From the IMG/VR virus record IMGVR_UViG_3300037067_018091, positions 1 through 64,000 of that record: a stretch of DNA of 64,000 bases. The stretch is one strand, 5' to 3'. Positions within the stretch are counted from its first letter, which is position 1. Each line of letters starts with the position of its first letter. The translations under genes were made by a program, and so were the position numbers. Positions 1 to 64,000 of the stretch are shown piece after piece. The notes under the pieces were generated by a model, which ran no database searches, had not been told where the DNA came from, and saw nothing but the letters and a program-made list of their open reading frames with translations. The DNA comes from a virus. Its lineage: Duplodnaviria; Caudoviricetes.

Positions 1-83
1 TAATAAAACGGGGTTGAAGATATTGGGGGTCTAACGTACCCAAAGCAATTTGATATTGCAATTCCTCATCACTAATGTTAAAA

Positions 84-434
84 TTAATTTCCAAAGATTT
101 TTTCTTCCAATTCAAGTATTTTATCATTCATTCTTTTGATATTTACAGGATCTATTAGATGGGAAGAGGGTCTTACCCATAAGGATTTTTGATATATCCG
201 TCCAACTAGTAAATAGTCTTTTAATTCTTGATATATTAAGGGATGATTTAAAAATGTATTAGTTATTTTATCATTGTTATTTCCATCACGATATGAATAC
301 GTTTTATGCACCCACCATTTAATTAATAATTTGAAAATTTCTAAATCTTTACAATCTTGAATAAATTGTAGTGTAAACTCTTTTTCTGGAAAAGATCCAA
401 GTGCAATTTGTATTTTTATTTCTTCGTCGGTCAT
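84..434 (-). CDS. hypothetical protein with N-terminal ExxxQxALG tag
   Basis: ORF 116 aa, begins MTDEEIKIQIALGS; overlaps 431..772 by 4 nt (coupled). Confidence 0.75.
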   Translation of the reverse strand: MTDEEIKIQIALGSFPEKEFTLQFIQDCKDLEIFKLLIKWWVHKTYSYRDGNNNDKITNTFLNHPLIYQELKDYLLVGRIYQKSLWVRPSSHLIDPVNIKRMNDKILELEEKIFGN

Positions 435-772
435 AGAATTTGATAAAGTTTTCTAATTTCATTTACTATTTTATTAATAAAAATTCGAGTAGTGTTGTTT
501 GTATTGGGATTATTTAAAAATTGTTCATGGACGAGATTGGCTTTTCTATAATATTGTATTTGTTGATCGGTATAATTTTTACGGGCGGCAGTAGTATATT
601 CATAAGCAATAGCATGTTCAATCATGTGGTATTCTAAATATCCACTATAAAAAATTTTGGCAAGATTTTCTAAAAGTTCAGGATCTTGAATTCCCCACAC
701 AAGAATGGGCTCGATGTGTTCAGGTTTTATTAAACCAAGGGCAATTTGAGCTTTTAATTCTGCATCTGTCAT
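431..772 (-). CDS. hypothetical protein with N-terminal ExxxQxALG tag
   Basis: ORF 113 aa, begins MTDAELKAQIALGL. Confidence 0.75.
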   Translation of the reverse strand: MTDAELKAQIALGLIKPEHIEPILVWGIQDPELLENLAKIFYSGYLEYHMIEHAIAYEYTTAARKNYTDQQIQYYRKANLVHEQFLNNPNTNNTTRIFINKIVNEIRKLYQIL

Positions 773-838
773 GTTGTATAATACATAAATAAAATGAAAT
801 AATTTCGTAATTTTAGTGTATAAAATAATGTAAATAAG

Positions 839-850
839 GAACTATAATAG
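839..850 (+). promoter_or_regulatory. candidate phage promoter motif GAACTATAATAG upstream of tRNA array
   Basis: Same motif recurs before several operon starts (6337, 13750, 18461, 20846). Confidence 0.5.
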
Positions 851-963
851 AATAAATCTTTTAAGCGAGTTGGAGAAATGCGACTTCAAAATCTACAAAG
901 TCAAATTTTACAAATTATCCGGCTTGCAATCTTTTCATTATCCCCAAGTTATATTAGATGGCA

Positions 964-1090
964 GCCGGCGACAGTTAATCATACCTATTCAGGAATGGTT
1001 GAACGCCGGCGAAATACGTCATCGTTGTTGGGCTAAGTTTAAACCCTACAACGCACGACGTAAGAAAGCCGGCAGGCAGTCTGTCGTGCG
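964..1090 (+). ncRNA. candidate structured RNA (three GC-rich hairpins)
   Basis: gccggcg/cgccggc (964-970/1004-1010), cgttgt-ggg/ccc-acaacg (1023-1053), cgcacgac/gtcgtgcg (1052-1090). Confidence 0.4.
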
Positions 1091-1106
1091 CTGTTGTAAA
1101 TATTTT

Positions 1107-1187
1107 AGCAGGCGAAGAGTGATGGTTAACTCACCGGTCTCATAAGCCGGTTAACAATTAGGGGTTCGATTCCCCCGCCTGCCTCCA
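1107..1187 (+). tRNA. tRNA with CAT anticodon (Met or Ile2)
   Basis: ccggt-CTCATAA-gccgg anticodon arm, TTCGATT T-loop, encoded CCA; 1:72 mismatch, 9-nt variable region. Confidence 0.8.
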
Positions 1188-1193
1188 AATTTT

Positions 1194-1264
1194 AGGTCGG
1201 TGGTGTAATGGTAACATGGTGGTCTCCAAAATCATTGATGTGCGTTCAAGTCGTACCCGACCTG
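1194..1264 (+). tRNA. tRNA-Trp(CCA)
   Basis: aggtcgg/ccgacct acceptor, loop CTCCAAA. Confidence 0.9.
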
Positions 1265-1273
1265 CTAGTTTAA

Positions 1274-1344
1274 TGGGATGTAGTTTAATGGTAGAACTCT
1301 TGACTCTGACTCAAGGAGTGGAAGTTCAAATCTTTCCGTCCCAG
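1274..1344 (+). tRNA. tRNA-Gln(CTG)
   Basis: tgggatg/cgtccca acceptor, cttga-CTCTGAC-tcaag. Confidence 0.9.
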
Positions 1345-1449
1345 TTGAATATTTAATAGATAAGGGGAAATTATGAAAAAAATAATGTGTAAAATAAAAG
1401 TGATGGCGCGCCCGACAAAACAGGGTGCGATTGTAAAAATAAAAGCTAC

Positions 1450-1534
1450 GCCGGAGTGGCGAAATTGGGAGACGCGCTAGCCCTAGAAGTTAGTGTCGAA
1501 AGGCGTGTTGGTTCAAATCCAATCTCCGGCACCA
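1450..1534 (+). tRNA. tRNA-Leu(TAG), C33 variant
   Basis: gccggag/ctccggc acceptor, ctagc-CCTAGAA-gttag, long variable arm, CCA. Confidence 0.88.
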
Positions 1535-1553
1535 AAATTTTTTTGGAGTAAAA

Positions 1554-1859
1554 ATGAAAATTAAAACTAAATACGTTTGGTATGATGGAGAAAAATGGAA
1601 GGTAGAAAAACTTTTTTCTCCTACGAAATTTGATAATTTTTTATTATTATCTATGGAAGATTCCACACATATTCATGAAGACGACAAAACAATTCCTGTT
1701 AGGATGCAGTTAATTGATGTAGAAAATGAAACTTTTTATTGGGATACTTTAGAAACTCGTAAAATTATGAAACAATTCAATAGTCTCGAAGAGGAACATA
1801 GAAAACAAATTGATAAGTTGCAGACAGCTTTAGTTGATGGTTGGGTGGATAAGGATTAA
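1554..1859 (+). CDS. hypothetical protein
   Basis: ORF 101 aa with GGAG RBS. Confidence 0.75.
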   Translation: MKIKTKYVWYDGEKWKVEKLFSPTKFDNFLLLSMEDSTHIHEDDKTIPVRMQLIDVENETFYWDTLETRKIMKQFNSLEEEHRKQIDKLQTALVDGWVDKD

Positions 1860-1876
1860 TTTGGCACCAAAAATAT

Positions 1877-2104
1877 ATGAATGATAAAGAAAAAGAAGTG
1901 CAGATTGCATTAGGTACAGTTGAGAGGTGTACTGCGTGTGGTGAATTATATAGTACGAATCAACTTGAAGTGGTGCAATCAACTATTGACGAAAAGTTTT
2001 ATTTCATATGTATTAAATGTCTTAATAATGTTTCAACAATTGTGAATGTACGGCGCTGTGATGGAAATGGTATACATGTTCGCCTCAAGAGCGAGATTTT
2101 ATAG
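1877..2104 (+). CDS. small zinc-ribbon protein with ExxxQxALG tag
   Basis: MNDKEKEVQIALGT, CxxC...CxxC; 3' end overlaps tRNA-Leu(CAA). Confidence 0.7.
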   Translation: MNDKEKEVQIALGTVERCTACGELYSTNQLEVVQSTIDEKFYFICIKCLNNVSTIVNVRRCDGNGIHVRLKSEIL

Positions 2105-2125
2105 GTTCGAATCCTATCAGCGCTA
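2052..2125 (+). tRNA. tRNA-Leu(CAA) with short variable loop
   Basis: ggcgctg/cagcgct, ttcgc-CTCAAGA-gcgag, 5-nt variable loop, atagg-TTCGAAT-cctat. Confidence 0.82.
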
Positions 2126-2134
2126 TTAAAATAT

Positions 2135-2218
2135 GGCGGAGTGGTGGAACTGGAATACACACTGGTCTTAAGAACCAGTGCCGGGTACGGCTTGAGGGTT
2201 CAAATCCCTCCTTCGCTA
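2135..2218 (+). tRNA. tRNA-Leu(TAA)
   Basis: ggcggag/cttcgct, ctggt-CTTAAGA-accag, long variable arm. Confidence 0.92.
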
Positions 2219-2230
2219 TAATAAAGTTTT

Positions 2231-2244
2231 TTGTTCTTTGAAAA
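2231..2244 (+). promoter_or_regulatory. boxA-like antitermination element
   Basis: TTGTTCTTTGAAAA matches the rrn boxA form GTTCTTTGAAAA; lies inside a stable-RNA operon. Confidence 0.5.
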
Positions 2245-2252
2245 ATTAATAA

Positions 2253-2324
2253 CTCACCAAACGTGGGGCAACTGCGGAGAACTATTCAAAGAATGTTGCC
2301 TGACTCGTGAATAGTCTTGGTGAG
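2253..2324 (+). ncRNA. candidate pseudoknotted RNA
   Basis: P1 ctcaccaa/ttggtgag, P2 gggcaac/gttgcct, P2-loop actattca pairs 8/8 with tgaatagt. Confidence 0.5.
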
Positions 2325-2337
2325 CAAAATATAAGAT

Positions 2338-2412
2338 CTCTCTGTGGTGTAAGAAAATGGAAACACGCCGGGAAGACCTGGAAACGTGGGAGTCGATGAC
2401 CTACCAGAGGGA
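2338..2412 (+). ncRNA. tRNA-like cloverleaf lacking a normal anticodon loop
   Basis: All four stems pair (ctctctg/cagaggg, gtgt/acac, ccggg/cctgg, gtggg/cctac); loops AAGA (4 nt) and AGTCGATGA (9 nt). Confidence 0.6.
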
Positions 2413-2423
2413 TTTTTAAATTT

Positions 2424-2496
2424 GCCGAGGTAGTGTTAATGGTTAGCACGTCGGGTTGTGGCCCCGGAAAAGTTGGTTCAAATCCAATCCTCGGTA
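2424..2496 (+). tRNA. tRNA-His(GTG)
   Basis: gccgagg/cctcggt, tcggg-TTGTGGC-cccgg; U at -1 and A73. Confidence 0.88.
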
Positions 2497-2504
2497 TTAA
2501 AGCA

Positions 2505-2593
2505 GGTACTATAGAGGTCCACTCTTTAATAATTTTTGTAACCCCCTGTGGTGGGCGCAGAAGCTGCAAAGTTATTAAAGACTCTATAGTACC
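2505..2593 (+). ncRNA. candidate rod-shaped RNA
   Basis: ggtactatagag/ctctatagtacc 12 bp perfect plus about 17-bp inner stem tctttaataattt/aagttattaaaga. Confidence 0.45.
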
Positions 2594-2604
2594 ATTGAAT
2601 AATT

Positions 2605-2679
2605 GCCCCTGTAGTATAATGGATAGTACGATTCGCTACGGACGAATTAATCAGGGTTCAACTCCTTGCAGGGGTACCA
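2605..2679 (+). tRNA. tRNA-Arg(ACG)
   Basis: gcccctg/caggggt, attcg-CTACGGA-cgaat, CCA. Confidence 0.93.
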
Positions 2680-2687
2680 AATTTAAC

Positions 2688-3225
2688 GCCTCTGTAGCTT
2701 AAAAGGTACTATATTAAAATAAACCTTTTAAGCTACTGGAGAAAGTTATGAAAATTTGCCAGGATTGCGGAAAAGAATTTCCATTTAGTATAGTAATTGA
2801 TGGGAAAAAACGTAATATAAGTAATCGAAAATTTTGTTTAGCGTGTTCACCATTTGGTGCGCACAATACCTCTAAACAATCTTTACGTAATAGAAAAAAG
2901 CGGAAAACGCGGGGGGAATATCACCGAAAGTATATGAGAAGAAGAGTAAAATTAATGAAAAACAAGGCAACGGATTATGCAGGTAATGCATGTTTTATTT
3001 GTGGATATTCTAAATGTAAAGATGCGTTAGAATTTCATCATAGGCGGCCAGATCAAAAAAATTTCGGCATTGGTAATAGATATGCATGTAGTTGGAAAGT
3101 TTTAAAATGTGAAATTGATAAATGTGTACTTTTATGTGCGAATTGTCATAGAGAAGTAGAAGCTGGTATAACAAAACTTATATCTGCGGTAGAGGTTGAA
3201 GGTTCAATTCCTTCCAGAGGTACCA
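2688..3225 (+). pseudogene. split tRNA (Arg-like acceptor) interrupted by HNH gene
   Basis: 5' piece gcctctg-ta-gctt-aaaagg (2688-2706); 3' piece gaagg-TTCAATT-ccttc-cagaggt-A-CCA (3198-3225); acceptor strands pair 7/7. Confidence 0.75.
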
Positions 3226-3233
3226 AAAATTAG
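2748..3233 (+). CDS. HNH homing endonuclease
   Basis: CxxC, CFICGY, LEFHH, CVLLCANCHRE motifs; C-terminus runs through tRNA 3' piece. Confidence 0.9.
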   Translation: MKICQDCGKEFPFSIVIDGKKRNISNRKFCLACSPFGAHNTSKQSLRNRKKRKTRGEYHRKYMRRRVKLMKNKATDYAGNACFICGYSKCKDALEFHHRRPDQKNFGIGNRYACSWKVLKCEIDKCVLLCANCHREVEAGITKLISAVEVEGSIPSRGTKN

Positions 3234-3238
3234 ATAAT

Positions 3239-3312
3239 GGGGGTGTCGCCAAATTGGATAAGGCCTTTCGGTTCTAACGAAAAGATTGAGGGTTCGAGTC
3301 CTTCCACCCCTA
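3239..3312 (+). tRNA. tRNA-Arg(TCT)
   Basis: gggggtg/cacccct, tttcg-GTTCTAA-cgaaa. Confidence 0.88.
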
Positions 3313-3333
3313 TAAATATTTATAGAAAAATTT

Positions 3334-3408
3334 TGGCCACTAACTCAATGGTAGAGTGCCGTCCCGTTAAGTCGGAAGTTCAGGGTTCAAATCCCTGGTG
3401 GCCAGCCA
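3334..3408 (+). tRNA. tRNA-Asn(GTT), C33 variant
   Basis: tggccac/gtggcca, ccgtc-CCGTTAA-gtcgg, G73, CCA. Confidence 0.88.
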
Positions 3409-3413
3409 AATTA

Positions 3414-3490
3414 CGGGGTGTGGCGCAGCCTGGTAGCGCACTTGTTTTGGGAACAAGTAGTCGAAGGTTCAAATCCTTTCATCCCGACCA
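3414..3490 (+). tRNA. tRNA-Pro(TGG)
   Basis: cggggtg/catcccg, cttgt-TTTGGGA-acaag, CCA. Confidence 0.93.
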
Positions 3491-3497
3491 AATTAAT

Positions 3498-3581
3498 GTG
3501 TTGGTGGCAGAGTGGTCGATTGCACCTGACTGTAGATCAGGACTTTAGGGCGCGGTGGTTCGAATCCATCCCAACACACCA
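3498..3581 (+). tRNA. tRNA-Tyr(GTA)
   Basis: gtgttgg/ccaacac, cctga-CTGTAGA-tcagg, CCA. Confidence 0.92.
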
Positions 3582-3606
3582 AATTTTTTATAAAGAGGTA
3601 TAAATA

Positions 3607-4170
3607 ATGCGTTCTTGTGATATGATGGTTGATTTAGAAACATTGGGCATGCCTCCTGATGGTATTATTGTTTCAATTGCGTGCGTTCCATTTGATCCGG
3701 AAGATGGAATTATTGATGAAGGTAAACGATGGAATATAACAATTGATTCTAATATTGCAGAAGGAAGAAAATTTACTCCTCAAACAGTTGAATGGTGGTT
3801 AAAGCAATCTAAAGAGGCACAAGAATCTCTTTTTGATATTGAACCACAACCTCTTGTAAATGTATTACAAGAATTTTGTGAATATGTACAAAAACATCTA
3901 GGAAAGAAAAGAAGTGTTTGGGTAAATGGTGCATCTTTTGATTTTATACTTTTAAAAGATGCTTTGATTAAAGCAAATATAAAAATTCCTTGGCATTTTA
4001 GACAAGAAAGTTGCATGAGGGCACTTTTACGTATTGGTAGATCTTTTGAGATAGAATACAAAAAGTATTCAGATGAAAATAAAGGAATCGCCCATAATGC
4101 ATTGGATGATTGTATAATACAGGCAAGATATATTATAGATTTTATAAAAATTATGAGGAAGGTTGACTGA
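3607..4170 (+). CDS. DEDDh 3'-5' exoribonuclease (Rv2179c/RNase AS-like)
   Basis: MVDLETLG, WW, WVNGASFD, HNALDD motifs. Confidence 0.88.
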   Translation: MRSCDMMVDLETLGMPPDGIIVSIACVPFDPEDGIIDEGKRWNITIDSNIAEGRKFTPQTVEWWLKQSKEAQESLFDIEPQPLVNVLQEFCEYVQKHLGKKRSVWVNGASFDFILLKDALIKANIKIPWHFRQESCMRALLRIGRSFEIEYKKYSDENKGIAHNALDDCIIQARYIIDFIKIMRKVD

Positions 4171-4243
4171 TCGGTAAAGTACCCGGTTGCTACCCGGAGG
4201 TCGGCCCGCAAGGGCTGAGAGGGTTCAATTCCTTCACCTTCCG
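4157..4243 (+). tRNA. tRNA-Ser(GCT)
   Basis: ggaaggt/accttcc, loop TTGCTAC, long variable arm, G73. Confidence 0.88.
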
Positions 4244-4252
4244 CTTAAAATT

Positions 4253-4426
4253 ATGACTAAAAAAGAATTTAACATTCAAAAATCTTTAGGATTAATTAAA
4301 TGTTGTATTTGTAAAACAAGTGAAATTGAATATAAGGAATTAGTAGTATTGGAAGCATTTGGTACGCCGCATACTGAGATAGTATGCGGGAAATGCCGTA
4401 ACGATATTTTATTAAAGGCAAAATAA
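4253..4426 (+). CDS. small zinc-ribbon protein with ExxxQxSLG tag
   Basis: MTKKEFNIQKSLGLIKCCICK...CGKC; ATG 4253 chosen because the longer track ORF starts inside tRNA-Ser. Confidence 0.7.
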   Translation: MTKKEFNIQKSLGLIKCCICKTSEIEYKELVVLEAFGTPHTEIVCGKCRNDILLKAK

Positions 4427-4428
4427 AC

Positions 4429-4503
4429 GGCGCTATCGTCTAATGGTTAGGACATGAGACCTTCAATCTTAAAATTCGGGTTCGATTCCCGGTAGCGCCA
4501 CCA
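4429..4503 (+). tRNA. tRNA-Glu(TTC), C33 variant
   Basis: ggcgcta/tagcgcc, tgaga-CCTTCAA-tctta, CCA. Confidence 0.88.
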
Positions 4504-4508
4504 AATAT

Positions 4509-4580
4509 GCCGCTTTAGCTTAACGGTAAAGCCACCGCCCTGTAAGCGGTAAGATCCCAGTTCAAATCTGAGAGGCGGCT
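4509..4580 (+). tRNA. tRNA-Thr(TGT), C33 variant
   Basis: gccgctt/aggcggc, accgc-CCTGTAA-gcggt. Confidence 0.86.
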
Positions 4581-4666
4581 TTAAATAAACGGGGTACAAC
4601 GGACGAGGCTTAGGCGGGTAATCAATCCTGGTGGGAAGCGTGCGGTTGACCAACCCCAAAAATTTT

Positions 4667-4741
4667 GCGGGTAAAGTGTTGATGGGTGCACATCAGCCTT
4701 CCAAGCTGAGAGAAAGGGTTCAAATCCCTTTACCCGCTCCA
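4667..4741 (+). tRNA. tRNA-Gly(TCC)
   Basis: gcgggta/tacccgc, tcagc-CTTCCAA-gctga, U73, CCA. Confidence 0.93.
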
Positions 4742-4755
4742 AAACATGGTGAACT

Positions 4756-5112
4756 ATGGAAAATGAAAAGAAGAAACAACGAGAACTTTTATTTAGTATT
4801 TCAAAAAAAGATTTTGAAATACAAACATTCCGCGCAGGTGGAAAAGGTGGGCAACATCAAAATAAAACAGAGACGGGTGTTAGAATAATTCATAAAGCTT
4901 CTGGTGCAAGAGGCGAAGCACGGGATTCTCGTAGTCAGCATATAAATCGTAAAAATGCTTTTAATCGTCTTGTTGAATCTTCTAAATTTCAAGCATGGTT
5001 TAAAATTGAAGTTGCCCGTAGATTAGGTACATTGAAACAATTAGAACAGGATGCGGAACGATGGGTTGATGCCCAAATGAAAAGTGAAAATTTAAAAATT
5101 GAAAATATTTAA
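4756..5112 (+). CDS. class I release-factor-like peptidyl-tRNA hydrolase domain protein (ArfB/PrfH-like)
   Basis: FRAGGKGGQHQNKTETGVRIIH...RSQHINRKNAFNRL, RF-1 GGQ domain only. Confidence 0.9.
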   Translation: MENEKKKQRELLFSISKKDFEIQTFRAGGKGGQHQNKTETGVRIIHKASGARGEARDSRSQHINRKNAFNRLVESSKFQAWFKIEVARRLGTLKQLEQDAERWVDAQMKSENLKIENI

Positions 5113-5115
5113 TGT

Positions 5116-5415
5116 ATGACGAATAAAGAAAGACAAGTCCAGAAAGCGTTGGGCACCCTTTCAATTAAAGGGTGGTTACAAGAAAAAGGAATTGTTTTAC
5201 GTGAAAAATGGTGGTATTTCCCTTTAAAAAAATCTACACCGGCAGACAATAAAAATGTTGTAATCATAAATAATCAAAAGTATTATAAAGTTGCAGATGA
5301 ATACATTGATCAATTTGTTTTTCCTATTTCAAGTGTAAATGAAGTAATCGCAGAACAAGTAATTGAATCTGTATATTGGAGTATAAGTATTGAAAATGGT
5401 TCAAATATTTGTTAA
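5116..5415 (+). CDS. hypothetical protein with ExxxQxALG tag
   Basis: MTNKERQVQKALGT. Confidence 0.75.
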   Translation: MTNKERQVQKALGTLSIKGWLQEKGIVLREKWWYFPLKKSTPADNKNVVIINNQKYYKVADEYIDQFVFPISSVNEVIAEQVIESVYWSISIENGSNIC

Positions 5416-5475
5416 AATTCGCGCCAAATATTTTTAAAAATTTGTATAAATAATAAAGAGCGTGTTTTAAAATGA

Positions 5476-5546
5476 TGGGGTGTGGTGAAATGGTATCACA
5501 TATGACTTTGGATCATAATTCGGAGGTTCGACTCCTCCCACCCCAG
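5476..5546 (+). tRNA. tRNA-Gln(TTG)
   Basis: tggggtg/cacccca, tatga-CTTTGGA-tcata. Confidence 0.92.
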
Positions 5547-5568
5547 CTTAATGTGGAAGGAGATTTAA

Positions 5569-5910
5569 GTGAAAACGAAGTTTAGTCATCTACGTATGAA
5601 GGGACAATTAGTTGCTACAATCGCTTTCAAAGAAGTGGGCGAGCATGCTGTGTATTATGGAATTGCAGTTGTATCAAAAAATGAATCTCAGGTTTCATAT
5701 AAAAAAGGTCGTAGGATTGCAGAGGGGCGTTGCAATAAAGCATTTGAACTTGAAGATTACCCGATTGAATGGCAAGAGTACGAAGGCGTCATCCCGGCTT
5801 CAAATGATATTATAGAAATTTTGAAAGCGCGGGGATTAGTTAAGTTTGGAGAGTGTTCTTCACAAGCTTTTAAAGACTGTATTCAAGAACTTCGAAATTT
5901 AGGGTTTTAA
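5569..5910 (+). CDS. hypothetical protein
   Basis: GTG start with AAGGAG RBS, 113 aa. Confidence 0.75.
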   Translation: MKTKFSHLRMKGQLVATIAFKEVGEHAVYYGIAVVSKNESQVSYKKGRRIAEGRCNKAFELEDYPIEWQEYEGVIPASNDIIEILKARGLVKFGECSSQAFKDCIQELRNLGF

Positions 5911-5917
5911 TTTAAAG

Positions 5918-5991
5918 GCGGGAGCAGCTTGTTTGGATCGAGCAATCGCCCTACGCGCGAAAGGTAGTAGGTTCGACTCCTACCTCCCGCA
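5918..5991 (+). tRNA. tRNA-Val(TAC), C33 variant
   Basis: gcgggag/ctcccgc, tcgc-CCTACGC-gcga, gtagg-TTCGACT-cctac. Confidence 0.86.
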
Positions 5992-5997
5992 TTTTAT

Positions 5998-6348
5998 ATG
6001 ACTGAAGAAGAAGAAAAAATACAAGCGGCATTAGGTACTGTATTTACATGCTGCTTTTGTGAAAAAATTAAACCCACTTCTGAACAGTATCAATTTGATT
6101 ACGGTGATACTGCTGTGACGTGTTGTAAAGATTGTTTTACATCTACAGCGGAGGCATTATTTCCGGATAGTCGTTCTTTTAGTTATAGTACGAAAAAACT
6201 CCAAAATAATGGGGGTGTAGTTCAGTTGATATGGGGCGCGAACAAGGGTTCAGGACATCCTTGCACGGTGACCTCGCCGGGGGCGGTACCCGGGCGCTCC
6301 ACCAATTTTAGATTATGGAGGATTTGCAATTTATTTGAACTATATTAA
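5998..6348 (+). CDS. zinc-ribbon protein with ExxxQxALG tag, reading through tRNA-Ala
   Basis: MTEEEEKIQAALGT, CCFC...CCKDC; C-terminal part is encoded by tRNA sequence. Confidence 0.65.
   Translation: MTEEEEKIQAALGTVFTCCFCEKIKPTSEQYQFDYGDTAVTCCKDCFTSTAEALFPDSRSFSYSTKKLQNNGGVVQLIWGANKGSGHPCTVTSPGAVPGRSTNFRLWRICNLFELY
6233..6304 (+). tRNA. non-canonical tRNA-Ala(TGC)
   Basis: ggggcgc/gcgctcc with G3:U70, A73, CCA; catc-CTTGCAC-ggtg anticodon arm; T-loop GGCGGTA; reduced D arm. Confidence 0.7.
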
Positions 6349-6385
6349 GTTATTGAATTTAATATAGATTTGAAAGGGATTGCAA

Positions 6386-6955
6386 ATGATTGAAGTTGTA
6401 GAAAAATATGGGCGTAAGCGAAAGTGTAAGAAATTAGTTTGTGAACAGTGTAATGAAGAATTTTGGAAACCTGTTCCGTTAATTCGGGATCAAAAACATC
6501 ATTTTTGTTCAAAACAGTGCGCAGATACATTCAAAAAAAGTTTTAGAACAATACATATATGTGCGAATTGTGGTAAAGAATTTTTACTCAATGCGCATCG
6601 AACAAATAAAAAGAATGCGACCGTGTATAGATTTTGTAGTAGGGGCTGTAAGGATAATGCGCAGCGACTTGATGGTTCTTGTCCTGAAATAAGACCATCA
6701 CATTATAAAAGTGGTGAATGTGTTTATCGAAAAAGAGCTTTTGAATATTATTTACATAAATGTGCATATTGTGGATATAATGAAATTGTAGATATATTAC
6801 AAGTTCATCATTTAGATAGAAATCGTTTAAATGGGTGTATAACAAATTTGATGATCCTTTGTCCTACATGTCATGCAATTCCTACAAAAGGTCTTGGAGA
6901 GTTTAAGTGGGAAGGTAAAAAGTGTGTTTTAGTTATGAAAGAAAAAGAAAAATGA
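6386..6955 (+). CDS. HNH homing endonuclease with zinc-binding repeats
   Basis: CEQC..FCSKQC, CANC..FCSRGC, CAYCGY, LQVHH, NLMILCPTCH; ATG 6386 after AAAGGG. Confidence 0.88.
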   Translation: MIEVVEKYGRKRKCKKLVCEQCNEEFWKPVPLIRDQKHHFCSKQCADTFKKSFRTIHICANCGKEFLLNAHRTNKKNATVYRFCSRGCKDNAQRLDGSCPEIRPSHYKSGECVYRKRAFEYYLHKCAYCGYNEIVDILQVHHLDRNRLNGCITNLMILCPTCHAIPTKGLGEFKWEGKKCVLVMKEKEK

Positions 6956-7392
6956 AAATTGCTCCATCTATATACACTGATTGGATAAATATTCATCCAA
7001 AATTAAATTTTGCATCATTCTTAATTGAATTTAGATCAACTATTAATGGAAGATATTTATATTGTCCTAATAATCATTATATTATTCAAGCTACTAACAA
7101 TATATTACCTCCTTTAGCATTACGATTTTTGGTGAAAGATTCTATATATCAATCTAGACCTACTACTGCAGAAGTAGTTTTTGTAAATAGTCTTTTTTGG
7201 TGGCGAAATGGTACTATTTATAAACAATTTCGATTTAGTGATATTATACGACAATATGATAAAATAATTATTTGGAGTTTTAATATTCCTAAAATTGATA
7301 TTAATTTTATTAAAAATAATTGTTTACAGTTATTTTCTGGTAGTATATCTAATATACGTTATAATCGGCTGCAATTAACTATTGAGGCGTAA
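6952..7392 (+). CDS. hypothetical protein
   Basis: ATG overlapping HNH stop; about 146 aa. Confidence 0.65.
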   Translation: MKIAPSIYTDWINIHPKLNFASFLIEFRSTINGRYLYCPNNHYIIQATNNILPPLALRFLVKDSIYQSRPTTAEVVFVNSLFWWRNGTIYKQFRFSDIIRQYDKIIIWSFNIPKIDINFIKNNCLQLFSGSISNIRYNRLQLTIEA

Positions 7393-7394
7393 TA

Positions 7395-7766
7395 ATGAAT
7401 ATTTGGACAATTGCCGGAATTATTGGACTTGGAATTCCTATTGTTTATGAAAAAGCACGTAGATTGTTATATTATTGTATTCCAGATTGGTGTCTTTATT
7501 CAATTCAATGTAAATGGTATGCTTTTCGAATATGGAATATAGATAAAGGGGGCGCACAAATCCCTTCTCCTGGCGGCCATCAATTTTATCAAATTATAAC
7601 TTTTCATAAGGGGAGTTATTGTGCAAATTGGTTGTGTTTAAAATTTCAAATTTTTATATTATGGACATATTCGTATAAAATTTTGCGGTGGATTCGTATT
7701 AAAGATTTATTACCGCAAGTAATATTTAAATGGAAAAAATGTCTTGAGAAAAAATGGAGAAATTAG
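7395..7766 (+). CDS. hypothetical, possibly membrane-associated protein
   Basis: hydrophobic N-terminus MNIWTIAGIIGLGIPIVY. Confidence 0.65.
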   Translation: MNIWTIAGIIGLGIPIVYEKARRLLYYCIPDWCLYSIQCKWYAFRIWNIDKGGAQIPSPGGHQFYQIITFHKGSYCANWLCLKFQIFILWTYSYKILRWIRIKDLLPQVIFKWKKCLEKKWRN

Positions 7767-7800
7767 GGTTTGAGCCCCTCCACCTCCACCAAATTTAATT

Positions 7801-7825
7801 AAAAGCCCCGTTCGCGGGGCTTTTT
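7801..7825 (+). terminator. intrinsic terminator ending tRNA array
   Basis: aaaagccccg-TTCG-cggggctttt(t). Confidence 0.9.
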
Positions 7826-7864
7826 ATGCATTTATTTTGAGGTATTTGGGTAAAATATATTAAG

Positions 7865-8179
7865 ATGGTGCAGTTTCATTTAAATGATTGTCATGAACGT
7901 GTTTTATGGAAGTTGTTAACATTTGAAGGCAGTTTTCTTGTGTATTATCCTTCTGCAAAACGAGCCACCACGGTGGGTACTCATTGGTGTTTTGTTATGG
8001 AGAATAATTCAGAATTGGGTGAAATTATACAAGATAATGTTTGTGATGAATTAATAAAACATGGGTTTTTAGAAGCAGATTTGGATGAAAAAGAACATGA
8101 AGTGCAAACTGCATTAGGCACCCAAATAGGTCGAGTATTTAAATTATCTAATTCATTGAAAAATATTTTAAAAAGGTGA
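7865..8179 (+). CDS. hypothetical protein with internal ExxxQxALG tag
   Basis: DEKEHEVQTALGT near C-terminus. Confidence 0.75.
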   Translation: MVQFHLNDCHERVLWKLLTFEGSFLVYYPSAKRATTVGTHWCFVMENNSELGEIIQDNVCDELIKHGFLEADLDEKEHEVQTALGTQIGRVFKLSNSLKNILKR

Positions 8180-8192
8180 GTATAATATTAAG

Positions 8193-8486
8193 ATGGATGC
8201 AAAAGAAAGAAAAACGTTTATTGCGCGGTTGGAAGAATTTTGTAAACAAAAACAACTTGTAGAAATAATTACACCTAGTCGCGAAGCTACTGGATACATT
8301 ACTGAAGTCGGCGAAGATTTTCTGGGGGTTACTTTTTCAATCACTAAAGAAATTACAAAACAGGTTCCAAAAGAGGGGGGCGGAACAGATACTGAGAAAC
8401 ATATTATTGTAACGGAGCTTGAAGTTTTAATTAGATATAAAAATATTGATTCAGTTTCTCGAATTAAAAAGCAAGTTACTAAATAG
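8193..8486 (+). CDS. hypothetical protein, possible Sm-like fold
   Basis: VEIITPSREATGYITEVGEDFL and VLIRYKNIDSV resemble Sm1/Sm2. Confidence 0.55.
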   Translation: MDAKERKTFIARLEEFCKQKQLVEIITPSREATGYITEVGEDFLGVTFSITKEITKQVPKEGGGTDTEKHIIVTELEVLIRYKNIDSVSRIKKQVTK

Positions 8487-8496
8487 GAGTTTCATA

Positions 8497-9297
8497 ATGG
8501 CCAATTTGCTTAAAATCTCTGATACACATTTAAAACTTGCTAAATTTGCAAATGGTGAACCTGAAATTTTTGCAACTGTTCAGGGAGAAGGAATAAATAC
8601 AGGTATCCCAACAGTTTTTATCCGTTTATCTTTATGCAATTTAAGGTGTCGGTGGTGCGACACCAGTTATACATGGAATTGGGAAGGTACAACGTTTAAG
8701 CATAAAGATATGAAAACTGGGAAAAATGTTAAATATTGTCCAAAAAAAGAAATTATTGAATTAACCTCAATTGAAGTTATGGAATATATTTCTAAAGTAA
8801 GTGGCCCGAATATCCATCACGTGGTTATTACCGGCGGCGAACCTTTAATGCATCGTTCAAGTGAGGCATTTAAACATTTATTGATGTTACTTAAAAGTGC
8901 TGGGTATCATATAGAAATTGAAACAAACGGAACGTTAATTCCAGACGCATACGTCGCGTCTTTAATTGATCAATTTAATGTATCTCCCAAACTTGAAAAT
9001 TCCGGAAATTCTGTGCACGCGCGCCAAAAAGATAAAGTATACAAATTTTTTGCTCAATGCCCGAATACATATTTTAAATTTGTTGTTACGGGTAAAGCAG
9101 ATTTAGATGAAATTTTTAAGTTGCAAGCGTTGTATAATATTACAGCCGCAAAAATTTTACTTATGCCGGAAGGACGGACGGATAAAGAAACTCAGGCGAG
9201 AGCACAAGAAATTGTAGAGCTTTGTAAACAAAATGGCTATAGATTTTGTAATCGTTTACATGTGTGGATTTGGGATGGTGCACTTAGAGGAGTTTAA
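8497..9297 (+). CDS. queE: 7-carboxy-7-deazaguanine synthase (radical SAM)
   Basis: EIFATVQGEG, FIRLSLCNLRCRWCDT (CxxxCxxC), VITGGEP, IEIETNGT; AGGAG RBS before ATG 8497. Confidence 0.93.
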   Translation: MANLLKISDTHLKLAKFANGEPEIFATVQGEGINTGIPTVFIRLSLCNLRCRWCDTSYTWNWEGTTFKHKDMKTGKNVKYCPKKEIIELTSIEVMEYISKVSGPNIHHVVITGGEPLMHRSSEAFKHLLMLLKSAGYHIEIETNGTLIPDAYVASLIDQFNVSPKLENSGNSVHARQKDKVYKFFAQCPNTYFKFVVTGKADLDEIFKLQALYNITAAKILLMPEGRTDKETQARAQEIVELCKQNGYRFCNRLHVWIWDGALRGV

Positions 9298-10668
9298 ATG
9301 AGTAAAAATGATGTACCCTGGGATGGTTCTGTTCCAACATCATCGAGCAGTGATCCCAATGATGTTAAAAAAGGGATAGAATACAAAGATGTTGTACAAC
9401 ATCCGCGTGCAAAAGAAATTCGGGATAAATACGATACAAAACATATTTATAGTGAATTATCTGTTGAAGAGAAAATATTCTTTGATGGAAATTATGAAAA
9501 TCAGGCATTTGCGGCGTTTTTTGGGGACAATCCAGTTAAAAATTGTTGCTATTATAATTATTTGCAAAATAATATACATGCATACACAATTTATAATTTA
9601 ATGCAAAAAAGAGAAATTAAATTATTTAGTTTTGATTCTTCTGCTGCGTTATCCGCACTTAAAGTTTCTCCTAAAAATGAAGTATTTGTGCCTATGATGG
9701 GCGCATTTGTAATTGAATACAAAAATATTACATTGATATTAGAAATTGCTCATTTGTCGTATACGGTTGAATGGAATTGGTATGCAAAGTCGGCAAAAGA
9801 ATTTTCGGTTTTTGATAAATTTTTTACAAAGTCGGTGAAGAGATACAACCAGTATAAGGATCAAGTTTTTGATAATGATGGAAATTTTATATCACTTCCT
9901 AATGTTTCATTTAAAGATATTGTTCTTCCGGAGGGGATAAAAAAAGAAGTTAAACAAAATATTATTGATTATATTGATCCCGTGAAATTAGAAATTAAAC
10001 GGAAGAATGGTCTTCCTACAAAACGTGGTATTATTATGGTAGGAGAACCCGGAACGGGAAAGACATTTTTATCTCGTGTACTTGCAAAAACTCTTAAAAC
10101 TACTTTTATGGTGGTTACGATGGTACGGGGTGAAAATGATTTACAAGATATTTTTGAGTTCGCAGAACTTTTTGATAGAATAATTATACTATTTGAAGAT
10201 ATTGATATTTATAGTGGTGATAGACACCAAGGTGATATCGTTTCGTGTTTGTTGAATAAATTAGATGGTTTAGAAGTTAATAATCATTTAGTGGTGTTGT
10301 GTACTACAAATAATTTAGATGCGCTCGATGATGCGCTTAAAGATCGCCCGGGTCGCTTTGATCGTACTCTTCATTTCGATCCTCCGAATAAAGAGTTAAA
10401 AATCGAAATGCTTAAAGGATATTTGGTTGATAAAAATTTTGAGAATGTTGATTTTGAAAAAGTTGTAAAAGATATCCCCGCAGAATATACTGGGGCACAT
10501 TTAAAAGAATTATATATTACTGCTGCTACTGAAGCAATTGAAAGTGGTAGCGTTGATTCAAAGAAAATTGCAGTATTTACTACTGAAATTTTTCTGGATG
10601 CATTGAAAAAGTTACGTGGTTCACGAAAGGAAAAGACACGAATTGGATTCGATAAAGAAGATAGCTAA
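9298..10668 (+). CDS. AAA+ ATPase
   Basis: Walker A GEPGTGKT, Walker B ILFEDID, SRH TTN...RPGRFD. Confidence 0.92.
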   Translation: MSKNDVPWDGSVPTSSSSDPNDVKKGIEYKDVVQHPRAKEIRDKYDTKHIYSELSVEEKIFFDGNYENQAFAAFFGDNPVKNCCYYNYLQNNIHAYTIYNLMQKREIKLFSFDSSAALSALKVSPKNEVFVPMMGAFVIEYKNITLILEIAHLSYTVEWNWYAKSAKEFSVFDKFFTKSVKRYNQYKDQVFDNDGNFISLPNVSFKDIVLPEGIKKEVKQNIIDYIDPVKLEIKRKNGLPTKRGIIMVGEPGTGKTFLSRVLAKTLKTTFMVVTMVRGENDLQDIFEFAELFDRIIILFEDIDIYSGDRHQGDIVSCLLNKLDGLEVNNHLVVLCTTNNLDALDDALKDRPGRFDRTLHFDPPNKELKIEMLKGYLVDKNFENVDFEKVVKDIPAEYTGAHLKELYITAATEAIESGSVDSKKIAVFTTEIFLDALKKLRGSRKEKTRIGFDKEDS

Positions 10669-11008
10669 AAAAATTTCTCTTATTGAATTAAAAACTCAAT
10701 TGGGGTTAGGAACAATTGCAGATAATAAGTTAGCAACTGTTATTAAATATACACAAGATTCATTTATTTTGGAGTGGGCGGTAAAACATCGATCTGCTAA
10801 AATTCGTGCAGCTGCTACTGAAAATCTTTATTTACCTATCAATCTTTATGCGTTCAGGGGATTATTTTTAACTACTTCTACTGAACGTATTGCGTATGAA
10901 AAAGTTTTGCACGTACGACGCAAACAATTAGAACAATTATTCGCGACGGTAATTGCATCTTATCCACAATTAAATTTTATATTTTCAGAAAATGATATCA
11001 ATACCTAA
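10616..11008 (+). CDS. hypothetical protein with degenerate tag (ELKTQLGLGT)
   Basis: ORF in operon context; true start may be downstream. Confidence 0.65.
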   Translation: MVHERKRHELDSIKKIAKKISLIELKTQLGLGTIADNKLATVIKYTQDSFILEWAVKHRSAKIRAAATENLYLPINLYAFRGLFLTTSTERIAYEKVLHVRRKQLEQLFATVIASYPQLNFIFSENDINT

Positions 11009-11216
11009 TACAAATAAGATTCTCTCAGGCGTACATAAGTGTGATGTGTGCCAAGAAAAGGATGCCGAGTATTATAATTCTACTTGGTATATTCATATTT
11101 GTTCAAAAGAATGTTTTGATATTTTTATTGAAGAATATAATAAAGAAATAGATGATTTTACAATAATAAAATTAGATCCGGACCCAGATTCAAAGGATGA
11201 TTTAGATGTTGTGTAG
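10992..11216 (+). CDS. small zinc-binding protein
   Basis: CDVC...ICSKEC. Confidence 0.7.
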   Translation: MISIPNTNKILSGVHKCDVCQEKDAEYYNSTWYIHICSKECFDIFIEEYNKEIDDFTIIKLDPDPDSKDDLDVV

Positions 11217-11928
11217 CGTTGAACTTCCAATCAAATATTTAAATTATTTACAATATGTAGATTTTGATTATATTATTGCAAGTACGTGTTTTGAATATCC
11301 TAAATATTTAGAGTATTTTGTAAATAGAAAAATTCCCCGTTTTACAATTTTAGATAACGGGGCATTTGAAACGGGTGAAGCTGTACCGGATGTACAATAT
11401 CTTCAGCTTGCGCGTATAATTAAACCAAATGTTTTAGTTATCCCAGATGTTTTAAAAGATGCACAGGCAACTTTAGGGCGTTTTAATGAATTTATGCAAT
11501 TAAATCCACTTAAAGGATTATCGAGAACAAAACTTATGGGGGTTGTTCAGGCCGAAGGTAGTACTGTAAATGCTGAAATTTTAGGTAGTACTTATAGTTG
11601 TAAAGGTGTTCAATGGATTGGGATACCGTACGTGGCAGAATTGGATAGATATCGACTTATTAAAAAACATCCCGAGTGGAAAAATGTACATATTTTGGGT
11701 CTTCCGCATCTCGCAGAAATCCAGATATTGAAGGATTTACCAAATATTAAGTCTGTTGATTGTTCTTTACCAATTAATTTAAGTAAAGAAAAGAAACTTT
11801 TATATTTTGATGCGTGGACATCTACAGTGAGGGCTACTCCTAAAGAAAATAGATTGAATGGTGGTATATTAAAAATGAATTTAAATAATTTTTCAATGTT
11901 TTGTCATGGGGAACAGTTATGTCGATGA
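11206..11928 (+). CDS. TGT-like guanine transglycosylase (DpdA-like)
   Basis: ILDNGAFE, PDVLKD, GVVQ, VHILG, SVD motifs of the TGT fold; near queE. Confidence 0.7.
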   Translation: MLCSVELPIKYLNYLQYVDFDYIIASTCFEYPKYLEYFVNRKIPRFTILDNGAFETGEAVPDVQYLQLARIIKPNVLVIPDVLKDAQATLGRFNEFMQLNPLKGLSRTKLMGVVQAEGSTVNAEILGSTYSCKGVQWIGIPYVAELDRYRLIKKHPEWKNVHILGLPHLAEIQILKDLPNIKSVDCSLPINLSKEKKLLYFDAWTSTVRATPKENRLNGGILKMNLNNFSMFCHGEQLCR

Positions 11929-12506
11929 AACTCGTAGATTTAAAAATGTTAAATTATGATGGATCTCAATTACATCATGCATTTGCATATGAAAAAGTTA
12001 GAATATTAGGAGAAACTGTTTCTATTTTTCGGGGCCGGGCGCACGTAAAAAAGCATTTAGTTGATTTAGAAGATTCTTTGGCGGATGATTTGATATCTGC
12101 AAATGATATGTGGCATTTTATAATTGAGATTCCTGGCGCAACTATAATGGAATCTGTTGCAATTCAAAGACTTTTTATTTGTAAATGTATTGAGGTATTA
12201 CAAAATATTTTACCAGGAAAGTTATTTATACGAAGAGGTGATGACATCATAGTTAGGGGTAAAAAACTTTCTGTATCAATTGCAACCCTCTCTAGATTTG
12301 GTGGTCTTATTCATGTAGGAATTAATATTGATCCAGGTTCCGGATGTCCAGTTCCGGCAACTGGGTTAATTGAATTATTGTCGCGTAAAAAGAAAGTAGA
12401 TAGAGAATTTTGGATTAAAAATTTTGGTAGAAATGTTGCACATGTTTTTATTGAAGAGTATGAAGATATGAAAGAAGCTACATATAAAGTTAAGGAAGTA
12501 GAATAA
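11919..12506 (+). CDS. DUF366 family protein (lipoate/biotin-ligase-like fold)
   Basis: YDGSQL, DLED, MWHFIIE, QRL, RRGDDI..GKKLSVSIAT, IHVGIN. Confidence 0.82.
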   Translation: MSMKLVDLKMLNYDGSQLHHAFAYEKVRILGETVSIFRGRAHVKKHLVDLEDSLADDLISANDMWHFIIEIPGATIMESVAIQRLFICKCIEVLQNILPGKLFIRRGDDIIVRGKKLSVSIATLSRFGGLIHVGINIDPGSGCPVPATGLIELLSRKKKVDREFWIKNFGRNVAHVFIEEYEDMKEATYKVKEVE

Positions 12507-12507
12507 A

Positions 12508-12852
12508 ATGGCTGAAGATGTAGATCAATATGATCAGTTGCCAGATGATGTAACCGAGTTAATGAAGGAAGCACGTGAAATAGTAGAAAATACTTTAAAA
12601 CGAGTTGAAAAAAGTGCGAAAAAATATGGGGCCGCATATGAATTAGCCGACATAAGTGCAGAATTTGATCAGGAAGTTTTAGATATTGTGGGATGGTCTC
12701 TTTTAGAAGCAGTTCGTATTCATTTAGTTCTTTCAAAAAAGTTGGCGCAATTAGATGGTAAATATTTAGAAAAGTTTCTAAAATATCATGACGCAGGATA
12801 CCTTAAAATGTTGGAAGAAAAGATAGCACAGGAACTGAAAAGTAGGGGGTAG
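12508..12852 (+). CDS. hypothetical protein
   Basis: ORF 114 aa in operon. Confidence 0.75.
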   Translation: MAEDVDQYDQLPDDVTELMKEAREIVENTLKRVEKSAKKYGAAYELADISAEFDQEVLDIVGWSLLEAVRIHLVLSKKLAQLDGKYLEKFLKYHDAGYLKMLEEKIAQELKSRG

Positions 12853-12870
12853 CTACGAACTATTATAATA

Positions 12871-13227
12871 GTGATAACACATTGGTGGAGCATTATGCAT
12901 AATAGTGAAAAATTTTCATACGAACGCGCTGTTTACGTGTTAAAAATGTTGGAAGGTATTCCAAAAGATATTCAGGATATTTTTACTCCTCAAACAGAAG
13001 ATGAATTATTAGAATTAGAATCAAATATGATAAATTTTAAATCGCGTGAAAAAGATCGTGAAAAAGTAATGCAATTGCAGAAACAACACGGCCTTCCATT
13101 ACGTCCAAATCAAATACTTCGTACACTTATGATACGTATTCGTATTCAACAATTGCGGAAAAAATTTAAAAACGATTTTAGTGATTATGGTGGAGATAAT
13201 AATAATATTAATACCAGTGAAGATTAA
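12871..13227 (+). CDS. hypothetical protein
   Basis: ORF; likely start ATG about 12895 after GGAG. Confidence 0.7.
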   Translation: MITHWWSIMHNSEKFSYERAVYVLKMLEGIPKDIQDIFTPQTEDELLELESNMINFKSREKDREKVMQLQKQHGLPLRPNQILRTLMIRIRIQQLRKKFKNDFSDYGGDNNNINTSED

Positions 13228-13236
13228 ATATTTACA

Positions 13237-13758
13237 ATGTATAAAGCATCTACTTATTTTACAACGTTATTTTCTAAATTATCCGTTACTAGTAAAGAAA
13301 TGCGTAAATGTATTTCTGATCTGTACGGAGAATTAATTGAAACTGCGTTAAAAGATGTCCCCGAAAGTCGTCGTATTCCCGTCCTCAAATTTATTTCGTT
13401 AACAATTAAAGATACAATTATATATTTAAAAAGTTTGGAAAGTCAAAAAAAAGATATTGATCCACAAACTTTAAGAGTTTTACAATCTCTTGTTAATTTA
13501 TGTCGAAATATGATTACACGGATTGGTTTGCGTACTTCCTCATATGAAGCCGATAAGATTTTGAATGAGGCGTTTTTATCTGATATCGCGTGTGATATGG
13601 GGGAATGTAGTAAAGCGTTTAAGCAAACTAATAGTTTACGTGAACGTATACAGATTTTGCAACGTTTGAAAATGTTATTAAATAATTATAATTCAGTTCT
13701 AAAGACCGATTTGACCGTTCGAGATGTGTTAAAAGGACGAAATGAAACCGAACTATAA
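13237..13758 (+). CDS. hypothetical helical protein
   Basis: ORF 173 aa. Confidence 0.75.
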   Translation: MYKASTYFTTLFSKLSVTSKEMRKCISDLYGELIETALKDVPESRRIPVLKFISLTIKDTIIYLKSLESQKKDIDPQTLRVLQSLVNLCRNMITRIGLRTSSYEADKILNEAFLSDIACDMGECSKAFKQTNSLRERIQILQRLKMLLNNYNSVLKTDLTVRDVLKGRNETEL

Positions 13759-14005
13759 TAGTAAGAATGAATCGCCTTTTAAAAAGGGTCGAATGGACGA
13801 TGTTATTAAGCCTACTCGTCCAAAAGTTCATCGAATTAGACATGCTTCAATAAAAGATGCCACAGTTGAAATGTATGAAGATCTTGTGCAAGTATTTGCA
13901 AATAAAGGTATAATATTATCGAATGTGTACTCTCTTGCAGCCGATTTGATAAAAAGAGGGTGGCAAAAACATTCTAAAATAGAAGATTTAAAGGAACAGA
14001 AATAA
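13742..14005 (+). CDS. hypothetical protein
   Basis: ORF 87 aa abutting portal start. Confidence 0.65.
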   Translation: MKPNYNSKNESPFKKGRMDDVIKPTRPKVHRIRHASIKDATVEMYEDLVQVFANKGIILSNVYSLAADLIKRGWQKHSKIEDLKEQK

Positions 14006-16126
14006 ATGGGATATCTTTTACCTGGTGGACGTTTTAAAAGGAATTATGGAGATTCATTGGTTTCTTCTGATTCACAACAGAATATCACTACAATTCCTTC
14101 TTTTAAACCAGTGACAGCGGGATCATTAACAAATACTCAGGGACGTATTGCGCGGGCAAGAAGTGTTACAGCTAATGCGGATATAAGTAGAACTGCTCCA
14201 ACATTTAATGATCCACGTTATACATTTACTACATTAAGTATTCCTACAGATTTACGTACATTAAATGGATTGTATCGATTTTTTGATGATACAGATCCTG
14301 TTGTAGGTAATGCTATTCGACTCCATACAGAATTTCCACTTTCTCGTATTTCTATGAAGGATGTTGGAGACCCCGTAATCCAACATCATTTTGAAGAAAT
14401 GTGGTCACGGATTAATATGGAACGCCTTTTATTTGATATTGCACTTGAATATTGGCGAATTGGTAATGTATTTCCATATGGTGCATGGAATACAGATGAT
14501 TTAATGTGGAATCAATTTGTAATTTTGAATCCAGATTACGTTACTGTAGAGGGTACGTTTTTAAATCAACGCCCATTAGTAAAACTACAACCTGATGAAC
14601 ATCTTAAAAAGATTATTTCTACGGGGCAGCCAAAAATGTTATATGATCAGTTGCCTACTGAAATTATTAAGTATGTTCGAATGGGCCAAGAAATTCCTCT
14701 TTCACCGAATAATGTATTTCATCTTGCACATAATAAAGCTCCGTATGAAACTTTGGGGCGTTCAATTATAAAACGAGTTTTGAAAAGTCTTATTTATGAA
14801 GATCGTATGTCGATGGCAAATTTTGCTATTGCTACCCGCCAAACAATTCCTATTACTGTGGTTAAACTTGGTGATGCTAATTCAGGCTGGGTACCCAACG
14901 ATGATGAATTTGAACAATTTCGTGAATTGTTGTCTGCACGTGAAGTTGATCCTAATTTTACAATTGTATATCACTGGGGCGTTGATATACAATTTTATGG
15001 TGCCTCTGGGAAGATTTGGAATCTTACAAATGAATTTAATCGAATTATGAAATGGAAGCTTATTGGGTTAGGAATTTCAGAAGCGATTCTTACTGGCGGG
15101 AGTTCTTATGCGACTGCGTACGCGCAATTAGAAGTATTACGACAGAGATATTTACATTTTCAAAATATATTAACCAATTTTGTATATCAAGGAATTTTTG
15201 AACCCGTTGCAAAAATTTGTGGCTTTTATCAAAGTTCCACAGTTGTTTCAGGTAAATATTATCAAGGGAAAAAATTTGGTAATTCTGAATTGATGAAAAT
15301 AGAAGAAGAAATTCAAAAACATGCTGCGAATTATGGTAATGAAGAAAGTCGTCGATATGTAGAACAGTTAAGGAAACGCGCTGCAAATTTAGATCCTAAT
15401 CCAAATCTTGTATTTCCAAATTTAGATTGGGATTTATTATCTTTATCTAATGATGTACAATATAGAAATTTTTTGATGAATTTTGATAGATTATTTCCGG
15501 GTTCACGTAAAATTTCTGATGCCACATTTTATATGGCAGCAAAGCTTGATCAAAATGTCGAACGTGAAAAGATATTAAGAGAGCATGAACAGAATTTAGA
15601 AGATCAATTAGAAAAAGCTAAAATTACTGAAAAGTATAAAAAGAAATTTGAAAAAGAGGGTGTACCTTTTCCAATGACTCCACAACCAGGTGGTGGAGCA
15701 GGTGGAGCAGGTGGAGCAGGTGCTCCCGGGGGATCGCCGGGCCCAGGAGGAATGAATATCCCAGCAGGCGGGGCACCGCCCGTTGGAGGAACTGGTGGTG
15801 GTAATTTAATGGGCGCACCTGCAATGACTCCAAATGCACCTGTGGGACTTAATAATTTTATGGGAAATCCTCCTTCACGTGGCGGTGTGGCTCAAGGACC
15901 TGAAGCATCTCGAATGAAATCTATGCAAATTCAACGGCAAATTGCACGATCAGGTGCAGAGGTTGAAGAAGGTCTTGCAGCGGAAGTAAAAAAACTTCGT
16001 GCATTAAATAAAGATGCAGGAATTGATATTGATGCAATTGATACGGAGGCAGCAGTTAATGCTGAACTTGAAAAACAAGCTACAACAGATCAAAATGATT
16101 CTTCAAAATCGACTGAGTCTGAATAA
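14006..16126 (+). CDS. portal protein
   Basis: 706 aa upstream of head genes; D-P-VVGNAI, VFHLAHN..YETLGRSII, coiled and Gly/Pro-rich C-terminus typical of large-phage portals. Confidence 0.8.
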   Translation: MGYLLPGGRFKRNYGDSLVSSDSQQNITTIPSFKPVTAGSLTNTQGRIARARSVTANADISRTAPTFNDPRYTFTTLSIPTDLRTLNGLYRFFDDTDPVVGNAIRLHTEFPLSRISMKDVGDPVIQHHFEEMWSRINMERLLFDIALEYWRIGNVFPYGAWNTDDLMWNQFVILNPDYVTVEGTFLNQRPLVKLQPDEHLKKIISTGQPKMLYDQLPTEIIKYVRMGQEIPLSPNNVFHLAHNKAPYETLGRSIIKRVLKSLIYEDRMSMANFAIATRQTIPITVVKLGDANSGWVPNDDEFEQFRELLSAREVDPNFTIVYHWGVDIQFYGASGKIWNLTNEFNRIMKWKLIGLGISEAILTGGSSYATAYAQLEVLRQRYLHFQNILTNFVYQGIFEPVAKICGFYQSSTVVSGKYYQGKKFGNSELMKIEEEIQKHAANYGNEESRRYVEQLRKRAANLDPNPNLVFPNLDWDLLSLSNDVQYRNFLMNFDRLFPGSRKISDATFYMAAKLDQNVEREKILREHEQNLEDQLEKAKITEKYKKKFEKEGVPFPMTPQPGGGAGGAGGAGAPGGSPGPGGMNIPAGGAPPVGGTGGGNLMGAPAMTPNAPVGLNNFMGNPPSRGGVAQGPEASRMKSMQIQRQIARSGAEVEEGLAAEVKKLRALNKDAGIDIDAIDTEAAVNAELEKQATTDQNDSSKSTESE
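15692..15718 (+). repeat. 3 x 9-bp coding repeat (GGA)
   Basis: ggtggagca x3 in portal C-terminus. Confidence 0.85.
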
Positions 16127-17099
16127 ACTGAGTCTGAAGAAAATTGCTGTTAAATTGTCGCCAGAGACAATTGATAAAGCATTTAAACAAAATGATGCCG
16201 CGGCTATGAATGAAGTTGCTGATGCGGTTATTAAGATGGTAAATGCTGTAATTAATAAATTACATATCAGGGAGAAATACGGCTATGATGTAATGAATGA
16301 TTTTAGAAGTGAGGTACTTACAAAATTATTTGATTATTCATTAGAAAGATTTGATCCCTTAAGAGCAAGCCTTTCTACTTTTGTTTATACACATGTTGGA
16401 AATGAGTGGAAAAATTTTCAAAATAAGGAAATTAGACGTTTACAAAGAGAATTATCTACAGAGACTCCGTTAGGGGGTGGAGAAGGATTTACGCTTGGCG
16501 AAACTTTAGAAGATCCTAGATCAGTAGATTTTGTATCTGCACAGGAAGCAGCGCAAATGTATGAAGAATTACAAAATGAATTGAACGATTCTAGATACAA
16601 GGAAATTTTTAGATTATGGGTAGATGATACCGCTTTAAATGATGAGTTAGAAACAATTGGGCAACCGGTAGTCGAAAAGGAACGAAATGCAAAACAAAAA
16701 GCAGATGATATTGCAAAAATTATTAATGCTAAATTTCCAGATAGGCCGCTTAGTGCAATTAGAGTTAATCGTGTGATTCATGATATTGTTAAAGAATTGG
16801 TGCGTAAGAAATTTCCGGAAGAAGTTCCCGGGTCCAAGACGGTCTCACCTATTCAAGAAGAAGTTTTACCAAATAGCCCTGAGATACCGGTTGAACCGGG
16901 TTTGCAAGAACAAGAAAAATATATTCCGTTTGAAGAACGTCCTGCCCCCGCCTATAGAATTAATCCTCAAACGGGCGAACGTACTCTTATTTCATTAAAT
17001 CTTCGTCGTAAGTTAAGTTCAGTGAAGTATTCACAAGATAGGGTTTTTAACACTATAATGACATGGTTGAGTATTGAATTAAATGGCAAACTTAAATAA
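16014..17099 (+). CDS. sigma-70-like protein with extensions
   Basis: region-2-like ERFDPLRASLSTFVYTHVGN and region-3-like LSTETPLGGGEGFTLGETLED; start may be ATG 16095. Confidence 0.6.
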   Translation: MQELILMQLIRRQQLMLNLKNKLQQIKMILQNRLSLNKLSLKKIAVKLSPETIDKAFKQNDAAAMNEVADAVIKMVNAVINKLHIREKYGYDVMNDFRSEVLTKLFDYSLERFDPLRASLSTFVYTHVGNEWKNFQNKEIRRLQRELSTETPLGGGEGFTLGETLEDPRSVDFVSAQEAAQMYEELQNELNDSRYKEIFRLWVDDTALNDELETIGQPVVEKERNAKQKADDIAKIINAKFPDRPLSAIRVNRVIHDIVKELVRKKFPEEVPGSKTVSPIQEEVLPNSPEIPVEPGLQEQEKYIPFEERPAPAYRINPQTGERTLISLNLRRKLSSVKYSQDRVFNTIMTWLSIELNGKLK

Positions 17100-17886
17100 T
17101 ATTTTAAAAGTTGCGTGTTCGGGAAAAGTGGGCGATCCTAAAACACTGTCTCAACAAGAAGAGATGCGCCTAGGTGCGATTATTCAATCTGAAGGTTCTA
17201 CTGAAGTTGAAAAACGTACGGCGGTAGAACGCCTCGTAATGAAAAATATTTATTTAGTATTAAAAATTACTCATAAATATAAACGAAAAGAATTTGAGTT
17301 TGAAGATCTAGTTAGTTATGGGATTCTTGGATTATTTAAAGCGGCAACGAAATATGATCCAACGCGACAAAATAGATTTGCGTCTTATGCACGGCATTGG
17401 ATTAAAGAATCTATTATGAAAGCAATTAATGAATATAGTGGGCGCCCTAAAATTCCTGTTTATTTAGTAAAAGATCTTTGGTGCGTTTCTCGAATACTTT
17501 CACAAAATGATAATTTAGATGATATTACACTTGCAGAACGCGCAAACATTTCAATTGAATCCGCCGCGCATTTGAGGTCTTTATTATTTAAATTTGTTCC
17601 ATTTGATAGTACATATTCAGAGGTAGTATTTACAACTCCTGAAGATGAATTAATTCGCCGTGAACGAGATGCGGCAATAATTGAACAACTTAAAAAGTGT
17701 TTAACTCCCGAACAATTCACAGTAATTATGTATTCATGTGGATTATGTGAATATCCTAAAATGAAATTTAAGCAAATTACAAAGATTTTCAAAATAGAAA
17801 ATCCTAGACGCGTTAAGTTAGAAGCGATGCATATATTGAGTAAAAATGTAGTGTTGGAAGAGTTATATAAAGAAGGATTAGAGTAA
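17083..17886 (+). CDS. RNA polymerase sigma-70 family factor
   Basis: LVMKNIYLV, FEDLVSYGILGLFKAATKYDP..NRFASYARHWIKESI. Confidence 0.9.
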   Translation: MANLNNILKVACSGKVGDPKTLSQQEEMRLGAIIQSEGSTEVEKRTAVERLVMKNIYLVLKITHKYKRKEFEFEDLVSYGILGLFKAATKYDPTRQNRFASYARHWIKESIMKAINEYSGRPKIPVYLVKDLWCVSRILSQNDNLDDITLAERANISIESAAHLRSLLFKFVPFDSTYSEVVFTTPEDELIRRERDAAIIEQLKKCLTPEQFTVIMYSCGLCEYPKMKFKQITKIFKIENPRRVKLEAMHILSKNVVLEELYKEGLE

Positions 17887-18462
17887 ATGTCGAAATCTTT
17901 TAAAGAAGTACTCAATGATGAGTATAAAAAAGAGTTAGAAATAGTTTCTTGTCCCATTATTTTAGGAATTGAAAATATTTCCATTCCATCAGAAGATGCA
18001 ACGCTAGAAGAGGCGGAAAAAATTTGGCCTATTTTAGAAGCGTCATTAAATTTAAAACATGGTTATGGGCTTGCGGCAATCCAAATTGGTATTCCTAAAA
18101 AGATAGCAATAGTTTATTATAACGAAAAAATGTATCGATTACTTAATACACGTATCATTTCGACAAATTCTTCAATAATAATTTATAACGAAGGTTGTTT
18201 GAGTATTCCTAAAAAGACCGTGCACACGGAAAGATTTGCCACATTAAAAATTCAAGACGATGTTTTAGGGGAATTGCAATTAAATATGTCTAAAGATGGA
18301 TTGCTCCCCATTATATTTCAACACGAAATAGACCATTTTAATGGCCAAACTATTTTAGATAGAGTTCGTAAACCCGTTCAAAATCCTCTTAAAACCGGTC
18401 GAAACGACCCCTGCCCCTGCGGCTCTGGTAAAAAATATAAAAAATGTTGCCTGAGCGTTTGA
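17887..18462 (+). CDS. def: peptide deformylase with C-terminal SEC-C motif
   Basis: [21 protein letters not shown]; [18 protein letters not shown]. Confidence 0.93.
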
Positions 18463-18582
18463 ACTATATTAATTTAGATAAATAAGAATTTCTAGGTTTT
18501 TGAAAACTATGAAAACCTATATGAAGAACATCTATGTCGTTTGCTTATTTTAATTTATTGAAGTTTATCAAGGAATATTACA

Positions 18583-18933
18583 GTGCAGCAACGACGCGTG
18601 GCGGTTTCGCCCGGACAACCGTTCAATATAGATGAAAATATTGAATACAATAGTATTTCAGGATCTTGGGTTAATTTTGGAAATGCGGTTCCGGGTAAAG
18701 CTGTTCGAGTACAAGGTATTTATTGGTCTTGTACAACTGTAGGCGCAAGTATTAAAATTAGGGATGTAAGACCTGCAAATAATCCAAGCGTAGTTTGGTA
18801 CGATGCTGTTTGTGTTGGTGGAGCCGTTGCTTTGGATCAATTTGCATCACATTTAACATTATTTGCTCCATTTCAGTATTATGTTTCGGGAAGTTCTGGG
18901 GATACAATTATTATTTATGGTGAATATTTATAG
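18583..18933 (+). CDS. putative virion protein
   Basis: GTG start, beta-rich, first gene after promoter motif at 18461. Confidence 0.65.
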   Translation: MQQRRVAVSPGQPFNIDENIEYNSISGSWVNFGNAVPGKAVRVQGIYWSCTTVGASIKIRDVRPANNPSVVWYDAVCVGGAVALDQFASHLTLFAPFQYYVSGSSGDTIIIYGEYL

Positions 18934-19392
18934 ATGGCTGTTGAACGAAAAAATCCTTCATTAAAATTATTAGGTGCAATGCACGCAGTAAAATATTATA
19001 CTCGTGAAGGTATGTATTATGAGGGCACGGAAAATTTTCCATGTATGTATCTTCCTCGAATCCGGTACAATCAAACATTATATCAATGGGAAGTTACAAA
19101 TGACGGAGAAAATTATTTTCCCATTATTGGCACGGTTAGCGGCAGTATAAATAATTCACAAAAATATTCTACTATAATTTCAACAATATTAAATGCGAAT
19201 ACAAATTTTGTACTAGCTGCGCCGTATGTACCTTCCGGTAATGGAGATAATTTAGATATATTTTTAAATGGCCAATTATTAACTCCTAAGATTGGAAATA
19301 TTCAAGGCGATTATATAGAAATTAATAATACCACGATACAATTTTATTTCAACGTACCTAAAGGCGCGTTGTTAACTTACGTTATCCGTTAA
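18934..19392 (+). CDS. putative virion fibre/collar protein
   Basis: C-terminal LDIFLNGQL..DYIE..FYF..LTYVIR domain shared with next gene. Confidence 0.65.
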   Translation: MAVERKNPSLKLLGAMHAVKYYTREGMYYEGTENFPCMYLPRIRYNQTLYQWEVTNDGENYFPIIGTVSGSINNSQKYSTIISTILNANTNFVLAAPYVPSGNGDNLDIFLNGQLLTPKIGNIQGDYIEINNTTIQFYFNVPKGALLTYVIR

Positions 19393-19406
19393 AGGAGGTG
19401 AATTAA

Positions 19407-20012
19407 ATGGGATTTAGATCATTACTCGATCAAGCAACTCAAATTAGTGGTAGTTTTACGTATGATGATTCGTTAAGTATGGCAAGTGCAGAGTCTTATG
19501 AACCGAAGACTTTAGAAGCGGATCTTAACTATGTTAGATCGCAATTAAAAGTAATTACAGGGGAAGCGAATTGGTTTGATGCGCCGGTTGAAAGTTTGCA
19601 TGATTTTAATGTAGGACTTTCAGGATCTTTTGCAAATATTCAATCTTTTACGGGGCAAAGTGATGTTACCGATAGTGCACCTACATATTCGTCTACAAGT
19701 TATGTTACGCAAGGGAATAGTCTTGAGGCAGCAATAGGAGAATTAGACGCGGCAATCGATGGGTTAGCGGGTGTAAAGGTAACTGAACGATTAACTTCTA
19801 CATTGAATGCAGAAACTGCTCACACATTGCCTGGTGGAAATTCATATACCCCCGCAGAAGGTGCGAATATGGATGTATATGTGAATGGAGAATTGCAACA
19901 AGCTGATATTACCGGTGAAGAACGAGATTATGCAGAAACTTCTACTACTCAAGTAACATTTCATTTTAAGCTTCGACAAAATGCATTTATTACTTATGTA
20001 ATCCGCGGGTAA
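19407..20012 (+). CDS. putative virion fibre/collar protein
   Basis: LEAAIGELDAAI coil; MDVYVNGEL..DYAE..ITYVIR domain. Confidence 0.7.
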   Translation: MGFRSLLDQATQISGSFTYDDSLSMASAESYEPKTLEADLNYVRSQLKVITGEANWFDAPVESLHDFNVGLSGSFANIQSFTGQSDVTDSAPTYSSTSYVTQGNSLEAAIGELDAAIDGLAGVKVTERLTSTLNAETAHTLPGGNSYTPAEGANMDVYVNGELQQADITGEERDYAETSTTQVTFHFKLRQNAFITYVIRG

Positions 20013-20032
20013 TTAGAATAATAAAGGGTAAT

Positions 20033-20197
20033 ATGGTTAAAGAAAAGGTAAAAGAATTGTTAGATGTATTACGAAGAGATGAAGTATCTCTTCGTAATAC
20101 TATTATTAATGCAACTGGCCAATTAAATTATAATTTAAAAGTTCAGCGAGAGCTTGAAAAAATTCTTACTATGGAATCTAAGAATAAGAAAAAATAA
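20033..20197 (+). CDS. small coiled-coil protein
   Basis: 54-aa ORF translated by hand, AAGGG RBS, TAATG overlap with next gene. Confidence 0.65.
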   Translation: MVKEKVKELLDVLRRDEVSLRNTIINATGQLNYNLKVQRELEKILTMESKNKKK

Positions 20198-20808
20198 TGG
20201 GATTTCGTTCACAATTAGATGACGGCCAACTTATTTTTGGTGCTGGGTCGGGTATTTCATTGGATGACATACCAAATGGTATTATTCGAAGTAGTCTTAC
20301 ACCAGGTACTCAAACTATTCATGGCAATAAAAATTTTACCGCAAATTTTTCGGGGAGTAATTTAATTATTCGAGAAAATATTTATATCGAAACTCCGCAG
20401 ACTCCCGCCCCGTTTCAAGGTATCCATTTTTGGAATGCTGGCGCAAAAATAGGTATTATAGAAAATGGGACAATTTTTATTCAAACGTCGGCAATTCCGC
20501 ACAATTCTGTCTATATTAGTGGTAAATTGCAACTTACAGAAGATTTATATCTAAATCAAGATGGCGTTGCATCTGAGAATTGTTCAATTTATTTCAACAA
20601 TTCGACCCAATCGCTGTCATACGTAGGGGGTCATAGTAGTTTTGAGATATCAACTAATCTTCTTGTAGTTGGTAATTTAAGTTGTCAAAAATTTGTAATT
20701 CCTGCGCAAAGATCTGCTCCAAGCGGTCCGCAATTAGGTCAAATGTATTTTAATACGGATAATAATAAACTTTACGTATACAATGGGTCTATTTGGGTCG
20801 TTACATAA
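20197..20808 (+). CDS. putative fibre protein
   Basis: C-terminal APSGPQLGQMYFNTDNNKLYVYNG fibre motif. Confidence 0.7.
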   Translation: MGFRSQLDDGQLIFGAGSGISLDDIPNGIIRSSLTPGTQTIHGNKNFTANFSGSNLIIRENIYIETPQTPAPFQGIHFWNAGAKIGIIENGTIFIQTSAIPHNSVYISGKLQLTEDLYLNQDGVASENCSIYFNNSTQSLSYVGGHSSFEISTNLLVVGNLSCQKFVIPAQRSAPSGPQLGQMYFNTDNNKLYVYNGSIWVVT

Positions 20809-20870
20809 TTTTTAAATTTTTGACGGTCTCCGTTTAGGGAATTTGGAACTATAATATTATCAATTGATGT

Positions 20871-21323
20871 ATGTTTATATGTCGAGGGAAATTGTTGTCT
20901 AATATTGAACGCACCGCGCAATTATTGTACAAAGCAGTATCGCAAGCATCTATACCTCCTGCTAAGTTAGGTATAGGTGATTTAATTATAATCACGGGCG
21001 CGACTGATGATGCGGTAGGCATTGTAAAAGATCTTCAAGAAACTGATGATCAAATAAATATCGTACTTTATACTGCAAAAGGACTTCAACAAATCAAAGT
21101 TTCTGATAAAAATTATATTCATTTAATTAAGAGGGCAGATATGCTGAGTCTTCGTAAACATACTGATTATGATCGCGATTTGAAGGATATGACAGAAGAT
21201 ACTCATGGATATGATAAAGGTTGTACACAATCGCCCGAGCACGGTCCAGTATTGGATTCAGATAAATCTAATTTACCGACTTCAAAAATTTCACTTAATT
21301 TAAGAAATAGAATAAAAAATTAA
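20871..21323 (+). CDS. hypothetical head-module protein
   Basis: ORF 150 aa before protease. Confidence 0.7.
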   Translation: MFICRGKLLSNIERTAQLLYKAVSQASIPPAKLGIGDLIIITGATDDAVGIVKDLQETDDQINIVLYTAKGLQQIKVSDKNYIHLIKRADMLSLRKHTDYDRDLKDMTEDTHGYDKGCTQSPEHGPVLDSDKSNLPTSKISLNLRNRIKN

Positions 21324-21326
21324 ATT

Positions 21327-25100
<3,774 letters not shown>

Positions 25101-25133
25101 CGTTTAACGTTTTCCCAAGGAGGTTTAGTCTAA

Positions 25134-25631
25134 ATGGCTAACACTATTACTTTGAGAGGACACTTCGGCATTAAACAGTCGTTTAACGTTGCGTCTACGT
25201 ATAGTTCTACTACTGGTTTGTATGCTCCTACGGCATCGTGGGTCGCCGGACAACTTTTTGTCATCGGCACGGCATCAACTTCATTAGTAGATGAGTACGT
25301 AGTAAAATGTTCAACGTCTGGATCTGCGGTCCTTGGAGTAGCTCTTGAGAACAGTGCGGATGCATCTACTGCTGTTGCAGGTATGGCGCAACCGTCAGGT
25401 TCTAAAGTAACTATTCTTCATGGCCACAGCAAGTTCGAAGTGAAGAACGGATCCGCTAATGGATGCTACGAATCAGAAATTGATGAAAATACTTCATTGA
25501 TGACTCTGTTGTACGCTTCCAGTAACGGTAAGTTCGCTAAGACAGCGGGCAGCGGCCACGCAATTGGTTTCTTAACCAAAGCTCCGTCTGCTTCAAACAG
25601 TTACACAATTGGAGTCGTTTTATTCGGCTAA
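25134..25631 (+). CDS. capsid decoration/stabilising protein
   Basis: 165 aa, directly before major capsid gene, AGGAGG RBS, host-like codon use. Confidence 0.65.
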   Translation: MANTITLRGHFGIKQSFNVASTYSSTTGLYAPTASWVAGQLFVIGTASTSLVDEYVVKCSTSGSAVLGVALENSADASTAVAGMAQPSGSKVTILHGHSKFEVKNGSANGCYESEIDENTSLMTLLYASSNGKFAKTAGSGHAIGFLTKAPSASNSYTIGVVLFG

Positions 25632-25652
25632 TTAGGAGGTTAGTACTTTATT

Positions 25653-26642
25653 ATGAAAAAGAATGCAAGTGCATACCCGCCCGGATATCAGCAGAAAACT
25701 GCGACTCCTGAAGCGGGGTTTGGTGTGGAGAAGACAGCTGACTTCTCAACAACTGATCCATATACGCAGTATACAGATGCTGCCGAGGCGGATCAGATTT
25801 TTACGCTTTTGCAATCGGAAGCAGGGCGCCAGGCATTAGGTGCTCAAATGGCGATTCCTATTCGTACCCAGCTCGATTACCAGGGCATGGCGCGTAGATT
25901 TTTCGAGATCGACGTTCTAGGTCAGGGACAAATTGCGCGGTACGATCGGGATATTAACGCATTCGCGGCCACAGTAACTAAGAAAGGTGAGTCTGTTCAG
26001 TTTATTGTTGAAGGCGCATACGTTGAGCCCGTAACGTGGGAAATTTTTGCTCCCGCGGCAATTCGGTTGAAAGAAATCCAACAGCGTCGTTTCAATGTTC
26101 TCGATCGTATGCAGGAGAGAATCCGTATTGCGGTCCAGATCGAAGAAGACACGCAATTCTTGGCCCTCACTGAAACGGTCGTGTCTAACAACACGTCCAA
26201 CAACCCGATTACTACTTCTACTGCGGGCGCATCTAAGGATTTCTATAATCAACTTTCTGCGGAAATTATGAAGTGGGATTTGCCCGCTTATGCGTACTTG
26301 ATGAATTTCAAGACGTTCAGTCATTTCCGTTCATGGCGTCGTAATGACGTTGATCCTGTAACCCAACGTGAAATTTGGCAAACTGGATTATTTGGTAGTC
26401 TTTGGGGAGTCGATATCATTGTCTCCCGTTTGGTTCCAAATAACTGGGTCTATTGCTATTCTGAGCCGCGGTTTACAGGTGTATTACCTGTTCGTACTGA
26501 TTTGATTCTTCTTCCGGATGATACGCCGAAGGAAGCATTGATCGGTTATGTCGGGTACGAAGAAATCGGTATGTTGATTGTTAATTCGAATAGTGTCGCC
26601 CGCGGGTCATTTAGTGGTTTTATTTCTACTGGTGTTGCTTAA
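25653..26642 (+). CDS. major capsid protein
   Basis: GRQALGAQMAIPIRTQLDYQG..RRFF, G.LWGVDIIVSR; AGGAGG RBS; followed by hairpin. Confidence 0.88.
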   Translation: MKKNASAYPPGYQQKTATPEAGFGVEKTADFSTTDPYTQYTDAAEADQIFTLLQSEAGRQALGAQMAIPIRTQLDYQGMARRFFEIDVLGQGQIARYDRDINAFAATVTKKGESVQFIVEGAYVEPVTWEIFAPAAIRLKEIQQRRFNVLDRMQERIRIAVQIEEDTQFLALTETVVSNNTSNNPITTSTAGASKDFYNQLSAEIMKWDLPAYAYLMNFKTFSHFRSWRRNDVDPVTQREIWQTGLFGSLWGVDIIVSRLVPNNWVYCYSEPRFTGVLPVRTDLILLPDDTPKEALIGYVGYEEIGMLIVNSNSVARGSFSGFISTGVA

Positions 26643-26656
26643 TCGTTGTTGAATAA

Positions 26657-26686
26657 GTAAAGAGGGGGGTAATTCCCCCTCTTTAC
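26657..26686 (+). terminator. hairpin after capsid gene (terminator or stabiliser)
   Basis: gtaaagagggggg-TAAT-tccccctctttac. Confidence 0.7.
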
Positions 26687-26708
26687 CGTTAAGAAAGGAT
26701 TTTATAGA

Positions 26709-26897
26709 ATGGCGGAGTCCAAGGAGAAATTAAGTAAGATTATGAATCGTCTTCGGGCTAGATTATTTAATCACTTTGAAGCAATGGGTCTTACGGAGGA
26801 ACAGCTTAAGGCGCATAAGCAAGCAGTGAAAGATATTACATCATCTACTTGGAACGATTTAGATGTTCTTTTAAATGATGAAAGGGGAAGTAAGTAA
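26709..26897 (+). CDS. hypothetical protein
   Basis: 62 aa with AAGGA RBS. Confidence 0.7.
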   Translation: MAESKEKLSKIMNRLRARLFNHFEAMGLTEEQLKAHKQAVKDITSSTWNDLDVLLNDERGSK

Positions 26898-27571
26898 TGT
26901 TAAATTCTGATGAAGAAAAGGCTATTATAGTTGTAGCTAGTCCCGGTTATCAAGTTCTCTTGAATGTTGGAAATGATTGTCTTACAATTGATGCATTTAA
27001 TCCCGTTAATTTGAGTCAGTTATACAATACAGAAATTTTAAGTAAATGTGGTTCTTTAGCGACACATTTACGAGATGGGCATTTAATTATGTATACAGGT
27101 GAAAACCTTCCAAAAGATCCAAATACACAACGAATAAATGCTCTCCGTAATTCAACTGCGCAGCATATTGAAGCGCAATTTTCTCAAACTGCGCAGGATT
27201 CAAATCATCCAGATATGCAAATAGAAACTAAAGCGGTTAATGTTAATGAAACTAATAAAGTATCTTTGCAACAACAAGTGACTGAATCGCGAGAAGCCTC
27301 GAAAAAGGTTGAAAGTAGACTACGTGCAAATATTGCAAAAGAATATGAGCATTCTGCATCAGTTACTTCAGATCCCGCACGAACTGTGTCGGATCCGGAT
27401 ACAAAGGATTTACTTAAAATGAAAGTTTCATTTGATGTTGATCCTAAAGTTTTTGCTGCGAAACAAGAAGCATCTCGTAAGAAATTAGACACTATTGCGC
27501 AACAAGAAGAAGATGATGCGCAAAATGAAATTAATCAAATTGAATCAAAAGAAGAAACTGGAGGAAAATAA
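26897..27571 (+). CDS. hypothetical head-module protein
   Basis: 224 aa, TAATG coupling. Confidence 0.8.
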   Translation: MLNSDEEKAIIVVASPGYQVLLNVGNDCLTIDAFNPVNLSQLYNTEILSKCGSLATHLRDGHLIMYTGENLPKDPNTQRINALRNSTAQHIEAQFSQTAQDSNHPDMQIETKAVNVNETNKVSLQQQVTESREASKKVESRLRANIAKEYEHSASVTSDPARTVSDPDTKDLLKMKVSFDVDPKVFAAKQEASRKKLDTIAQQEEDDAQNEINQIESKEETGGK

Positions 27572-27574
27572 TAA

Positions 27575-28117
27575 ATGGCGGTAACGGTTTATTGGGTAGA
27601 ATTTAACGCTGGGTATGGTGATGGTAGTACAGGGACCGCACTTGCTCAAAGTTTAAATTTTGGCAGTGTAGATCTTGCGAATTTGACTCCTGCCAGTTAT
27701 CCGATCGCCGCGGGATCTAATGGTTTTGCTAAGTATATAAAGATTCATTTTTCTGGATCTTATACACAAATTAGTAATGCAAAACTTTGGAAGTCTAATG
27801 GAGCGTATAAGACTGGAGAAGCAATTAAATTCTCTGGTAATTACGTAAAAGGTACTGGTGCGCCTACTGCGACTGCTCTGCCAGCAGTTAGTGGTAAAGC
27901 AGTTCCAGATATTGCTGTGGCATCTCCGGGTAGTGCGAACGTTTGCTTACCTGATTTGACTACAGATATTTTGAAACAATCAGAACATGAAAGCTCTCCT
28001 GGGTATGCTTCAGGTGCGTATTCATCTATGATGGCGTTCCAGCTCCAAACTACTTCGAGTGCTCCGGCCGGTCCGGTTAACACAAAGACAATTTCGCTTA
28101 CATACGATCGACAGTAA
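27575..28117 (+). CDS. putative virion structural protein
   Basis: beta-rich, GGAGG RBS, in morphogenesis operon. Confidence 0.7.
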   Translation: MAVTVYWVEFNAGYGDGSTGTALAQSLNFGSVDLANLTPASYPIAAGSNGFAKYIKIHFSGSYTQISNAKLWKSNGAYKTGEAIKFSGNYVKGTGAPTATALPAVSGKAVPDIAVASPGSANVCLPDLTTDILKQSEHESSPGYASGAYSSMMAFQLQTTSSAPAGPVNTKTISLTYDRQ

Positions 28118-28204
28118 TTGTAATACAATACGTTACCAAAATTTATATTAGATTCGAAAAGAGATACAACTGTTTTCGTTTCTAATTTTTTAGGTGGAGT
28201 AAAT

Positions 28205-28642
28205 ATGTGGAAAGCAAAGTTTAAAGATGGTTCAACTCTCCAAGAATTTGATGATTCTGGAAAAAATGAAGTACTTTTTGGAAAAGTGATGGCTCGTGTA
28301 ACAGAATTAGAAACTCTTTCAATTCTTTTAACTTCTTCTAAAAGTTTTACAATTCGTTTTACCGATGGCCGATTTACCTTATCTAATAATGGTGTAGATA
28401 TTCATATTTATGGATTTGATTTTCAAAAATATGATATTTTTAAATTAACGAATATACGGCCAATTTATTTTGTTCGTGAAACCGTAGATTTTAACATTGG
28501 CGCGCGTAAAGGTTTGCAAGTTGCATCTCAACCGCAGATTAATTTTATTGCATTAGGATTTCAAGCAAATTATGAGAATAAAAATATTAAACGATATTTG
28601 TTAATTTCTCCGGGTGGAGATAGTTTAATTAAGGACGAATAA
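28205..28642 (+). CDS. hypothetical protein
   Basis: GGAG RBS, 145 aa. Confidence 0.75.
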   Translation: MWKAKFKDGSTLQEFDDSGKNEVLFGKVMARVTELETLSILLTSSKSFTIRFTDGRFTLSNNGVDIHIYGFDFQKYDIFKLTNIRPIYFVRETVDFNIGARKGLQVASQPQINFIALGFQANYENKNIKRYLLISPGGDSLIKDE

Positions 28643-29424
28643 TGCAAATTTTATATCGGGATAAGACAGAGCGCATCTGGACAGATTTTAAAGATGAAAA
28701 TGGTATTTCTATACAACCATCTGGTAGTATCACTGTAAGTATTCAATATCAAAGTGATGCGACTCCTCGAGTTGCGGCTGCAGTAGCTACGCATTATGCT
28801 AACGGGCAATATTTTTACGAGATTGATGTAGATAGTACTTGGCCATATGGGTATTATGGTGCATTTTGGCAAGCGGATCAATCTGGATTAATTCTTGCTG
28901 CAGATGTTCCAAATGTATTTAAAATAGAAAGTACTAATGAGTCGATCATAAAAGGAATTATGCTTGAACGTGTACGGTCTCAATTATATATGCATGAAGA
29001 TATGGGCGGATTTATAAATAAATTTCCACGAAATCGAGAACTATTAGATCATTTACAAACAAGCTTAAATTGGTGGAATGCTTATCCACCTGCAATAACA
29101 TTTCATTCATTTCTTGATGTGCCTCAACCATATTATTCTATTATTGAAGAAGGCGCTGTTATAAATGCATTAGTTGCTATTGGGGTATTTGAAGCGGGTA
29201 AACATTTTATTTATAATGATAACGGAATTTCATTAACTCGTGATCGTAGCGGTAAATATCAAGCAATTTTTAATCAATTGATGACGAGTTATATACAAAA
29301 TTTAAAAGCCATGCGTACAAAATATGCACTTGATCATGTAATCGCGCGCGGATTATTCTCTAGTACTACTGGTTTCCCGAGAAGTTTGTCTCGTGCGCTC
29401 AGAGGCGTGAGCAAGTTCGCATAG
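28642..29424 (+). CDS. putative head-tail adaptor/neck protein
   Basis: N-terminal Ig-like part and helical C-terminal part (NDNGISLTRDRSGKY); position after capsid genes. Confidence 0.6.
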   Translation: MQILYRDKTERIWTDFKDENGISIQPSGSITVSIQYQSDATPRVAAAVATHYANGQYFYEIDVDSTWPYGYYGAFWQADQSGLILAADVPNVFKIESTNESIIKGIMLERVRSQLYMHEDMGGFINKFPRNRELLDHLQTSLNWWNAYPPAITFHSFLDVPQPYYSIIEEGAVINALVAIGVFEAGKHFIYNDNGISLTRDRSGKYQAIFNQLMTSYIQNLKAMRTKYALDHVIARGLFSSTTGFPRSLSRALRGVSKFA

Positions 29425-29474
29425 AACTTGTTGAATAACAATAAGTTAACTATACTAATAGAGATTATAGTTTT

Positions 29475-29732
29475 ATGATAAAACAAGAAAAGTGTATAGA
29501 ATTTCGTAAGTTATTTGAAGAAGGGCATCTTACTATTGTTGATATCGCGCGGATGTATAAAGTATCAGATGGTACTGTTCGTCGATCTATTGTTAGAGCA
29601 GGTGGCAATATTCCAATTCCTGTAGGACGAAAATATTCGACTGAGCTAGTTAAAAAATGGGCGGATCTTTCTGGATGTATGGGATTTACTATTGGTGAAG
29701 AGAAGCCAGCGAAAGAAAAAAGGAACTATTAG
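29475..29732 (+). CDS. helix-turn-helix protein
   Basis: LTIVDIARMYKVSDGTVRRSI. Confidence 0.7.
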   Translation: MIKQEKCIEFRKLFEEGHLTIVDIARMYKVSDGTVRRSIVRAGGNIPIPVGRKYSTELVKKWADLSGCMGFTIGEEKPAKEKRNY

Positions 29733-29873
29733 CCTTAAATAAGGATCTTCAGATGTATGGAAAACTCGCACAACAGGTTGGATTTATCACTGATCTTTCT
29801 CAATGGCAAATGAAAGTAAATCATGGAATGTATCAAGTTCCGCAGATAACCGTACAAAAACCTGAGAATAAAA

Positions 29874-30803
29874 ATGTCTCCAATTATAAATAGTGGAAAT
29901 CCTCTCTCACCGGGTGAGAATTTATTTACTGATTGTGAAATTGGATTAGATAAAGAAATTATCGCTTATATAAAGGAAAACCATACTCTTCAAGTGAGAA
30001 TTGGTGCAGAACCATTTTATTTATTTCAACGAATAGATCAAGGAGAGTTAATAAGTCGTTCGGTCGTTAGATGGGCTACGGCTGCTCCACAATATTCTGC
30101 AATAATTTGGCAACCTGGAGATAGTGATACACTTCATCCAAATCATAGGATACAAACAAATCATTGGACATTATTTAATAATGCTTCTCCAATGACAAGA
30201 GTATATGATAAGGATTCTATTGCGTATGATAATGAATATGCAATAGAATTTTTACGCTCAAATTCTGAAAGTACGTTTGGAACAGTTAAAGTTTGGTTTA
30301 ATAATAATTTTGTACCGACAAATGTTTCATATTCATTTCGAAATTTGTGTATTTGTGTAGATGCTACAACAGGATATCCAAATAGAGAATGTCCGCTTTG
30401 TCGTGGAACAAGTTATCCTGCAGCATTTACGCTTTATACATGTGCTGCTTCTAAATATAAACCAACAAATACAATTTTAGTACGTGTTCCTATGATAAAA
30501 CAGGAAGATCCTGTGGAACAAGTTGGTAGAATTCGTAGACGTGATACATTTCATTGGACTGAAGCAGATCCATATGTTAATAATTATGATTTAATTATGG
30601 GGACAATAGGAAACGATGCGGGCGTTTTATTTGAAATTGTTCGTAAAGCGGATAGTAGATGGCGTGGAATTTTAACGCATCAAGAATTTGATACTGTACG
30701 TATTGAAGATAGCGATATTCGTTATCAACTTGCACCTATTTCAATAATTCCAAAGATAACTGAAATTGCAACAATTACATCAGATGCGGTTATTACAGTA
30801 TGA
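29874..30803 (+). CDS. putative neck/head-closure protein with zinc finger
   Basis: CIC..RECPLCRGT; position before tail completion gene. Confidence 0.6.
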   Translation: MSPIINSGNPLSPGENLFTDCEIGLDKEIIAYIKENHTLQVRIGAEPFYLFQRIDQGELISRSVVRWATAAPQYSAIIWQPGDSDTLHPNHRIQTNHWTLFNNASPMTRVYDKDSIAYDNEYAIEFLRSNSESTFGTVKVWFNNNFVPTNVSYSFRNLCICVDATTGYPNRECPLCRGTSYPAAFTLYTCAASKYKPTNTILVRVPMIKQEDPVEQVGRIRRRDTFHWTEADPYVNNYDLIMGTIGNDAGVLFEIVRKADSRWRGILTHQEFDTVRIEDSDIRYQLAPISIIPKITEIATITSDAVITV

Positions 30804-31888
30804 GTTTAGAATTTAGACAATCGAGAGATATCAAACAAGTTTTTGTAGAATTTGTAAATAAAATCTTTCATTTAAATTCTCAATGGATAAATGTAGATAC
30901 TGAAGTTATATCTGTATCTGCGGAAAATGCTCCAAATGCGTACGAACAATATCCATGGGACAATGAAAAATATCCAATAGTCGTATGTTTATCTGATGGA
31001 TCTTCCGATGATCATTGGGCAATAGATTCGCGCATTGGAAATTTTTGGGAAACTTTACGTGTAGGTTCTGCTGCAAGAGATTATGTTCAACTCGGGAATA
31101 ATCCAGTTGCGTTTGGAGTACATATAGATGATACTCCATTAACGCTTCGACAAGTAAAATTACCTCTTTTGTATCTTGGACCTTATGAAGAATCCGTTGG
31201 AATTACTCTTTGGTCTTCAGGCTCTTTAGGTCCTGCGGTTAAATTAGCTAGTGGAAGTATTAATCCGGGGAGAAATGCTAATTATAAATGGTACCAGACG
31301 GGCATGTATGATTTAGCTAGTGATAATGTAATACTTACGGCTAATACGAATTATTTTATTTCGGTTAAAGTATTGAGTGGTTCGTATGCATTGATGTTGG
31401 ATAATGCTCCAAAACCATCAATTACACCTTTTGTAAGATATTTACAATTTAATGGTACTAATTGGAATATAGATTATACCAAAACAGGGTACGCATTATT
31501 AAACGGCCCGATTTATAGACGCCTCGGCGGTGGTCTTCAAAGTAATATTCGACTTTTTATAGAGGCAAAAGATCTTTCTACTACCCAGAAAATTGCAGAA
31601 TTACTTTTTATTTATTTACACTTACAAAAGCACTCTAATGTAAAACGTAAAATTAAACAGACATTAGAATCGAATCAAACTGGGATGGAATACGATTTTG
31701 TAAGTAATTTATCTGAAAAAGGTATTTTTATTATTGATGTTAATAAAGGTGGCGAAAATGTTCGAAATCGTGGAAATGACCGCCTTTTTTCTATAGAATT
31801 GACCATTACTTGCTATAGTGCATGGACTGAGGACTTTGTACTACCTGAATTGAAGGATATAAATACAGATGATATAGGTTCTTTTTAA
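30800..31888 (+). CDS. putative tail completion/terminator protein
   Basis: EQYP...YPIVV N-terminus and inserted beta domain; directly before sheath. Confidence 0.55.
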   Translation: MSLEFRQSRDIKQVFVEFVNKIFHLNSQWINVDTEVISVSAENAPNAYEQYPWDNEKYPIVVCLSDGSSDDHWAIDSRIGNFWETLRVGSAARDYVQLGNNPVAFGVHIDDTPLTLRQVKLPLLYLGPYEESVGITLWSSGSLGPAVKLASGSINPGRNANYKWYQTGMYDLASDNVILTANTNYFISVKVLSGSYALMLDNAPKPSITPFVRYLQFNGTNWNIDYTKTGYALLNGPIYRRLGGGLQSNIRLFIEAKDLSTTQKIAELLFIYLHLQKHSNVKRKIKQTLESNQTGMEYDFVSNLSEKGIFIIDVNKGGENVRNRGNDRLFSIELTITCYSAWTEDFVLPELKDINTDDIGSF

Positions 31889-31961
31889 AACGACCTATAT
31901 TATAAATGTATAGTTGGCGCTTTTGAAAATATTTTGTTTATCATAATTTTTGGAGGTTAAC

Positions 31962-33353
31962 ATGGCTTATACACCACCGAGTGTACGAGTTACAAGTATT
32001 GCGAATAGCCGAATAATTAATATTTCCGGTGATGTTCGTATTCCTGCAATTGTTGGTGAAGGTCCGTCTGTACGTACGGTCACTGATCAGGCAATTGTGC
32101 GCGGATCAGGCGCGGGCCCGGATCTTTTAAATATTACTCCAAGCGGTAGCGCAGGAACTGTAACATTAACTCGTGTATCTCCCTATCCGGGAGCAACTTC
32201 AAGCTATTCAGCTTGGGATAATCGCTATTCACTTTCTGGATCGTTTGGTGATGTTTATTGGGATCCAGGTGCAGTTCAAGGAAGTACGGCGCCGCGCCGG
32301 GGTGAAATTTATTATGTCTCATATGTTTATCCTGTGCCCGCCACTCAATTTGATCCAGTAATTTTTACGGATTCGAATGATATCATCGCCGCATATGGAG
32401 CTGAAAGTGCTTTAAATAAGTTAACGGTTGCTGCAAATATGGCATTAGAAAATGGTGCACCCGCAGTACTTTGTTTACAAGTTTCAGGATCTGGATCATC
32501 GTTGGCTAATTGGCAAAGTGCTTTAAATAAGTTAAGAAAGAAAGATAATATCGCGTATGTTGTACCTATTACAACAGACGTTGCCGTAACGGGTATCGTT
32601 GCTGCAGTCGTTCAACATTGTAATGAACAATCTTCTCCAGATATTGGACATGAGCGTGAAGCGATTGTCGGTATGGATAGTGCGGCAACTGTAGATACTA
32701 CTGTTACTAAATCTACTGCATTAGATGATAAGCGCGCAATTTTAGTTGCTCCGGGCGTATCAGTTACTCGTACTACCGCGGCTGGTACAACGTTAACTCT
32801 AGACGGATCATATATAGCTGCGGCACTTGCGGGATTAATTACTGCGCAAGCAAAACCAATTCAACCTGTTACAGGAAAAATAATTACAGGATTTGTAATT
32901 CCCGATGATCAATATGAACCGTATGAGATGAATCGAATGGGGGCAGCCGGTGCGACAGTTATTTATGCTAAATCGGGTATAAATAAAGTTAGACATGCTG
33001 TGACGACTGATCCTACTTCTTCAGATACTTTTGAAATTTCTGTAGTTGCCGCAGATGATTTAGTTCGTAGAATTACACGACAAAAATTAACTGATGCGTA
33101 TATCGGTAAAGGTCTTGTAATTACGGCGAGCACTCCGGCGCAAGTTGAAGGTACCGTTAAGGCAATTTGGAATTCACTTGTTAGAGATGGTTTAATTTTT
33201 GAATATGGTACGAAAAATAATCCTACTACAGGAGAGGTACCTATTTCAGCTGCGCAAGATCCAAATGAGCCGACTCGTATTAATGTAACTGGATCAGTTA
33301 AGTTTTTGTATCCACTTAACTATATCAGTTTAGAATTTTATATCTATGTGTAA
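31962..33353 (+). CDS. tail sheath protein
   Basis: MAYTPPSVRV, ALENGAPAV, C-terminal AADDLVR..YIG..PLNYISLEF; GGAGG RBS. Confidence 0.9.
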   Translation: MAYTPPSVRVTSIANSRIINISGDVRIPAIVGEGPSVRTVTDQAIVRGSGAGPDLLNITPSGSAGTVTLTRVSPYPGATSSYSAWDNRYSLSGSFGDVYWDPGAVQGSTAPRRGEIYYVSYVYPVPATQFDPVIFTDSNDIIAAYGAESALNKLTVAANMALENGAPAVLCLQVSGSGSSLANWQSALNKLRKKDNIAYVVPITTDVAVTGIVAAVVQHCNEQSSPDIGHEREAIVGMDSAATVDTTVTKSTALDDKRAILVAPGVSVTRTTAAGTTLTLDGSYIAAALAGLITAQAKPIQPVTGKIITGFVIPDDQYEPYEMNRMGAAGATVIYAKSGINKVRHAVTTDPTSSDTFEISVVAADDLVRRITRQKLTDAYIGKGLVITASTPAQVEGTVKAIWNSLVRDGLIFEYGTKNNPTTGEVPISAAQDPNEPTRINVTGSVKFLYPLNYISLEFYIYV

Positions 33354-33375
33354 ACTAATAAAGAGGTAATTTATT

Positions 33376-33858
33376 ATGGCAAGATTGCCCGTCACACGAT
33401 CAGAAGTTTTTTATTCGTATGAAATACAGATTAATAACATTCCGGTAGGAACGTTAAAATCTTTTACTCCGCGTCATACGAGAACTCATGAAATTGTGCG
33501 TGAAATTTCAACAAATGGTGGAGAGATCGTTGAAATCGCTCCTGGTGTACCTACTTATCAACTTACTTTGAATAAAGTACGGTTATACGAAGATACATTA
33601 TTAGATTTTTTTGGTGTTGTATCTCAAGATATTCAAAAACAAGTACAAGCAATTAATATTATTGAAACCGTTTGGCAGCCCGACAGCACTATTCAAAATG
33701 ATCAAATCACTGGACCGGCAGAAGCAGATTCTTCAGGAACCCGCCTTCGTACAATTACATACGAAGATTGTTGGATCATAGAGTGGGGGAAAACTGTTTC
33801 ATCTGATGGAATTCTGATTGTTGAAGATATGACTGTTCAGTGTACGCGCGTAGTTTAA
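33376..33858 (+). CDS. tail tube protein
   Basis: follows sheath; VGTLKSF, LTLNKVRLY, TITYEDCWI. Confidence 0.82.
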   Translation: MARLPVTRSEVFYSYEIQINNIPVGTLKSFTPRHTRTHEIVREISTNGGEIVEIAPGVPTYQLTLNKVRLYEDTLLDFFGVVSQDIQKQVQAINIIETVWQPDSTIQNDQITGPAEADSSGTRLRTITYEDCWIIEWGKTVSSDGILIVEDMTVQCTRVV

Positions 33859-33899
33859 TTTTAATAAGTATCGACATTTATAGATAAGAAGGAGTTGTT

Positions 33900-34439
33900 A
33901 TGGCGTCTATCCTAGAAAAGTTAGGTATAGCAACTTGTGGTTTAGAACAAACTATTACTCCATTTAAATCTTGGAAAGAAAGCCCCGTTAAAGAATGGAA
34001 GATAGTTCTACGTATGCTCACTACAGGTGAATTAGTCGAATTAGCGGAAAAAACTGCACATACTGCATCATCTGCTGTAGGAATTTCATATTTGAGTAAA
34101 GTATATTTATTAGCTACCGCTTTAGTAAGTATTAATAATCAACCGGTTGCGACAGATGAAGATGTAGAAAATCATAATAAAGAATATAGTCTTTTTGGAG
34201 CGCAAAAGATTTCTTTATATGATTACAAAGTAATTTTAATTAAAAAGTTATCGGAACCAGTTGTAAATACTTTAGTGATCGCTTATGATAGTGTACAAGA
34301 TCAGTATATGCGAAAACATTTCGGTGAAAATATTGTAGATTCTCAACAACAAAAATCAGATTTAGATTTATTAAGTAAGGTACCGAATAATGAATCCCCT
34401 GAAGCTTCCCCAGAACGCGGCGAAACAAGCAGTAATTGA
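33900..34439 (+). CDS. putative tail assembly chaperone
   Basis: between tube and tape measure; LRMLTTGE. Confidence 0.6.
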   Translation: MASILEKLGIATCGLEQTITPFKSWKESPVKEWKIVLRMLTTGELVELAEKTAHTASSAVGISYLSKVYLLATALVSINNQPVATDEDVENHNKEYSLFGAQKISLYDYKVILIKKLSEPVVNTLVIAYDSVQDQYMRKHFGENIVDSQQQKSDLDLLSKVPNNESPEASPERGETSSN

Positions 34440-35058
34440 GGGAATATTACCTAAGTATCCTATTGAAGTTTTTAATATTCCATTTATAATTCATTTTATT
34501 GATACTCCTTCAGCGCCGGGTGCGTTTGCACAATTACACTATTTTGAACAAATAATATCATGTAAAGGATTTTCGGGAAAAGAATTTGTAAAAGATCTTC
34601 CACCAATATTTTATCAAGAAATTATTAGAATTTTTTGTGATATTCAACCTGTTATAGGTGCTCAATTATTGCAACAGCTTGATGAATTTCTTGAAACTGA
34701 TGAATCACGTAATTATTGGGAACTTTTTAAAATTACTCGTCCTGAATTAGTTGTAAATATTAACGAACGTTTAAATTTTTTACAACGTAAATGGATTTTA
34801 GTTAATGTTCAAAAAGATAAGCAGGATACTGTACAACTCATTGGACAAATATTTGATGCCATTAAACCATGGCTTAATTCTGAATTATATCAACGCGTTC
34901 AAGAAGTAGAAGAAAGTCAGCGGGAAAATGTATTTTATGATGATGCTAATATAGAAAAAATTGATGCACGGATTCGAGCAAAAGCTAAAAAATTTAAACA
35001 ATCGCCACAAAAATTAACAAATGATTTAGATGAAATTTCAATTGATGAAGGTAAATAA
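34390..35058 (+). CDS. putative tail assembly protein
   Basis: own TAAGG RBS and ATG; precedes tape measure. Confidence 0.6.
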   Translation: MNPLKLPQNAAKQAVIEGILPKYPIEVFNIPFIIHFIDTPSAPGAFAQLHYFEQIISCKGFSGKEFVKDLPPIFYQEIIRIFCDIQPVIGAQLLQQLDEFLETDESRNYWELFKITRPELVVNINERLNFLQRKWILVNVQKDKQDTVQLIGQIFDAIKPWLNSELYQRVQEVEESQRENVFYDDANIEKIDARIRAKAKKFKQSPQKLTNDLDEISIDEGK

Positions 35059-36932
35059 TGGCTGATAATTTTCAAGGTGGCGAAGATCTTTATAAAAGTG
35101 GCCGACAAGAACAAGATCCAAAACATTTAGCGGAAATAGTTAAACAGTATTTAGAGATAATTAAAGCCAATAAAGAGCTTGAAGCACTTACCCTTAAGCA
35201 AACAAAATCTTTAGCCGCACAAGAAAAAAATTACGAACGTCTTGAAAAACGATTAACCTCATTACGAACTAAAGCAATCGACCCAGTTGTAAAAGCAATA
35301 GATTCCCTTACAACTAAATTTACCGGAAGTAGTGGAATTAATCAAGCGATCACTAAATTTACTGGGGCAACTACAGATTCTATTTTTCAAGTCGATAAAA
35401 TAAATGATAAAGTAAGTTTTTTTGGTCGCACGTTAGATATTTCTGCTACTACAGCGCTTCGATATACTGCAGCGATTCAACTTATTATTGCAGCAACACT
35501 TAAATATTTAGAATTTCAAGATAAAGCGCAAAAACAACAGGGTGTGTTAATGAAATCATTCGCGCAGACGGATATTTCTATTTCAGGAACTTATGATCGC
35601 GCCGCGCAAGGATGGCGAGTAGCGGGTAGTACGGGTAAAGATGCTGCTAAAACATTAGATACTGTTATTTCTAAAGCACGTATGACTGGTGCGAAAGAAT
35701 TTTTTAAAGGAATAGATACTACAGAACTTGCAAAAGCTACAGATGAATATAATAAATTATTATATTTAACGTCTACATTTTCTGATAAAGTTCCTGAATT
35801 CATCACCCGACTTTCAGAATCATTTGCGGTACGTAGCCAAACGACTGTCGTTGATCAACTTGAACAATTAGCAATTTTGGCCACTAAATCCGGCGCACCA
35901 GTAGATCAGCTTGGTGAAATGATTTTTAGTCTCGGTGAAAATTTTGCATATTTAGGAATGCAAGTAAAAGATTCTCAAGAAATGGTTGCAGAATTTGCAG
36001 ATGCGGTTGGAAAAAAGGGGATGCCTGCCGCAGTAGGGATGGCGATTGCTTCACAATTTGCGTCAGAATTTCAAACAGCTGCGGGTGTTCCTAATGTTGG
36101 TAAAACTGCGTGGATGGTTTCACAACAATTTAGTAAGCTTCCTGAACCGCTTCAAAAATTGGTCGGGGGGCAACAATTTTTAGAAAAAGATATATATCAA
36201 CAAATGGAGCAATTATATAAATTATCTCCTGCTGAATATACTACACTTAAAGCTACTGCTGGATATCAACAAATGAAAGAAATTGAACGTACTCAAGGAA
36301 CAGTTGCAGCGCGGGCCGCCACCCCGGAATTAACTGCAGTAGAAGCTAGAACATTGCAAGAGTATTTTGAAAAAGCAACTCCAGGAATTACTACAAAAGA
36401 AGAAACTGCAAAAGCGTATGAAGATTTAATTAAAAAAATGCAAGATCAAATAGAGCGTACGGGGGTAACTTCAGCAGATGTAAGAGATGCCATAGATAAA
36501 GAACGAGAAGAATTATCTAGTCGTTTATCAACAATTGCAGAGAGACTGCAGGAATGGCACAGTGGAATTTCTGCGGCGTGGGAAGATGTTAAAGGTACTT
36601 TTGCAGGTAAACAAGAAGGTGTTCGCAGGGATACAAAATTAAGCACACTTAAAAACTTTAGTTTAGCGATATCTGAAAGTCTGGATAATTTAACGAGATT
36701 TGATAATGATCAAGAGGTAGAAGCAGAATTTGAGCGCCGGTTTCCGCCTAAATTACCATCGAAAATTACGAAGCCTAAGAAGTCTACTACAGTAGAAACT
36801 GAAGGAAATGACGTCATTACTTCTGATGGAAAACGTATTAAAGTTACAAATATAATTACATATGATCCACAAGCAAGTGCTCCTACAGGTAAAGTTTCAC
36901 GTTCGCAAATGCATCAACCTAATAAGGAATAA
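35058..36932 (+). CDS. tape measure-like protein
   Basis: 624 aa helical, Ala/Lys/Gln-rich, canonical position. Confidence 0.65.
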   Translation: MADNFQGGEDLYKSGRQEQDPKHLAEIVKQYLEIIKANKELEALTLKQTKSLAAQEKNYERLEKRLTSLRTKAIDPVVKAIDSLTTKFTGSSGINQAITKFTGATTDSIFQVDKINDKVSFFGRTLDISATTALRYTAAIQLIIAATLKYLEFQDKAQKQQGVLMKSFAQTDISISGTYDRAAQGWRVAGSTGKDAAKTLDTVISKARMTGAKEFFKGIDTTELAKATDEYNKLLYLTSTFSDKVPEFITRLSESFAVRSQTTVVDQLEQLAILATKSGAPVDQLGEMIFSLGENFAYLGMQVKDSQEMVAEFADAVGKKGMPAAVGMAIASQFASEFQTAAGVPNVGKTAWMVSQQFSKLPEPLQKLVGGQQFLEKDIYQQMEQLYKLSPAEYTTLKATAGYQQMKEIERTQGTVAARAATPELTAVEARTLQEYFEKATPGITTKEETAKAYEDLIKKMQDQIERTGVTSADVRDAIDKEREELSSRLSTIAERLQEWHSGISAAWEDVKGTFAGKQEGVRRDTKLSTLKNFSLAISESLDNLTRFDNDQEVEAEFERRFPPKLPSKITKPKKSTTVETEGNDVITSDGKRIKVTNIITYDPQASAPTGKVSRSQMHQPNKE

Positions 36933-36934
36933 GC

Positions 36935-37897
36935 ATGGCGTCTAAAAAAGAGACATTAAAAATTTATCGACTTGAAACTCGCCCGAGTTATTTAACGTCT
37001 GATGTTCCCGCTAATCAAACAATTCGTGGATATGTAAATTATTACGATGAATTTAAACAATGGGATGTAGAATATACAAAAGATTATTCATCTATAACAC
37101 AATACTATGATTTTATTGGACCTCGAAATTTCTTTACAGATGAAGCTCAATATGGAAATTATAAAGATATAAGTTTTGTGATAGATGGTATTTTTGTTCC
37201 ATATAATCGTGGTACGCACGATTTAACAGAATTGCAAGATCGTATTTATACATTGAGATTTACTTTATCCCAAACAGAAGCAATTCCTATTATTCCTGGA
37301 AATTTAAATAAAATTTATGAAGAAGTTTTTTCATCTATTCCAAAAGTATTAACATTTAGAATTAATCCTACAAATTTACGGCTTATTAAACGTAAATTAT
37401 TCCAACAAATCCGTACTCGTGCTGGATGGGCATTTCAACATTGGGGTCCTCAAATTGGAGAAATAGATTTAGAAGGTGTTACTGGAAATATTCAAGCGAC
37501 TCCTCAAATTCAAATTGGAACTATTGCAGGTATCCCAATTATACCTCAAGTAGTTGATGAAATTCCTACTGAAGAAAATTCTCCCGCGTTGAAAGCGTTT
37601 CGTGAATTAGAGCGTTGGTATGATGAAGATCAAGATGAAAATTTTCAAAGTAAAGGATATTTATCTGCGATTGAATATCGCGGGCGTATTTATGTAGGAC
37701 ATATTGCAGATTTTCAATATGAAGAACGTGAAACAAGTCCTTTTATGCTTTATTATCGAATGAAATTTTTAGTTCACTATGATGCGGGTAATTTACAAGC
37801 GGCAACGAGTCGTGCCCGAAATCAAATTGTACGGAATGAAGAAACGTTAAGATATATTGAGAATTTAAAAAATTCTCCTTCGGAAAGTGAGACATAG
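36935..37897 (+). CDS. baseplate/tail tube initiator-like protein
   Basis: FRINPTNL..RTRAGW..QHWG..IDLEGVTG; position after tape measure. Confidence 0.6.
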   Translation: MASKKETLKIYRLETRPSYLTSDVPANQTIRGYVNYYDEFKQWDVEYTKDYSSITQYYDFIGPRNFFTDEAQYGNYKDISFVIDGIFVPYNRGTHDLTELQDRIYTLRFTLSQTEAIPIIPGNLNKIYEEVFSSIPKVLTFRINPTNLRLIKRKLFQQIRTRAGWAFQHWGPQIGEIDLEGVTGNIQATPQIQIGTIAGIPIIPQVVDEIPTEENSPALKAFRELERWYDEDQDENFQSKGYLSAIEYRGRIYVGHIADFQYEERETSPFMLYYRMKFLVHYDAGNLQAATSRARNQIVRNEETLRYIENLKNSPSESET

Positions 37898-39924
37898 TGG
37901 CAAAACAAAATACAGTCCAAAAAGTTGAAAATTATTTTCCTGATGCAATGGTTGTATTTATTACATTAGATTTTGAAGGAAAACCTATTCGAGATCTTTC
38001 AACTGCGCATACAATTGTACCCGATATAGATGATATTACTGATATTCAATTAACATTAGGATCAACGGGAAAATCTGGACAGTTTGTAATTAAAATAAAT
38101 AATACTAGAAATAAGTATTTTTATGCCGACGATATTGTAACTGAAATAACAAATTTAAAAGATGGTAAGGCGATAACATACATTGCTCAACAAGAAAATC
38201 AGTTTTCAACTTTAAAAACAATTGTTCCAAGTACTACGTGGGAATCTCCTAAAGAATATTTAAATGATAAAGCTTGGGATCGTTTATACACTCCACCGAA
38301 TGCAGACGATTCTAAAATATATTTGTTATTTCAAGATATTTCTTTAAAATATACTGATGCAGAATTAGCTACAATTGTAGATACAGAATTACGTAGTGAT
38401 CTTTCAAAAGGACAAATTCGATATAGAAGTATAAATAAAACTTCTGTATCTTCATATAATGTACAAAAAGATACTACATCAACTAGTTCATCTCGCTCAG
38501 ATGGAGAAGAAATTGTTTCGTTACCGATTGCTGAAGCCGCAGGTATTTTAACGCGCGCACGTAAACAATCTGCAATGTTTGAAGAATTTGGGGGACAAAT
38601 TGAGCATGGTAGATGCATGTTTCAACCAATGCAACTTTGTGTTGTGTTAATGCGGAAACGTTTTCAAGAAAAAAATAGCCGCGACGACATGATCGTAGCA
38701 TTTACTGGATATGTCGATTCGGTTTCAGATATTTTTTCAGGGGTTGCTCATGAAATTCAAATAATGGGTACGGATGTAACAAAAGTTATGCGTATTACGC
38801 AAGCTAATATAAATCCATCAATTTTTACTAAGGGGCTTCCTGAAGGCGGAATATTTATAATTTGGCAAAAACGATTTGCGGGCCTACTTGGTTGGGAAAT
38901 AATTAAACTTTTGACCGTCGGCGGAGACGATCCAGTAGGATTTCGAATTCGCGGGGCAGGATATTTTGATTATATTGAAGCTACGAGTCCTTCTTCGAGC
39001 GCTTATCAAAAAGTTGCGTCTAAAGTTGATTTAACTGTTGGGTTTAAACGCACTAGAAGCGAGGAACTTGAGGAAGAACGCGATAAATTAGATGATTTAC
39101 TATTCTCTCCGCGGAAAGTTCATTTACAGATTCTTCCGTTTGATTCTACTCCAAAAAGTACCCACGACTTCGCCGCATATAAACGTATTTATGGTGATTC
39201 TTTTTCAAATTGGCAAAATGAGTATATTGATAATTTAACAATTGCGAATGAAGTTGCACTGTTAACTAATTATGAATTTTATGCCGATCAAAATGGAGAT
39301 ATTTGGTATCATCAACCGAGATTTAATAATTATCATATACTAACTGAGAGTAACCCAGAAGTTTATGTTTTACGGGATACTGATATAATTAACGCAAATT
39401 TTTCTGAAAGTGATTTGGAGGTAATTAGTTCAATTTATGTTACCGGACAGCAAAATATTATAGATGGACAACCGGAAATTTATAAAATGGCCGCTTTTTT
39501 TGAAGATCCGAGTTTAGTTCGTAGATACGGTAGACGAATTCAACCAGTTAGTCATCCATATATTACTGATTCAGAAAGTTGTTTTTATTTTGGTAAATCC
39601 TGGATGTTACGGGTAAATGCCGGACGTTTTGTAGGACAAGTTACGATTTTGGGGCGCCCCGAATTACGAGTACATATGCCGATATACATTCCATATAGAA
39701 ATATGGTATATTATATTGAGGGAATTAGTCACAGTTTTCGTTTTGGTACTGCGTTTACTACAACTCTTACTTTAAAATATGGGCGTAAACCTTGGCAAAT
39801 TTTACCTGAAGTTTTAGATTATAACGTAGAAACGCAACCAAATCTTAATCCATACACAGATGATAGAACTGCGTCGTTACAATTACCTGCATCAACTGAT
39901 AATGAAACAAAGGTGAGTCCATAA
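37897..39924 (+). CDS. baseplate hub protein (gp27/gpD-like)
   Basis: FTGYVDSV, EFYADQNGDI, RRYGRR, ILGRPELR, YYIEGISHSF. Confidence 0.78.
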   Translation: MAKQNTVQKVENYFPDAMVVFITLDFEGKPIRDLSTAHTIVPDIDDITDIQLTLGSTGKSGQFVIKINNTRNKYFYADDIVTEITNLKDGKAITYIAQQENQFSTLKTIVPSTTWESPKEYLNDKAWDRLYTPPNADDSKIYLLFQDISLKYTDAELATIVDTELRSDLSKGQIRYRSINKTSVSSYNVQKDTTSTSSSRSDGEEIVSLPIAEAAGILTRARKQSAMFEEFGGQIEHGRCMFQPMQLCVVLMRKRFQEKNSRDDMIVAFTGYVDSVSDIFSGVAHEIQIMGTDVTKVMRITQANINPSIFTKGLPEGGIFIIWQKRFAGLLGWEIIKLLTVGGDDPVGFRIRGAGYFDYIEATSPSSSAYQKVASKVDLTVGFKRTRSEELEEERDKLDDLLFSPRKVHLQILPFDSTPKSTHDFAAYKRIYGDSFSNWQNEYIDNLTIANEVALLTNYEFYADQNGDIWYHQPRFNNYHILTESNPEVYVLRDTDIINANFSESDLEVISSIYVTGQQNIIDGQPEIYKMAAFFEDPSLVRRYGRRIQPVSHPYITDSESCFYFGKSWMLRVNAGRFVGQVTILGRPELRVHMPIYIPYRNMVYYIEGISHSFRFGTAFTTTLTLKYGRKPWQILPEVLDYNVETQPNLNPYTDDRTASLQLPASTDNETKVSP

Positions 39925-41114
39925 TGTCTGAAGCACAATTTTTTCCTGTTGTTTATACACCTGCAGCATTTAAATCTTCTTTTACTGGGTGGGAAGGACA
40001 AAATCCTTATCTCCGTCCAGCGGTTATTTTAGCAATTAATTCTACAGCGGGTACAATAAATGTTGAATGGTTAGATCACCCAGGATCAAGATCGGATTTG
40101 CCTATTTCTTTTGCCGGACAAGGTATTTTTGAAATGCCTACACCGGGTGCAGTCGTATTAATGGGATTTGATAAGGCATATCAAGCGCATATTTTAAGAT
40201 TTATTCAACCTGGGTACGCAGCATTAATTAATAATAATACGATCTGGGGGATACAACCCGGTGAAAAAATGTTGGTATCTTATTTGAATGATTCAATTGT
40301 TAATAAAGAACGTCAATTTGCGTTGCCAATTCCAACGGGTACATATTTGCATTTAAATAATGTCGGTGATATATTAATGACAACTGCGGATGGAGATTAT
40401 TGGCAATTAAATCGACGTGAACAATTAATTGAACAGTATTCTTTAAACCATTCAGTACGTACTGAGGCGGGTATTTTAGATTTTGGATTAATTAAACGTT
40501 CAACTGCAGATGGAATTAAAATCATATCTGCCGCGGGAAAGCCTTTAGATGATTCGTCGGCGTCGCAAAATAGTTTAACCGAATTTAGATTACGTGTACT
40601 TGAAACTGCTGATGCAAGTATAGAAACTACTCCGGAAATAGATAATCCGTTTATTGAATTAACATTGGGAACAAAATTAAAAGAAACGATTAATAATGAT
40701 GATTCTCGACAATATGAATTAGCAAAAACAGATAATTCATATGCTGGCGGCGCTGATAAAGAGATTATGATTCAATTGAAAACAAAAGCTGATCAGGGAT
40801 TTGAATTTACTGTCGATAAAGATGGAAATTTAACAATGAAAGTTAAGGGAAATATTAAATTTGATATTACTAATGGTAATATGTTAATTAATGTAGGTGA
40901 TAATGGTAAAGTTCAACTTGGTGGTGAAAATGGAGAAAAAACTTTATTAGGAGAATCTTTTCAAAAGAAGTTTAATGCACTCGTTGATTATATAAATAGT
41001 TTATATTTTACAAATACTGCGGGCGCGCCAACCCCATGTTTTCAAGGGGCACCAGCGGGTACTGCTCAAAAATCTACTTCAACAGATTTATCAAATAAAG
41101 TTAATAACGAATAA
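39924..41114 (+). CDS. baseplate spike/assembly protein (gp5/gpV-like)
   Basis: N-terminal OB-like, MPTPGAVVLMGF, C-terminal VQLGG..LLGESF. Confidence 0.7.
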   Translation: MSEAQFFPVVYTPAAFKSSFTGWEGQNPYLRPAVILAINSTAGTINVEWLDHPGSRSDLPISFAGQGIFEMPTPGAVVLMGFDKAYQAHILRFIQPGYAALINNNTIWGIQPGEKMLVSYLNDSIVNKERQFALPIPTGTYLHLNNVGDILMTTADGDYWQLNRREQLIEQYSLNHSVRTEAGILDFGLIKRSTADGIKIISAAGKPLDDSSASQNSLTEFRLRVLETADASIETTPEIDNPFIELTLGTKLKETINNDDSRQYELAKTDNSYAGGADKEIMIQLKTKADQGFEFTVDKDGNLTMKVKGNIKFDITNGNMLINVGDNGKVQLGGENGEKTLLGESFQKKFNALVDYINSLYFTNTAGAPTPCFQGAPAGTAQKSTSTDLSNKVNNE

Positions 41115-43666
41115 TGTCAATTACATATACTAATTATACTCCTGAAGAAGTTAAATTACTTTTAGGTCCCGCGTTAGCAGTTGCTATTGCAAGTGTTACA
41201 ACAGATATTAAATTAGATCCGCGTAAAACTCGTGATTACGGCACATTATTGTGGACAGCTGCTGCTGGACCACTCGTTGATTATTTATATTCAAAAGCAT
41301 CTGGATCCGCACCAGATTTAAATGCAGTTCTTTCTGCAGGAAATTCTTCAACAAATAATATTACTGTAGGAAATGTTAAAGCGACCCAAAATCTTCAAAC
41401 AAATAATAATCTTTATTTAAATATGGGCGGATCTTTAAGTGATGCCCAAGTATATTGGTTTGATGGAAATTTATCAGGTGCGTGGTTAGGATATAATTTA
41501 ACGAATCATGTATTTATATTTTCAAATGTTGTACGAGTACCGTATCCATCAGGATCATTAGATGCGGTAAATAAAGGATATGTTAATAGTGTCTCAGGAA
41601 GTATAGGAGCTGATTTAAATCATCAAGTATTATCCTTATACAATTATGTAGATAATGCATCTGGAAGTTGTGCACAGAACTTACAAAGCGTTACTAATGT
41701 TGGAAACGTTACTAATAACGAAGTTATTGCTGGAACATTATCTTCTAACGGTAATATTTATGTAAATAAAAATGGCGCTGATGGAGATAGTTATCTTTAT
41801 TTTTATGATGGTAGTTCAGCTACTGGACAATATATAAAATGGCAAGATTCAAATAACCGTTTTTACATGACTGGATTATTTCAGGTCGCTACTGGGGTAG
41901 TATCAGGATACCTAGCTTCTAATGGACATATTTATATTAATTACGATGGACCGGATGGCGACCAGTATCTTTATTTCTACCAAGGCAGTTCTGGAACGGG
42001 CGCATATCTTGAGTTTGTGGATGCAACTCCGGGATTTAAGTTATCTCATACTCTTGATATGAGTGCGGCTAAGATTACAGGTGTAGCAAATCCAACAGCT
42101 GCTCAAGACGCGGCCACAAAAAATTATGTAGATAATATTTCAGGATCAATTGGGACTGATTTAAATCATCAAGTATTAACTCTCCATAATTATGTAGATA
42201 ATATTTCAGGATCAATTGGTAATGATTTAAATCATCAAGTATTATCCTTATACAATTATGTAGATAATGCATCTGGTAGTTGTGCTCAAAACCTTCAAAA
42301 TGTTACTAATCATGGTAATACTACATCCCATGAAATTATTGCGGGCACACTTTCTTCTAACGGTAATATTTATGTAAATAAAAATGGTGCAGACGGCGAT
42401 TCATTTATTTATTTTTATGATGGGGGTTCTCCTACTGGACAATCTTTAAAATGGCAAGATAGTAATTCTCGTTTTTATATGACAGGGGCTTTACAAGTCA
42501 ATAGCGGTATTATTGGGTCTTATTTAGCATCAAATGGCGCTGCATATGTTAACTACGACGGTCCAGATGGAAATTCGTTTCTGTATTTTTACGAAGGAAG
42601 TTCTGCAACCGGGGCATATTTAGAATTTGTAAATACGCCTACCATGTTTCAGCTTTCCCACAGTTTATCAACTCCTGGAAGTATTCTTGCAGACGGAGAT
42701 TTTGCAAATGCGGGTAATATTCGAACAAGCGGAAGTATATCTGCAACCGGTGCTGTTTTACAACTTTGGACAAATGTTTTAGTAGTAGACGGTGGCGGAA
42801 AAGGAGATTATTCGTCGATTCAGGCTGCAGTAGCGGCATCTTCATCAGGGGATGTTATTTTTGTAATGCCGGGAACTTATACTGAGACAAGTAGTATAGT
42901 AATGCCTGATGGCGTTTCTTTAATAGGAATTGATAGAGATCGTTGTATAATAACAACTACATCTGAAATTACTTTACTTTTAGGAACTAATCAAACAACT
43001 CCTATTGGTAATAATATTCAAAATATCACTTTAGATCATAATAGTGCGGTAGGATATACAGTTAGTTGCGGTGGATCTGCCATAACAAATAAACATATGA
43101 AGATGCGATTTTTTAATTGTAAGATTACATCTACTTCGGGAAATGGCAATGTATCTGTGGGTGGAGGAGAAATCCTATTAAATAAGTGCGTACTTTCTTC
43201 AGCCGCGGGGATAGCTTTGACTTTTACATCGGGAGTTTCAAATTATATTGCGTTGGGTACAATTTATGATTGTGAGATTTCTGCGTCTGCAGAATCAGCG
43301 TTATCAATACAAACGTATTGCTCTGTCGGGATAATGCGAACGTATATTTTTTGTAGTCATGCTTCTTATTGGCCAGTAAATTGGTTGGGATCTACTTCGG
43401 GTGCAGTAGATTTTGATAGTTGTAGGATTCAAGGTGTGAATAGTAATGCTGCTGCGCAAACAACTACAAGTTGTACTGAGGCTGCTTTAAGATTTACAAA
43501 TTGTCATCTTATTTCAGCGGGCACAAATTTAATCGATGTAGCGGCAGGCACACCAACAATAGGTATGTATAATTGTACGATAAATAATGATACAAAACCA
43601 GTAGCATTAACAGTAACGTCGGGGTCAGCCGCCACAAATTATGGTGGTACTAATATTAAACGTTAG
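41114..43666 (+). CDS. tail fibre/spike with internal duplication and C-terminal beta-helix
   Basis: repeated DNxSGSIGxDLNHQVL; GGKGDYSSIQAAV..GDVIFVMPGTY pectin-lyase-like start. Confidence 0.78.
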   Translation: MSITYTNYTPEEVKLLLGPALAVAIASVTTDIKLDPRKTRDYGTLLWTAAAGPLVDYLYSKASGSAPDLNAVLSAGNSSTNNITVGNVKATQNLQTNNNLYLNMGGSLSDAQVYWFDGNLSGAWLGYNLTNHVFIFSNVVRVPYPSGSLDAVNKGYVNSVSGSIGADLNHQVLSLYNYVDNASGSCAQNLQSVTNVGNVTNNEVIAGTLSSNGNIYVNKNGADGDSYLYFYDGSSATGQYIKWQDSNNRFYMTGLFQVATGVVSGYLASNGHIYINYDGPDGDQYLYFYQGSSGTGAYLEFVDATPGFKLSHTLDMSAAKITGVANPTAAQDAATKNYVDNISGSIGTDLNHQVLTLHNYVDNISGSIGNDLNHQVLSLYNYVDNASGSCAQNLQNVTNHGNTTSHEIIAGTLSSNGNIYVNKNGADGDSFIYFYDGGSPTGQSLKWQDSNSRFYMTGALQVNSGIIGSYLASNGAAYVNYDGPDGNSFLYFYEGSSATGAYLEFVNTPTMFQLSHSLSTPGSILADGDFANAGNIRTSGSISATGAVLQLWTNVLVVDGGGKGDYSSIQAAVAASSSGDVIFVMPGTYTETSSIVMPDGVSLIGIDRDRCIITTTSEITLLLGTNQTTPIGNNIQNITLDHNSAVGYTVSCGGSAITNKHMKMRFFNCKITSTSGNGNVSVGGGEILLNKCVLSSAAGIALTFTSGVSNYIALGTIYDCEISASAESALSIQTYCSVGIMRTYIFCSHASYWPVNWLGSTSGAVDFDSCRIQGVNSNAAAQTTTSCTEAALRFTNCHLISAGTNLIDVAAGTPTIGMYNCTINNDTKPVALTVTSGSAATNYGGTNIKR
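41584..42660 (+). repeat. intragenic duplication and 66-bp repeats in fibre gene
   Basis: gatttaaatcatcaagtatta occurs 3 times; block GTLSSNGNIYVNKNGADGDS...YLEFV occurs twice. Confidence 0.85.
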
Positions 43667-43675
43667 GAGATAGAT

Positions 43676-43849
43676 ATGGCAGATGAGATTAAACAAGAGC
43701 AGAAATTATTTCGAGGAGTAGTTATTCATATTCCGGAAGAAGGCAGATTTGGAATACAAATTTCGGGTGAAATTAAACTTCTCGAAATTTATGGAGCATT
43801 GACGATTCTTATGAAACAGGTAGAAAAAGATTTAGGTATCAATAAATAA
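43676..43849 (+). CDS. small hypothetical protein
   Basis: 57-aa ORF translated by hand, AGGAG RBS. Confidence 0.65.
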   Translation: MADEIKQEQKLFRGVVIHIPEEGRFGIQISGEIKLLEIYGALTILMKQVEKDLGINK

Positions 43850-44373
43850 TGGCGATTTCAATTACAAATATTAAACAAATTGCGAGTACCGTCGGGATAT
43901 CGACGATATTTATTAAAGCTCTTGTGGGACTTTCTCAACCTGCTCGAAATGCTTTAAGATTACAATTAAATTCAATCAAACAAAGTTTAAAAGGTGAACT
44001 TTCTACACTTGCATTTAAAGCGCGAATTGCTAAAAGAAAACAAACTGAAATTAATAAAATTTATAGTTCTGCAGGTGCAAAGTTAAGCCAGGCTAAACGA
44101 ATTTTAAATTTATTAAATTTTGGGCCAGATTTTAATGATGAACCTGAGGTACAGAAATTAATTGATACACTATTGGCAAGCGTTAAGATTAAAGGAATTT
44201 CTCTTGGTGGCTATAGAGATGCAGATAATATAATTAATGCCCTTAATTTTAAGGCGCAGCAAGCCGCAAAAGCAGTAGATTTTGCAGAAATCGGTGTTCG
44301 CACAATTAATGCAAAAATTGATACAATTGATAAATATTTAAACGTTTTAACCGAAATTGATCGACTTAGTTAA
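43849..44373 (+). CDS. hypothetical helical protein
   Basis: 174 aa, TAATG coupling. Confidence 0.75.
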   Translation: MAISITNIKQIASTVGISTIFIKALVGLSQPARNALRLQLNSIKQSLKGELSTLAFKARIAKRKQTEINKIYSSAGAKLSQAKRILNLLNFGPDFNDEPEVQKLIDTLLASVKIKGISLGGYRDADNIINALNFKAQQAAKAVDFAEIGVRTINAKIDTIDKYLNVLTEIDRLS

Positions 44374-44412
44374 AATTATTATGTATACTACGTTAAGCGG
44401 TAACTAATATTT

Positions 44413-45372
44413 ATGGGTATTCTTGGAACTGGACAAAGTAACTGGACGCCGGGTAGTCAAACTAATTCGGATCGATACCCCACATCTCCGGCAACAATGG
44501 CCGCAGTATCGGGGATGTATTTAGATAAATTATGGGCGAGTTTTAAATATGACGGCACCCCTGCAGAAAAATCGTTTCAATTAGGACTTTATGCAAGTGC
44601 GGGTACGTCCCCGAATCATTATCCTAGTACATTAATTGCTGCCTCTGAAATCCGATTAATTACTTTAACAACGAACTTTTTATGGTATGAATTTGATGTA
44701 CCTTCAAAACCAATTCTTTCATCAGGCACGATTTATTGGTTAGCTGCGGCGTCTACGGGCGCAGGAGCTGCTGTAGTAGTACAAAATGGAGCTCCTTCAA
44801 CAGGTGATCGTAAAAAACGTATTACAAATGTTGCTCAAACGTTACCACTAGTTAGTCCTTATCCTGCATATGACGTGTTCTCGACACGTACTATGATGAT
44901 CTATGGAGTATATGAACCCAGTATTGTACAGGAACAAGTTGATATCAATTCTAATGGATCTATTTTTGTAATTGATTCTGTAAATATTCCAATAGATGCG
45001 TGGATTTTTGCGACAGATCAAGTAGATATTAATTCAAATGGTTATATAATTTTTAGAGATCAAGTAGATATTGATTCTAATTCAAGTATACAAGTAACTG
45101 ATCAAATAGATATTAATTCTAATTCAAATATATTAAAAAATGAACAAGGTACACGTTTTTCAAATAGTTTAATTATTCCGCTTTATCCTCCGACATTATA
45201 TGCACAAATTATTTCAGATGCCTATATAATTGAAAAAACTGTCACTGAGAGAATTAGTTCAGATGCATATATAATAAATAATATTTCTCCTGCGGTGCGC
45301 GTACAACCGCGTTTACGAGAAACTGCCCCAACTTCATTTTGGGATAAACGCACAGGAATAGAAATTTTTTAA
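44413..45372 (+). CDS. fibre-like protein with C-terminal I.S[ND]x.I repeats
   Basis: beta-sandwich N-terminus, about 8 repeats such as DQVDINSNGYI. Confidence 0.65.
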   Translation: MGILGTGQSNWTPGSQTNSDRYPTSPATMAAVSGMYLDKLWASFKYDGTPAEKSFQLGLYASAGTSPNHYPSTLIAASEIRLITLTTNFLWYEFDVPSKPILSSGTIYWLAAASTGAGAAVVVQNGAPSTGDRKKRITNVAQTLPLVSPYPAYDVFSTRTMMIYGVYEPSIVQEQVDINSNGSIFVIDSVNIPIDAWIFATDQVDINSNGYIIFRDQVDIDSNSSIQVTDQIDINSNSNILKNEQGTRFSNSLIIPLYPPTLYAQIISDAYIIEKTVTERISSDAYIINNISPAVRVQPRLRETAPTSFWDKRTGIEIF

Positions 45373-45374
45373 TT

Positions 45375-46844
45375 ATGTCTACTGGTAGTATTATACAAAA
45401 AGATACAATCGCGTTATTAACCGATTATAATTATACAAATTTACGGGTTTTTTACGCACGTGATAATATATATGGATTACTGTGTACAAATAATACTCTT
45501 GCAAACGATTATTATTTAAAAACGTTTTCAATAGATGTTGATGGAAATATTGGAAGTGTTTTAGATTCTGTTCGTTTAAGTGATGCGGGGACATCAAGTT
45601 TAACTGATGCAATTGCAATATCGACTGCAGATGGGATTATTCTTTTTAATTTAATTACTACTGCAAGCGGGAGTATTCAAACTCGACAAATCGCCGCGGA
45701 TGGGACAATTGGAACCGTAATTGATGCATTTTCATATACAGACGGCGCTCAAAATAGTCTTGCTTATGGCGCTGTTGCTCAAATTACATCTGATTTATTC
45801 ATGGCATCATACTATAATAATAAAAATACTTCAGGAAAAACTGCAACATTCACATGTGATAGTATTGGCAATTTAAGTAATGGATTTATTCAAACATATA
45901 CATATGAACCAGTATTGGCAAAATGGCCGCAAATTATTTTACAGGGTAGTGATGCAGGAAAAAATGTAGTTTTACTTACACGAGTTGAAGGAAATTCTAT
46001 CTCAGTAGTTACGGCCGTTAAAGTTTCAGATACTGGAACTTTTGAGAGTACCCCTACATTATTAGATCGTATAGATTCAGATGATGGTTATAGATCGCAA
46101 ACTGCAGTTGTTTTCCCCGCGCAACGAATTTACGCAACTGTTGCGGAAGGAATATCTACTCAAGATGGCTGGATTTATTCATGGACGCTTAAAGTAAACG
46201 GTACAGTACCAGATATAAATAATCCTATAGATCAATATGAATATGCTCCAGTTAAGGGTATATATAATCAAATTATATCTATTGATCAAGGAGTTATATT
46301 AATTGCATCAGTCGATACCGATAATGATGGTTGGGTACGATCATGGCAAATAGACTCGGCAGGCGCGATTACAAAAACACCATTAGATACTTTTGAATTT
46401 GCAAATAATCAATTTGTATTTGAACAATCAATGATTTTAACAGAACATCCTAAAACAGTATTGCTTGCGTCGCGATATAGTGGCGGATCTGTTTATCTTT
46501 TTACATTTGAAGTAGAGACACCTACAATTGTAACTGATACAATTGTAATTGGAATTGATGCACACATTAAAGCACAAGAAAATGTATTTTTAGTATCTGA
46601 TGCATTAATTAAAAATATAGAAGCAGTTTCAATTTTTTCTGATAGTTTAATTATACCAGTTTGGCCTCCAACAGATTATGTACAGTTAAATTCAAGTGCA
46701 GAAATTATTGATCATGATCAAATAATAATTACATCAGAAGCATATATTATTCAAAATACTCAAGATAAGCTTGAGGTACAGTCTAGAGTTCGGAGTATAA
46801 TTCCCGCATCATCAAGTGATGATGGTGGATTTCAAATATTTTAA
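45375..46844 (+). CDS. fibre-like protein, propeller-like N-terminus and I.S[ND]x.I repeats
   Basis: repeated blade-like units, 5 C-terminal repeats. Confidence 0.65.
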   Translation: MSTGSIIQKDTIALLTDYNYTNLRVFYARDNIYGLLCTNNTLANDYYLKTFSIDVDGNIGSVLDSVRLSDAGTSSLTDAIAISTADGIILFNLITTASGSIQTRQIAADGTIGTVIDAFSYTDGAQNSLAYGAVAQITSDLFMASYYNNKNTSGKTATFTCDSIGNLSNGFIQTYTYEPVLAKWPQIILQGSDAGKNVVLLTRVEGNSISVVTAVKVSDTGTFESTPTLLDRIDSDDGYRSQTAVVFPAQRIYATVAEGISTQDGWIYSWTLKVNGTVPDINNPIDQYEYAPVKGIYNQIISIDQGVILIASVDTDNDGWVRSWQIDSAGAITKTPLDTFEFANNQFVFEQSMILTEHPKTVLLASRYSGGSVYLFTFEVETPTIVTDTIVIGIDAHIKAQENVFLVSDALIKNIEAVSIFSDSLIIPVWPPTDYVQLNSSAEIIDHDQIIITSEAYIIQNTQDKLEVQSRVRSIIPASSSDDGGFQIF

Positions 46845-46845
46845 T

Positions 46846-47958
46846 ATGGCATTAAGTAAACTTATACCGGTTGCGGGTCTTAGTAAGACAAATAGTAGTG
46901 CGTGGACCCCGACAAACACCGCGCTTTCAAATAACAGTAAAGTTATTGATGGTGATTTTATCGCCGCAATTCAAACTGTTTTAAATTATCAAGCAGTTGG
47001 ATTAGATTTAGGTAGCCCCCAAATAATTGAGAGACTTATTTTATATGATCAAACTTCGAGTGCAGATGCGGGTATATGGACAGGCGGTAATCATGATAAT
47101 TTAAGTGTATATATATCAAATGATAATTCGACATGGACATTTGTCGAATCGTTTAATCCTCCCTCACGCGCGGGTACTACTAGTGGTATTATTACTATGG
47201 ATTTAGCAATACCACAAACTGCTAGATATATTCAAGTATTTACTACAGATTATAATTTATATGCTAAAAATGGTACCCCATTAGTACATGTAGAATTAGA
47301 AGCGTATCATTATGAACTCGTAACAATTTTATCTGATGCACAAATAATTTTATCAACGCAAGATATTGTAACTATTTTATCTAATGCACAAATAGTTAAT
47401 CCGTTCGCGTTTACATATGCAAATGCGGGTATAACGGCTGATACCGTTGATACTTTAGAAGTTAATTTTAACACGATCAATCCAAAATTAAAACATGTAT
47501 GCAGCCATAAATTATCTTCGGGTACTTATCGATTATCAAATTGTCCAAGATGTCTAAGTACCGGATATTATTACGATATCAAGTTTAATGAAACGGGCCA
47601 ATTAGTTACAATTCCATTGATTGAGCAGCTTGCTCAGATATTAGAAAAACTTGCTATTACTGAGGAAAATAAATTTCACCCGGAAATTGCGGTGAATATT
47701 ACAAAATGGCTGGGAAATTTTTCAATTCCTGAAATACGGAATGCAATAAAATTTGACTTATTAAAAAGTTTAATGGTTCTACAAGAAGCTCAAAAAGGTG
47801 TTTCAAATCTTTCTGGAGAGGTTCAAATAGGTCGGGTAGATAGTGTTGAAGTTTATGAGAATCCGGATGATAATACAAGTGCAATTTATATTATTAAAGT
47901 TACTTCTGTATCTGGGGTTAACAAAGAACTTTCTGGTGCAATAATATTTAACGGTTAA
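46846..47958 (+). CDS. discoidin-like domain fused to gp25-like baseplate wedge domain
   Basis: VIDGD..VGLDLG..ARYIQV; C-x-H..CPRC zinc motif then gp25-like region. Confidence 0.65.
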   Translation: MALSKLIPVAGLSKTNSSAWTPTNTALSNNSKVIDGDFIAAIQTVLNYQAVGLDLGSPQIIERLILYDQTSSADAGIWTGGNHDNLSVYISNDNSTWTFVESFNPPSRAGTTSGIITMDLAIPQTARYIQVFTTDYNLYAKNGTPLVHVELEAYHYELVTILSDAQIILSTQDIVTILSNAQIVNPFAFTYANAGITADTVDTLEVNFNTINPKLKHVCSHKLSSGTYRLSNCPRCLSTGYYYDIKFNETGQLVTIPLIEQLAQILEKLAITEENKFHPEIAVNITKWLGNFSIPEIRNAIKFDLLKSLMVLQEAQKGVSNLSGEVQIGRVDSVEVYENPDDNTSAIYIIKVTSVSGVNKELSGAIIFNG

Positions 47959-47961
47959 AAT

Positions 47962-48570
47962 ATGACTGAAGAAACCAAAACGATTACATGCTCGGCGGTT
48001 ATTGTACATCCGGAATCATTTATATTTGCGACGCCTAGTGTTACTACGGCGACAACATTGAATAAAAACCAAGTTGCGTTTGATTTGAAGTTAAAACATA
48101 CTTGTGATCATAGACTTTTAACCGGTACGTATAAACTCGTTAATTGTCCAAGATGTCTAAGTACTGGATATTATTACGATATCAAGTTTGGGGATACCGG
48201 ACAATTTTTAACCGTATCTTTAGAAGATAAATTAATACAAGAATTAGAAAAACTTGCTCTTACTGAGGAAAATAAATTTCATCCAGAAATTATAATGGGT
48301 ATACAAAAATGGTTGGGGGCGTTAGGAAATAATGAAAATCTGGGAATAATTAAAGATGATATTGTCTCAACTCTTGTAAGTCTTCAAGAAATACAAAAAA
48401 ATGTGCATAATCTTTCGCCCCGTGCAAGAATTTCGACGGTAAATTCAATTACGGTAGATTTAACAGATCCGGGTACTCTTTTGTATACTATAACGTTAAC
48501 GACCGTTTCGGGTGAGGACAAAACTATTTCGGGCACTATAACGCTTAGTGATCTTAGAACTAAATTATAA
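47962..48570 (+). CDS. gp25-like baseplate wedge protein with zinc motif
   Basis: paralog of preceding C-terminus; directly before baseplate J. Confidence 0.7.
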   Translation: MTEETKTITCSAVIVHPESFIFATPSVTTATTLNKNQVAFDLKLKHTCDHRLLTGTYKLVNCPRCLSTGYYYDIKFGDTGQFLTVSLEDKLIQELEKLALTEENKFHPEIIMGIQKWLGALGNNENLGIIKDDIVSTLVSLQEIQKNVHNLSPRARISTVNSITVDLTDPGTLLYTITLTTVSGEDKTISGTITLSDLRTKL

Positions 48571-48593
48571 GTAGGGAAATATACGAGGATAAT

Positions 48594-50024
48594 ATGGCAA
48601 CAATAAAACAATTTAAAGATATCGTTAATTCTATGTTACGTTTTTTATCTTCAAAACGTCCTAATGTAGATACTAGTCCTGGGACATTTACTCGTGATGT
48701 CGTCGTTGATGCTGTTGCCAGTGAGTTAGAATTATTGTATAATGATCTTAATAGAACATCAAATGCACAATCGCCTGATTTAGCGGCGGTCACAGATGTA
48801 GAACGACTTGGTAAAAATTTTCAACTCAGACGAAAAGGTCCAATTAAAGCGACCGGAATAATTACATTTTACGCGTTCAATTCTCCGTCATCTACAATAA
48901 CTGTTCTTCAAGGAACTACGTTATCAAGTAAAGCTACTTCAACAGGTGCATCTCAACAATTTGTAACTACTCAAGACGCTACACTCAGTTCGTTAAATTT
49001 TAATCCTGATACGGGTCGATATGAAACAGATGTGCCTATTCGCGCAGTCGTGCCCGGTACGGATAGTAATGTTGCGCCTGGAACAATTGCAGCGTTATTA
49101 ACTCCTGTTTCAGGTGTAGATGGTTGTTACAATTTTAATGCAATTACTAATGGTGCAGATTTTGAACCATTAGCTACATTTAGACAACGACTTAAAACAG
49201 TATTAACTGGAAATAATGTGGGTACTTCAAATGGTTATTATCAAGCTGCGGCAGCAAACTCAGATGTAATTGATGTAAAAATTGCTTCAGTTGGTTCTGG
49301 AATTGAACAACTTCGTAGAAATGATGTAGGAGCCGTAGATATCTATATTCGCGGATTAATTTCGACTCAAGCACCTATAGAAACATATATTATTCCTACA
49401 ATTACTCCGTATGAATTTATACCATCTAAACAACCATTAGATATACTTGCGTCAAGTGGATTTTCTTTAACTGGAAGTATTCATGGAGTTCTTGTAGAAG
49501 GAACTGATTATAATATTACTCAAGATAGTGGGAAATTAGCTGGATCAATTCGCGCAGCTGATAAATTTGTTTTCGTATCTTCAAAAGTATCTGTAGGGGA
49601 AGAAATTTCAATAACATATTCATATAATTCTTTAATTGAATCTTTACAAAATTATATGGATGATGATTCACGAAAAGTATTAGGTGCAGATCTTTTAGTG
49701 AAGGCAGCAATTCCACGACAGATCGATATTAGTTGCACCATACGTGTTTTATCAGGATATAATCAATCTGATATTATAAGTGCGGTAGGTGTTGCGTTAT
49801 CCGCAGCGTTGGATGCATATACGATAGGTGAAGAAGTTCAACAATCTGATATTTTAGCAGTTATCGCAAATACTACAGGGGTCGATGATGTAACAGTTCC
49901 ATTAGATATATTTGAAGAGAATAGTAATACTGGAACATTAACACAAGATAGTTCAGGAAATATTGAAATGCCCGCAAACTCATATGCTACTAGCGGTACA
50001 ATTACAGTTACAGTAAGGTCATAA
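48594..50024 (+). CDS. baseplate J-like wedge protein
   Basis: DTSPGTFTRD, PGTDSNVAPGTI, ITNGADFE...FRQR. Confidence 0.88.
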   Translation: MATIKQFKDIVNSMLRFLSSKRPNVDTSPGTFTRDVVVDAVASELELLYNDLNRTSNAQSPDLAAVTDVERLGKNFQLRRKGPIKATGIITFYAFNSPSSTITVLQGTTLSSKATSTGASQQFVTTQDATLSSLNFNPDTGRYETDVPIRAVVPGTDSNVAPGTIAALLTPVSGVDGCYNFNAITNGADFEPLATFRQRLKTVLTGNNVGTSNGYYQAAAANSDVIDVKIASVGSGIEQLRRNDVGAVDIYIRGLISTQAPIETYIIPTITPYEFIPSKQPLDILASSGFSLTGSIHGVLVEGTDYNITQDSGKLAGSIRAADKFVFVSSKVSVGEEISITYSYNSLIESLQNYMDDDSRKVLGADLLVKAAIPRQIDISCTIRVLSGYNQSDIISAVGVALSAALDAYTIGEEVQQSDILAVIANTTGVDDVTVPLDIFEENSNTGTLTQDSSGNIEMPANSYATSGTITVTVRS

Positions 50025-50025
50025 A

Positions 50026-51963
50026 ATGGCGCGCAATCTTAATACATTTCTTCAAAGTCTCTTAAAAAATATTACTACATATTATACCGCAACGTATTCA
50101 AATGATACGGATCTCTATTCTATTCTTCAGATGTATGGTGCAGAATTGGCATCTGGATCAACTACATTAGAAACCGTTCGAAATAATCTGTTTATCGTTA
50201 CTTGTGAAGATTCAAAATTAACCGATAATTTCGGTACATATTTTGGACAATTAAAATATTCTAATCAAGATTATAACGAAGATAGATATATATCAACAAT
50301 TGCAGATTGGTATAAATCTGGATCATTATTACATCAAAGATATAGTCAACCTGATTATAATCATCCTTTTGAATTAATTTCATTTACAACTCCTTCAGTA
50401 ACAAATAATCCCTGGAGTTTTTCTGTCGTAACTGGCCCAAGTACAAATGTGGGCAGAAATCCATATGTTGCAGCAGTTTTTAGTGGAAGTATTGTATTTG
50501 CATTTCGTGGCCAACCAATAGTATATGAAAATCCATATCAAAACGTTTATTCGCCATGGCGCCTTTCAGCATATGATCCAATTTTAAATACATGGACGCC
50601 ACTAACTGCGCAATATGACGTTACCGCCGGCGCAGTATATCTTTATGGATTAACTTCATATGCACCTTATTTAGGGCATGGACAATATTCAAGTGAACGT
50701 TTTTGGGCATGGGATGTATTTGTAACAACTTTAATGGGCGATCCGTCAGATAAAACCCCGCGAATTAGATTATATGAGTATAATGGAGATTATGTTCAAA
50801 CGATTCATGATAGTACAACCGCAGCGGTTAAATTACCACATGTTTTAGATCCTGTTACATATGGATGGAACGCAACAAATAAATCTGTAATATTCCATGA
50901 TAAAATTTATATTGGATGGTCTCATGATAACAGTGATCCACATTTAGTTTCATACGATCCTATTACTGATGCATTTGTAGATCATGATTTAGCTACGTAT
51001 GCATCTGGATCGATTGCTTCTTCGGGATCAATTGCAACTACTTTTAATATGCATAATCCAATTGTAATTCATGATAATAAAGTAATGGTGGAGGTAGATT
51101 ATACTTCAGATATTCCGGCAACGGGAAATAAAATATTTGCATTCGATAGTACAAATTGGACAATGTTAGATGCGCCGAGTAATTCTATAAGTTCAAATAA
51201 ATTTATCGATTTTAATGGAACACTGTATGCAATTATAGATGATTCTGTAATGGTATACAATGATTTTTCGGGGTCTTGGACTACGCATACAAGTTTTAAT
51301 GGACTTTATCCACGAGATATTTTTGTTTTTCAAAATAATTTAATAGTTTCAGTTAATTATGGGACGGTATATAGATTATCGCTTGCAGATAATCAATTTA
51401 TTGAATTTGATCAATTAGATAATAGTATTAAAGATTCGCCGTCCTTATTTGTTGAACTTGCAGATACAATATATGCATATTATCAAAATGGTTGGTATTC
51501 TTCATCGTTTGTTTCTACTACAGAATGGTCACAATTATGGCCGGCACCGCATACTGCAGGTACCGCAATACAAAATGTCTCTATTCCAGGATACAGAAAA
51601 CAATTAGAATTTATGTTAGAGGCTGCAGTAAACGGTAGTACTCATAAGGGGATTACACGAATGGTTAATGCATTTACACTAATTAACCCAGATATTCGTG
51701 AAATATATACCCTTCCTCAATGGAAACTTACAAATAAAACATATAATGTTACGCAACTAAGTTCTAATACTTGGCAATTTTCTGGTGCGACTAATTTTAG
51801 AACAAATTTATTTGCTGGTGCGCACGCAACATTTGTAAGTGGGAGTACGCCGCAGGATAAAGTTGCTGCCGCATATTTAGTTTTAATAAATGATAATGAT
51901 TCAGTTACTGTCGGCGCAATTGAAGATAAACGACTATTAATGGAAATAGTGAGACCGTCATAA
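50026..51963 (+). CDS. baseplate wedge (gpI-like ends) with inserted propeller-like domain
   Basis: LTDNFGTYFG N-terminus; YRKQL..EAAVNGSTHKGI after long insertion. Confidence 0.6.
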   Translation: MARNLNTFLQSLLKNITTYYTATYSNDTDLYSILQMYGAELASGSTTLETVRNNLFIVTCEDSKLTDNFGTYFGQLKYSNQDYNEDRYISTIADWYKSGSLLHQRYSQPDYNHPFELISFTTPSVTNNPWSFSVVTGPSTNVGRNPYVAAVFSGSIVFAFRGQPIVYENPYQNVYSPWRLSAYDPILNTWTPLTAQYDVTAGAVYLYGLTSYAPYLGHGQYSSERFWAWDVFVTTLMGDPSDKTPRIRLYEYNGDYVQTIHDSTTAAVKLPHVLDPVTYGWNATNKSVIFHDKIYIGWSHDNSDPHLVSYDPITDAFVDHDLATYASGSIASSGSIATTFNMHNPIVIHDNKVMVEVDYTSDIPATGNKIFAFDSTNWTMLDAPSNSISSNKFIDFNGTLYAIIDDSVMVYNDFSGSWTTHTSFNGLYPRDIFVFQNNLIVSVNYGTVYRLSLADNQFIEFDQLDNSIKDSPSLFVELADTIYAYYQNGWYSSSFVSTTEWSQLWPAPHTAGTAIQNVSIPGYRKQLEFMLEAAVNGSTHKGITRMVNAFTLINPDIREIYTLPQWKLTNKTYNVTQLSSNTWQFSGATNFRTNLFAGAHATFVSGSTPQDKVAAAYLVLINDNDSVTVGAIEDKRLLMEIVRPS

Positions 51964-52634
51964 TGGGCGCAGAAATAAATAATTTTATAGCAACTCCCTA
52001 TGATAGTGGGGTAGTTTTAGAATGGACTGCAGGATACGGTGCGTCTATAAATTCTGGATCTATCGACTGTAAAGTAACAATTCAATATTCAACAGATACA
52101 ATTCCAAATAATGTACAAAATACTCCTCCTTTTGTAGTTAGGGATTTAGGACAAAAACAAGGTACAAAAAATATTTTATGGGTGCCCAATTTAACAAATG
52201 ATCAACAATATTGGTATAGTCTTTGGGTATATTATTATGATACGGGTATGTGGCATGGCCCGTTTACGACATTTGCCACCCCAGTATCAGGATCATTTCT
52301 TTCTTGGCGAACCGGCACATTATCTTTTACAAAACTCGGTACGAATACCCGGTTGTCACCACTGCAACAAATTGTATCTAATATAATTATATGGTTGCCT
52401 AATAGTGAATCGTCTCGTGAAAATGTTATTGAACAAGCGTTGAAAAATATTGCTCCGGCGCACGTTAAATTAAATATATTTTATGAACATTATTATGTTG
52501 CATGTACTACTACGGAACAATTTAGTGGGTCTACATATGATCCTAGTGTTTGGACAATAGAACAAGGTAAAATGGTTAACAAACTCCCGACTATTGATTC
52601 AAGTTATAGCGGGCACGCAGATATCAAGTCTTAA
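51963..52634 (+). CDS. baseplate-associated protein
   Basis: Fn3-like N-terminus, IEQALKNIAPAHV motif. Confidence 0.6.
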   Translation: MGAEINNFIATPYDSGVVLEWTAGYGASINSGSIDCKVTIQYSTDTIPNNVQNTPPFVVRDLGQKQGTKNILWVPNLTNDQQYWYSLWVYYYDTGMWHGPFTTFATPVSGSFLSWRTGTLSFTKLGTNTRLSPLQQIVSNIIIWLPNSESSRENVIEQALKNIAPAHVKLNIFYEHYYVACTTTEQFSGSTYDPSVWTIEQGKMVNKLPTIDSSYSGHADIKS

Positions 52635-52645
52635 TGGAGATATAA

Positions 52646-53209
52646 ATGACTCTATTAGTTCAGTTCAAAGGTGGCGACGATGTCGTTACATTAAGTAGTG
52701 GCCAATTAATTGGATTTTTTGGATCTGGTTCTATAAGTGCTTTTGGTGAATCTATTCCACCGAATGCATATAATAGATATACTGCAGTTACAAATACTTT
52801 AGGAACAATTAATTATGGTGCACTCCCAAATGTACAATATATATCCTCTATCACAGGCGATATTGGAAATGGCGCAGTTGCATTAACTTCAATTCCATCG
52901 GGATCTTGTACATTACATATTCGATTAACTTCGGGGTCTGCACTTACAAGACTTCAAGCAGTTAGATTAATTGTATACGATAATAGATTTGGTCTTACGG
53001 TAGGACCATTTGATGTTGCAGTAAAAGGATTTGAATATGGAAGTATTACTTGGAGTACGATGTCGGGTTCAGCAGCTCCATTAGTTTTAACTCCTCATAC
53101 AGGAAGTGCGCAACTTTATCACGATTATTATGTAGGTATTTCAGCATCTCCTGCGTTATCAGGATCACATGTAACAACTGCACTTGCACTTTATGCCGAA
53201 TGGTATTAG
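52646..53209 (+). CDS. putative virion structural protein
   Basis: beta-rich, GGAG RBS. Confidence 0.65.
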   Translation: MTLLVQFKGGDDVVTLSSGQLIGFFGSGSISAFGESIPPNAYNRYTAVTNTLGTINYGALPNVQYISSITGDIGNGAVALTSIPSGSCTLHIRLTSGSALTRLQAVRLIVYDNRFGLTVGPFDVAVKGFEYGSITWSTMSGSAAPLVLTPHTGSAQLYHDYYVGISASPALSGSHVTTALALYAEWY

Positions 53210-53218
53210 GATAAATAA

Positions 53219-54721
53219 ATGGCTCAAGCAAATATAGCAGCATTTGGATCAATTGTAAGTTATTCTTCGCAGGATTCTGCTTATCCTTGGATTAATCTAC
53301 TCGATGGTAATACTGCTACGAATGGAAGATCCGCTATAGGTAATCCAAGGTATCAATGGGTAATTATCGATTTAGGTACCGTTTGGCCACTTACAGGATT
53401 TAAACTTTGGGGCGGATCTCTTAGTGATGTTACTTCAGATGTATTCGGTTTTGATATAGCGATTTCTGCTACAGGAATTACAGATAGTGATTTTATAAAA
53501 ATTTCTCCTTATAGTCATCTCATGCCTCCGCGCAAGATTACTGGTGCTGTACAAAGTTCACAAATAGCGATTGCACCATCGAATGTAAGATATGTAAAAT
53601 TATATTTATATTCTAATCGTCTCAATGCTTTATATATTAATGCATCGGATTTAGAAATTTATTCGTTAACAATTGACCAAATAACAACATCAATTTCGTC
53701 TGCTGCAACAATTTATCTTCCGCAACAAACAGAAACTATTGCATCAAATGCATTTATTTTTTATCCAGTTTTCACAGATCAAAGAAGTATTTTAGCGAAT
53801 GCAGAAATTACTGATACGAAAAGTGATCAATTATCAGATGCTCTTATTGTTGATGGCCTCATTTATTCGAATTCAGTTATTAAAAGTATAGAATCTAATA
53901 CAATTATATCTAACGCATATGTTTATCGAAGTGGTTCGTATAAAACAAATCTTTTATTATTTGGGACTGCAAATCCTGTATCTCAAACACATAATATGTT
54001 AGTATTTTCAACTGATATATCTTCTTCTAAAGAAGTTATTGTTGATGATATGATTACTGGGCCAATTATGGATATGAATACTATTAGTCCTCCGCTTGGC
54101 TATAACAATTATGATTGGAAATATGATTGGGTTGTACGTACTTTTAATCAATGTCAATATAAATTTGAAGTACGTTCAGCAGACGAATTGCTTGAATTAT
54201 CTGCTGAACCGTTCCATGCAATTCAATTAGAGGATCAAATTTATAAAGGACAAGTAAATAGATATCATCAATGGCGCTGTCATATTTGGGCAAGTGGATC
54301 TGGAGATTTTGAATTACATCAATTTACTATTAAAGGGTATGTTGATTATCCTGCGAATCCATTATATCGAACATTGTATGAAAAACCTTTTATTACAACA
54401 TCCCATGTAAAAGCACCTGGAGATACGTTTACACAACAATTATATGAACCTCCGTTAGAAGCAATGTCATGGGCAGGCCCGTATATTCCAGGTGATTTAA
54501 ATGGTGATTTCAATTTAACAACGATGGACGCAACTATTTTAATTCAGACGGTTTTTGGAATTCTTTCTAAAGATTTAATCCCTGCTCCAGGATTTTACAT
54601 ACGGGGAATATACTCTGATTTTGCAGGGCACATTGTTCCAAATGTCGGTGATGCAGTACAAATAAATCAATATATCCTTTCTGCCGGCCCTCCGCCGAAA
54701 AAGCGACAAGAACCAATTTAA
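53219..54721 (+). CDS. fibre-like protein: F5/8 type C domain, stalk repeats, dockerin-like C-terminus
   Basis: NLLDGN..QWVIIDLG..VRYVKL; GDLNGDFNLTTMDATILIQ..VGDAVQINQYIL. Confidence 0.7.
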   Translation: MAQANIAAFGSIVSYSSQDSAYPWINLLDGNTATNGRSAIGNPRYQWVIIDLGTVWPLTGFKLWGGSLSDVTSDVFGFDIAISATGITDSDFIKISPYSHLMPPRKITGAVQSSQIAIAPSNVRYVKLYLYSNRLNALYINASDLEIYSLTIDQITTSISSAATIYLPQQTETIASNAFIFYPVFTDQRSILANAEITDTKSDQLSDALIVDGLIYSNSVIKSIESNTIISNAYVYRSGSYKTNLLLFGTANPVSQTHNMLVFSTDISSSKEVIVDDMITGPIMDMNTISPPLGYNNYDWKYDWVVRTFNQCQYKFEVRSADELLELSAEPFHAIQLEDQIYKGQVNRYHQWRCHIWASGSGDFELHQFTIKGYVDYPANPLYRTLYEKPFITTSHVKAPGDTFTQQLYEPPLEAMSWAGPYIPGDLNGDFNLTTMDATILIQTVFGILSKDLIPAPGFYIRGIYSDFAGHIVPNVGDAVQINQYILSAGPPPKKRQEPI

Positions 54722-54735
54722 GTTGAGGTGTATAA

Positions 54736-55731
54736 ATGTCGAACGTAGTTAATGGTTTCGGGTCTCAATTTTTTGAAGACCAGCATGTTTTACCAAAAGA
54801 TTTGAATATGATTGAGTATTCTAAAACTCAATTACTTCGTAATTATATTCGAACAAAAACCAGACAACCAGGTGTATTAATTGATGCTCTTTCAGATCCT
54901 GATTTACAAGTTACTACTATAGATGGTACTACATTTAATGTAGGTTCGGGCGCTGCGATAGATTCTGAAGGAAGATTAATAATTATACCAAATAGTACTA
55001 TTGCAAGTGGGAGTACTGGAACTGATCCAAAATATCATCCTGTATGGCCGAATAGAGAAAATTTAGTATCTGGAATTTCTGTTGCTGGAATTTATTATAT
55101 TAATTTAAAATATGCACAACAATCTGGAGATATTAGATACGATGACTCTGGCGTTTCGCATGAAACACGTATTTATGATAGTTTTTCAATAGTTGTTGAA
55201 TCTACTCGAAAGGGCGTTACTCTTGCAAAAGTACAACTTAATGCAAGTGGAAGTATCGTTACAGATGATAGTGAACTTGGCTATTATAATCCAACTACTG
55301 GAATTTATTATGCTTTATTTGATGACAGACCTTTATATAAAGTAACTGATGGTACAGTTGCAAGTTTAGAAGTTCAAGTAGGAGAGAATACTGAAGATTT
55401 ACAAGAAGAACTTCGTAAGAGCGCAGGATTTTTATTTCCAGTTGCTGCGCAGACTCTTACAGATAAATGGGGCCGAAATGTAAATCTTTTACGAATGGAA
55501 GTGTATGCAGAAGGTACAAGTGGTAATGTATCGTTCCAGCTCTATTCAGGATCTTCCCCGAATGGCTTAAAAGGTCCATTGACTGTAGTATCAACGACCG
55601 CGGGTGCATGGACTGTATCAAGTACTCTTAATTTGGTCGGGTATAAAGGGGATACTCTTCAACTTTATGTTTCATCCGCGGATTCTACAATCACTGCTGC
55701 GACGTGTAGTTTAGTATATACGAGACATTAA
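54736..55731 (+). CDS. putative tail/baseplate protein
   Basis: FFEDQHVLPKDLN, VGSGAAIDSEGRLI motif typical of fibre attachment proteins. Confidence 0.65.
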   Translation: MSNVVNGFGSQFFEDQHVLPKDLNMIEYSKTQLLRNYIRTKTRQPGVLIDALSDPDLQVTTIDGTTFNVGSGAAIDSEGRLIIIPNSTIASGSTGTDPKYHPVWPNRENLVSGISVAGIYYINLKYAQQSGDIRYDDSGVSHETRIYDSFSIVVESTRKGVTLAKVQLNASGSIVTDDSELGYYNPTTGIYYALFDDRPLYKVTDGTVASLEVQVGENTEDLQEELRKSAGFLFPVAAQTLTDKWGRNVNLLRMEVYAEGTSGNVSFQLYSGSSPNGLKGPLTVVSTTAGAWTVSSTLNLVGYKGDTLQLYVSSADSTITAATCSLVYTRH

Positions 55732-55744
55732 TGAGGTAAAAGTT

Positions 55745-57985
55745 ATGCCGTGGTTAAATATTCGTCAAAATCTTCCTGGAACTGCTAAATGGTATTTTTC
55801 ATATAAAAGTGAACTTTATGTAATAGTAGAACCGACTGCTGGTGGAACCTGGCAAATTTATAAATTAGATGCGGCGCGCGCCGGATCTTCATGGGCAATA
55901 GATACATTATACTTAACTGTCGCACCTAATGATAATTATATAATAACTGGTGCAATTGAAAATCCATCTAATGAATATATGTTTGTTACAAATGCCGCAT
56001 CTGGTGAGGTTTATATTAACCCCACTGGAGATTTTTCAAGTATTTCTAACTGGATAAGTACGCCAGGTCCTTTCGCAGGATATGTAGACGCTGAGGCGCA
56101 ACTTGGAGAACTCGTTTATTATAATAGAAAAGTGTATTTAGCACACAGGGGCGGAGTTTCTACTTTCAATTCCGAACAAAATATAAATCAATGGGAACAA
56201 GTTGCAGATTTTACTACAGGTTTTGAAGGAATCGGCCAATGTACTGGTATGCACGTTTTAAATGGTGTTTTATATGTAATTGTTTCGTTCGATACTCTTT
56301 ATGCAATTTATCAATATGATGCGGCGCAACCTACATTGAATTGGATTAAATTTGCAGAATATCCTCGAGATTTAGTAAGTACAACGCATGCGGCAAAATC
56401 TCGTTATATTACGTCTCGCAACAATGTTATTTTTACTTCGGATTATGGATTAAATTTAAATATATTTAATAGTAGAGGGTTGGATACAACTTTAACTGGA
56501 CAACCACGATTCACTCAGGGAGTTCATTTAAACGGTGTTCCATCCAGTATGATTACTTATACTGAAAATGGATTTGATTATATTTTTACAACGTGTTGGG
56601 ATACAGATTTTTCGGGACAAGTTTCAAGTGCATATAGTGAAAATTTAATAACAACTTTTAATGTTGTCGATAATTCCGCACAAGAACCAGGAGAAACATG
56701 GTTTACGGGATTTTCTACATTTGTTGATACCAATAATACAACTGCTTTAACATTAACTGATGGTGCATTAGGATTCAAAAATATTCCACCGGTAATAGAT
56801 CCTACAAAATTATCTTCTTTTCGTATTGATTTTCATATTAAAACAAATATACTTTCCTTACTTCCAGGTGAAACTTATACAATTACTTGGGAGCAGGCGG
56901 TACAAGCATCCGCGACTAAGACAGCAGGACAAGGAAAAATTAATGGTAGCGGGGCAACACAAATAGGATTTAGTAATCTTGCAGGTAATGGAATTGATGT
57001 CAATTCACCTAATAAGAGTCTTCCCATAACTGGCACATTATTTGGTATGATGGGATCGCAATACGAAAAGGTTTCATTTACTTTTAATATGAATGATATA
57101 GATTTTGATACAACTGATGGAAGTATTTATATCCAGGGTGCTGCAGCTGTAAAAATAACTGTGCCAAATTTATTATCCGGAGAGTATAAAGTTTTTACGG
57201 CAAACGCGGCATATCGAAATATAAAATTATATCGTGGTACGACTGAAGATGCAAATACCATCTATTTAAATACAGAATATATTATTAAAGAATATGCAGA
57301 TATTCCACCAGTTGAAAATGATAATCATGCGATTGAACCTCCTTCACCACCTGATCAATGGTTTATAAAATTCTCGCAAAATTCTTCCTTGTCATCAATT
57401 ACTCAACGATTGGGACGTCGATTAATTACAAATAAATTAACTTTACAACCAAATGAAAATTATAAATTACATTTCATGGTAAAAAAAGGTACAAATGGAA
57501 TTCCTACAAAAACATATAGGGTACGTACAATTTCTCCTGTTAGCGGGATTCCTGAACTTTCGGCAACGTGTTCCGGTACAGAACAGCGGCCATTTGAATG
57601 GGTTTTTGATACGACTGGAATTGCTGTAGATAATTTAAAAAATATTCAATTTGAAATTGAGGTATGGGAAGAAGATATTTTGCCGGGGTTCGGTGCAACG
57701 TTTTATATTAGTGATATAAATATTCAACAACAAATTGCGCAAATTGCAGAAAATACAATTTATCGATATGATGGGCAAGCATGGGACGACGCGCAAACAA
57801 AATTGAGCAATGATGGTAATATTATTGTACAACCGTTTGGATTACATAAAGAATTCGAAACAAATAGTGATTCAACGCGGTTGTATTGCATTGCAAATGA
57901 CGATCCTTATGTTTGGAGTACTGGCCCCAGTGATCCTTTTGGTGGGCAGGTAGTTCCTCGAATAATTATGACGTGGGAAGATTAA
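55745..57985 (+). CDS. putative receptor-binding/structural protein
   Basis: 746 aa propeller-like with carbohydrate-binding-like inserts. Confidence 0.6.
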   Translation: MPWLNIRQNLPGTAKWYFSYKSELYVIVEPTAGGTWQIYKLDAARAGSSWAIDTLYLTVAPNDNYIITGAIENPSNEYMFVTNAASGEVYINPTGDFSSISNWISTPGPFAGYVDAEAQLGELVYYNRKVYLAHRGGVSTFNSEQNINQWEQVADFTTGFEGIGQCTGMHVLNGVLYVIVSFDTLYAIYQYDAAQPTLNWIKFAEYPRDLVSTTHAAKSRYITSRNNVIFTSDYGLNLNIFNSRGLDTTLTGQPRFTQGVHLNGVPSSMITYTENGFDYIFTTCWDTDFSGQVSSAYSENLITTFNVVDNSAQEPGETWFTGFSTFVDTNNTTALTLTDGALGFKNIPPVIDPTKLSSFRIDFHIKTNILSLLPGETYTITWEQAVQASATKTAGQGKINGSGATQIGFSNLAGNGIDVNSPNKSLPITGTLFGMMGSQYEKVSFTFNMNDIDFDTTDGSIYIQGAAAVKITVPNLLSGEYKVFTANAAYRNIKLYRGTTEDANTIYLNTEYIIKEYADIPPVENDNHAIEPPSPPDQWFIKFSQNSSLSSITQRLGRRLITNKLTLQPNENYKLHFMVKKGTNGIPTKTYRVRTISPVSGIPELSATCSGTEQRPFEWVFDTTGIAVDNLKNIQFEIEVWEEDILPGFGATFYISDINIQQQIAQIAENTIYRYDGQAWDDAQTKLSNDGNIIVQPFGLHKEFETNSDSTRLYCIANDDPYVWSTGPSDPFGGQVVPRIIMTWED

Positions 57986-58000
57986 TAGAAGGAGAATATA

Positions 58001-58573
58001 ATGGCCAGTTTCGATACTGCTTATAATATAACATTAGAATATGAAGGCGGATATTCAAATGATCCTGATGATGTTGGACAAGAAACCTACAAGGGAATAT
58101 CGCGCAAGTATTGCCCTAATTGGAAGGGTTGGAAAATTATAGACGGCCAAAAATCTAAAACAGACTTTCCAGATTGTTTAGATAGTTTAACTGATCTGCA
58201 AGTATTAGTTCATGATTATTTCAAAAAAACTTATTGGGATGTATTTCAAGGCGATAACATTTTAGATCAAGCAATTGCAAATGAAATGTACGATACCGCG
58301 GTAAATATGGGCGCGGTAAGAGCGGTTTCATATTTGCAAATAGGTTTGAACATTTTAAACCGTAATCAACAAAGTTATCCAGATATTAGTGAAGACGGAC
58401 AATTTGGCGCACAAACACTTTTAACTTTAAAGAAATATTTAGCGGCCGATTCAAATGAATGTCTTTTAAAAGTAATGATTATTCTACGTGGGATGCATTA
58501 TATCGACTATGTGAAGAAAAACCCGAAACAGGAAAAATTTATGCGTGGATGGTTGGGGCGCTTGGGTATTTAG
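58001..58573 (+). CDS. glycoside hydrolase family 108 lysozyme with peptidoglycan-binding domain (endolysin)
   Basis: EGGYSNDPDDVGQETYKGI, DTAVNMG, EDGQFGAQT, FMRGWLGR. Confidence 0.9.
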   Translation: MASFDTAYNITLEYEGGYSNDPDDVGQETYKGISRKYCPNWKGWKIIDGQKSKTDFPDCLDSLTDLQVLVHDYFKKTYWDVFQGDNILDQAIANEMYDTAVNMGAVRAVSYLQIGLNILNRNQQSYPDISEDGQFGAQTLLTLKKYLAADSNECLLKVMIILRGMHYIDYVKKNPKQEKFMRGWLGRLGI

Positions 58574-58689
58574 ATAGGTATATATAAATGAATTAAGAAC
58601 GTTAAAAATTTATTTTTAGTTGGACGCTTTAAATGAATTTATAGGTATTACAGAATATTATTGTAAGTATTGTTGAAACTATTTAAAGT

Positions 58690-59958
58690 TTGGAGAAGCT
58701 TGTGAAGATATTATGGATTTCTGATAATCCGTCTAGTAACAGCGGTTACGGTAAAATCACTGCACAAACAGTTCGGCATTTAAAATCTCAAGGACATGAA
58801 ATACTATTAATGGCGGGCGGCGCTCCGTTTTATAACATACCTTTTCAAGAACAGGCTTGGGAAGGTTGCCGTCTATGGTTGGTTGCAGATTATGGTAATG
58901 CTGAACAAATAAGATATTTTTTGAATGTTGAAAAACCAGATGTCGTAGTTGCAAATGCTGATCCGCGATTTTTTGATTATCTTTTCAAATTAGATAATGA
59001 AATCCGCCGCGTTTGTCCCCTTGTTTTCTATCATCTCTGGGATGATGGACCTTTCCCAAAATTTAATGTTCCTTACTATAATAGTTGCGATCATATTATA
59101 GCGGGATCAAAATTTACATACGAATTACTTCGTGCGAACAGTACTCCCGATACCATGCTTTCCTATGCCCCGATTGGATTTGATTCAAGTACATATCATC
59201 CAATTTCAAAAGATGAAGTTATTGAATTTAGACAACAATTTAATCAACTTACAAATTTTGAACATGTCGATGCAAAATTTATCGCCGGTGTCGTTGCCCG
59301 CCACTCAGAGCGGAAAAATTTGTTAAGTATTATGGAGTCTTTTACAAAGTGGGCCGAAGGAAAGAAGGATGTCTTGCTTTTTGTTCATTCGCCTGGACAA
59401 GATGCGGGTCGTAGTCTTGAATACGCGATGAATAATATGTTCGCGGATAAAAAGATTATTTTAAGTAATGCTGCCCCACAGATGCAAAAGGACGATTTAG
59501 TTAATCGATTTTATAATTTTTTTGATGTAATTTTAAATCGTTCTACTGCAGAAGGTTTTGGAATGCCTATCGCAGAAGCGATGCTGGCGGGAACCCCAGC
59601 AATTACAATAGATTGTCCGGGACCTGCAGGATTGGTGGACGATTCTAATGGTTGGTTGCTTAAAACAGATGTAAAACCTTTGTTAAGTAATCAAGTTGTG
59701 CCGTTCATTTATAGTAGATATATAACGGACGAGAAATTTATTGCGGCATTAGATGAAGCATATAATAATCCAGTACTCCGTGAACAAAAGGCTGCAAAAT
59801 GTCGTCAGTTTATCATGGATAATTATTCTCTTAATGGGATGGTTAAGGGGATTGAAACGGCTTTACAAAAAGCAATTGCGAATTGGCGTAGATATCCTGA
59901 ATTTACCGTTCATTCATTTCCTGCAGTTGAATTGAAGAAAGCAGAAACAACTGAATAA
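58690..59958 (+). CDS. GT-B (GT4-like) glycosyltransferase
   Basis: SGYGK N-terminal motif, RKNL, EGFGMPIAEAMLAGTP. Confidence 0.9.
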   Translation: MEKLVKILWISDNPSSNSGYGKITAQTVRHLKSQGHEILLMAGGAPFYNIPFQEQAWEGCRLWLVADYGNAEQIRYFLNVEKPDVVVANADPRFFDYLFKLDNEIRRVCPLVFYHLWDDGPFPKFNVPYYNSCDHIIAGSKFTYELLRANSTPDTMLSYAPIGFDSSTYHPISKDEVIEFRQQFNQLTNFEHVDAKFIAGVVARHSERKNLLSIMESFTKWAEGKKDVLLFVHSPGQDAGRSLEYAMNNMFADKKIILSNAAPQMQKDDLVNRFYNFFDVILNRSTAEGFGMPIAEAMLAGTPAITIDCPGPAGLVDDSNGWLLKTDVKPLLSNQVVPFIYSRYITDEKFIAALDEAYNNPVLREQKAAKCRQFIMDNYSLNGMVKGIETALQKAIANWRRYPEFTVHSFPAVELKKAETTE

Positions 59959-60416
59959 TGGGTGCTTGGGGAACACGGTCATCCGAAAACGACGCTGTAC
60001 ATGATCTGTTAAGCATGGCCGGCCGTAAGAATGCTCACTATGGGTTTGAGGATCCTGGAGAACTTACAAATGAACAGCTTGAGCAGTTTATTATGAATAG
60101 ATTTGTAGTACCTTTACAACTTTCTAATGATGAAAAACATGTTCAAGCTGCGTTAGGCACTTTACGGAAACTTAATGAATTAATACATCCTATGCATTTT
60201 CTTGGATTAATAATTTGGGGATTTGATCGTGGCTGGACATTTAATAGAGATATTTTAACTATTGCAGATGAATCAAGTATGAAATTGATTTACGATCAAA
60301 ATGAATGGTTTAGATATATTCATATGTGGGCGCATCCAAAAATTCGTCATTATCGACTTTTAAAAGAAATGTGCAAAATTAAACAAGCAATAAAGGAAAA
60401 GAATGATGGCAGATAA
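59958..60416 (+). CDS. hypothetical protein, DUF4259-like N-terminus, internal ExxxQxALG tag
   Basis: MGAWGTRSSENDAVHD; SNDEKHVQAALGT. Confidence 0.65.
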   Translation: MGAWGTRSSENDAVHDLLSMAGRKNAHYGFEDPGELTNEQLEQFIMNRFVVPLQLSNDEKHVQAALGTLRKLNELIHPMHFLGLIIWGFDRGWTFNRDILTIADESSMKLIYDQNEWFRYIHMWAHPKIRHYRLLKEMCKIKQAIKEKNDGR

Positions 60417-61572
60417 AATTAAGGTTTTGTTCAAAGCCCCTTTTGCAGATTACAGCGGATATGCCACAATTGCTCGTAATTTGTTGATTCAACTCTATAA
60501 ATTAGATAAATTTGATCTTTATCTTGAGCCAATTGTATGGATCAATTCTGGGAATCTTGAACTTCCCGAAGAAGAGAAGAAAATTATCGATGAACTTCTT
60601 GCAAAGTCTGTTCAAATTGATCCAACAGATAAAACTCTTATTCATTTTTCAATTGCAACTGAATTTTTTGGTGAAAAAAGTCCTTTTCGCAAAACAATTG
60701 GATTTACAATGATTGAGACTGATAAAACTGCGAACGGATGGGCGTGGAAATGTAATCAAATGGACGCAGTTTTTGTTCCATCCACGTTTTGCCTTGGCTC
60801 TTTTATGCAATCTAATGTCTCAGTGCCGATAAGAGTTGTACCGTTTGGGATTGATTTTGAAAAATATACGCCTGAGGGCGAAAAACTTCTTGATCTTCCT
60901 ACAAAATTTAACTTTCTTACGGTTGGCCAATGGCTTCCACAAGGAGATCGTAAAAATATTATAGGCGTATTGCAAACTTTCTTGCATAATTTTAGAAATA
61001 ATCCAGATGTGGGATTAATTTTAAAGACTTATCACGTCGGCGCAGGAACTGTCGATAAATTGCAAATTGAAAATTCTATTCAACAAATTAGACAGCAAGT
61101 AGGTATTAAAAATAATGAAGGGCCCCAGATTTATTTAGTGCATGGTGCAATGAGTGAAGAAAATATGATCAAATTGTATCGTAATGCAGATGTATTTTTA
61201 CTCCCGACATGCGGTGAAGCTTGGGGAATGCCGTTAATGGAAGCTGCTGCGATGGGTCTCCCAATTATTACAACTCGAGGTACCGGTGCTGAAGCGTTTT
61301 TGAATGAAGAGCATGTGGTAATGGTTGATGCAGAATGGAAACCTATTGGAAATAGAATTTATTGGCCTCATGTTTATGAACATTATCAGCAATTGTTGAT
61401 TCCAAATATGGAAGAATTTGCCAGAATGGTTCATAGAGTTTATAAATATCCTGAAATGTCTAGAGAACAAGCAAAAAAGCAGCGGCTTGAAATGATTGAA
61501 CGTGGTTTTACTTGGAAGGCAGCCGCGGAACAACTTGCTGAGGCAATTGAGGATCTTAATGATGCGGAATAA
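60403..61572 (+). CDS. GT-B (GT4-like) glycosyltransferase
   Basis: SGYATIAR, RKNI, GEAWGMPLMEAAAMGLP. Confidence 0.9.
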   Translation: MMADKIKVLFKAPFADYSGYATIARNLLIQLYKLDKFDLYLEPIVWINSGNLELPEEEKKIIDELLAKSVQIDPTDKTLIHFSIATEFFGEKSPFRKTIGFTMIETDKTANGWAWKCNQMDAVFVPSTFCLGSFMQSNVSVPIRVVPFGIDFEKYTPEGEKLLDLPTKFNFLTVGQWLPQGDRKNIIGVLQTFLHNFRNNPDVGLILKTYHVGAGTVDKLQIENSIQQIRQQVGIKNNEGPQIYLVHGAMSEENMIKLYRNADVFLLPTCGEAWGMPLMEAAAMGLPIITTRGTGAEAFLNEEHVVMVDAEWKPIGNRIYWPHVYEHYQQLLIPNMEEFARMVHRVYKYPEMSREQAKKQRLEMIERGFTWKAAAEQLAEAIEDLNDAE

Positions 61573-61849
61573 AATTAAGGATACTCCTAATTTTTATAAA
61601 GATATAGAATTCGGTATTAGAGATGTTGTCAAATTACTTCGAGACAACGGTATTAATACTACATGTTCTTGCGGCCATGAAATGTATGTCGAATTTGAAT
61701 GTTGTTCTTCGACTATGGTAGAGAATATTTATAATGTTTTATTTAACGCAGGATATCGTGGTTTTAGAATTAATTATGCTCTACAATGTCCTCCTGATGG
61801 GTTTGTTATACGGCGAGGAACAATTCTATTAAATAAATGGATGGAGTAA
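61559..61849 (+). CDS. hypothetical protein
   Basis: IEFGIRDVVKLL..GINTTCSCGH motif. Confidence 0.7.
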   Translation: MMRNKIKDTPNFYKDIEFGIRDVVKLLRDNGINTTCSCGHEMYVEFECCSSTMVENIYNVLFNAGYRGFRINYALQCPPDGFVIRRGTILLNKWME

Positions 61850-61850
61850 A

Positions 61851-62360
61851 TTGCAGAATAAAACTGTTTATTTAATGGTTGGGAATATCGGTACTGGAAA
61901 ATCGACAACTGTTGCAAAATTAACTAAAGGAAATTTAGATAAAATTGCGGTTCTTGATACAGATGGACTTGCAATGATGTATTCTGCAAATGATTATGGA
62001 CCGCATATTTGGACTGCCGAACGTAGAAATTTATATCGTACTTCTTTGTTAAAACTTGAAGATTTAGCATTACAAAAAGGGTTTGATGTTATCGTAGATA
62101 GTACCGCAATGTCTCGAGAATGTCGAAAATCTTTTATAGATATTGCAAAAAATAACGGTGCGCGGATAGTAGTATATCTTCATCGTACTCCAGGAGGATT
62201 AGAGAGACGGTGTCAGGAACCACGCGGCCAAACACGTGAACTTTGGACAATAGTATATGAAGGATTTGAAAATGAGTTTGAAGAACCTTCATTAGATGAA
62301 GGAATTGATGAAATAATTAATTGTACGCGGGTGTATCATAATCATGGGATTAAATCTTAA
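61851..62360 (+). CDS. P-loop kinase (AAA_33, polynucleotide-kinase-like)
   Basis: GNIGTGKST, VIVDST, R motif. Confidence 0.82.
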   Translation: MQNKTVYLMVGNIGTGKSTTVAKLTKGNLDKIAVLDTDGLAMMYSANDYGPHIWTAERRNLYRTSLLKLEDLALQKGFDVIVDSTAMSRECRKSFIDIAKNNGARIVVYLHRTPGGLERRCQEPRGQTRELWTIVYEGFENEFEEPSLDEGIDEIINCTRVYHNHGIKS

Positions 62361-62703
62361 AAAGAACTCCAAAAAAGATGGCGAATGGTACGGTTGCGAC
62401 CTCGATGGAACTTTGGCATACCACGATAAGTGGGGCGGAATTGAACATATTGGTAAGCCGATTCCTAAAATGCTTGAAAGAGTTAAAAAATGGATTTCTG
62501 AGGGAAAGACTGTAAAAATATTTACGGCTCGCGCTGCAGAAGGTCCTGAAGCAATCAAATATGTCGAAGATTGGCTTGAAGAAAATGGTATTGGTGGCCT
62601 TGAAGTTACGAATAAAAAAGATTTTAAACTTGTTGAACTTTGGGATGATCGAGTAGTTCAAGTTAAGAAAAATACTGGCGAACGAGTTGATGGAAAAGAG
62701 TAA
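62344..62703 (+). CDS. HAD-family phosphatase (PNK phosphatase-like)
   Basis: CDLDGTL, FTAR, WDDR. Confidence 0.8.
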   Translation: MGLNLKKNSKKDGEWYGCDLDGTLAYHDKWGGIEHIGKPIPKMLERVKKWISEGKTVKIFTARAAEGPEAIKYVEDWLEENGIGGLEVTNKKDFKLVELWDDRVVQVKKNTGERVDGKE

Positions 62704-62705
62704 AT

Positions 62706-62876
62706 ATGGGTTTGATTTTACCTCCAGAAGCAAGTATATATTTTCATAAAATGACTGCAAAAGAGTTGGGTATTTCAGAAGATGAATATAAAATTCAAGA
62801 TGCATTAGGATTAATTTCTTCGGTTATAGGGGTTGATTGGGGTATAAGTGACAATGGGCATGATTTTACCACCTAA
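62706..62876 (+). CDS. small protein with ExxxQxALG tag
   Basis: hand-translated 56 aa: ILPP...MTAKELGISEDEYKIQDALGL. Confidence 0.65.
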   Translation: MGLILPPEASIYFHKMTAKELGISEDEYKIQDALGLISSVIGVDWGISDNGHDFTT

Positions 62877-63015
62877 GATTTATAAACGGCCGATGACTGC
62901 AGACGAAATGGGCATTTCGGAAGATGAATATAAAATTCAAGAAGCATTGGGAATAATTCCTAAAATTGAAATGGTTAAATATCTTGGTAAAAGTCGAAAG
63001 TTGGTTCGAAAATGA
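62860..63015 (+). CDS. small protein, tandem paralog with ExxxQxALG tag
   Basis: hand-translated 51 aa: ILPP...MTADEMGISEDEYKIQEALGI. Confidence 0.65.
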   Translation: MILPPKIYKRPMTADEMGISEDEYKIQEALGIIPKIEMVKYLGKSRKLVRK

Positions 63016-63383
63016 TTTGGATAATTATATCAATTATTTTGTTGTGTATAATTTTGCATCCGCTTCAAAAGACTTTATCGTTAAGTTGGGATAAAAAGAA
63101 TACTCTTTGGGGAAATTTTGAAACTTTTATCTCTATTGTAAAACATGAAGATAGAGACATTGATTTCACATTATCAATACATCCACAATACTTCAGTTTT
63201 CAGTTTTCTTTATGGTTCGTCGCGGCAGGAATTTTTTGGAGTATGCATGGAACCCATTTAGATTGTGAACGAGATCAGGGAGAAACCGCTGCTATTGAAT
63301 TATTGAAAAGAGTATTGCAAGAAGAAAAGAATTCTTTAGAATTAACTAAAGATATTACAATTTATCTACAAAGAAAAGAATAA
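63012..63383 (+). CDS. hypothetical membrane protein
   Basis: hydrophobic N-terminus, ATGA overlap. Confidence 0.7.
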   Translation: MIWIIISIILLCIILHPLQKTLSLSWDKKNTLWGNFETFISIVKHEDRDIDFTLSIHPQYFSFQFSLWFVAAGIFWSMHGTHLDCERDQGETAAIELLKRVLQEEKNSLELTKDITIYLQRKE

Positions 63384-64000
63384 TGAAAATCTCTATTTTG
63401 ATCCCTACTTTAGATAATCCCGATTACGTCGAATTAGTTACAAACGCATTTCGAAAAAATACGACTAATCCATTTGAAATTCTTGTATTTGCAAATAATA
63501 TATCTAAACAGATGAAAGAGTTAGCAAATAAATTACAATTTGATTATTTTAATGGATCGGATAAAAATAAAGGTGTTGCAGAAGCAACTAATTTTTTGGC
63601 AAAATATGCAACAGGTGATATAATATTTTATGTCGGTGACGATGTTTATTGTGTTCCTAAGTGGGATGAGATTTTAATTACAAAAATGAATCCCGAAATA
63701 CGTTATCAATATCTTACAGGAGTTATGTTTGGGCCAACGCATAAAAATCCAATGATGCATGCACCTATTTTTTATGGTAAAACTTCGAAACAATGGAAAG
63801 AGAATGAAGAAAAATTTTTAAAAGAATGGCGTGATAGACGAACAATTAAACAAGATATAATTAGTATTTTAGGCCCAGTATTTATCCGGAAAGAATTGTG
63901 GGATGAAATTGGGGGATTCGATGAAAAATTTTATCCTGGTTTTGGGACTGATCCAGATTTAATTGCGAAAATTTATTTTGCGGCAAAAAAGAAAAATGTT
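63383..64000 (+). CDS. GT2 family glycosyltransferase (truncated by window end)
   Basis: hand-translated MKISILIPT, NKGVAEATN, YVGDD, WDEIGGFDEKF. Confidence 0.85.
   Translation, partial: MKISILIPTLDNPDYVELVTNAFRKNTTNPFEILVFANNISKQMKELANKLQFDYFNGSDKNKGVAEATNFLAKYATGDIIFYVGDDVYCVPKWDEILITKMNPEIRYQYLTGVMFGPTHKNPMMHAPIFYGKTSKQWKENEEKFLKEWRDRRTIKQDIISILGPVFIRKELWDEIGGFDEKFYPGFGTDPDLIAKIYFAAKKKNV

Follow-up and report, generated by a model that had tools for sequence, protein, structure and literature searches.

Tag carriers in the window

The window, that is, the whole 64,000-nucleotide stretch of DNA analysed, covers positions 1-64000 of an 87,699 bp (87.7 kb) contig from an uncultured large sediment phage, in which a 15-residue helix tag, M-T-x-K-E-x-x-I/V-Q-x-A-L-G-T-L, is found on at least 19 small accessory proteins. 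Every one of the 11 peptides listed in the preliminary description of this DNA was recovered in an open frame at its ORF, and a 12th copy (ISDEELQYQIALGT), which had been missed, was recognised in a truncated ORF at the very edge of the contig. The carriers in the window and one neighbouring gene are as follows (tag scores in bits):

2..127, minus strand: carrier ORF left incomplete by the end of the contig; tag ISDEELQYQIALGTLD at nt 29-76 (23.5 bits)
84..434, minus strand: carrier of 116 aa with a helical downstream part; tag MTDEEIKIQIALGSFP at nt 387-434, residues 1-16 (27.2 bits)
431..772, minus strand: all-helical carrier of 113 aa containing an LRV-like stretch ('NPNT'); tag MTDAELKAQIALGLIK at nt 725-772 (21.8 bits)
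1877..2104, plus strand: carrier of 75 aa with a CxxC zinc-ribbon knuckle 5 residues past the tag; tag at nt 1877-1924 (27.5 bits)
4253..4426, plus strand: carrier of 57 aa, tag followed by a zinc ribbon; tag at nt 4253-4300 (23.3 bits)
5116..5415, plus strand: carrier of 99 aa, alpha/beta 'WWYFP' family with four metagenome homologues; tag at nt 5116-5163
5998..6348, plus strand: carrier ORF, tag followed by a Cys-rich zinc ribbon; tag at nt 5998-6045 (23.0 bits)
7865..8179, plus strand: carrier with a C-terminal tag and 19 residues past the Gly; tag LDEKEHEVQTALGTQI at nt 8081-8128 (20.4 bits)
9298..10668, plus strand: Cdc48/VAT/PAN-like single-ring AAA+ ATPase with a unique N-domain of ~200 aa; not a carrier, candidate partner
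10616..11008, plus strand: syntenic conserved carrier 3' of the AAA+ gene with a HEAT/LRV-like helical body; tag ISLIELKTQLGLGTIA at nt 10673-10720 (14.0 bits)
59958..60416, plus strand: 152-aa carrier whose tag is internal; tag LSNDEKHVQAALGTLR at nt 60120-60167 (18.0 bits)
62706..62876, plus strand: small carrier, first of two tandem genes; tag ISEDEYKIQDALGLIS at nt 62772-62819 (22.3 bits)
62848..63015, plus strand: small carrier, second member of the pair; tag ISEDEYKIQEALGIIP at nt 62914-62961 (24.0 bits)

Genes next to carriers include those for a ligase, RNase H, glycosyltransferases and tRNAs; the carrier at 59958..60416 sits between two GT4 glycosyltransferase genes, and the ATGs of 4253..4426 and 5998..6348 lie 9 nt downstream of tRNA-Ser (4157-4244) and 7 nt downstream of tRNA-Val (5918-5991), respectively. 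Metagenome homologues of 84..434 are 73-80% identical to it, and 7865..8179 is homologous to a G002 family in which C-terminal tags likewise occur. The most degenerate tag is ISLIELKTQLGLGTIA of 10616..11008, and the tags of the tandem pair (62706/62860) would be nearly N-terminal if the in-frame ATGs at 62751 and 62893 are the starts.

The motif is not a product of chance

The preliminary description had called for a profile scan of the genome and of related phages and for a comparison with shuffled sequence. On the whole contig, the pattern Q.[AGS]LG[TLSIV] gave 17 matches, against 0.9 (maximum 3) across 200 shuffles, and a 16-position HMM gave 19 matches at 14-27.5 bits, with the next best at 5.7 bits and a peak of 8.8 bits in 20 shuffled genomes. 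The reversed pattern had 0 matches, versus 1-16 per contig with the true one, and together with the shuffles this control excludes chance or low complexity. An ATG lies exactly 8 codons upstream of the Gln in 9-10 of the first 17 copies. Three contig copies are on the minus strand, so the tag does occur on both strands, as had been claimed, and the HMM found 0 copies in the structural module (11-60 kb of the contig). The N-arm of the major capsid protein (MCP), 'SEAGRQALGAQ', was rejected as a copy, because its register is off by one residue and its HMM score is noise.

Spread and modularity of the carriers

Five related IMG/VR contigs hold 1-19 tag copies each, and the tag is present on more than 119 sediment metagenome contigs, often in tandem arrays of small genes. 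Among 298 carriers (median length 91 aa), the tag is N-terminal in 241 (81%), C-terminal in 27 (9%) and internal in 30 (10%), which extends the earlier observation of N-terminal and internal positions; some C-terminal tags end only 2-3 residues before the stop. With the tag masked, the 298 carriers fall into 131 clusters, 93 of them singletons. LRV/HEAT-like solenoids make up 27% (79/298), and the other classes include zinc ribbons, a DnaG-like core and a two-TM protein. Domains of independent origin bear the tag, namely LRV (PF01816), a DnaG_N+Toprim core and RNase H+LRV, and a NADAR-like domain was recognised by eye on one tagged carrier. The claim that the sequence after the tag differs holds for more than 130 families, zinc ribbons included, but its 'DUF4259-like' assignment is not supported (no such Pfam match at E<=1). 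Tandem duplication is common, and syntenic slots of related genomes hold different carriers while core genes are 45-88% identical. The carrier with two predicted TM segments has its tag at the C-terminus, which points to the cytoplasm as the place of tag action.

Helix architecture and conservation

The tag forms an alpha-helix in its own right, some 10 residues long and capped at both ends. The layout comprises a hydrophobic N' residue (the initiator Met in N-terminal tags, I/L/V in internal ones), an S/T N-cap, Glu at N3, I/V-Q-x-A-L and a Gly C-cap, followed by T/S and L/I, and in the logo this fits a capping box, a hydrophobic staple and a Gly C-cap. Whatever fold comes after, E5 and Q9 are each conserved in 297/298 carriers, and G13 is present in 99% of copies, figures that are inflated because the 230 metagenome copies were found by a pattern fixing K4, E5, [IV]8, Q9, A11, L12 and G13; the 68 HMM-found copies on six phage contigs show the same invariant residues. 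Position 14 is T/S in 72% of copies, and directly after the Gln 19% of copies have L and 16% have I. Beyond position 16, a sharp boundary, information content is no higher than background. A hydrophobic residue is present at positions 3/6/10 in 76/96/89% of the LRV class versus 20/69/45% of other carriers. AlphaFold models of two different families place the tag in a helix at residues 3-12 and 3-11, in both cases followed by a second helix (helix 3-12, break 13-16 and helix 17-23 in the 5116..5415 family, whose model gave 0 matches at E<=0.001 in a fold search), and zinc knuckles begin 4-7 residues past the tag Gly. Helix capping, together with packing on the next helix, can account for all of the T2/E5/G13 residues and the I8/A11/L12 stripe. 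A classical helix-turn-helix was rejected: with G13 set at position 9, position 5 would be the invariant Gln rather than a small residue, no recognition helix is conserved after position 16, and some tags end 2-3 residues past the Gly.

In the AlphaFold model of the LRV class, the tag forms the first helix of an LRV/HEAT-like solenoid with pLDDT 96; over residues 1-162 this model aligns with alphaRep (Z 15.4) and 1LRV (Z 11.1), and the tag occupies the first-helix slot. An LRV profile search found the tag on 82 of 118 matches, all 82 being short metagenomic proteins; among the matches listed, 0 of 36 long LRV proteins (four of them named from bacterial MAGs) bear it, and they have other N-termini. 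These proteins, and the 73% of carriers that are not LRV, rule out the tag as a general LRV solenoid cap. Compared with known LRV/HEAT-like repeat proteins (PF01816, PDB 1LRV, alphaRep designs), the carriers are alike in that 27% are LRV solenoids and different in that the rest have other folds (zinc ribbons, alpha/beta, enzyme domains).

Searches of Pfam and PHROGs with ten carriers returned nothing over the tag region, NCBIfam, queried with carrier 10616-11008, gave no match, and a PDB sequence profile search with the tag gave one chance-level match (E=1.8). A search of the ESM Atlas returned generic helical or LRV neighbours only, and GenBank phages gave no DNA match and one LRV match, in a Moorella phage, that lacks the tag. 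Our literature search found no description of the motif.

Selection on the protein

Codons at the invariant positions of the contig copies vary (Ala GCT/GCA/GCC/GCG, Leu TTG/CTT/TTA/CTC, Gly GGT/GGA/GGC), and a pool of 296 copies uses the full codon sets of Ala (4), Leu (6) and Gly (4). Since every synonymous codon occurs at these positions, selection acts on the protein, as had been proposed from codon divergence in the first copies. A nucleotide-level element (promoter, recombination site or translation enhancer) was discarded, because codons are free at invariant residues and copies lie inside as well as at the ends of ORFs.

Discussion

A tag that is N-terminal, C-terminal or internal on more than 130 otherwise dissimilar families is the pattern expected of a common docking or sorting signal, and our tentative preference is for a modular helix that one putative common partner recognises in the cytoplasm, a reading that we place slightly short of an even chance. 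The preliminary description had suggested an amphipathic docking or sorting helix by analogy with T4 capsid targeting. The short helix, protein-level selection and modularity over more than 130 families without other detectable similarity speak for that proposal, but the tag does not hang on a linker as a free peptide, and the T4 analogy is weakened; in the LRV class, whose model makes the tag an integral helix of the solenoid, the tag would be part of the fold. Positions 3, 6 and 10 form a stripe of the helix that varies with the carrier's own domain, and the stripe E5, I/V8, Q9, A11 and L12, the same on all carriers, would be read by the common partner in the cytoplasm during infection. The data show the helix and its modularity, selection and spread. 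The exposure of the invariant face is inferred from a helical-wheel argument, and that there is a partner, and which one, is likewise an inference. Most carriers are small, fast-evolving modules of a binding type (LRV/HEAT-like solenoids, zinc ribbons) expanding in tandem arrays, and a single machine would use the members of the family as adaptors or receive them as clients.

The leading candidate for this partner, named with doubt and on present evidence unlikely, is the clade's conserved Cdc48/PAN-like AAA+ ATPase. It is 46-51% identical in three relatives, with a tag carrier directly downstream each time, but this link carries little weight because the synteny lies within a single clade of close relatives. 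The contigs with the tag are all closely related to one another, so the co-occurrence of tag and AAA+ gene is uninformative, and a search of IMG/VR found no wider relatives of the ATPase. A further step, quite unlikely in our estimate, would be a phage adaptor system in which dozens of fast-evolving binders per genome (LRV solenoids, zinc ribbons) each seize a different host or defence protein and pass it via the invariant helix to the phage's own AAA+ unfoldase. The F-box/PRANC adaptors (e.g., poxvirus ankyrin-repeat proteins) join variable ANK domains to a small constant helical docking element in a large, fast-evolving multigene family. The phage carriers resemble them in that variable LRV/HEAT-like solenoids are joined to one constant helix in a large, fast-evolving family, but there is no relation in sequence or fold, a single 10-residue helix stands in place of a three-helix box of ~40 residues, and the setting is bacterial. 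If true, the adaptor system would give bacterial viruses an equivalent of the targeted remodelling or degradation that F-box-type proteins bring about. Microcompartment and encapsulin cargo peptides are short amphipathic helices at the termini or between the domains of unrelated cargo, read by one shell protein. The phage tag is like them a short helix, at either terminus or internal, on unrelated proteins; however, cargo peptides sit on flexible linkers, whereas the tag abuts the next domain, and the only shell genes of the phage are those of the capsid.

The strongest alternative, which we consider unlikely, is a family signature without any partner: one ancestral small helical (LRV-like) protein would have kept its first helix as an unusually good N-terminal cap or folding nucleus while the rest diverged past recognition or was replaced. 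This would agree with LRV being the largest class (79/298), in which the tag is modelled with high confidence as the first solenoid helix, with a textbook capping or packing role for every conserved residue, with the second helix after the tag in both models, and with frequent tandem duplication (for example, seven paralogues in L154). Nevertheless, the polar residues E5 and Q9 are near-invariant over 131 clusters, well past the needs of helix stability; tags occur on domains of independent origin (DnaG core, NADAR-like, RNase H, zinc ribbons, TM protein), some with only 2-3 residues after them; and the 36 listed long LRV proteins do without.

Researchers have described in T-even phages a capsid targeting sequence (CTS), a short constant N-terminal peptide on otherwise hypervariable small accessory proteins (PMC3012670). 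The phage tag is similar as a constant short peptide on fast-evolving small proteins encoded in arrays, mostly at the N-terminus, and it could by analogy load small anti-host proteins into the prohead for ejection with the DNA, a possibility that we judge distinctly unlikely. The phage does belong to a large-capsid lineage (MCP 37.7% identical to that of Bacillus phage G) and encodes a 1257-aa protein with a prohead-protease domain. However, the CTS is strictly an N-terminal leader of ~10 residues, whereas 27/298 and 30/298 of the phage tags are C-terminal and internal (19% together), and the tag as a whole is on more than 130 families that include enzymes and a membrane protein with two predicted TM segments. 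The CTS also ends at a prohead-protease site and is removed; no recognisable protease-site consensus is evident at the phage tag, and the integral LRV helix in the model speaks against a cleaved leader. In addition, the structural module is free of copies, and more than 19 distinct cargo proteins per partial genome would be unusual.

Sliding-clamp motifs, such as QLxLxL (QLVLGL in Pol IV) and the PIP box QxxLxxFF, are found at N- or C-termini, and the Q-x-A-L-G-L/-F-F endings of some tags (e.g., QRALGLFF*), together with the DnaG-like carrier, would suit a clamp/PCNA-type motif that takes accessory proteins to the replisome. We regard this as very improbable, because position 2 after the Gln is L/I in only about one copy in three, most copies have G or T where the motifs have their key last hydrophobic residue, and the tag is helical with a conserved upstream E and S/T that clamp motifs lack. 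The logo, Q-x-A-L-G-[TS]-[LI], does not match the beta-clamp/PIP consensus (QL[SD]LF, QLxLxL, QxxLxxFF), and the replication genes of the clade comprise a family A polymerase, DnaB, a DnaC-like protein and a primase, with no clamp gene among the part of the proteins scanned. Hardly credible is a RiPP leader with variable cores: tandem arrays of very small genes, a constant N-terminus ending in Gly and a variable, sometimes Cys-rich remainder recall precursor genes, but carriers have folded domains and a median length of 91 aa, 19% of tags lie elsewhere than at the N-terminus, genes for a modifying enzyme, peptidase or exporter are absent beside the arrays, and the sole radical SAM gene (8446-9297) is read as QueE-type from its CxxxCxxC and its position in a deazaguanine cluster. 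A double-glycine leader was likewise rejected on comparison with the tag logo.

Short constant tags on variable proteins (capsid targeting, encapsulation peptides, F-boxes, clamp motifs) route many clients to one machine, and here one helix marks a large share of the clade's accessory genes, being present on 19 or more genes within 88 kb and, overall, on over 130 sequence families. If the tag is a fold signature only, it would still be a useful case of a single helix kept while all downstream was replaced. If instead the recognition-helix reading is right and the tag is a docking handle, its partner would give a common context to hundreds of proteins of unknown function, the tag would make the accessory genes of these phages, which are probably host-directed, easy to recognise by sequence, and it could also serve as a compact, portable helix tag in targeting experiments.

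Copies of the tag on the contig

All 11 peptides quoted in the preliminary description were recovered in the window by six-frame translation, which also yielded a 12th copy, ISDEELQYQIALGT, in a partial ORF at the contig edge (2..127, minus strand). They share a 15-residue motif of the type M-T-x-K-E-x-x-I/V-Q-x-A-L-G-T-L, here called the tag, and proteins that have it are called carriers. The window is the first 64 kb of a single virus contig of 87,699 bp. A strict regular expression matched 17 times on the whole contig vs 0.9 (maximum 3) in 200 shuffles, so that the shuffle test of motif frequency that had been proposed came out in favour of the motif, and a looser expression added 2 further copies (contig positions 67177 and 67523). 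The proposed HMM scan of the whole contig gave an equally clear answer. With a 16-position HMM built from 54 copies, 19 matches scored 14.0-27.5 bits, while the runner-up reached 5.7 bits and the top score on 20 shuffled genomes was 8.8 bits; this clean gap means that the contig holds exactly 19 copies, without a degenerate tail. Of the first 17 copies, 9-10 have an ATG exactly eight codons upstream of the tag Gln. The carriers are grouped among tRNA genes (1-11 kb) and in a glycosyltransferase island (60-80 kb), whereas the tag HMM scan found 0 carriers in the head-tail module. Two carriers start directly after tRNA genes, and neither has a Shine-Dalgarno-like sequence:

Window 4157-4300: carrier start 9 nt past the 3' end of tRNA-Ser
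Window 5918-6045: carrier start 7 nt past the 3' end of tRNA-Val

This spacing suggests co-transcription with the tRNA array, which would leave very short leaders after tRNA processing.

Other genes on the contig are as follows (window coordinates unless locus L002, on the same contig, is named).

8446-12506 and L002 1405-1941: 7-deazaguanine cluster (QueE-like radical SAM, DUF366, QueD-like), surrounding an AAA+ ATPase gene and suggestive of DNA or tRNA base modification
11206-11928: DpdA-like candidate ORF of this cluster, with no Pfam match
16014-17099, 17083-17886 and L002 759-1427: three sigma-factor-like genes on one phage contig, assigned by a Sigma70_r2 Pfam match and PHROG sigma factor matches
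17887-18462: peptide deformylase with a fused C-terminal SEC-C zinc motif, 57-58% identity in four relatives
21327-25100: 1257-aa protein whose residues ~135-215 match head maturation protease and whose remainder has no known-family match; gene closely followed by one for a 165-aa protein and by the MCP gene

Distribution in relatives and metagenomes

A degenerate DNA pattern used to search IMG/VR contigs matched 16, 11, 1, 1 and 15 times in five of them (whole records), where the reversed-pattern control gave 0 matches and the tag HMM counted 19, 12, 1, 1 and 16 copies. Their MCP identity to the window contig is 82-88%, with extensive synteny, and these contigs form one clade with the window contig. 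Among cultured phages, Bacillus phage G has the closest MCP (37.7% identity). The 87.7-kb window contig probably represents a fragment. A relative of 130 kb, syntenic with it (comparison with the related contig G005 and loci L108-L114) has 60 kb extra, including these genes:

Fusion of a family A polymerase with a UDG domain (UDG-exo-PolA)
GroEL and class II-like RNR (ribonucleotide reductase)
SbcCD-like genes, DNA ligase and RNase H
Intein-containing 1009-aa protein

A stricter 39-bit DNA pattern matched more than 119 metagenome contigs, a lower bound, and to judge by the record-name prefixes (LAZR01, SDBU/SDBT/SDBV, Ga01149xx) most of them probably come from sediment samples. Among the matches listed, 81 metagenome loci (247 kb) hold 230 tag copies, 173 of them with an ATG at tag position 1, and their carrier genes (median 91 aa) often form translationally abutting tandem arrays. 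The sole match among 185,579 species genomes was a contig of 2,985 bp from the bin of a Zixibacteria MAG (JAYEHE010000227.1), on which a tag+LRV gene adjoins two glycosyltransferase-like genes resembling those of the phage island. This contig is probably a binned phage fragment, and offers a weak hint that Zixibacteria may be the phage host. When 1.84 billion proteins were searched with a tag profile, ten matched at E<=0.001, most with the tag at residue 1 or with two tags per protein.

Diversity of the carriers

After masking of the tag, 298 carriers fell into 131 BLAST clusters, including 93 singletons; the tag was N-terminal in 241, C-terminal in 27 and internal in 30.

Carrier classes
LRV/HEAT-like repeats (Pfam PF01816): 79 members, the largest class
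Zinc ribbons: first CxxC 4-7 residues past the tag Gly
K-G repeat family: includes contig position 79866 (L001 15866-16177)
Alpha/beta 'WWYFP' family: includes window 5116-5415
Families whose tag sits at the very C-terminus: e.g. ...KIQRALGLL*
DnaG_N+Toprim core (Pfam) with N-terminal tag: locus L103 831-1550, minus strand, equal to G005 46084-46800
NADAR-like domain (by eye from the sequence), then tag and helical domain
RNase H+LRV protein with tag
Protein predicted to have two membrane segments, with C-terminal tag

At one metagenome locus (Ga0172362_10061826), seven tandem paralogues of the K-G repeat family, tag plus (K-G-x-K-L-Y)n, lie within 2.9 kb. In the tagged DnaG-like core Pfam detected neither a zinc-binding nor a helicase-binding domain. 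Its gene is flanked by an SbcD-like and an SbcC-like gene; the clade also has a separate, ordinary primase gene. Upstream of the tag in the tandem pair at window 62751-62819 and 62893-62961 stands MTAKELG or MTADEMG, which looks like the first half of the tag and would fit a duplication of its N-terminal half. Syntenic genomes keep their core genes while the carriers in the intervening slots differ, which argues that carriers are quickly gained, lost and replaced.

Selection and helix anatomy

The codons of the invariant residues vary freely within the contig, and across 296 copies all 4/4 Ala, 6/6 Leu and 4/4 Gly codons are used; thus, as the preliminary description had suggested, the target of selection is the peptide, not the DNA. 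The logo of 298 copies is M/L/I/V - T/S - x - K - E - (F/I/L) - (K/E) - I/V - Q - x - A - L - G - T/S/L - L/I - (S/P/D), with information content at background level upstream of position 1 and downstream of position 16. Because the metagenome copies were found with a pattern fixing seven tag positions, the conservation figures of that set are inflated; the same invariants are seen in the 68 copies that the HMM found on six phage contigs. By what is known of helix capping, the logo describes a helix capped at both ends: a hydrophobic staple links positions 1 and 6, positions 2 and 5 form an S/T-x-x-E capping box, and the Gly at 13 is a C-cap, with a hydrophobic residue after it. The staple residue at position 1 is the initiator Met in N-terminal tags and I, L or V in internal ones. 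In AlphaFold models the helix spans residues 3-12 for the family to which the window 5116-5415 protein belongs (pLDDT 74.8) and residues 3-11 for a protein of the tag+LRV type (pLDDT 97.4).

Alternative explanations

The possibility that the tag is simply part of one shared folded domain, named in the preliminary description as a refutation, holds in part for the LRV class, in which it is modelled as a solenoid helix; 73% of carriers are non-LRV. In the tag+LRV AlphaFold model the tag (pLDDT 96) fills the first outer solenoid helix slot, and the whole model (residues 1-162) aligned with alphaRep HEAT-like designs (Z 15.4) and 1LRV (Z 11.1). In an LRV profile search of 5.8 billion proteins, the tag occurred in 82 of the 118 matches listed, all 82 short metagenomic proteins, and in none of the 36 long LRV proteins among them, four of which are named from bacterial MAGs. 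Hydrophobic residues occupy positions 3, 6 and 10 in 76/96/89% of LRV-class tags as against 20/69/45% of non-LRV tags, while E5, I/V8, Q9, A11, L12 and G13 are alike in both. The non-LRV majority, the tagless long LRV proteins and the class-specific positions all speak against a tag that serves just as an LRV cap. On a helical wheel, positions 3/6/10 lie roughly opposite the shared invariant set, from which we infer that a class-specific stripe would pack on the carrier's own domain and that a universal stripe, with the near-invariant polar residues E5 and Q9 at its rim, would be available to something common.

The analogy with the T4 capsid targeting sequence (CTS) drawn in the preliminary description has good precedent, as T-even internal proteins are highly diverse and have the conserved CTS alone in common (PMC3012670). 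However, the phage carriers described here also bear the tag C-terminally or internally, and these placements, the membrane carrier and the predicted integral LRV helix all fit a capsid-targeting signal poorly, which makes it unlikely. QRALGLFF* and QxALGL resemble a clamp/PIP motif, but the logo and the helical character of the tag make this reading highly improbable, and the clade polymerase is of family A. A RiPP leader, least probable of these, conflicts with carrier size and neighbouring genes, and an HTH with the absence of a conserved second helix.

A possible shared partner

No family covering the tag was found in Pfam and PHROGs scans of ten carriers or in NCBIfam for one carrier; the tag was not found in PDB sequences or GenBank phages, and the literature searched held no account of it. 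Variable proteins that share one short constant tag are known in kind; no description seems to exist of this tag, of its scale or of its phage clade. The best-supported reading, which we hold tentatively, is that the tag would be a modular recognition helix read by one shared cytoplasmic partner. In 4/4 contigs holding the gene of the clade's Cdc48/VAT/PAN-like AAA+ ATPase (9298-10668), a conserved carrier lies directly downstream of it, which is weak evidence for partnership because close relatives share synteny. This ATPase, with its unique ~200-residue N-domain, is the leading candidate, albeit a speculative one. The shared partner would act in the cytoplasm, as indicated both by the carrier that is a membrane protein and by those that are enzymes.

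Follow-up and report, generated by a model that had tools for sequence, protein, structure and literature searches.

Homing endonucleases usually spare the genome of their host, residing between genes or in self-splicing introns and inteins. Group I introns interrupt the anticodon loops of tRNA genes, as in bacterial and plastid tRNA-Leu(UAA) and in tRNA-fMet, and some of them carry homing endonucleases; phage T5 has HNH nickases in its tRNA region. SegB of phage T4 is a free-standing GIY-YIG homing endonuclease encoded among the genes of the T4 tRNA cluster (PMC2330249; PMC2988022), and segB combines a hairpin that sequesters its ribosome-binding site with a promoter of its own (PMC2988022). 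Hairpins also hide the Shine-Dalgarno sequences of I-TevI, I-TevII, I-TevIII and Aeh1 MobE on read-through transcripts, and in this T4-type control a late or middle promoter within the structure yields translatable RNA (PMC2988022). HNH genes recur in the tRNA clusters of mycobacteriophages and other viruses, where they are thought to shuffle tRNA repertoires (PMC6409571), and "enigmatic" tRNA introns have been described in Lak megaphages (Devoto et al. 2019, PMC6784885).

The stretch analysed here (the window, 64,000 nucleotides) covers the initial 64 kb of a viral contig 87.7 kb long, with an estimated completeness of 30%, and the phage is therefore probably large; the records of the sequencing runs assign it to metagenomes from groundwater and landfill. 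ARAGORN called 18 tRNA genes within 1108-5991, every one on the + strand, and Rfam agreed. Within this array an HNH gene is flanked by two pieces of a tRNA, the first of which begins 9 nt after the CCA of an intact tRNA-Arg(ACG), the usual spacing of the array (ARAGORN). The features of the region are as follows.

2605..2679, + strand: intact tRNA-Arg(ACG) (ARAGORN; Rfam 57.9 bits), the paralogue nearest to the split tRNA in acceptor and T arm
2688..2708, + strand: 5' piece of the split tRNA, positions 1-21 (sequence; ARAGORN intron mode)
2690..2741, + strand: hairpin over the ribosome-binding site (predicted fold; BLAST likewise detected the inverted repeat 2694-2736)
2708..2717, + strand: motif ACTATATTAA, at the left junction and in the hairpin loop, a candidate cassette promoter
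2748..3233, + strand: HNH homing-endonuclease gene, 161 aa (phrog_2255, E 1e-34), intact, with a TAG stop codon at 3231-3233
3198..3214, + strand: T arm GAAGG-TTCAATT-CCTTC (sequence), with a 5/5 T stem and a canonical T loop
3215..3225, + strand: acceptor 3' strand CAGAGGT (3215-3221), discriminator A3222 and CCA (3223-3225) (sequence)
3238..3313, + strand: intact tRNA-Arg(TCT), the next gene, 12 nt past the CCA of the remnant (ARAGORN; Rfam 55.9 bits)
4756-5112: RF-1-domain (ArfB-like) gene, in the tRNA array
6211..7791, + strand: second split tRNA, Ala-type, in the same array (sequence and ORFs), 7/7 acceptor pairing with G3.U70 (by eye)

The HNH protein has 365 homologues in a large protein collection, the closest of them 45-53% identical and including an HNH protein of Bacillus phage Bastille; the Pfam HNH model (PF01844) alone scored below its threshold (16.6 vs 21.4 bits). 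Alignment with homologues (alignment A1) revealed an HNH domain at the C-terminus and, at the N-terminus, a four-cysteine module that carries the motif CSPFGxHNT, and all invariant Cys, His and Asn residues are retained in the window protein, with C82, C85, H97, H98, C130, N132, C133 and H134 in invariant columns. The protein may act as a nuclease on tRNA genes. The conserved part of the ORF finishes near 3179, and homologues terminate 3-8 residues past an EAGxT motif (alignment A1). The window ORF continues for 13-16 extra residues that are seen in no homologue in alignment A1 and are translated tRNA remnant: these last codons traverse the T arm, the acceptor strand and CCA, and the stop codon lies 6 nt beyond CCA.

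An earlier note on this DNA had placed the 5' end of a tRNA before the HNH gene and a T arm, an acceptor 3' strand and CCA after it, with acceptor strands that pair at all seven positions across the gene, and inspection of the sequence agrees on each point. In the 5' piece, GCCTCTG (2688-2694) is the acceptor 5' strand, TA is U8 A9, GCTT is the D-stem 5' strand and AAAAGGTA is the D loop; TA GCTT AAAAGGTA spans 2695-2708 and fits tRNA positions 8-21 (U8, A9, G10, A14, G18, G19 and A21), and the pattern of this 21-mer also opens intact tRNAs in other viral contigs. The acceptor strands 2688-2694 and 3215-3221 pair 7/7, including G1.U72, so that a canonical 7-bp acceptor stem, a discriminator and a T arm with the T-loop consensus are all present. 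The tRNA fit of the 5' piece stops at position 22, and the D stem does not close, positions 22-25 reading CTAT and not AAGC. By hand, no register for an anticodon stem and a loop with U33 and R37 was found upstream of the T arm; ARAGORN and Rfam found nothing tRNA-like between 2709 and 3197, and thus no replacement tRNA nested within the split, and Rfam detected no tRNA at the split locus itself. The intact tRNA-Arg(ACG) sits outside the split, upstream of the 5' piece. ARAGORN called a tRNA at 2688-3225 solely when introns were allowed, drawing a forced, AT-rich anticodon arm, and its calls of a "tRNA-Ser(act) with 446-nt intron" and, at low threshold, a "tRNA-Gln(ctg)" were rejected as forced and mutually inconsistent. 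The window contains no second copy of the 31-nt 3' piece (chance expectation 0), and an exact 22-mer from it had 0 matches in viral contigs. Both remnants are flawless (acceptor 7/7, T stem 5/5, CCA), which fits either a recent event or selection on pairing.

The acceptor resembles that of tRNA-Arg(ACG), as had been noticed before: the two differ at a single pair, C4-G69 in tRNA-Arg(ACG) and T4-A69 in the split tRNA, where both strands have changed in a compensatory way, and the uncommon G1.U72, A73 and an encoded CCA are common to the two. Overall, tRNA-Arg(ACG) is identical to the pieces at 15/21 (5') and 23/28 (3') positions. Because of the compensatory 4:69 change, the common G1.U72, A73 and CCA and the T-arm identity (23/28), the pieces 2688-2708 and 3198-3225 are, as far as sequence comparison can tell, those of a single gene kin to its upstream neighbour tRNA-Arg(ACG). 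A20 is an arginine identity element. The D region of the 5' piece is nearer to tRNA-Thr(TGT), with T20 instead of A20, so the proposal in the earlier note that a duplicated tRNA-Arg had been the target is not established; the part of it that stands is an insertion layout that recurs elsewhere (see below) and an acceptor and T arm nearest to tRNA-Arg(ACG). The intact tRNA-Arg(ACG) might compensate for the broken tRNA. Two strings were considered as remnants of an anticodon loop. The string ctgcgg at 3184, taken earlier as an echo of the tRNA-Arg(ACG) loop ctacgg, is indeed similar, but its register is off by 2 nt relative to the T arm, it has no stem, and the likeness may be due to chance. A second string, CTTATAT (3177), is similar to the loop found in an odd class of 100-nt tRNAs with the same acceptor; it was rejected, as its downstream spacing misfits.

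The 5' remnant is also one arm of a predicted hairpin over the ribosome-binding site, with a 5' arm at 2690-2707 (tRNA positions 3-20), a loop at 2708-2722 and a 3' arm at 2723-2741 that includes GGAG. Nucleotides 2694-2707 (tRNA positions 7-20) are perfectly complementary to 2723-2736, giving a 14-bp stem, and after one bulged U, CUCU (2690-2693) pairs with the Shine-Dalgarno GGAG (2738-2741), for 18 bp in all. The predicted fold of 2680-2770 has an energy of -24.9 kcal/mol (z -4.3), and 0 of 200 shuffles were as stable; in silico, the locus thus has the stable structure pairing the Shine-Dalgarno that characterizes T4-type control. Hairpins that hide the ribosome-binding site were predicted upstream of homologues as well, for example at two of the surveyed loci (L057 and L069).

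The 3' arm complements the remnant at 18/19 positions, a match beyond what simple insertion explains and one that counts against the insertion reading. It could have arisen by inverted duplication during repair or by later selection. Alternatively, the 5' piece may extend to position 28, with a 21-nt D-loop insert accounting for the rest of the helix, as AAGCTAC (2730-2736) is readable as positions 22-28 (the D-stem 3' strand plus 26-28). AAGCTAC occurs in the cassette leaders of 3 independent loci (a scan with the hexamer AGCTAC gave 1.9 expected, and the estimate for the 7-mer is ~0.5), a recurrence that is suggestive only. The 10-mer ACTATATTAA of the hairpin loop has two further copies, one ahead of the second HNH gene (6339) and one at 18463; each of the three is intergenic and + strand. 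Their number equals the control count and does not exceed it, and no sigma-70-type site was called at ACTATATTAA. As candidate promoter motifs, neither ACTATATTAA nor GGTACTATA is enriched, and a promoter within the hairpin loop is a guess.

We regard it as probable, with moderate confidence, that a homing-endonuclease cassette was inserted in a tRNA-Arg(ACG)-related gene, killing the tRNA, and that the 5' remnant has become an arm of the hairpin over the ribosome-binding site. A free-standing HNH cassette comprising leader, ribosome site and ORF would have entered one tRNA gene of the array and deleted or overwritten approximately tRNA positions 22-43, which comprise the 3' strand of the D stem and the anticodon arm, leaving a tRNA that would no longer decode. 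The 3' junction of the cassette would fall at the ORF end or within it, and translation would continue through the T arm, acceptor strand and CCA; a junction within the ORF end would be expected to leave just such a tail of 13-16 residues without counterpart in homologues. The 5' remnant and the cassette leader would together form the 18-bp hairpin that buries GGAG, so that read-through transcripts of the tRNA operon would go untranslated, and a start site inside the hairpin loop, possibly ACTATATTAA, would expose the ribosome site. Translation of the HNH gene would then be controlled by the hairpin under the scheme of T4 I-TevI, I-TevII, I-TevIII and SegB and of Aeh1 MobE.

Relatives of the HNH gene were surveyed at 85 loci, in 80 of which the ORF start was callable. 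A same-strand tRNA lies upstream of the HNH gene at 50 of these 80 loci, with a gap of 45-100 nt in 25 of the 50, and at 31 of 80 the next same-strand tRNA starts within 30 nt of the stop codon or already inside the ORF end, the overlap reaching 68 nt at most; phrog_2255-type HNH genes are regular residents of phage tRNA arrays. Split tRNAs were sought under strict criteria (7/7 acceptor pairing and five tRNA hallmarks in the 5' piece), under which 11 orphan T arms had a distant partner vs 0.3 expected from permuted controls, a control rate of 0.003 per orphan, and the survey gave no 6/7-paired cases beyond the 7/7 set.

At four loci of other, unrelated phages (L060, L086, L133 and L141) an HNH gene lies between two pieces of one tRNA with a 7/7 acceptor and a 5/5 T stem; the first three hold relatives of the window HNH, and the HNH of L141 differs in domain order. 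The 5' piece of L060 runs to about position 26 and the 3' piece resumes from about 29, with a loop CTGTTAA (Asn) that contains the stop codon of the ORF; its cassette has a perfect TTGACA-17-TATAGT promoter, and its 3' piece used as a query gave 0 matches. L141 is a tRNA-Met broken at the same place, with the loop CTCATAA. Since the 3' pieces of L060 and L141 keep their anticodon loops, what was broken there, near positions 26-29, is in each case a real tRNA gene and not a purpose-built shell. L133 is a chimera in which a whole tRNA-Gly-like body with the wrong 3' acceptor strand precedes the HNH gene and the right strand follows it. The ORF ends ahead of the T arm in L060, L133 and L141 and traverses it in the window and L086.

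The second split tRNA of the window has its 5' piece (GGGGGTG TA GTTC...) at 6211 and its T arm and CACCTCC-A-CCA at 7765-7791, and between these pieces lie a small RNA resembling tRNA-Ala, the second HNH gene (6380-6955) and two ORFs; the second HNH protein differs from the first, having zf-FCS and HNH domains. The split cases, which differ in tRNA identity and junction detail, look like repeated insertions into real tRNA genes, from which varying tRNA identities are expected.

An unlikely alternative, though the most serious one, is that the ends have been selected for pairing and act as an acceptor/T-arm minihelix, serving as a handle for processing or stability or as a switch. Cleavage by RNase P at G2688, together with 3' trimming to CCA, would release an end-protected HNH mRNA of ~540 nt from the precursor of the tRNA operon, while the acceptor stem, in competition with the hairpin over the ribosome-binding site, would pull CUCU (2690-2693) off GGAG and so make translation depend on the completion of transcription or processing. 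The 7-bp acceptor stem, the T arm (3198-3214), which persists as a hairpin, and a 13-bp hairpin do occur together in the 541-nt RNA (2686-3226), in the centroid fold as in the minimum-energy one, with GGAG freed from CUCU, so that the switch, also proposed in the earlier note, is thermodynamically possible. The remnants are without decay, the element starts and ends at the tRNA spacing of the array, pairing is 7/7 in every HNH-bearing split found, and the RF-1-domain (ArfB-like) gene of the array could release peptides from stop-less mRNAs. However, the case for such a frame comes solely from thermodynamic prediction for the 541-nt RNA, in which the local hairpin would form first during transcription, and trimming to CCA would cost the ORF its stop codon (3231-3233). 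The relation of the ORF to the T arm is also inconsistent among the cases, and this variability and the stop codon beyond CCA speak against a frame by design. In most of the family the HNH gene has no such frame, just whole tRNAs on its flanks, and the framing sequences differ between cases and come from different tRNAs. Doubt is greater still over the complete form of this proposal, in which the tRNA ends would be a working frame and processing of the minihelix would release a CCA-ended nuclease mRNA that is translated only after processing.

It is very improbable that the HNH segment is an intron, removed by self-splicing or by processing enzymes and an RNA ligase, with the two pieces joined to a working tRNA. 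Genuine inserts do occur in such arrays: one of the surveyed loci (L137) has a tRNA-Asn with a group I intron beside an HNH gene, inserts of 140-330 nt lie within 7/7-acceptor tRNAs at several loci, and tRNA introns have been reported for Lak phages (PMC6784885). The absence of a group I core, which the earlier note had also remarked on, was upheld at the window locus, as Rfam matched neither group I nor group II introns, whether in 2680-3236 (E<=10) or in 1-7000 (E<=5), and the RF00028 core (P3-P9) went undetected at the same thresholds over the same two intervals, whereas the same search does recover the L137 intron at 67 bits. Scarcely any non-coding room is left for an intron, the space free of conserved coding being ~39 nt upstream and ~20 nt downstream. 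Among 1333 plausible joins of the two pieces, ARAGORN called a tRNA in 657, with many different and mutually inconsistent anticodons; it accepts nearly any join because its score is driven by the strong acceptor and T arm, and on hand inspection of its calls none of the 1333 had all four arms canonical, a normal D stem and anticodon arm never being obtained together. The sole partner for the D stem near the 3' end (AAGC, 3160) lies within the conserved REVEAG codons.

That two different tRNA genes were united round the HNH gene by deletion or recombination, with 7/7 pairing by chance, is hardly credible: L133 shows that chimeric arrangements arise, and the D region of the 5' piece is Thr-like vs an Arg-like acceptor, but chance pairing at 7/7 would occur at ~0.1-0.5% (estimated from (6/16)^7, allowing for the conserved G1-C72), the control rate under the strict criteria is the low one given above, and the acceptor carries the compensatory change at a single pair and the rare G1.U72 in common with tRNA-Arg(ACG).

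Searches of phage records and of viral and metagenome contigs found no HNH-less allele, no diverged relative and no close relative of the phage. Blastn against phage records gave just tRNA and HNH-core matches (70-77% identity), the HNH protein had one relative (35% identity) in viral contigs, and the neighbouring exonuclease had matches of 32-45% identity at best in viral and metagenome contigs. Among the contigs of four DNA runs, a landfill run from a different study has the identical arrangement with 0 differences; none of these contigs joins across the HNH gene, and they give no evidence either way on HNH-less alleles.

Two loci of the window and at least four other phages have an HNH gene directly inside a ribozyme-less tRNA gene, and phage tRNA arrays accordingly seem to be tolerant landing pads, broken and reshuffled by nucleases. 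On such a view it would be easier to understand why phage tRNA sets turn over fast and why many tRNA fragments escape gene finders. The remnant appears to have been put to new use, tRNA positions 3-20 being the predicted arm of a translational-control hairpin. Were the paired ends to function, this would be a new way to express a protein gene from a tRNA precursor, and the tRNA-shaped carrier would let a selfish gene inhabit tRNA arrays and genes at low cost to the phage.

In comparison with known systems, the locus resembles T4 SegB in being a selfish endonuclease gene in a phage tRNA array with a hairpin over its ribosome-binding site, and SegB spreads with neighbouring tRNAs; in contrast, SegB is a GIY-YIG enzyme encoded between tRNA genes, none of them broken, whereas the HNH gene of the window is inside a tRNA, the remnant of which forms the hairpin arm. 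The window HNH gene differs from the I-Tev and MobE genes in that its promoter is a candidate motif and its host gene is an RNA gene without a restoring ribozyme. As with group I introns in tRNAs, there is an endonuclease-associated insert and the acceptor ends of the interrupted tRNA are complementary, but a ribozyme core and an intact anticodon loop are absent from the split locus, and the exons cannot form a normal cloverleaf. Lak phages are likewise large, with tRNA arrays that contain unexplained tRNA inserts, and the core of the window HNH gene is ~70% identical in DNA to Lak phage HNH genes, which are also in tRNA arrays; the Lak inserts differ in that they are short, one may encode a tRNA, and no nuclease gene is tied to them (PMC6784885). 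The HNH genes of viral tRNA clusters (PMC6409571) are cluster-associated like the surveyed phrog_2255 relatives, whereas the window HNH is flanked by the pairable ends of one tRNA. Full-text literature searches returned no description of an HNH gene between the two pairable ends of one tRNA, nor of one within a ribozyme-less tRNA gene with pairable ends and a remnant reused as a hairpin. Endonucleases in phage tRNA arrays and control by hairpins are already known; what appears to be new is a ribozyme-less tRNA split by an HNH gene, with predicted reuse of its remnant.

Several ORFs of the window's tRNA array, among them the HNH gene at 2748-3233 that separates the two pieces of the split tRNA, have ends that fall inside or just past tRNA sequences. 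Other protein genes within the array include:

3607-4170, gene encoding an Rv2179c-like 3'-5' exoribonuclease (Pfam E 2e-40)
4756-5112, RF-1-domain ORF, ArfB-like peptidyl-tRNA hydrolase (Pfam E 2e-19; phrog_3122)

The stop codon of the exoribonuclease gene is contained in tRNA-Ser(GCT), which starts at 4157. Upstream, between tRNA-His and tRNA-Arg(ACG), a long hairpin (2505-2593; predicted stability -36.3 kcal/mol, z -4.4) consists of a 12-bp outer inverted repeat (GGTACTATAGAG / CTCTATAGTACC) around an AT-rich helix. The window contains exactly three copies of the 9-mer GGTACTATA, one in each arm of this hairpin and one at the split tRNA's left junction (2705). It may represent a mobile cassette's remnant or end, or else resemble a promoter.

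Another split tRNA, of Ala type with G3.U70 and an acceptor paired at 7/7 positions, spans 6211-7791 of the window and is followed directly by a terminator-like hairpin (~7805-7825). It encloses two further ORFs and the following features:

6233-6304, small tRNA-Ala-like RNA, with a weak alpha-tmRNA match at 6277-6417
6380-6955, second HNH gene, zf-FCS plus HNH

Among the surveyed phage loci carrying HNH genes, L141 has a tRNA-Met(CAT) (2093-2785) split by an HNH gene (ORF 2204-2740) whose product is differently organised, with the HNH domain first, a zinc ribbon next, and an HTH-like tail last. The tRNA is broken at approximately positions 26/29, the same site as in the split tRNA-Asn of L060.

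tRNA-like genes of unusual shape, missed by ARAGORN, were observed directly 3' of HNH genes, overlapping the HNH gene ends, in L136 and L140 (both 1837-1916) and L141 (1747-1826). Their acceptor pairs at 7/7 positions and their T arm is normal; past positions 8-9 the D-arm position holds no hairpin. A short linker leads to an anticodon arm with the loop CTGATAA, and the D-loop-like AGTAATTGGTTA occupies the position of the variable region. These genes look like a non-cloverleaf, "rewired" tRNA class. A tRNA-like class of ~100 nt, found in L004-L007, L010, L013, L014, L017, L019, L025, and L026, has the acceptor GCCTCTG/CAGAGGC-A-CCA, a very long hairpin within its variable region, and the loop CTTATAT or CTTATAC (anticodon possibly UAU); ARAGORN missed it or called it inconsistently.

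In L137, tRNA-Asn(GTT) (869-1149) lies directly 3' of an HNH gene and is interrupted at 894-1092 by a bona fide group I intron that scores 67.4 bits in Rfam. Several surveyed loci have tRNA genes whose acceptors pair 7/7 and which contain inserts of 140-210 nt:

L074 160-441
L077 1006-1287
L079 1047-1327
L113, L114, and L116 1176-1391
L127 1138-1426
L175 1105-1320

For L074, L079, L113, and L127, Rfam returned no intron at E<=0.01. Because Prevotella phage Lak-B1 also has the 141-nt insert type, this type probably belongs to the "enigmatic" tRNA introns published for Lak phages.

Follow-up and report, generated by a model that had tools for sequence, protein, structure and literature searches.

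How a phage tRNA-Ala gene comes to lie in two pieces, with a complete tRNA-Ala of another architecture and an endonuclease gene between them, is the question raised by a locus in a 64,000-nt stretch of Caudoviricetes DNA (positions 1 to 64,000 of IMG/VR record IMGVR_UViG_3300037067_018091), the whole of which is called the window. At this locus the tRNA-Ala gene is interrupted by an insert of about 1.53 kb (6232-7764) and has lost tRNA positions 22 to about 40-49. The order is 5' tRNA remnant, inner tRNA (Ala*), HNH gene, ORF2, ORF3, 3' tRNA remnant and terminator; the divergent tRNA-Ala, HNH gene and two ORFs between remnants, with a terminator after them, that an earlier sequence-only reading had described are all present. 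The features are listed below, with L264 denoting the corresponding locus of a sister phage.

5998-6210, plus strand: left flank, small Cys-rich ORF, 59% identical to L264 4961-5122
6211-6231, plus strand: 5' remnant of the resident tRNA-Ala(UGC), positions 1-21, identical to L264 5151-5171
6233-6304, plus strand: Ala*, intact non-canonical tRNA-Ala(UGC), 89.5 bits against its family model R1
6386-6955, plus strand: HNH endonuclease gene, 189 aa, with Pfam and PHROG matches
6952-7392, plus strand: ORF2, 146 aa, its start overlapping the HNH stop (ATGA)
7395-7766, plus strand: ORF3, 123 aa, translated with a hydrophobic N-terminus; homologues P0146 and P0147
7765-7791 (may start at 7756, position 41), plus strand: 3' remnant of the resident tRNA-Ala, from its single copy, nhmmer and acceptor pairing
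7801-7824, strand unassigned: terminator of the tRNA operon, a G+C-rich hairpin followed by a T run, its position kept in the sister phage
7865-8179, plus strand: right flank, ORF of 104 aa, 79% identical to L264 5357-5668

The outer pieces belong to a single canonical tRNA-Ala(UGC) gene, 6211-6231 being its 5' end and 7765-7791, or perhaps 7756-7791, its 3' end. The 5' remnant contains the acceptor 5' strand, U8 A9, the D-stem 5' strand and the D loop; it had been recognised correctly as a tRNA-Ala 5' end but given as 18 nt, and identity with L264 extends it to 21 nt. The 3' remnant contains the T arm AGGG-TTTGAGC-CCCT, the acceptor 3' strand CACCTCC, A73 and CCA, and its acceptor strand pairs 7/7 with GGGGGTG (6211-6217), including G3:U70, just as had been claimed for 7765-7791. 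Each remnant occurs as a single copy in the window, with a chance expectation of 0 when up to three mismatches are allowed. Intact phage tRNA-Ala(UGC) genes at L123, L141 and L127 share with the remnants the 5' 18-19 nt and the 3' CACCTCCACCA, the T loop TTTGAGC recurs in another intact phage tRNA-Ala(UGC) at L186, and nhmmer with a tRNA-Ala profile aligns window positions 7755-7789 to profile positions 39-74. Joining L264 5151-5190 (resident positions 1-40) to window 7756-7791 yields a 76-nt cloverleaf called tRNA-Ala(tgc) by ARAGORN at default settings, which bears out the earlier view that the flanking pieces come from one broken tRNA-Ala. By comparison with L264, positions 22 to about 40, namely the D-stem 3' strand and the anticodon stem 5' strand with its loop, are absent from both remnants. 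A right junction exactly at 40|41, equal to the L264 break, was considered and dropped, as the match rests on three nucleotides (GGA); the junction is now placed within 7755-7765, since the ORF3 homologue of another locus, L273, has AAAAAATGGA as well. Both borders touch reading frames: the left-flank ORF has lost its stop codon in the window and stays open to 6348, the L264 version ending 1 nt upstream of the tRNA, and the ORF3 stop TAG (7764-7766) lies inside the T-stem of the 3' remnant.

The sister phage carries a second allele of the same locus. In L264-L266, assembled from the three runs ERR14847273, ERR14847261 and ERR14847254, the QueE protein is 85% identical to that of the window, and gene order, left ORF (59%), right ORF (79%) and terminator are kept, with Ala*, the HNH gene, ORF2 and ORF3 all absent. 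There, resident positions 1-40 are followed by AAAATTAT and then by an intact tRNA-Ala of another type, and this remnant was assembled identically from the three runs. Window and L264 are identical over the first 21 nt of the tRNA and divergent beyond; the window retains positions 1-21 and about 41/50-76, L264 positions 1-40. Since each phage retains a part absent from the other, the resident gene was hit at least twice, and neither allele, judged from these retained parts, is derivable from the other. The uninterrupted tRNA-Ala before the same terminator that had been proposed as something to look for in related phages was not encountered: relatives reached via QueE have other alleles at the locus, none with an intact resident gene, and L264, as its layout indicates, is a second, different replacement allele and not the empty one. 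Likewise, none of the 32 IMG/VR matches to the 18-nt 5' pattern has the resident D loop GATAGAAC. Blastn of 5900-8100 against GenBank phages gave no match, an IMG/VR search with the HNH protein alone or the QueE protein alone found nothing, and the flanking small ORFs fall in no Pfam or PHROG family. The resident tRNA-Ala gene appears to be a site that selfish DNA has targeted repeatedly.

The HNH protein has N-terminal zf-FCS zinc fingers (Pfam, 38.9 bits) and a C-terminal HNH domain, which at 21.7 bits is barely above the Pfam cut-off of 21.4 bits, and it matches several PHROG HNH families. Twenty-two relatives were found, the window allele itself on two contigs only, and H141, H142, N154 and H163, the residues of a beta-beta-alpha-metal motif, are invariant across 23 HNH relatives. 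The gene is present or absent among otherwise syntenic genomes (absent from L264-L266), with no intron or intein, and from its domains and distribution it is probably a free-standing homing endonuclease. Among 71 loci gathered by protein similarity alone, a tRNA-Ala lies within 150 nt of the HNH gene in 19, another tRNA lies beside it in 15 (ten amino-acid identities, with at most four loci each) and no tRNA in 25. On the HNH tree, whose deep nodes have weak support, the Ala label requires 8 changes as against 17 when shuffled, and 0 of 500 shuffles are as low. In contigs that are otherwise unrelated, members of the HNH family are found beside tRNA-Ala genes much more often than beside any other tRNA.

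Tracing these relatives, as the earlier proposal to look for HNH genes flanked by tRNA halves had suggested, also revealed comparable breakage elsewhere: L179, L187, L204 and L210 each combine a truncated tRNA-Ala, an HNH gene of the same family and an intact tRNA-Ala of another type. The L179 HNH protein is the closest to that of the window (59% identity, sister on the tree, support 100); its gene lies 6-10 nt downstream of a canonical tRNA-Ala whose acceptor stem equals that of the window resident and which is preceded by an Ala*-like 5' half cut off just past the anticodon loop, an arrangement that by its gene order is the mirror image of the window. In L187, L204 and L210 a canonical tRNA-Ala 5' fragment is followed by the HNH gene and an intact variant tRNA-Ala, and the HNH reading frame of L198 has its stop codon within an Ala*-like gene. 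Break positions across the cases are 21, 24, 31, about 39-41 and about 45, and with junctions so variable no single cut site emerges. A parallel case had been noted in the same genome (2688-3225); its 3' piece has no exact match in IMG/VR.

Of the remaining cargo, ORF2 has no Pfam or PHROG hit and among 5.8 billion proteins matches only itself, apart from a weak similarity (23% identity, E 9e-4) to the ORF preceding the ORF3 homologue in L273, and ORF3 belongs to no Pfam or PHROG family. L273 has ORF2-ORF3 with a tRNA-Ala 3' piece after them but no HNH gene, the ORF3 homologue likewise ends within a tRNA-Ala T arm, and three direct copies of the tRNA-Ala 3' end are present. The cassette is therefore composite, and the HNH gene is not always physically part of such events.

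The course of events that we regard as probable is a SegB-like intronless homing in which the target tRNA gene is destroyed and a substitute supplied. The canonical tRNA-Ala(UGC) would beforehand have been the last gene of the phage's tRNA operon; a break within it, between D loop and T stem, would have been repaired with foreign DNA, and this insert would have delivered the structurally different and self-sufficient Ala*, the HNH homing endonuclease and two small ORFs. The break may have been made by the window HNH or a close relative, the element homing into tRNA-Ala genes much as T4 SegB does in the T-even tRNA cluster. Insertion would destroy the target gene and render the carrier allele uncleavable, the cassette would provide the substitute isoacceptor, and the two tRNA remnants would represent the disrupted target site and possible homology arms for further spread. 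Counting against homing is the L264 replacement allele, which has no HNH gene at the locus. That allele, together with the insertion in L273, also fits a rather unlikely account by module shuffling or illegitimate recombination within a tRNA array that recombines readily, where the HNH gene would be a passenger without causal part and the new tRNA-Ala kept by selection, for example because altered tRNA arms escape a host tRNA-targeting defence. Scattered break positions and the abundance of HNH and GIY-YIG genes throughout tRNA arrays agree with shuffling, and SegB-linked tRNA regions can reportedly take on anti-defence roles (PMC13096335). However, two sister phages had this one small gene broken in independent events, tRNA-Ala is also broken in at least four unrelated contigs beside the same HNH family, adjacency of HNH and tRNA-Ala is a clustered trait on the HNH tree, and insertion at random would show no preference for one tRNA species among about 20.

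The acceptor stem of Ala*, the proposed substitute, is 7 bp long and includes G3:U70, with A73 and CCA after it; the D hairpin is 4 bp with an AAGG loop and a missing 8/9 linker, the anticodon stem 8 bp (with one A.A) with loop CTTGCAC, and the T arm CCGGG-GGCGGTA-CCCGG. The tRNA-Ala identity elements G3:U70, A73, 3' CCA and a 7-nt loop with U33 and UGC are present, and the departures from a canonical cloverleaf are the T loop GGCGGTA, the 4-nt D loop and a score below threshold. ARAGORN at default settings calls it neither tRNA nor tmRNA, RF00005 is not among its listed Rfam hits, and a search with a 28-nt Ala* 3' pattern gave 0 hits; the many ARAGORN calls in the region under relaxed settings (tRNA, tmRNA, intron) contradict one another and were set aside. 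Single-sequence MFE folding gives z-scores near 0, and the structure was assessed by covariation instead: in a family of 17 members, 10 pairs show compensatory change, 95.8% of cells in alignment A1 are paired (0 of 500 shuffles as high) and the four helices are backed by covariation. G3:U70 occurs in 13 of 13 members, and the 7-nt anticodon loop, U33 and UGC are invariant. Members occupy the alanine slot of phage and alphaproteobacterial tRNA arrays, including those of Xanthobacteraceae and Bradyrhizobium-type genomes; in 16 arrays they lie 4-8 nt from neighbouring tRNAs, with one canonical tRNA-Ala there in total. In the 87.7-kb record there is no tRNA-Ala other than the locus's own, and since this record is about 30% complete a second one may exist elsewhere in the genome. 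By these features Ala* looks like a working gene, which would be charged and decode. The proposal of an element delivering a recoded isoacceptor with cargo is supported as to the insert, which is absent from L264 with the flanks kept, but not as to recoding: Ala* is not a recoded copy of the resident and, by its covariance-model score, belongs to a widespread non-canonical tRNA-Ala family. A literature search, whose incomplete coverage makes it weak evidence of novelty, found no description of this family or of HNH-broken tRNA genes.

The 17-nt T arm of Ala*, CCGGGGGCGGUACCCGG, equals the Rfam alpha_tmRNA consensus, the reduced D region recalls tmRNA tRNA-like domains and alanine identity is common to both, from which an improbable alternative can be drawn, namely that Ala* is a non-decoding, tag-less tmRNA-like molecule (a tRNA-like domain only), charged with alanine and acting with SmpB or as a decoy, so that tRNA-Ala function would not truly be replaced. 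Yet tmRNA has no anticodon, while the 7-nt loop, U33 and UGC do not vary in the Ala* family; Ala* fills the alanine slot in arrays otherwise without tRNA-Ala, there is no permuted partner or tag frame, and its best hit from the Rfam tRNA clan, alpha_tmRNA, reaches 21.5 bits against a gathering score of 50 and covers model positions 92-156 only. A decayed two-piece tmRNA (RF01849) was also tried and rejected, the proposed 5' partner inside the HNH ORF pairing poorly and the score falling below the gathering threshold. Insertion of an integrase-type island at a tRNA att site is very improbable, as is a chimera assembled from different strains: tRNA 3' ends are classic att sites, L273 has its three direct copies of one and the window allele is on just two contigs, but 6211-7791 has no integrase gene, no direct repeats at its junctions and no restored tRNA, for which the island was rejected, and the L264-type remnant is identical in assemblies from three runs, with no repeat at 6231/6232 to mislead an assembler. 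It is scarcely credible that a split or intron-containing tRNA-Ala gene has its exons in the two outer pieces and yields a functional tRNA by splicing or assembly. The acceptor halves do pair 7/7, CCA is encoded and ARAGORN with loosened settings proposes tRNAs with introns here, but neither piece, by comparison with L264, contains positions 22 to about 40, the interval is filled by three coupled ORFs and a tRNA, and an Rfam search at E up to 10 gave neither a group I nor a group II intron, a group I intron being rejected on the incomplete exons and the missing intron family.

Homing with destruction and substitution could belong to a wider pattern, which we put forward tentatively. tRNA-Ala genes in phage arrays might be an arena of an arms race against tRNA-gene-specific homing endonucleases, with cassettes that kill the resident and replace it by an immune, remodelled tRNA-Ala. 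Because alanine identity needs little beyond G3:U70, a tRNA-Ala could be rebuilt almost freely, and nuclease cassettes would for this reason travel with remodelled genes immune to the nuclease; the tmRNA-type T loop of Ala* does lack the GTTCRANYC motif. If true, such a cassette would act on an RNA gene as a selfish 'kill and substitute' element and would push the tRNAs of bacteria and phages towards non-canonical architectures. That phage tRNA clusters contain homing endonucleases is known; at this locus the footprint of the event has survived, the target lying in two pieces round the invader, to which the second independent hit in the sister phage and the mirror-image cases add. Two ideas thereby become testable, that a nuclease which brings a substitute with it can spread through the destruction of an RNA gene, and that such pressure accounts for strange tRNA shapes. 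The Ala* family, in phages and Bradyrhizobium-type arrays, is missed by standard tRNA finders, which affects annotation and estimates of codon supply, and it raises the question how a bacterial ribosome can use a tRNA whose T loop is of tmRNA type and whose D arm is minimal.

Among known RNAs, Ala* resembles the tRNA-like domain of the alphaproteobacterial two-piece tmRNA (RF01849) in its T arm, G3:U70, A73, CCA and reduced D region, and differs in being a single unpermuted 72-nt piece whose UGC anticodon loop is conserved and which lacks both an mRNA-like part and pseudoknots. Its shrunken D arm and lengthened anticodon stem are also seen in D-arm-reduced mitochondrial tRNAs, which still decode but are organellar and served by dedicated translation factors; the Ala*-shaped family of bacteria and phages lies outside the Rfam tRNA model and the ARAGORN search space. 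Among mobile elements, mobE of Aeh1 is reportedly a free-standing endonuclease gene within its target gene nrdA, whose two protein pieces still work together. The window likewise has an endonuclease gene inside its target, leaving two pieces, but a tRNA without its anticodon arm cannot work, and a second gene in the insert would supply the function. The HNH endonucleases F-TflI/II of phage T5 are said to act on tRNA-gene DNA of related phages and, likened by description, share with the window an HNH-family gene inside a phage tRNA cluster; we know of no report of a remnant-flanked insertion or a substitute tRNA for them. Their place in the T5 tRNA region is cited in PMC2330249. Bacterial long tRNA arrays (L-arrays), described in PMC8421152 as horizontally moving sets of at least 20 tRNA genes with conserved HNH genes, are the kind of array in which the Ala* family lives and HNH genes are associated; a term search of that paper met neither non-canonical tRNA-Ala nor broken target genes. 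Homing by a nuclease that is directed at tRNA genes and takes adjacent ones along is already known from T4 SegB. Its recognition sequence is the T-loop motif GGTTCRANTCC, its cuts fall within tRNA genes, and it promotes inheritance of the segB gene along with the tRNA genes next to it (PMC2330249). SegB, like the window HNH, is a free-standing nuclease gene among phage tRNA genes, and the window reading is alike in placing targets inside tRNA genes, with homing that carries neighbouring tRNAs and erases recipient markers (PMC2330249). SegB, however, is a GIY-YIG enzyme that uses the T-loop motif to cut many tRNA genes at their 3' ends and that exchanges homologous regions (PMC2330249), whereas the HNH family of the window is linked to a single tRNA species, the target gene persists as two remnants, and an isoacceptor of unrelated structure would take the place of the gene that was destroyed.

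The record is an 87.7-kb IMG/VR virus (G+C 35%, estimated completeness 30%), of which the window is the first 64 kb, and its tRNA array (1108-5991) comprises 18 tRNA genes, all on the + strand and none for alanine. Three G+C-rich islands in this array (1030-1097, 2352-2413 and 4584-4664; 55-60% vs 35% in the genome) carry no tRNA call and may be further unrecognised structured RNAs. The broken tRNA-Ala locus forms the 3' end of the array, directly before the terminator, and is built as follows:

6211-6231, + strand: 5' piece of the resident tRNA-Ala, GGGGGTG-TA-GTTC-AGTTGATA (acceptor 5' strand, U8 A9, D-stem 5' strand, D loop)
6232: a single T between this piece and the next gene
6233-6304, + strand: non-canonical tRNA-Ala(UGC) gene (Ala*), 72 nt, G+C 71%, followed by an 81-nt spacer with a ribosome-binding site at its end
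6386-6955, + strand: HNH gene, with zf-FCS finger and HNH domains
6952-7392, + strand: ORF2, whose start overlaps the HNH stop codon (ATGA)
7395-7766, + strand: ORF3, next after ORF2
7765-7791, + strand: 3' piece of the resident, AGGG-TTTGAGC-CCCT-C-CACCTCC-A-CCA (T arm, acceptor 3' strand, discriminator, CCA)
7801-7824: terminator, a strong hairpin 3' of the tRNA array

Each outer piece occurs once in the window, with no copy expected by chance, and their acceptor strands form 7/7 pairs, G3:U70 included. Intact phage tRNA-Ala(UGC) genes at three other loci (L123, L141 and L127) agree with the resident over 18-19 nt at the 5' end and 11 nt at the 3' end, and the T loop TTTGAGC recurs in a fourth (L186). 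The decisive evidence that the outer pieces represent a single broken canonical tRNA-Ala(UGC) gene comes from the sister phage contigs L264, L265 and L266, which were obtained via the neighbouring QueE gene (85% identical to that of the window), stem from three sequencing runs and are syntenic with the window. Their gene order is exoribonuclease, RF-1-like, tRNA-Gln, tRNA-Val, Cys-rich small ORF (59% identical), the locus, the same terminator and a 104-aa ORF (79%). At the locus, all contain the window's 21 nt followed by GAAC-A-TCCGC-CTTGCAC-GC, hence tRNA positions 1-40, after which the sequence breaks into AAAATTAT and then an intact tRNA-Ala(UGC) of another type (type B, acceptor GGGCTGG/CCGGTCC), and the HNH gene, ORF2, ORF3 and Ala* are all absent. 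Positions 22-40, missing from the window, are kept in L264, and the resident 3' end, missing from L264, is kept in the window; such complementary losses imply that both alleles arose independently from an intact ancestor. Joining L264 positions 1-40 to window 7756-7791 gives a 76-nt cloverleaf, called tRNA-Ala(tgc) by ARAGORN at default settings. Since closure of its anticodon stem (TCCGC/GCGGA) depends on just three window nucleotides (GGA), and since the end of the ORF3 homologue in contig L273 likewise conserves AAAAAATGGA, the right junction is placed within 7755-7765. The sequence-only reading had assigned the outer pieces to one tRNA-Ala gene, which the acceptor pairing, the sister-phage remnant and the rebuilt cloverleaf bear out; it had also suggested looking in relatives for an uninterrupted tRNA-Ala before the same terminator, and what L264-L266 have there is another broken allele.

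In this neighbourhood, the Cys-rich small ORF of the window (5998-6348) has lost the stop codon of its L264 homologue (116 aa vs ~62-71), and its readthrough spans the tRNA remnant and the entire Ala* gene. Another mobile element, an intein (Pfam Intein_splicing), is present in the QueE homologue of a related phage (L272 2313-3620).

No call is made by ARAGORN for Ala*. The one Rfam match, to alpha_tmRNA, stays below threshold and arises from the 17-nt T arm (CCGGG-GGCGGTA-CCCGG), which is identical to the consensus of that family. Pattern scans traced the architecture of Ala* to five further viral contigs and to eleven contigs of alphaproteobacterial genomes (Xanthobacteraceae, Bradyrhizobium, Hyphomicrobiales). 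Every member found in this way has 72 nt: the 7-bp acceptor stem runs directly into a 4-bp hairpin whose loop is AAGG, next comes a stem of 7-8 bp bearing CUUGCA(A/C), and after two nucleotides follow a T stem of 5 bp, with NGCGKTA as its loop, and ACCA. In an alignment of 13 sequences, 95.8% of cells are paired vs 30-47% with partners displaced by 1-3 columns, compensatory change occurs at ten pairs, none of 500 shuffles reaches the observed values, and G3:U70 and the anticodon loop are invariant. The pattern used for the search constrained the D and anticodon region alone; covariation in the acceptor and T stems therefore does not depend on the way the members were collected. Ala* belongs to a tRNA-Ala family that is conserved but unannotated. 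Ala* lies 4-8 nt from adjacent tRNAs in 16 arrays, usually between tRNA-Phe and tRNA-Asn, and because a canonical tRNA-Ala is present only once across these arrays, Ala* is very probably their alanine tRNA. Its absence from the close relatives of the window phage fits horizontal acquisition.

Several related RNAs were observed alongside. One Ala* member (L173 1379-1483) has a ~33-nt hairpin insertion in the T loop, and an Ala*-bearing array contains a second non-canonical tRNA-like gene without an ARAGORN call (L162 8190-8270; acceptor GCGGACG/CGTCCGC, loop CTTCCAA for UCC, Gly), whose T arm CCGGG-GGCGGCA-CCCGG indicates that the odd T loop is not confined to tRNA-Ala. L020 and L162, related G+C-rich phage arrays, have different nuclease genes on opposite sides of Ala*: a GIY-YIG-like ORF downstream (L020 680-1240, minus strand) and an HNH upstream on the opposite strand (L162 6705-7343). 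More than 100 IMG/VR viral contigs (L003-L122) bear an alphaproteobacterial-type permuted tmRNA acceptor piece (GGAC-CCGGGGGCGGTACCCGG-CGCCTCCACCA) with a TATAAATA-like box upstream, and in some the coding-piece start GGGGGCGAAA follows within a few nucleotides; these pieces are phage-borne two-piece tmRNAs or att sites.

Relatives of the HNH protein were collected by a protein search and a metagenome scan with an HNH alignment, tRNAs playing no part in selection, and linkage was counted over 71 loci whose ORF had at least 130 aa, with a tRNA distance limit of 150 nt. A tRNA-Ala lies within that distance at 19/71 loci, some other tRNA at 15 (10 amino-acid identities, at most 4 loci each) and no tRNA at 25. 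On the FastTree phylogeny, whose deep nodes are weakly supported, the Ala label changes 8 times against a shuffled mean of 17 (0/500 as low), and in the huge-phage record LR756511 an HNH homologue begins 8 nt after a canonical tRNA-Ala. This HNH family is linked with tRNA-Ala genes. Beside its members, several phage tRNA-Ala genes that are canonical in other respects have T loops without T54 (AGCGAAG, ATCGAAG and ATCGTTC in L185, L190 and L192).

A broken tRNA-Ala, an HNH of this family and an intact tRNA-Ala of another type recur together at four loci. The HNH closest to the window's (L179; 59% identity, tree sister, support 100) is preceded by the 5' half of an Ala*-like gene (acceptor, AAGG hairpin, AGGACAAC-CTTGCAA), truncated right after the anticodon loop, then TATAAATTAT and a canonical tRNA-Ala that is intact and shares its acceptor stem (GGGGGTG/CACCTCC) with the outer pieces of the window, the HNH following 6-10 nt further; this arrangement is a mirror image of the window. 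In L187, canonical positions 1-24 precede the HNH and a complete tRNA-Ala (Rfam tRNA, 34.9 bits); in L210, positions 1-31 precede the HNH and a variant tRNA-Ala whose acceptor stem pairs 7/7 and includes G3:U70; and in L204, a canonical tRNA-Ala truncated after the anticodon arm precedes the HNH, after which comes an Ala*-like gene rich in A+T. An Ala*-like gene in L198 (51.6 bits) contains the HNH stop codon within its first 8 nt, with a terminator next. Between the thyX gene and the tRNA-Ala locus of L179 lies an apparently structured, G+C-rich stretch of ~250 nt (1390-1650) without an Rfam match at E up to 0.1.

ORF2 is an orphan and ORF3 has a few relatives. In L273, ORF2-like and ORF3-like genes lie downstream of an intact type-B tRNA-Ala differing by 1 nt from that of L264. 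As in the window, the TAG of the ORF3-like gene falls within a tRNA-Ala 3' remnant, in its T stem, and the acceptor strand of this remnant is of type B; no HNH lies in between. ORF2-ORF3 and a tRNA-Ala 3' piece thus recur as a unit, and the window cassette is a composite. The T49.C65 mismatch in the window's 3' remnant would agree with crossing-over within the T arm.

A parallel case in the array, pointed out by the sequence-only reading, is real and similar in that tRNA pieces enclose an HNH; no substitute tRNA lies inside. Its parts are:

2688-2708: 5' piece, GCCTCTG-TA-GCTT-AAAAGGTA, again tRNA positions 1-21
2748-3233: HNH gene, of a PHROG family different from that of the 6386-6955 HNH
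3198-3225: 3' piece, T arm and CAGAGGT-A-CCA

The acceptor stem resembles tRNA-Arg, with a possible GCG anticodon loop at 3184-3190. L264 lacks the whole unit, its tRNA-Arg(ACG) and tRNA-Arg(UCU) being 10 nt apart with nothing between. At the left junction, a 14-bp inverted copy of tRNA positions 7-20 (2694-2707 vs 2723-2736) could be a fold-back repair scar.

The simplest account, which we consider rather probable, is intronless homing resembling that of T4 SegB. An HNH residing beside tRNA-Ala genes would break a tRNA-Ala of a type not carried with it, and donor-templated repair would import the nuclease gene and the donor's own tRNA-Ala. With one side devoid of homology, an illegitimate join would leave a 5' remnant of variable length; the observed remnants measure 21, 24, 31 or ~39-40 nt. 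The broken site would no longer be cuttable, and the imported gene would maintain alanine decoding. Immunity of Ala* to the HNH is plausible, since each of its stems differs from its counterpart in the resident and the canonical T-loop motif is missing. The homing account is weakened by the scattered junction positions and by alleles that lack an HNH (L264, L273). The next reading, an unlikely one, is module shuffling driven by selection, in which the HNH would be a passenger. A tmRNA-like role of the inner RNA, an intron, an integrase island and an assembly artefact have only slight probability each.

Homing endonucleases at work in phage tRNA clusters are a kind of element already known: the T4 SegB gene lies within a tRNA cluster, and its product, which recognises the T-loop motif GGTTCRANTCC, cleaves within tRNA genes and drives the inheritance of its own gene with adjacent tRNA genes (PMC2330249). 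To judge from the searchable literature, three features are new: the target preserved as two pieces, the second independent hit in a sister phage together with the mirror-image cases, and the structurally non-canonical substitute tRNA from a family missed by standard tools.
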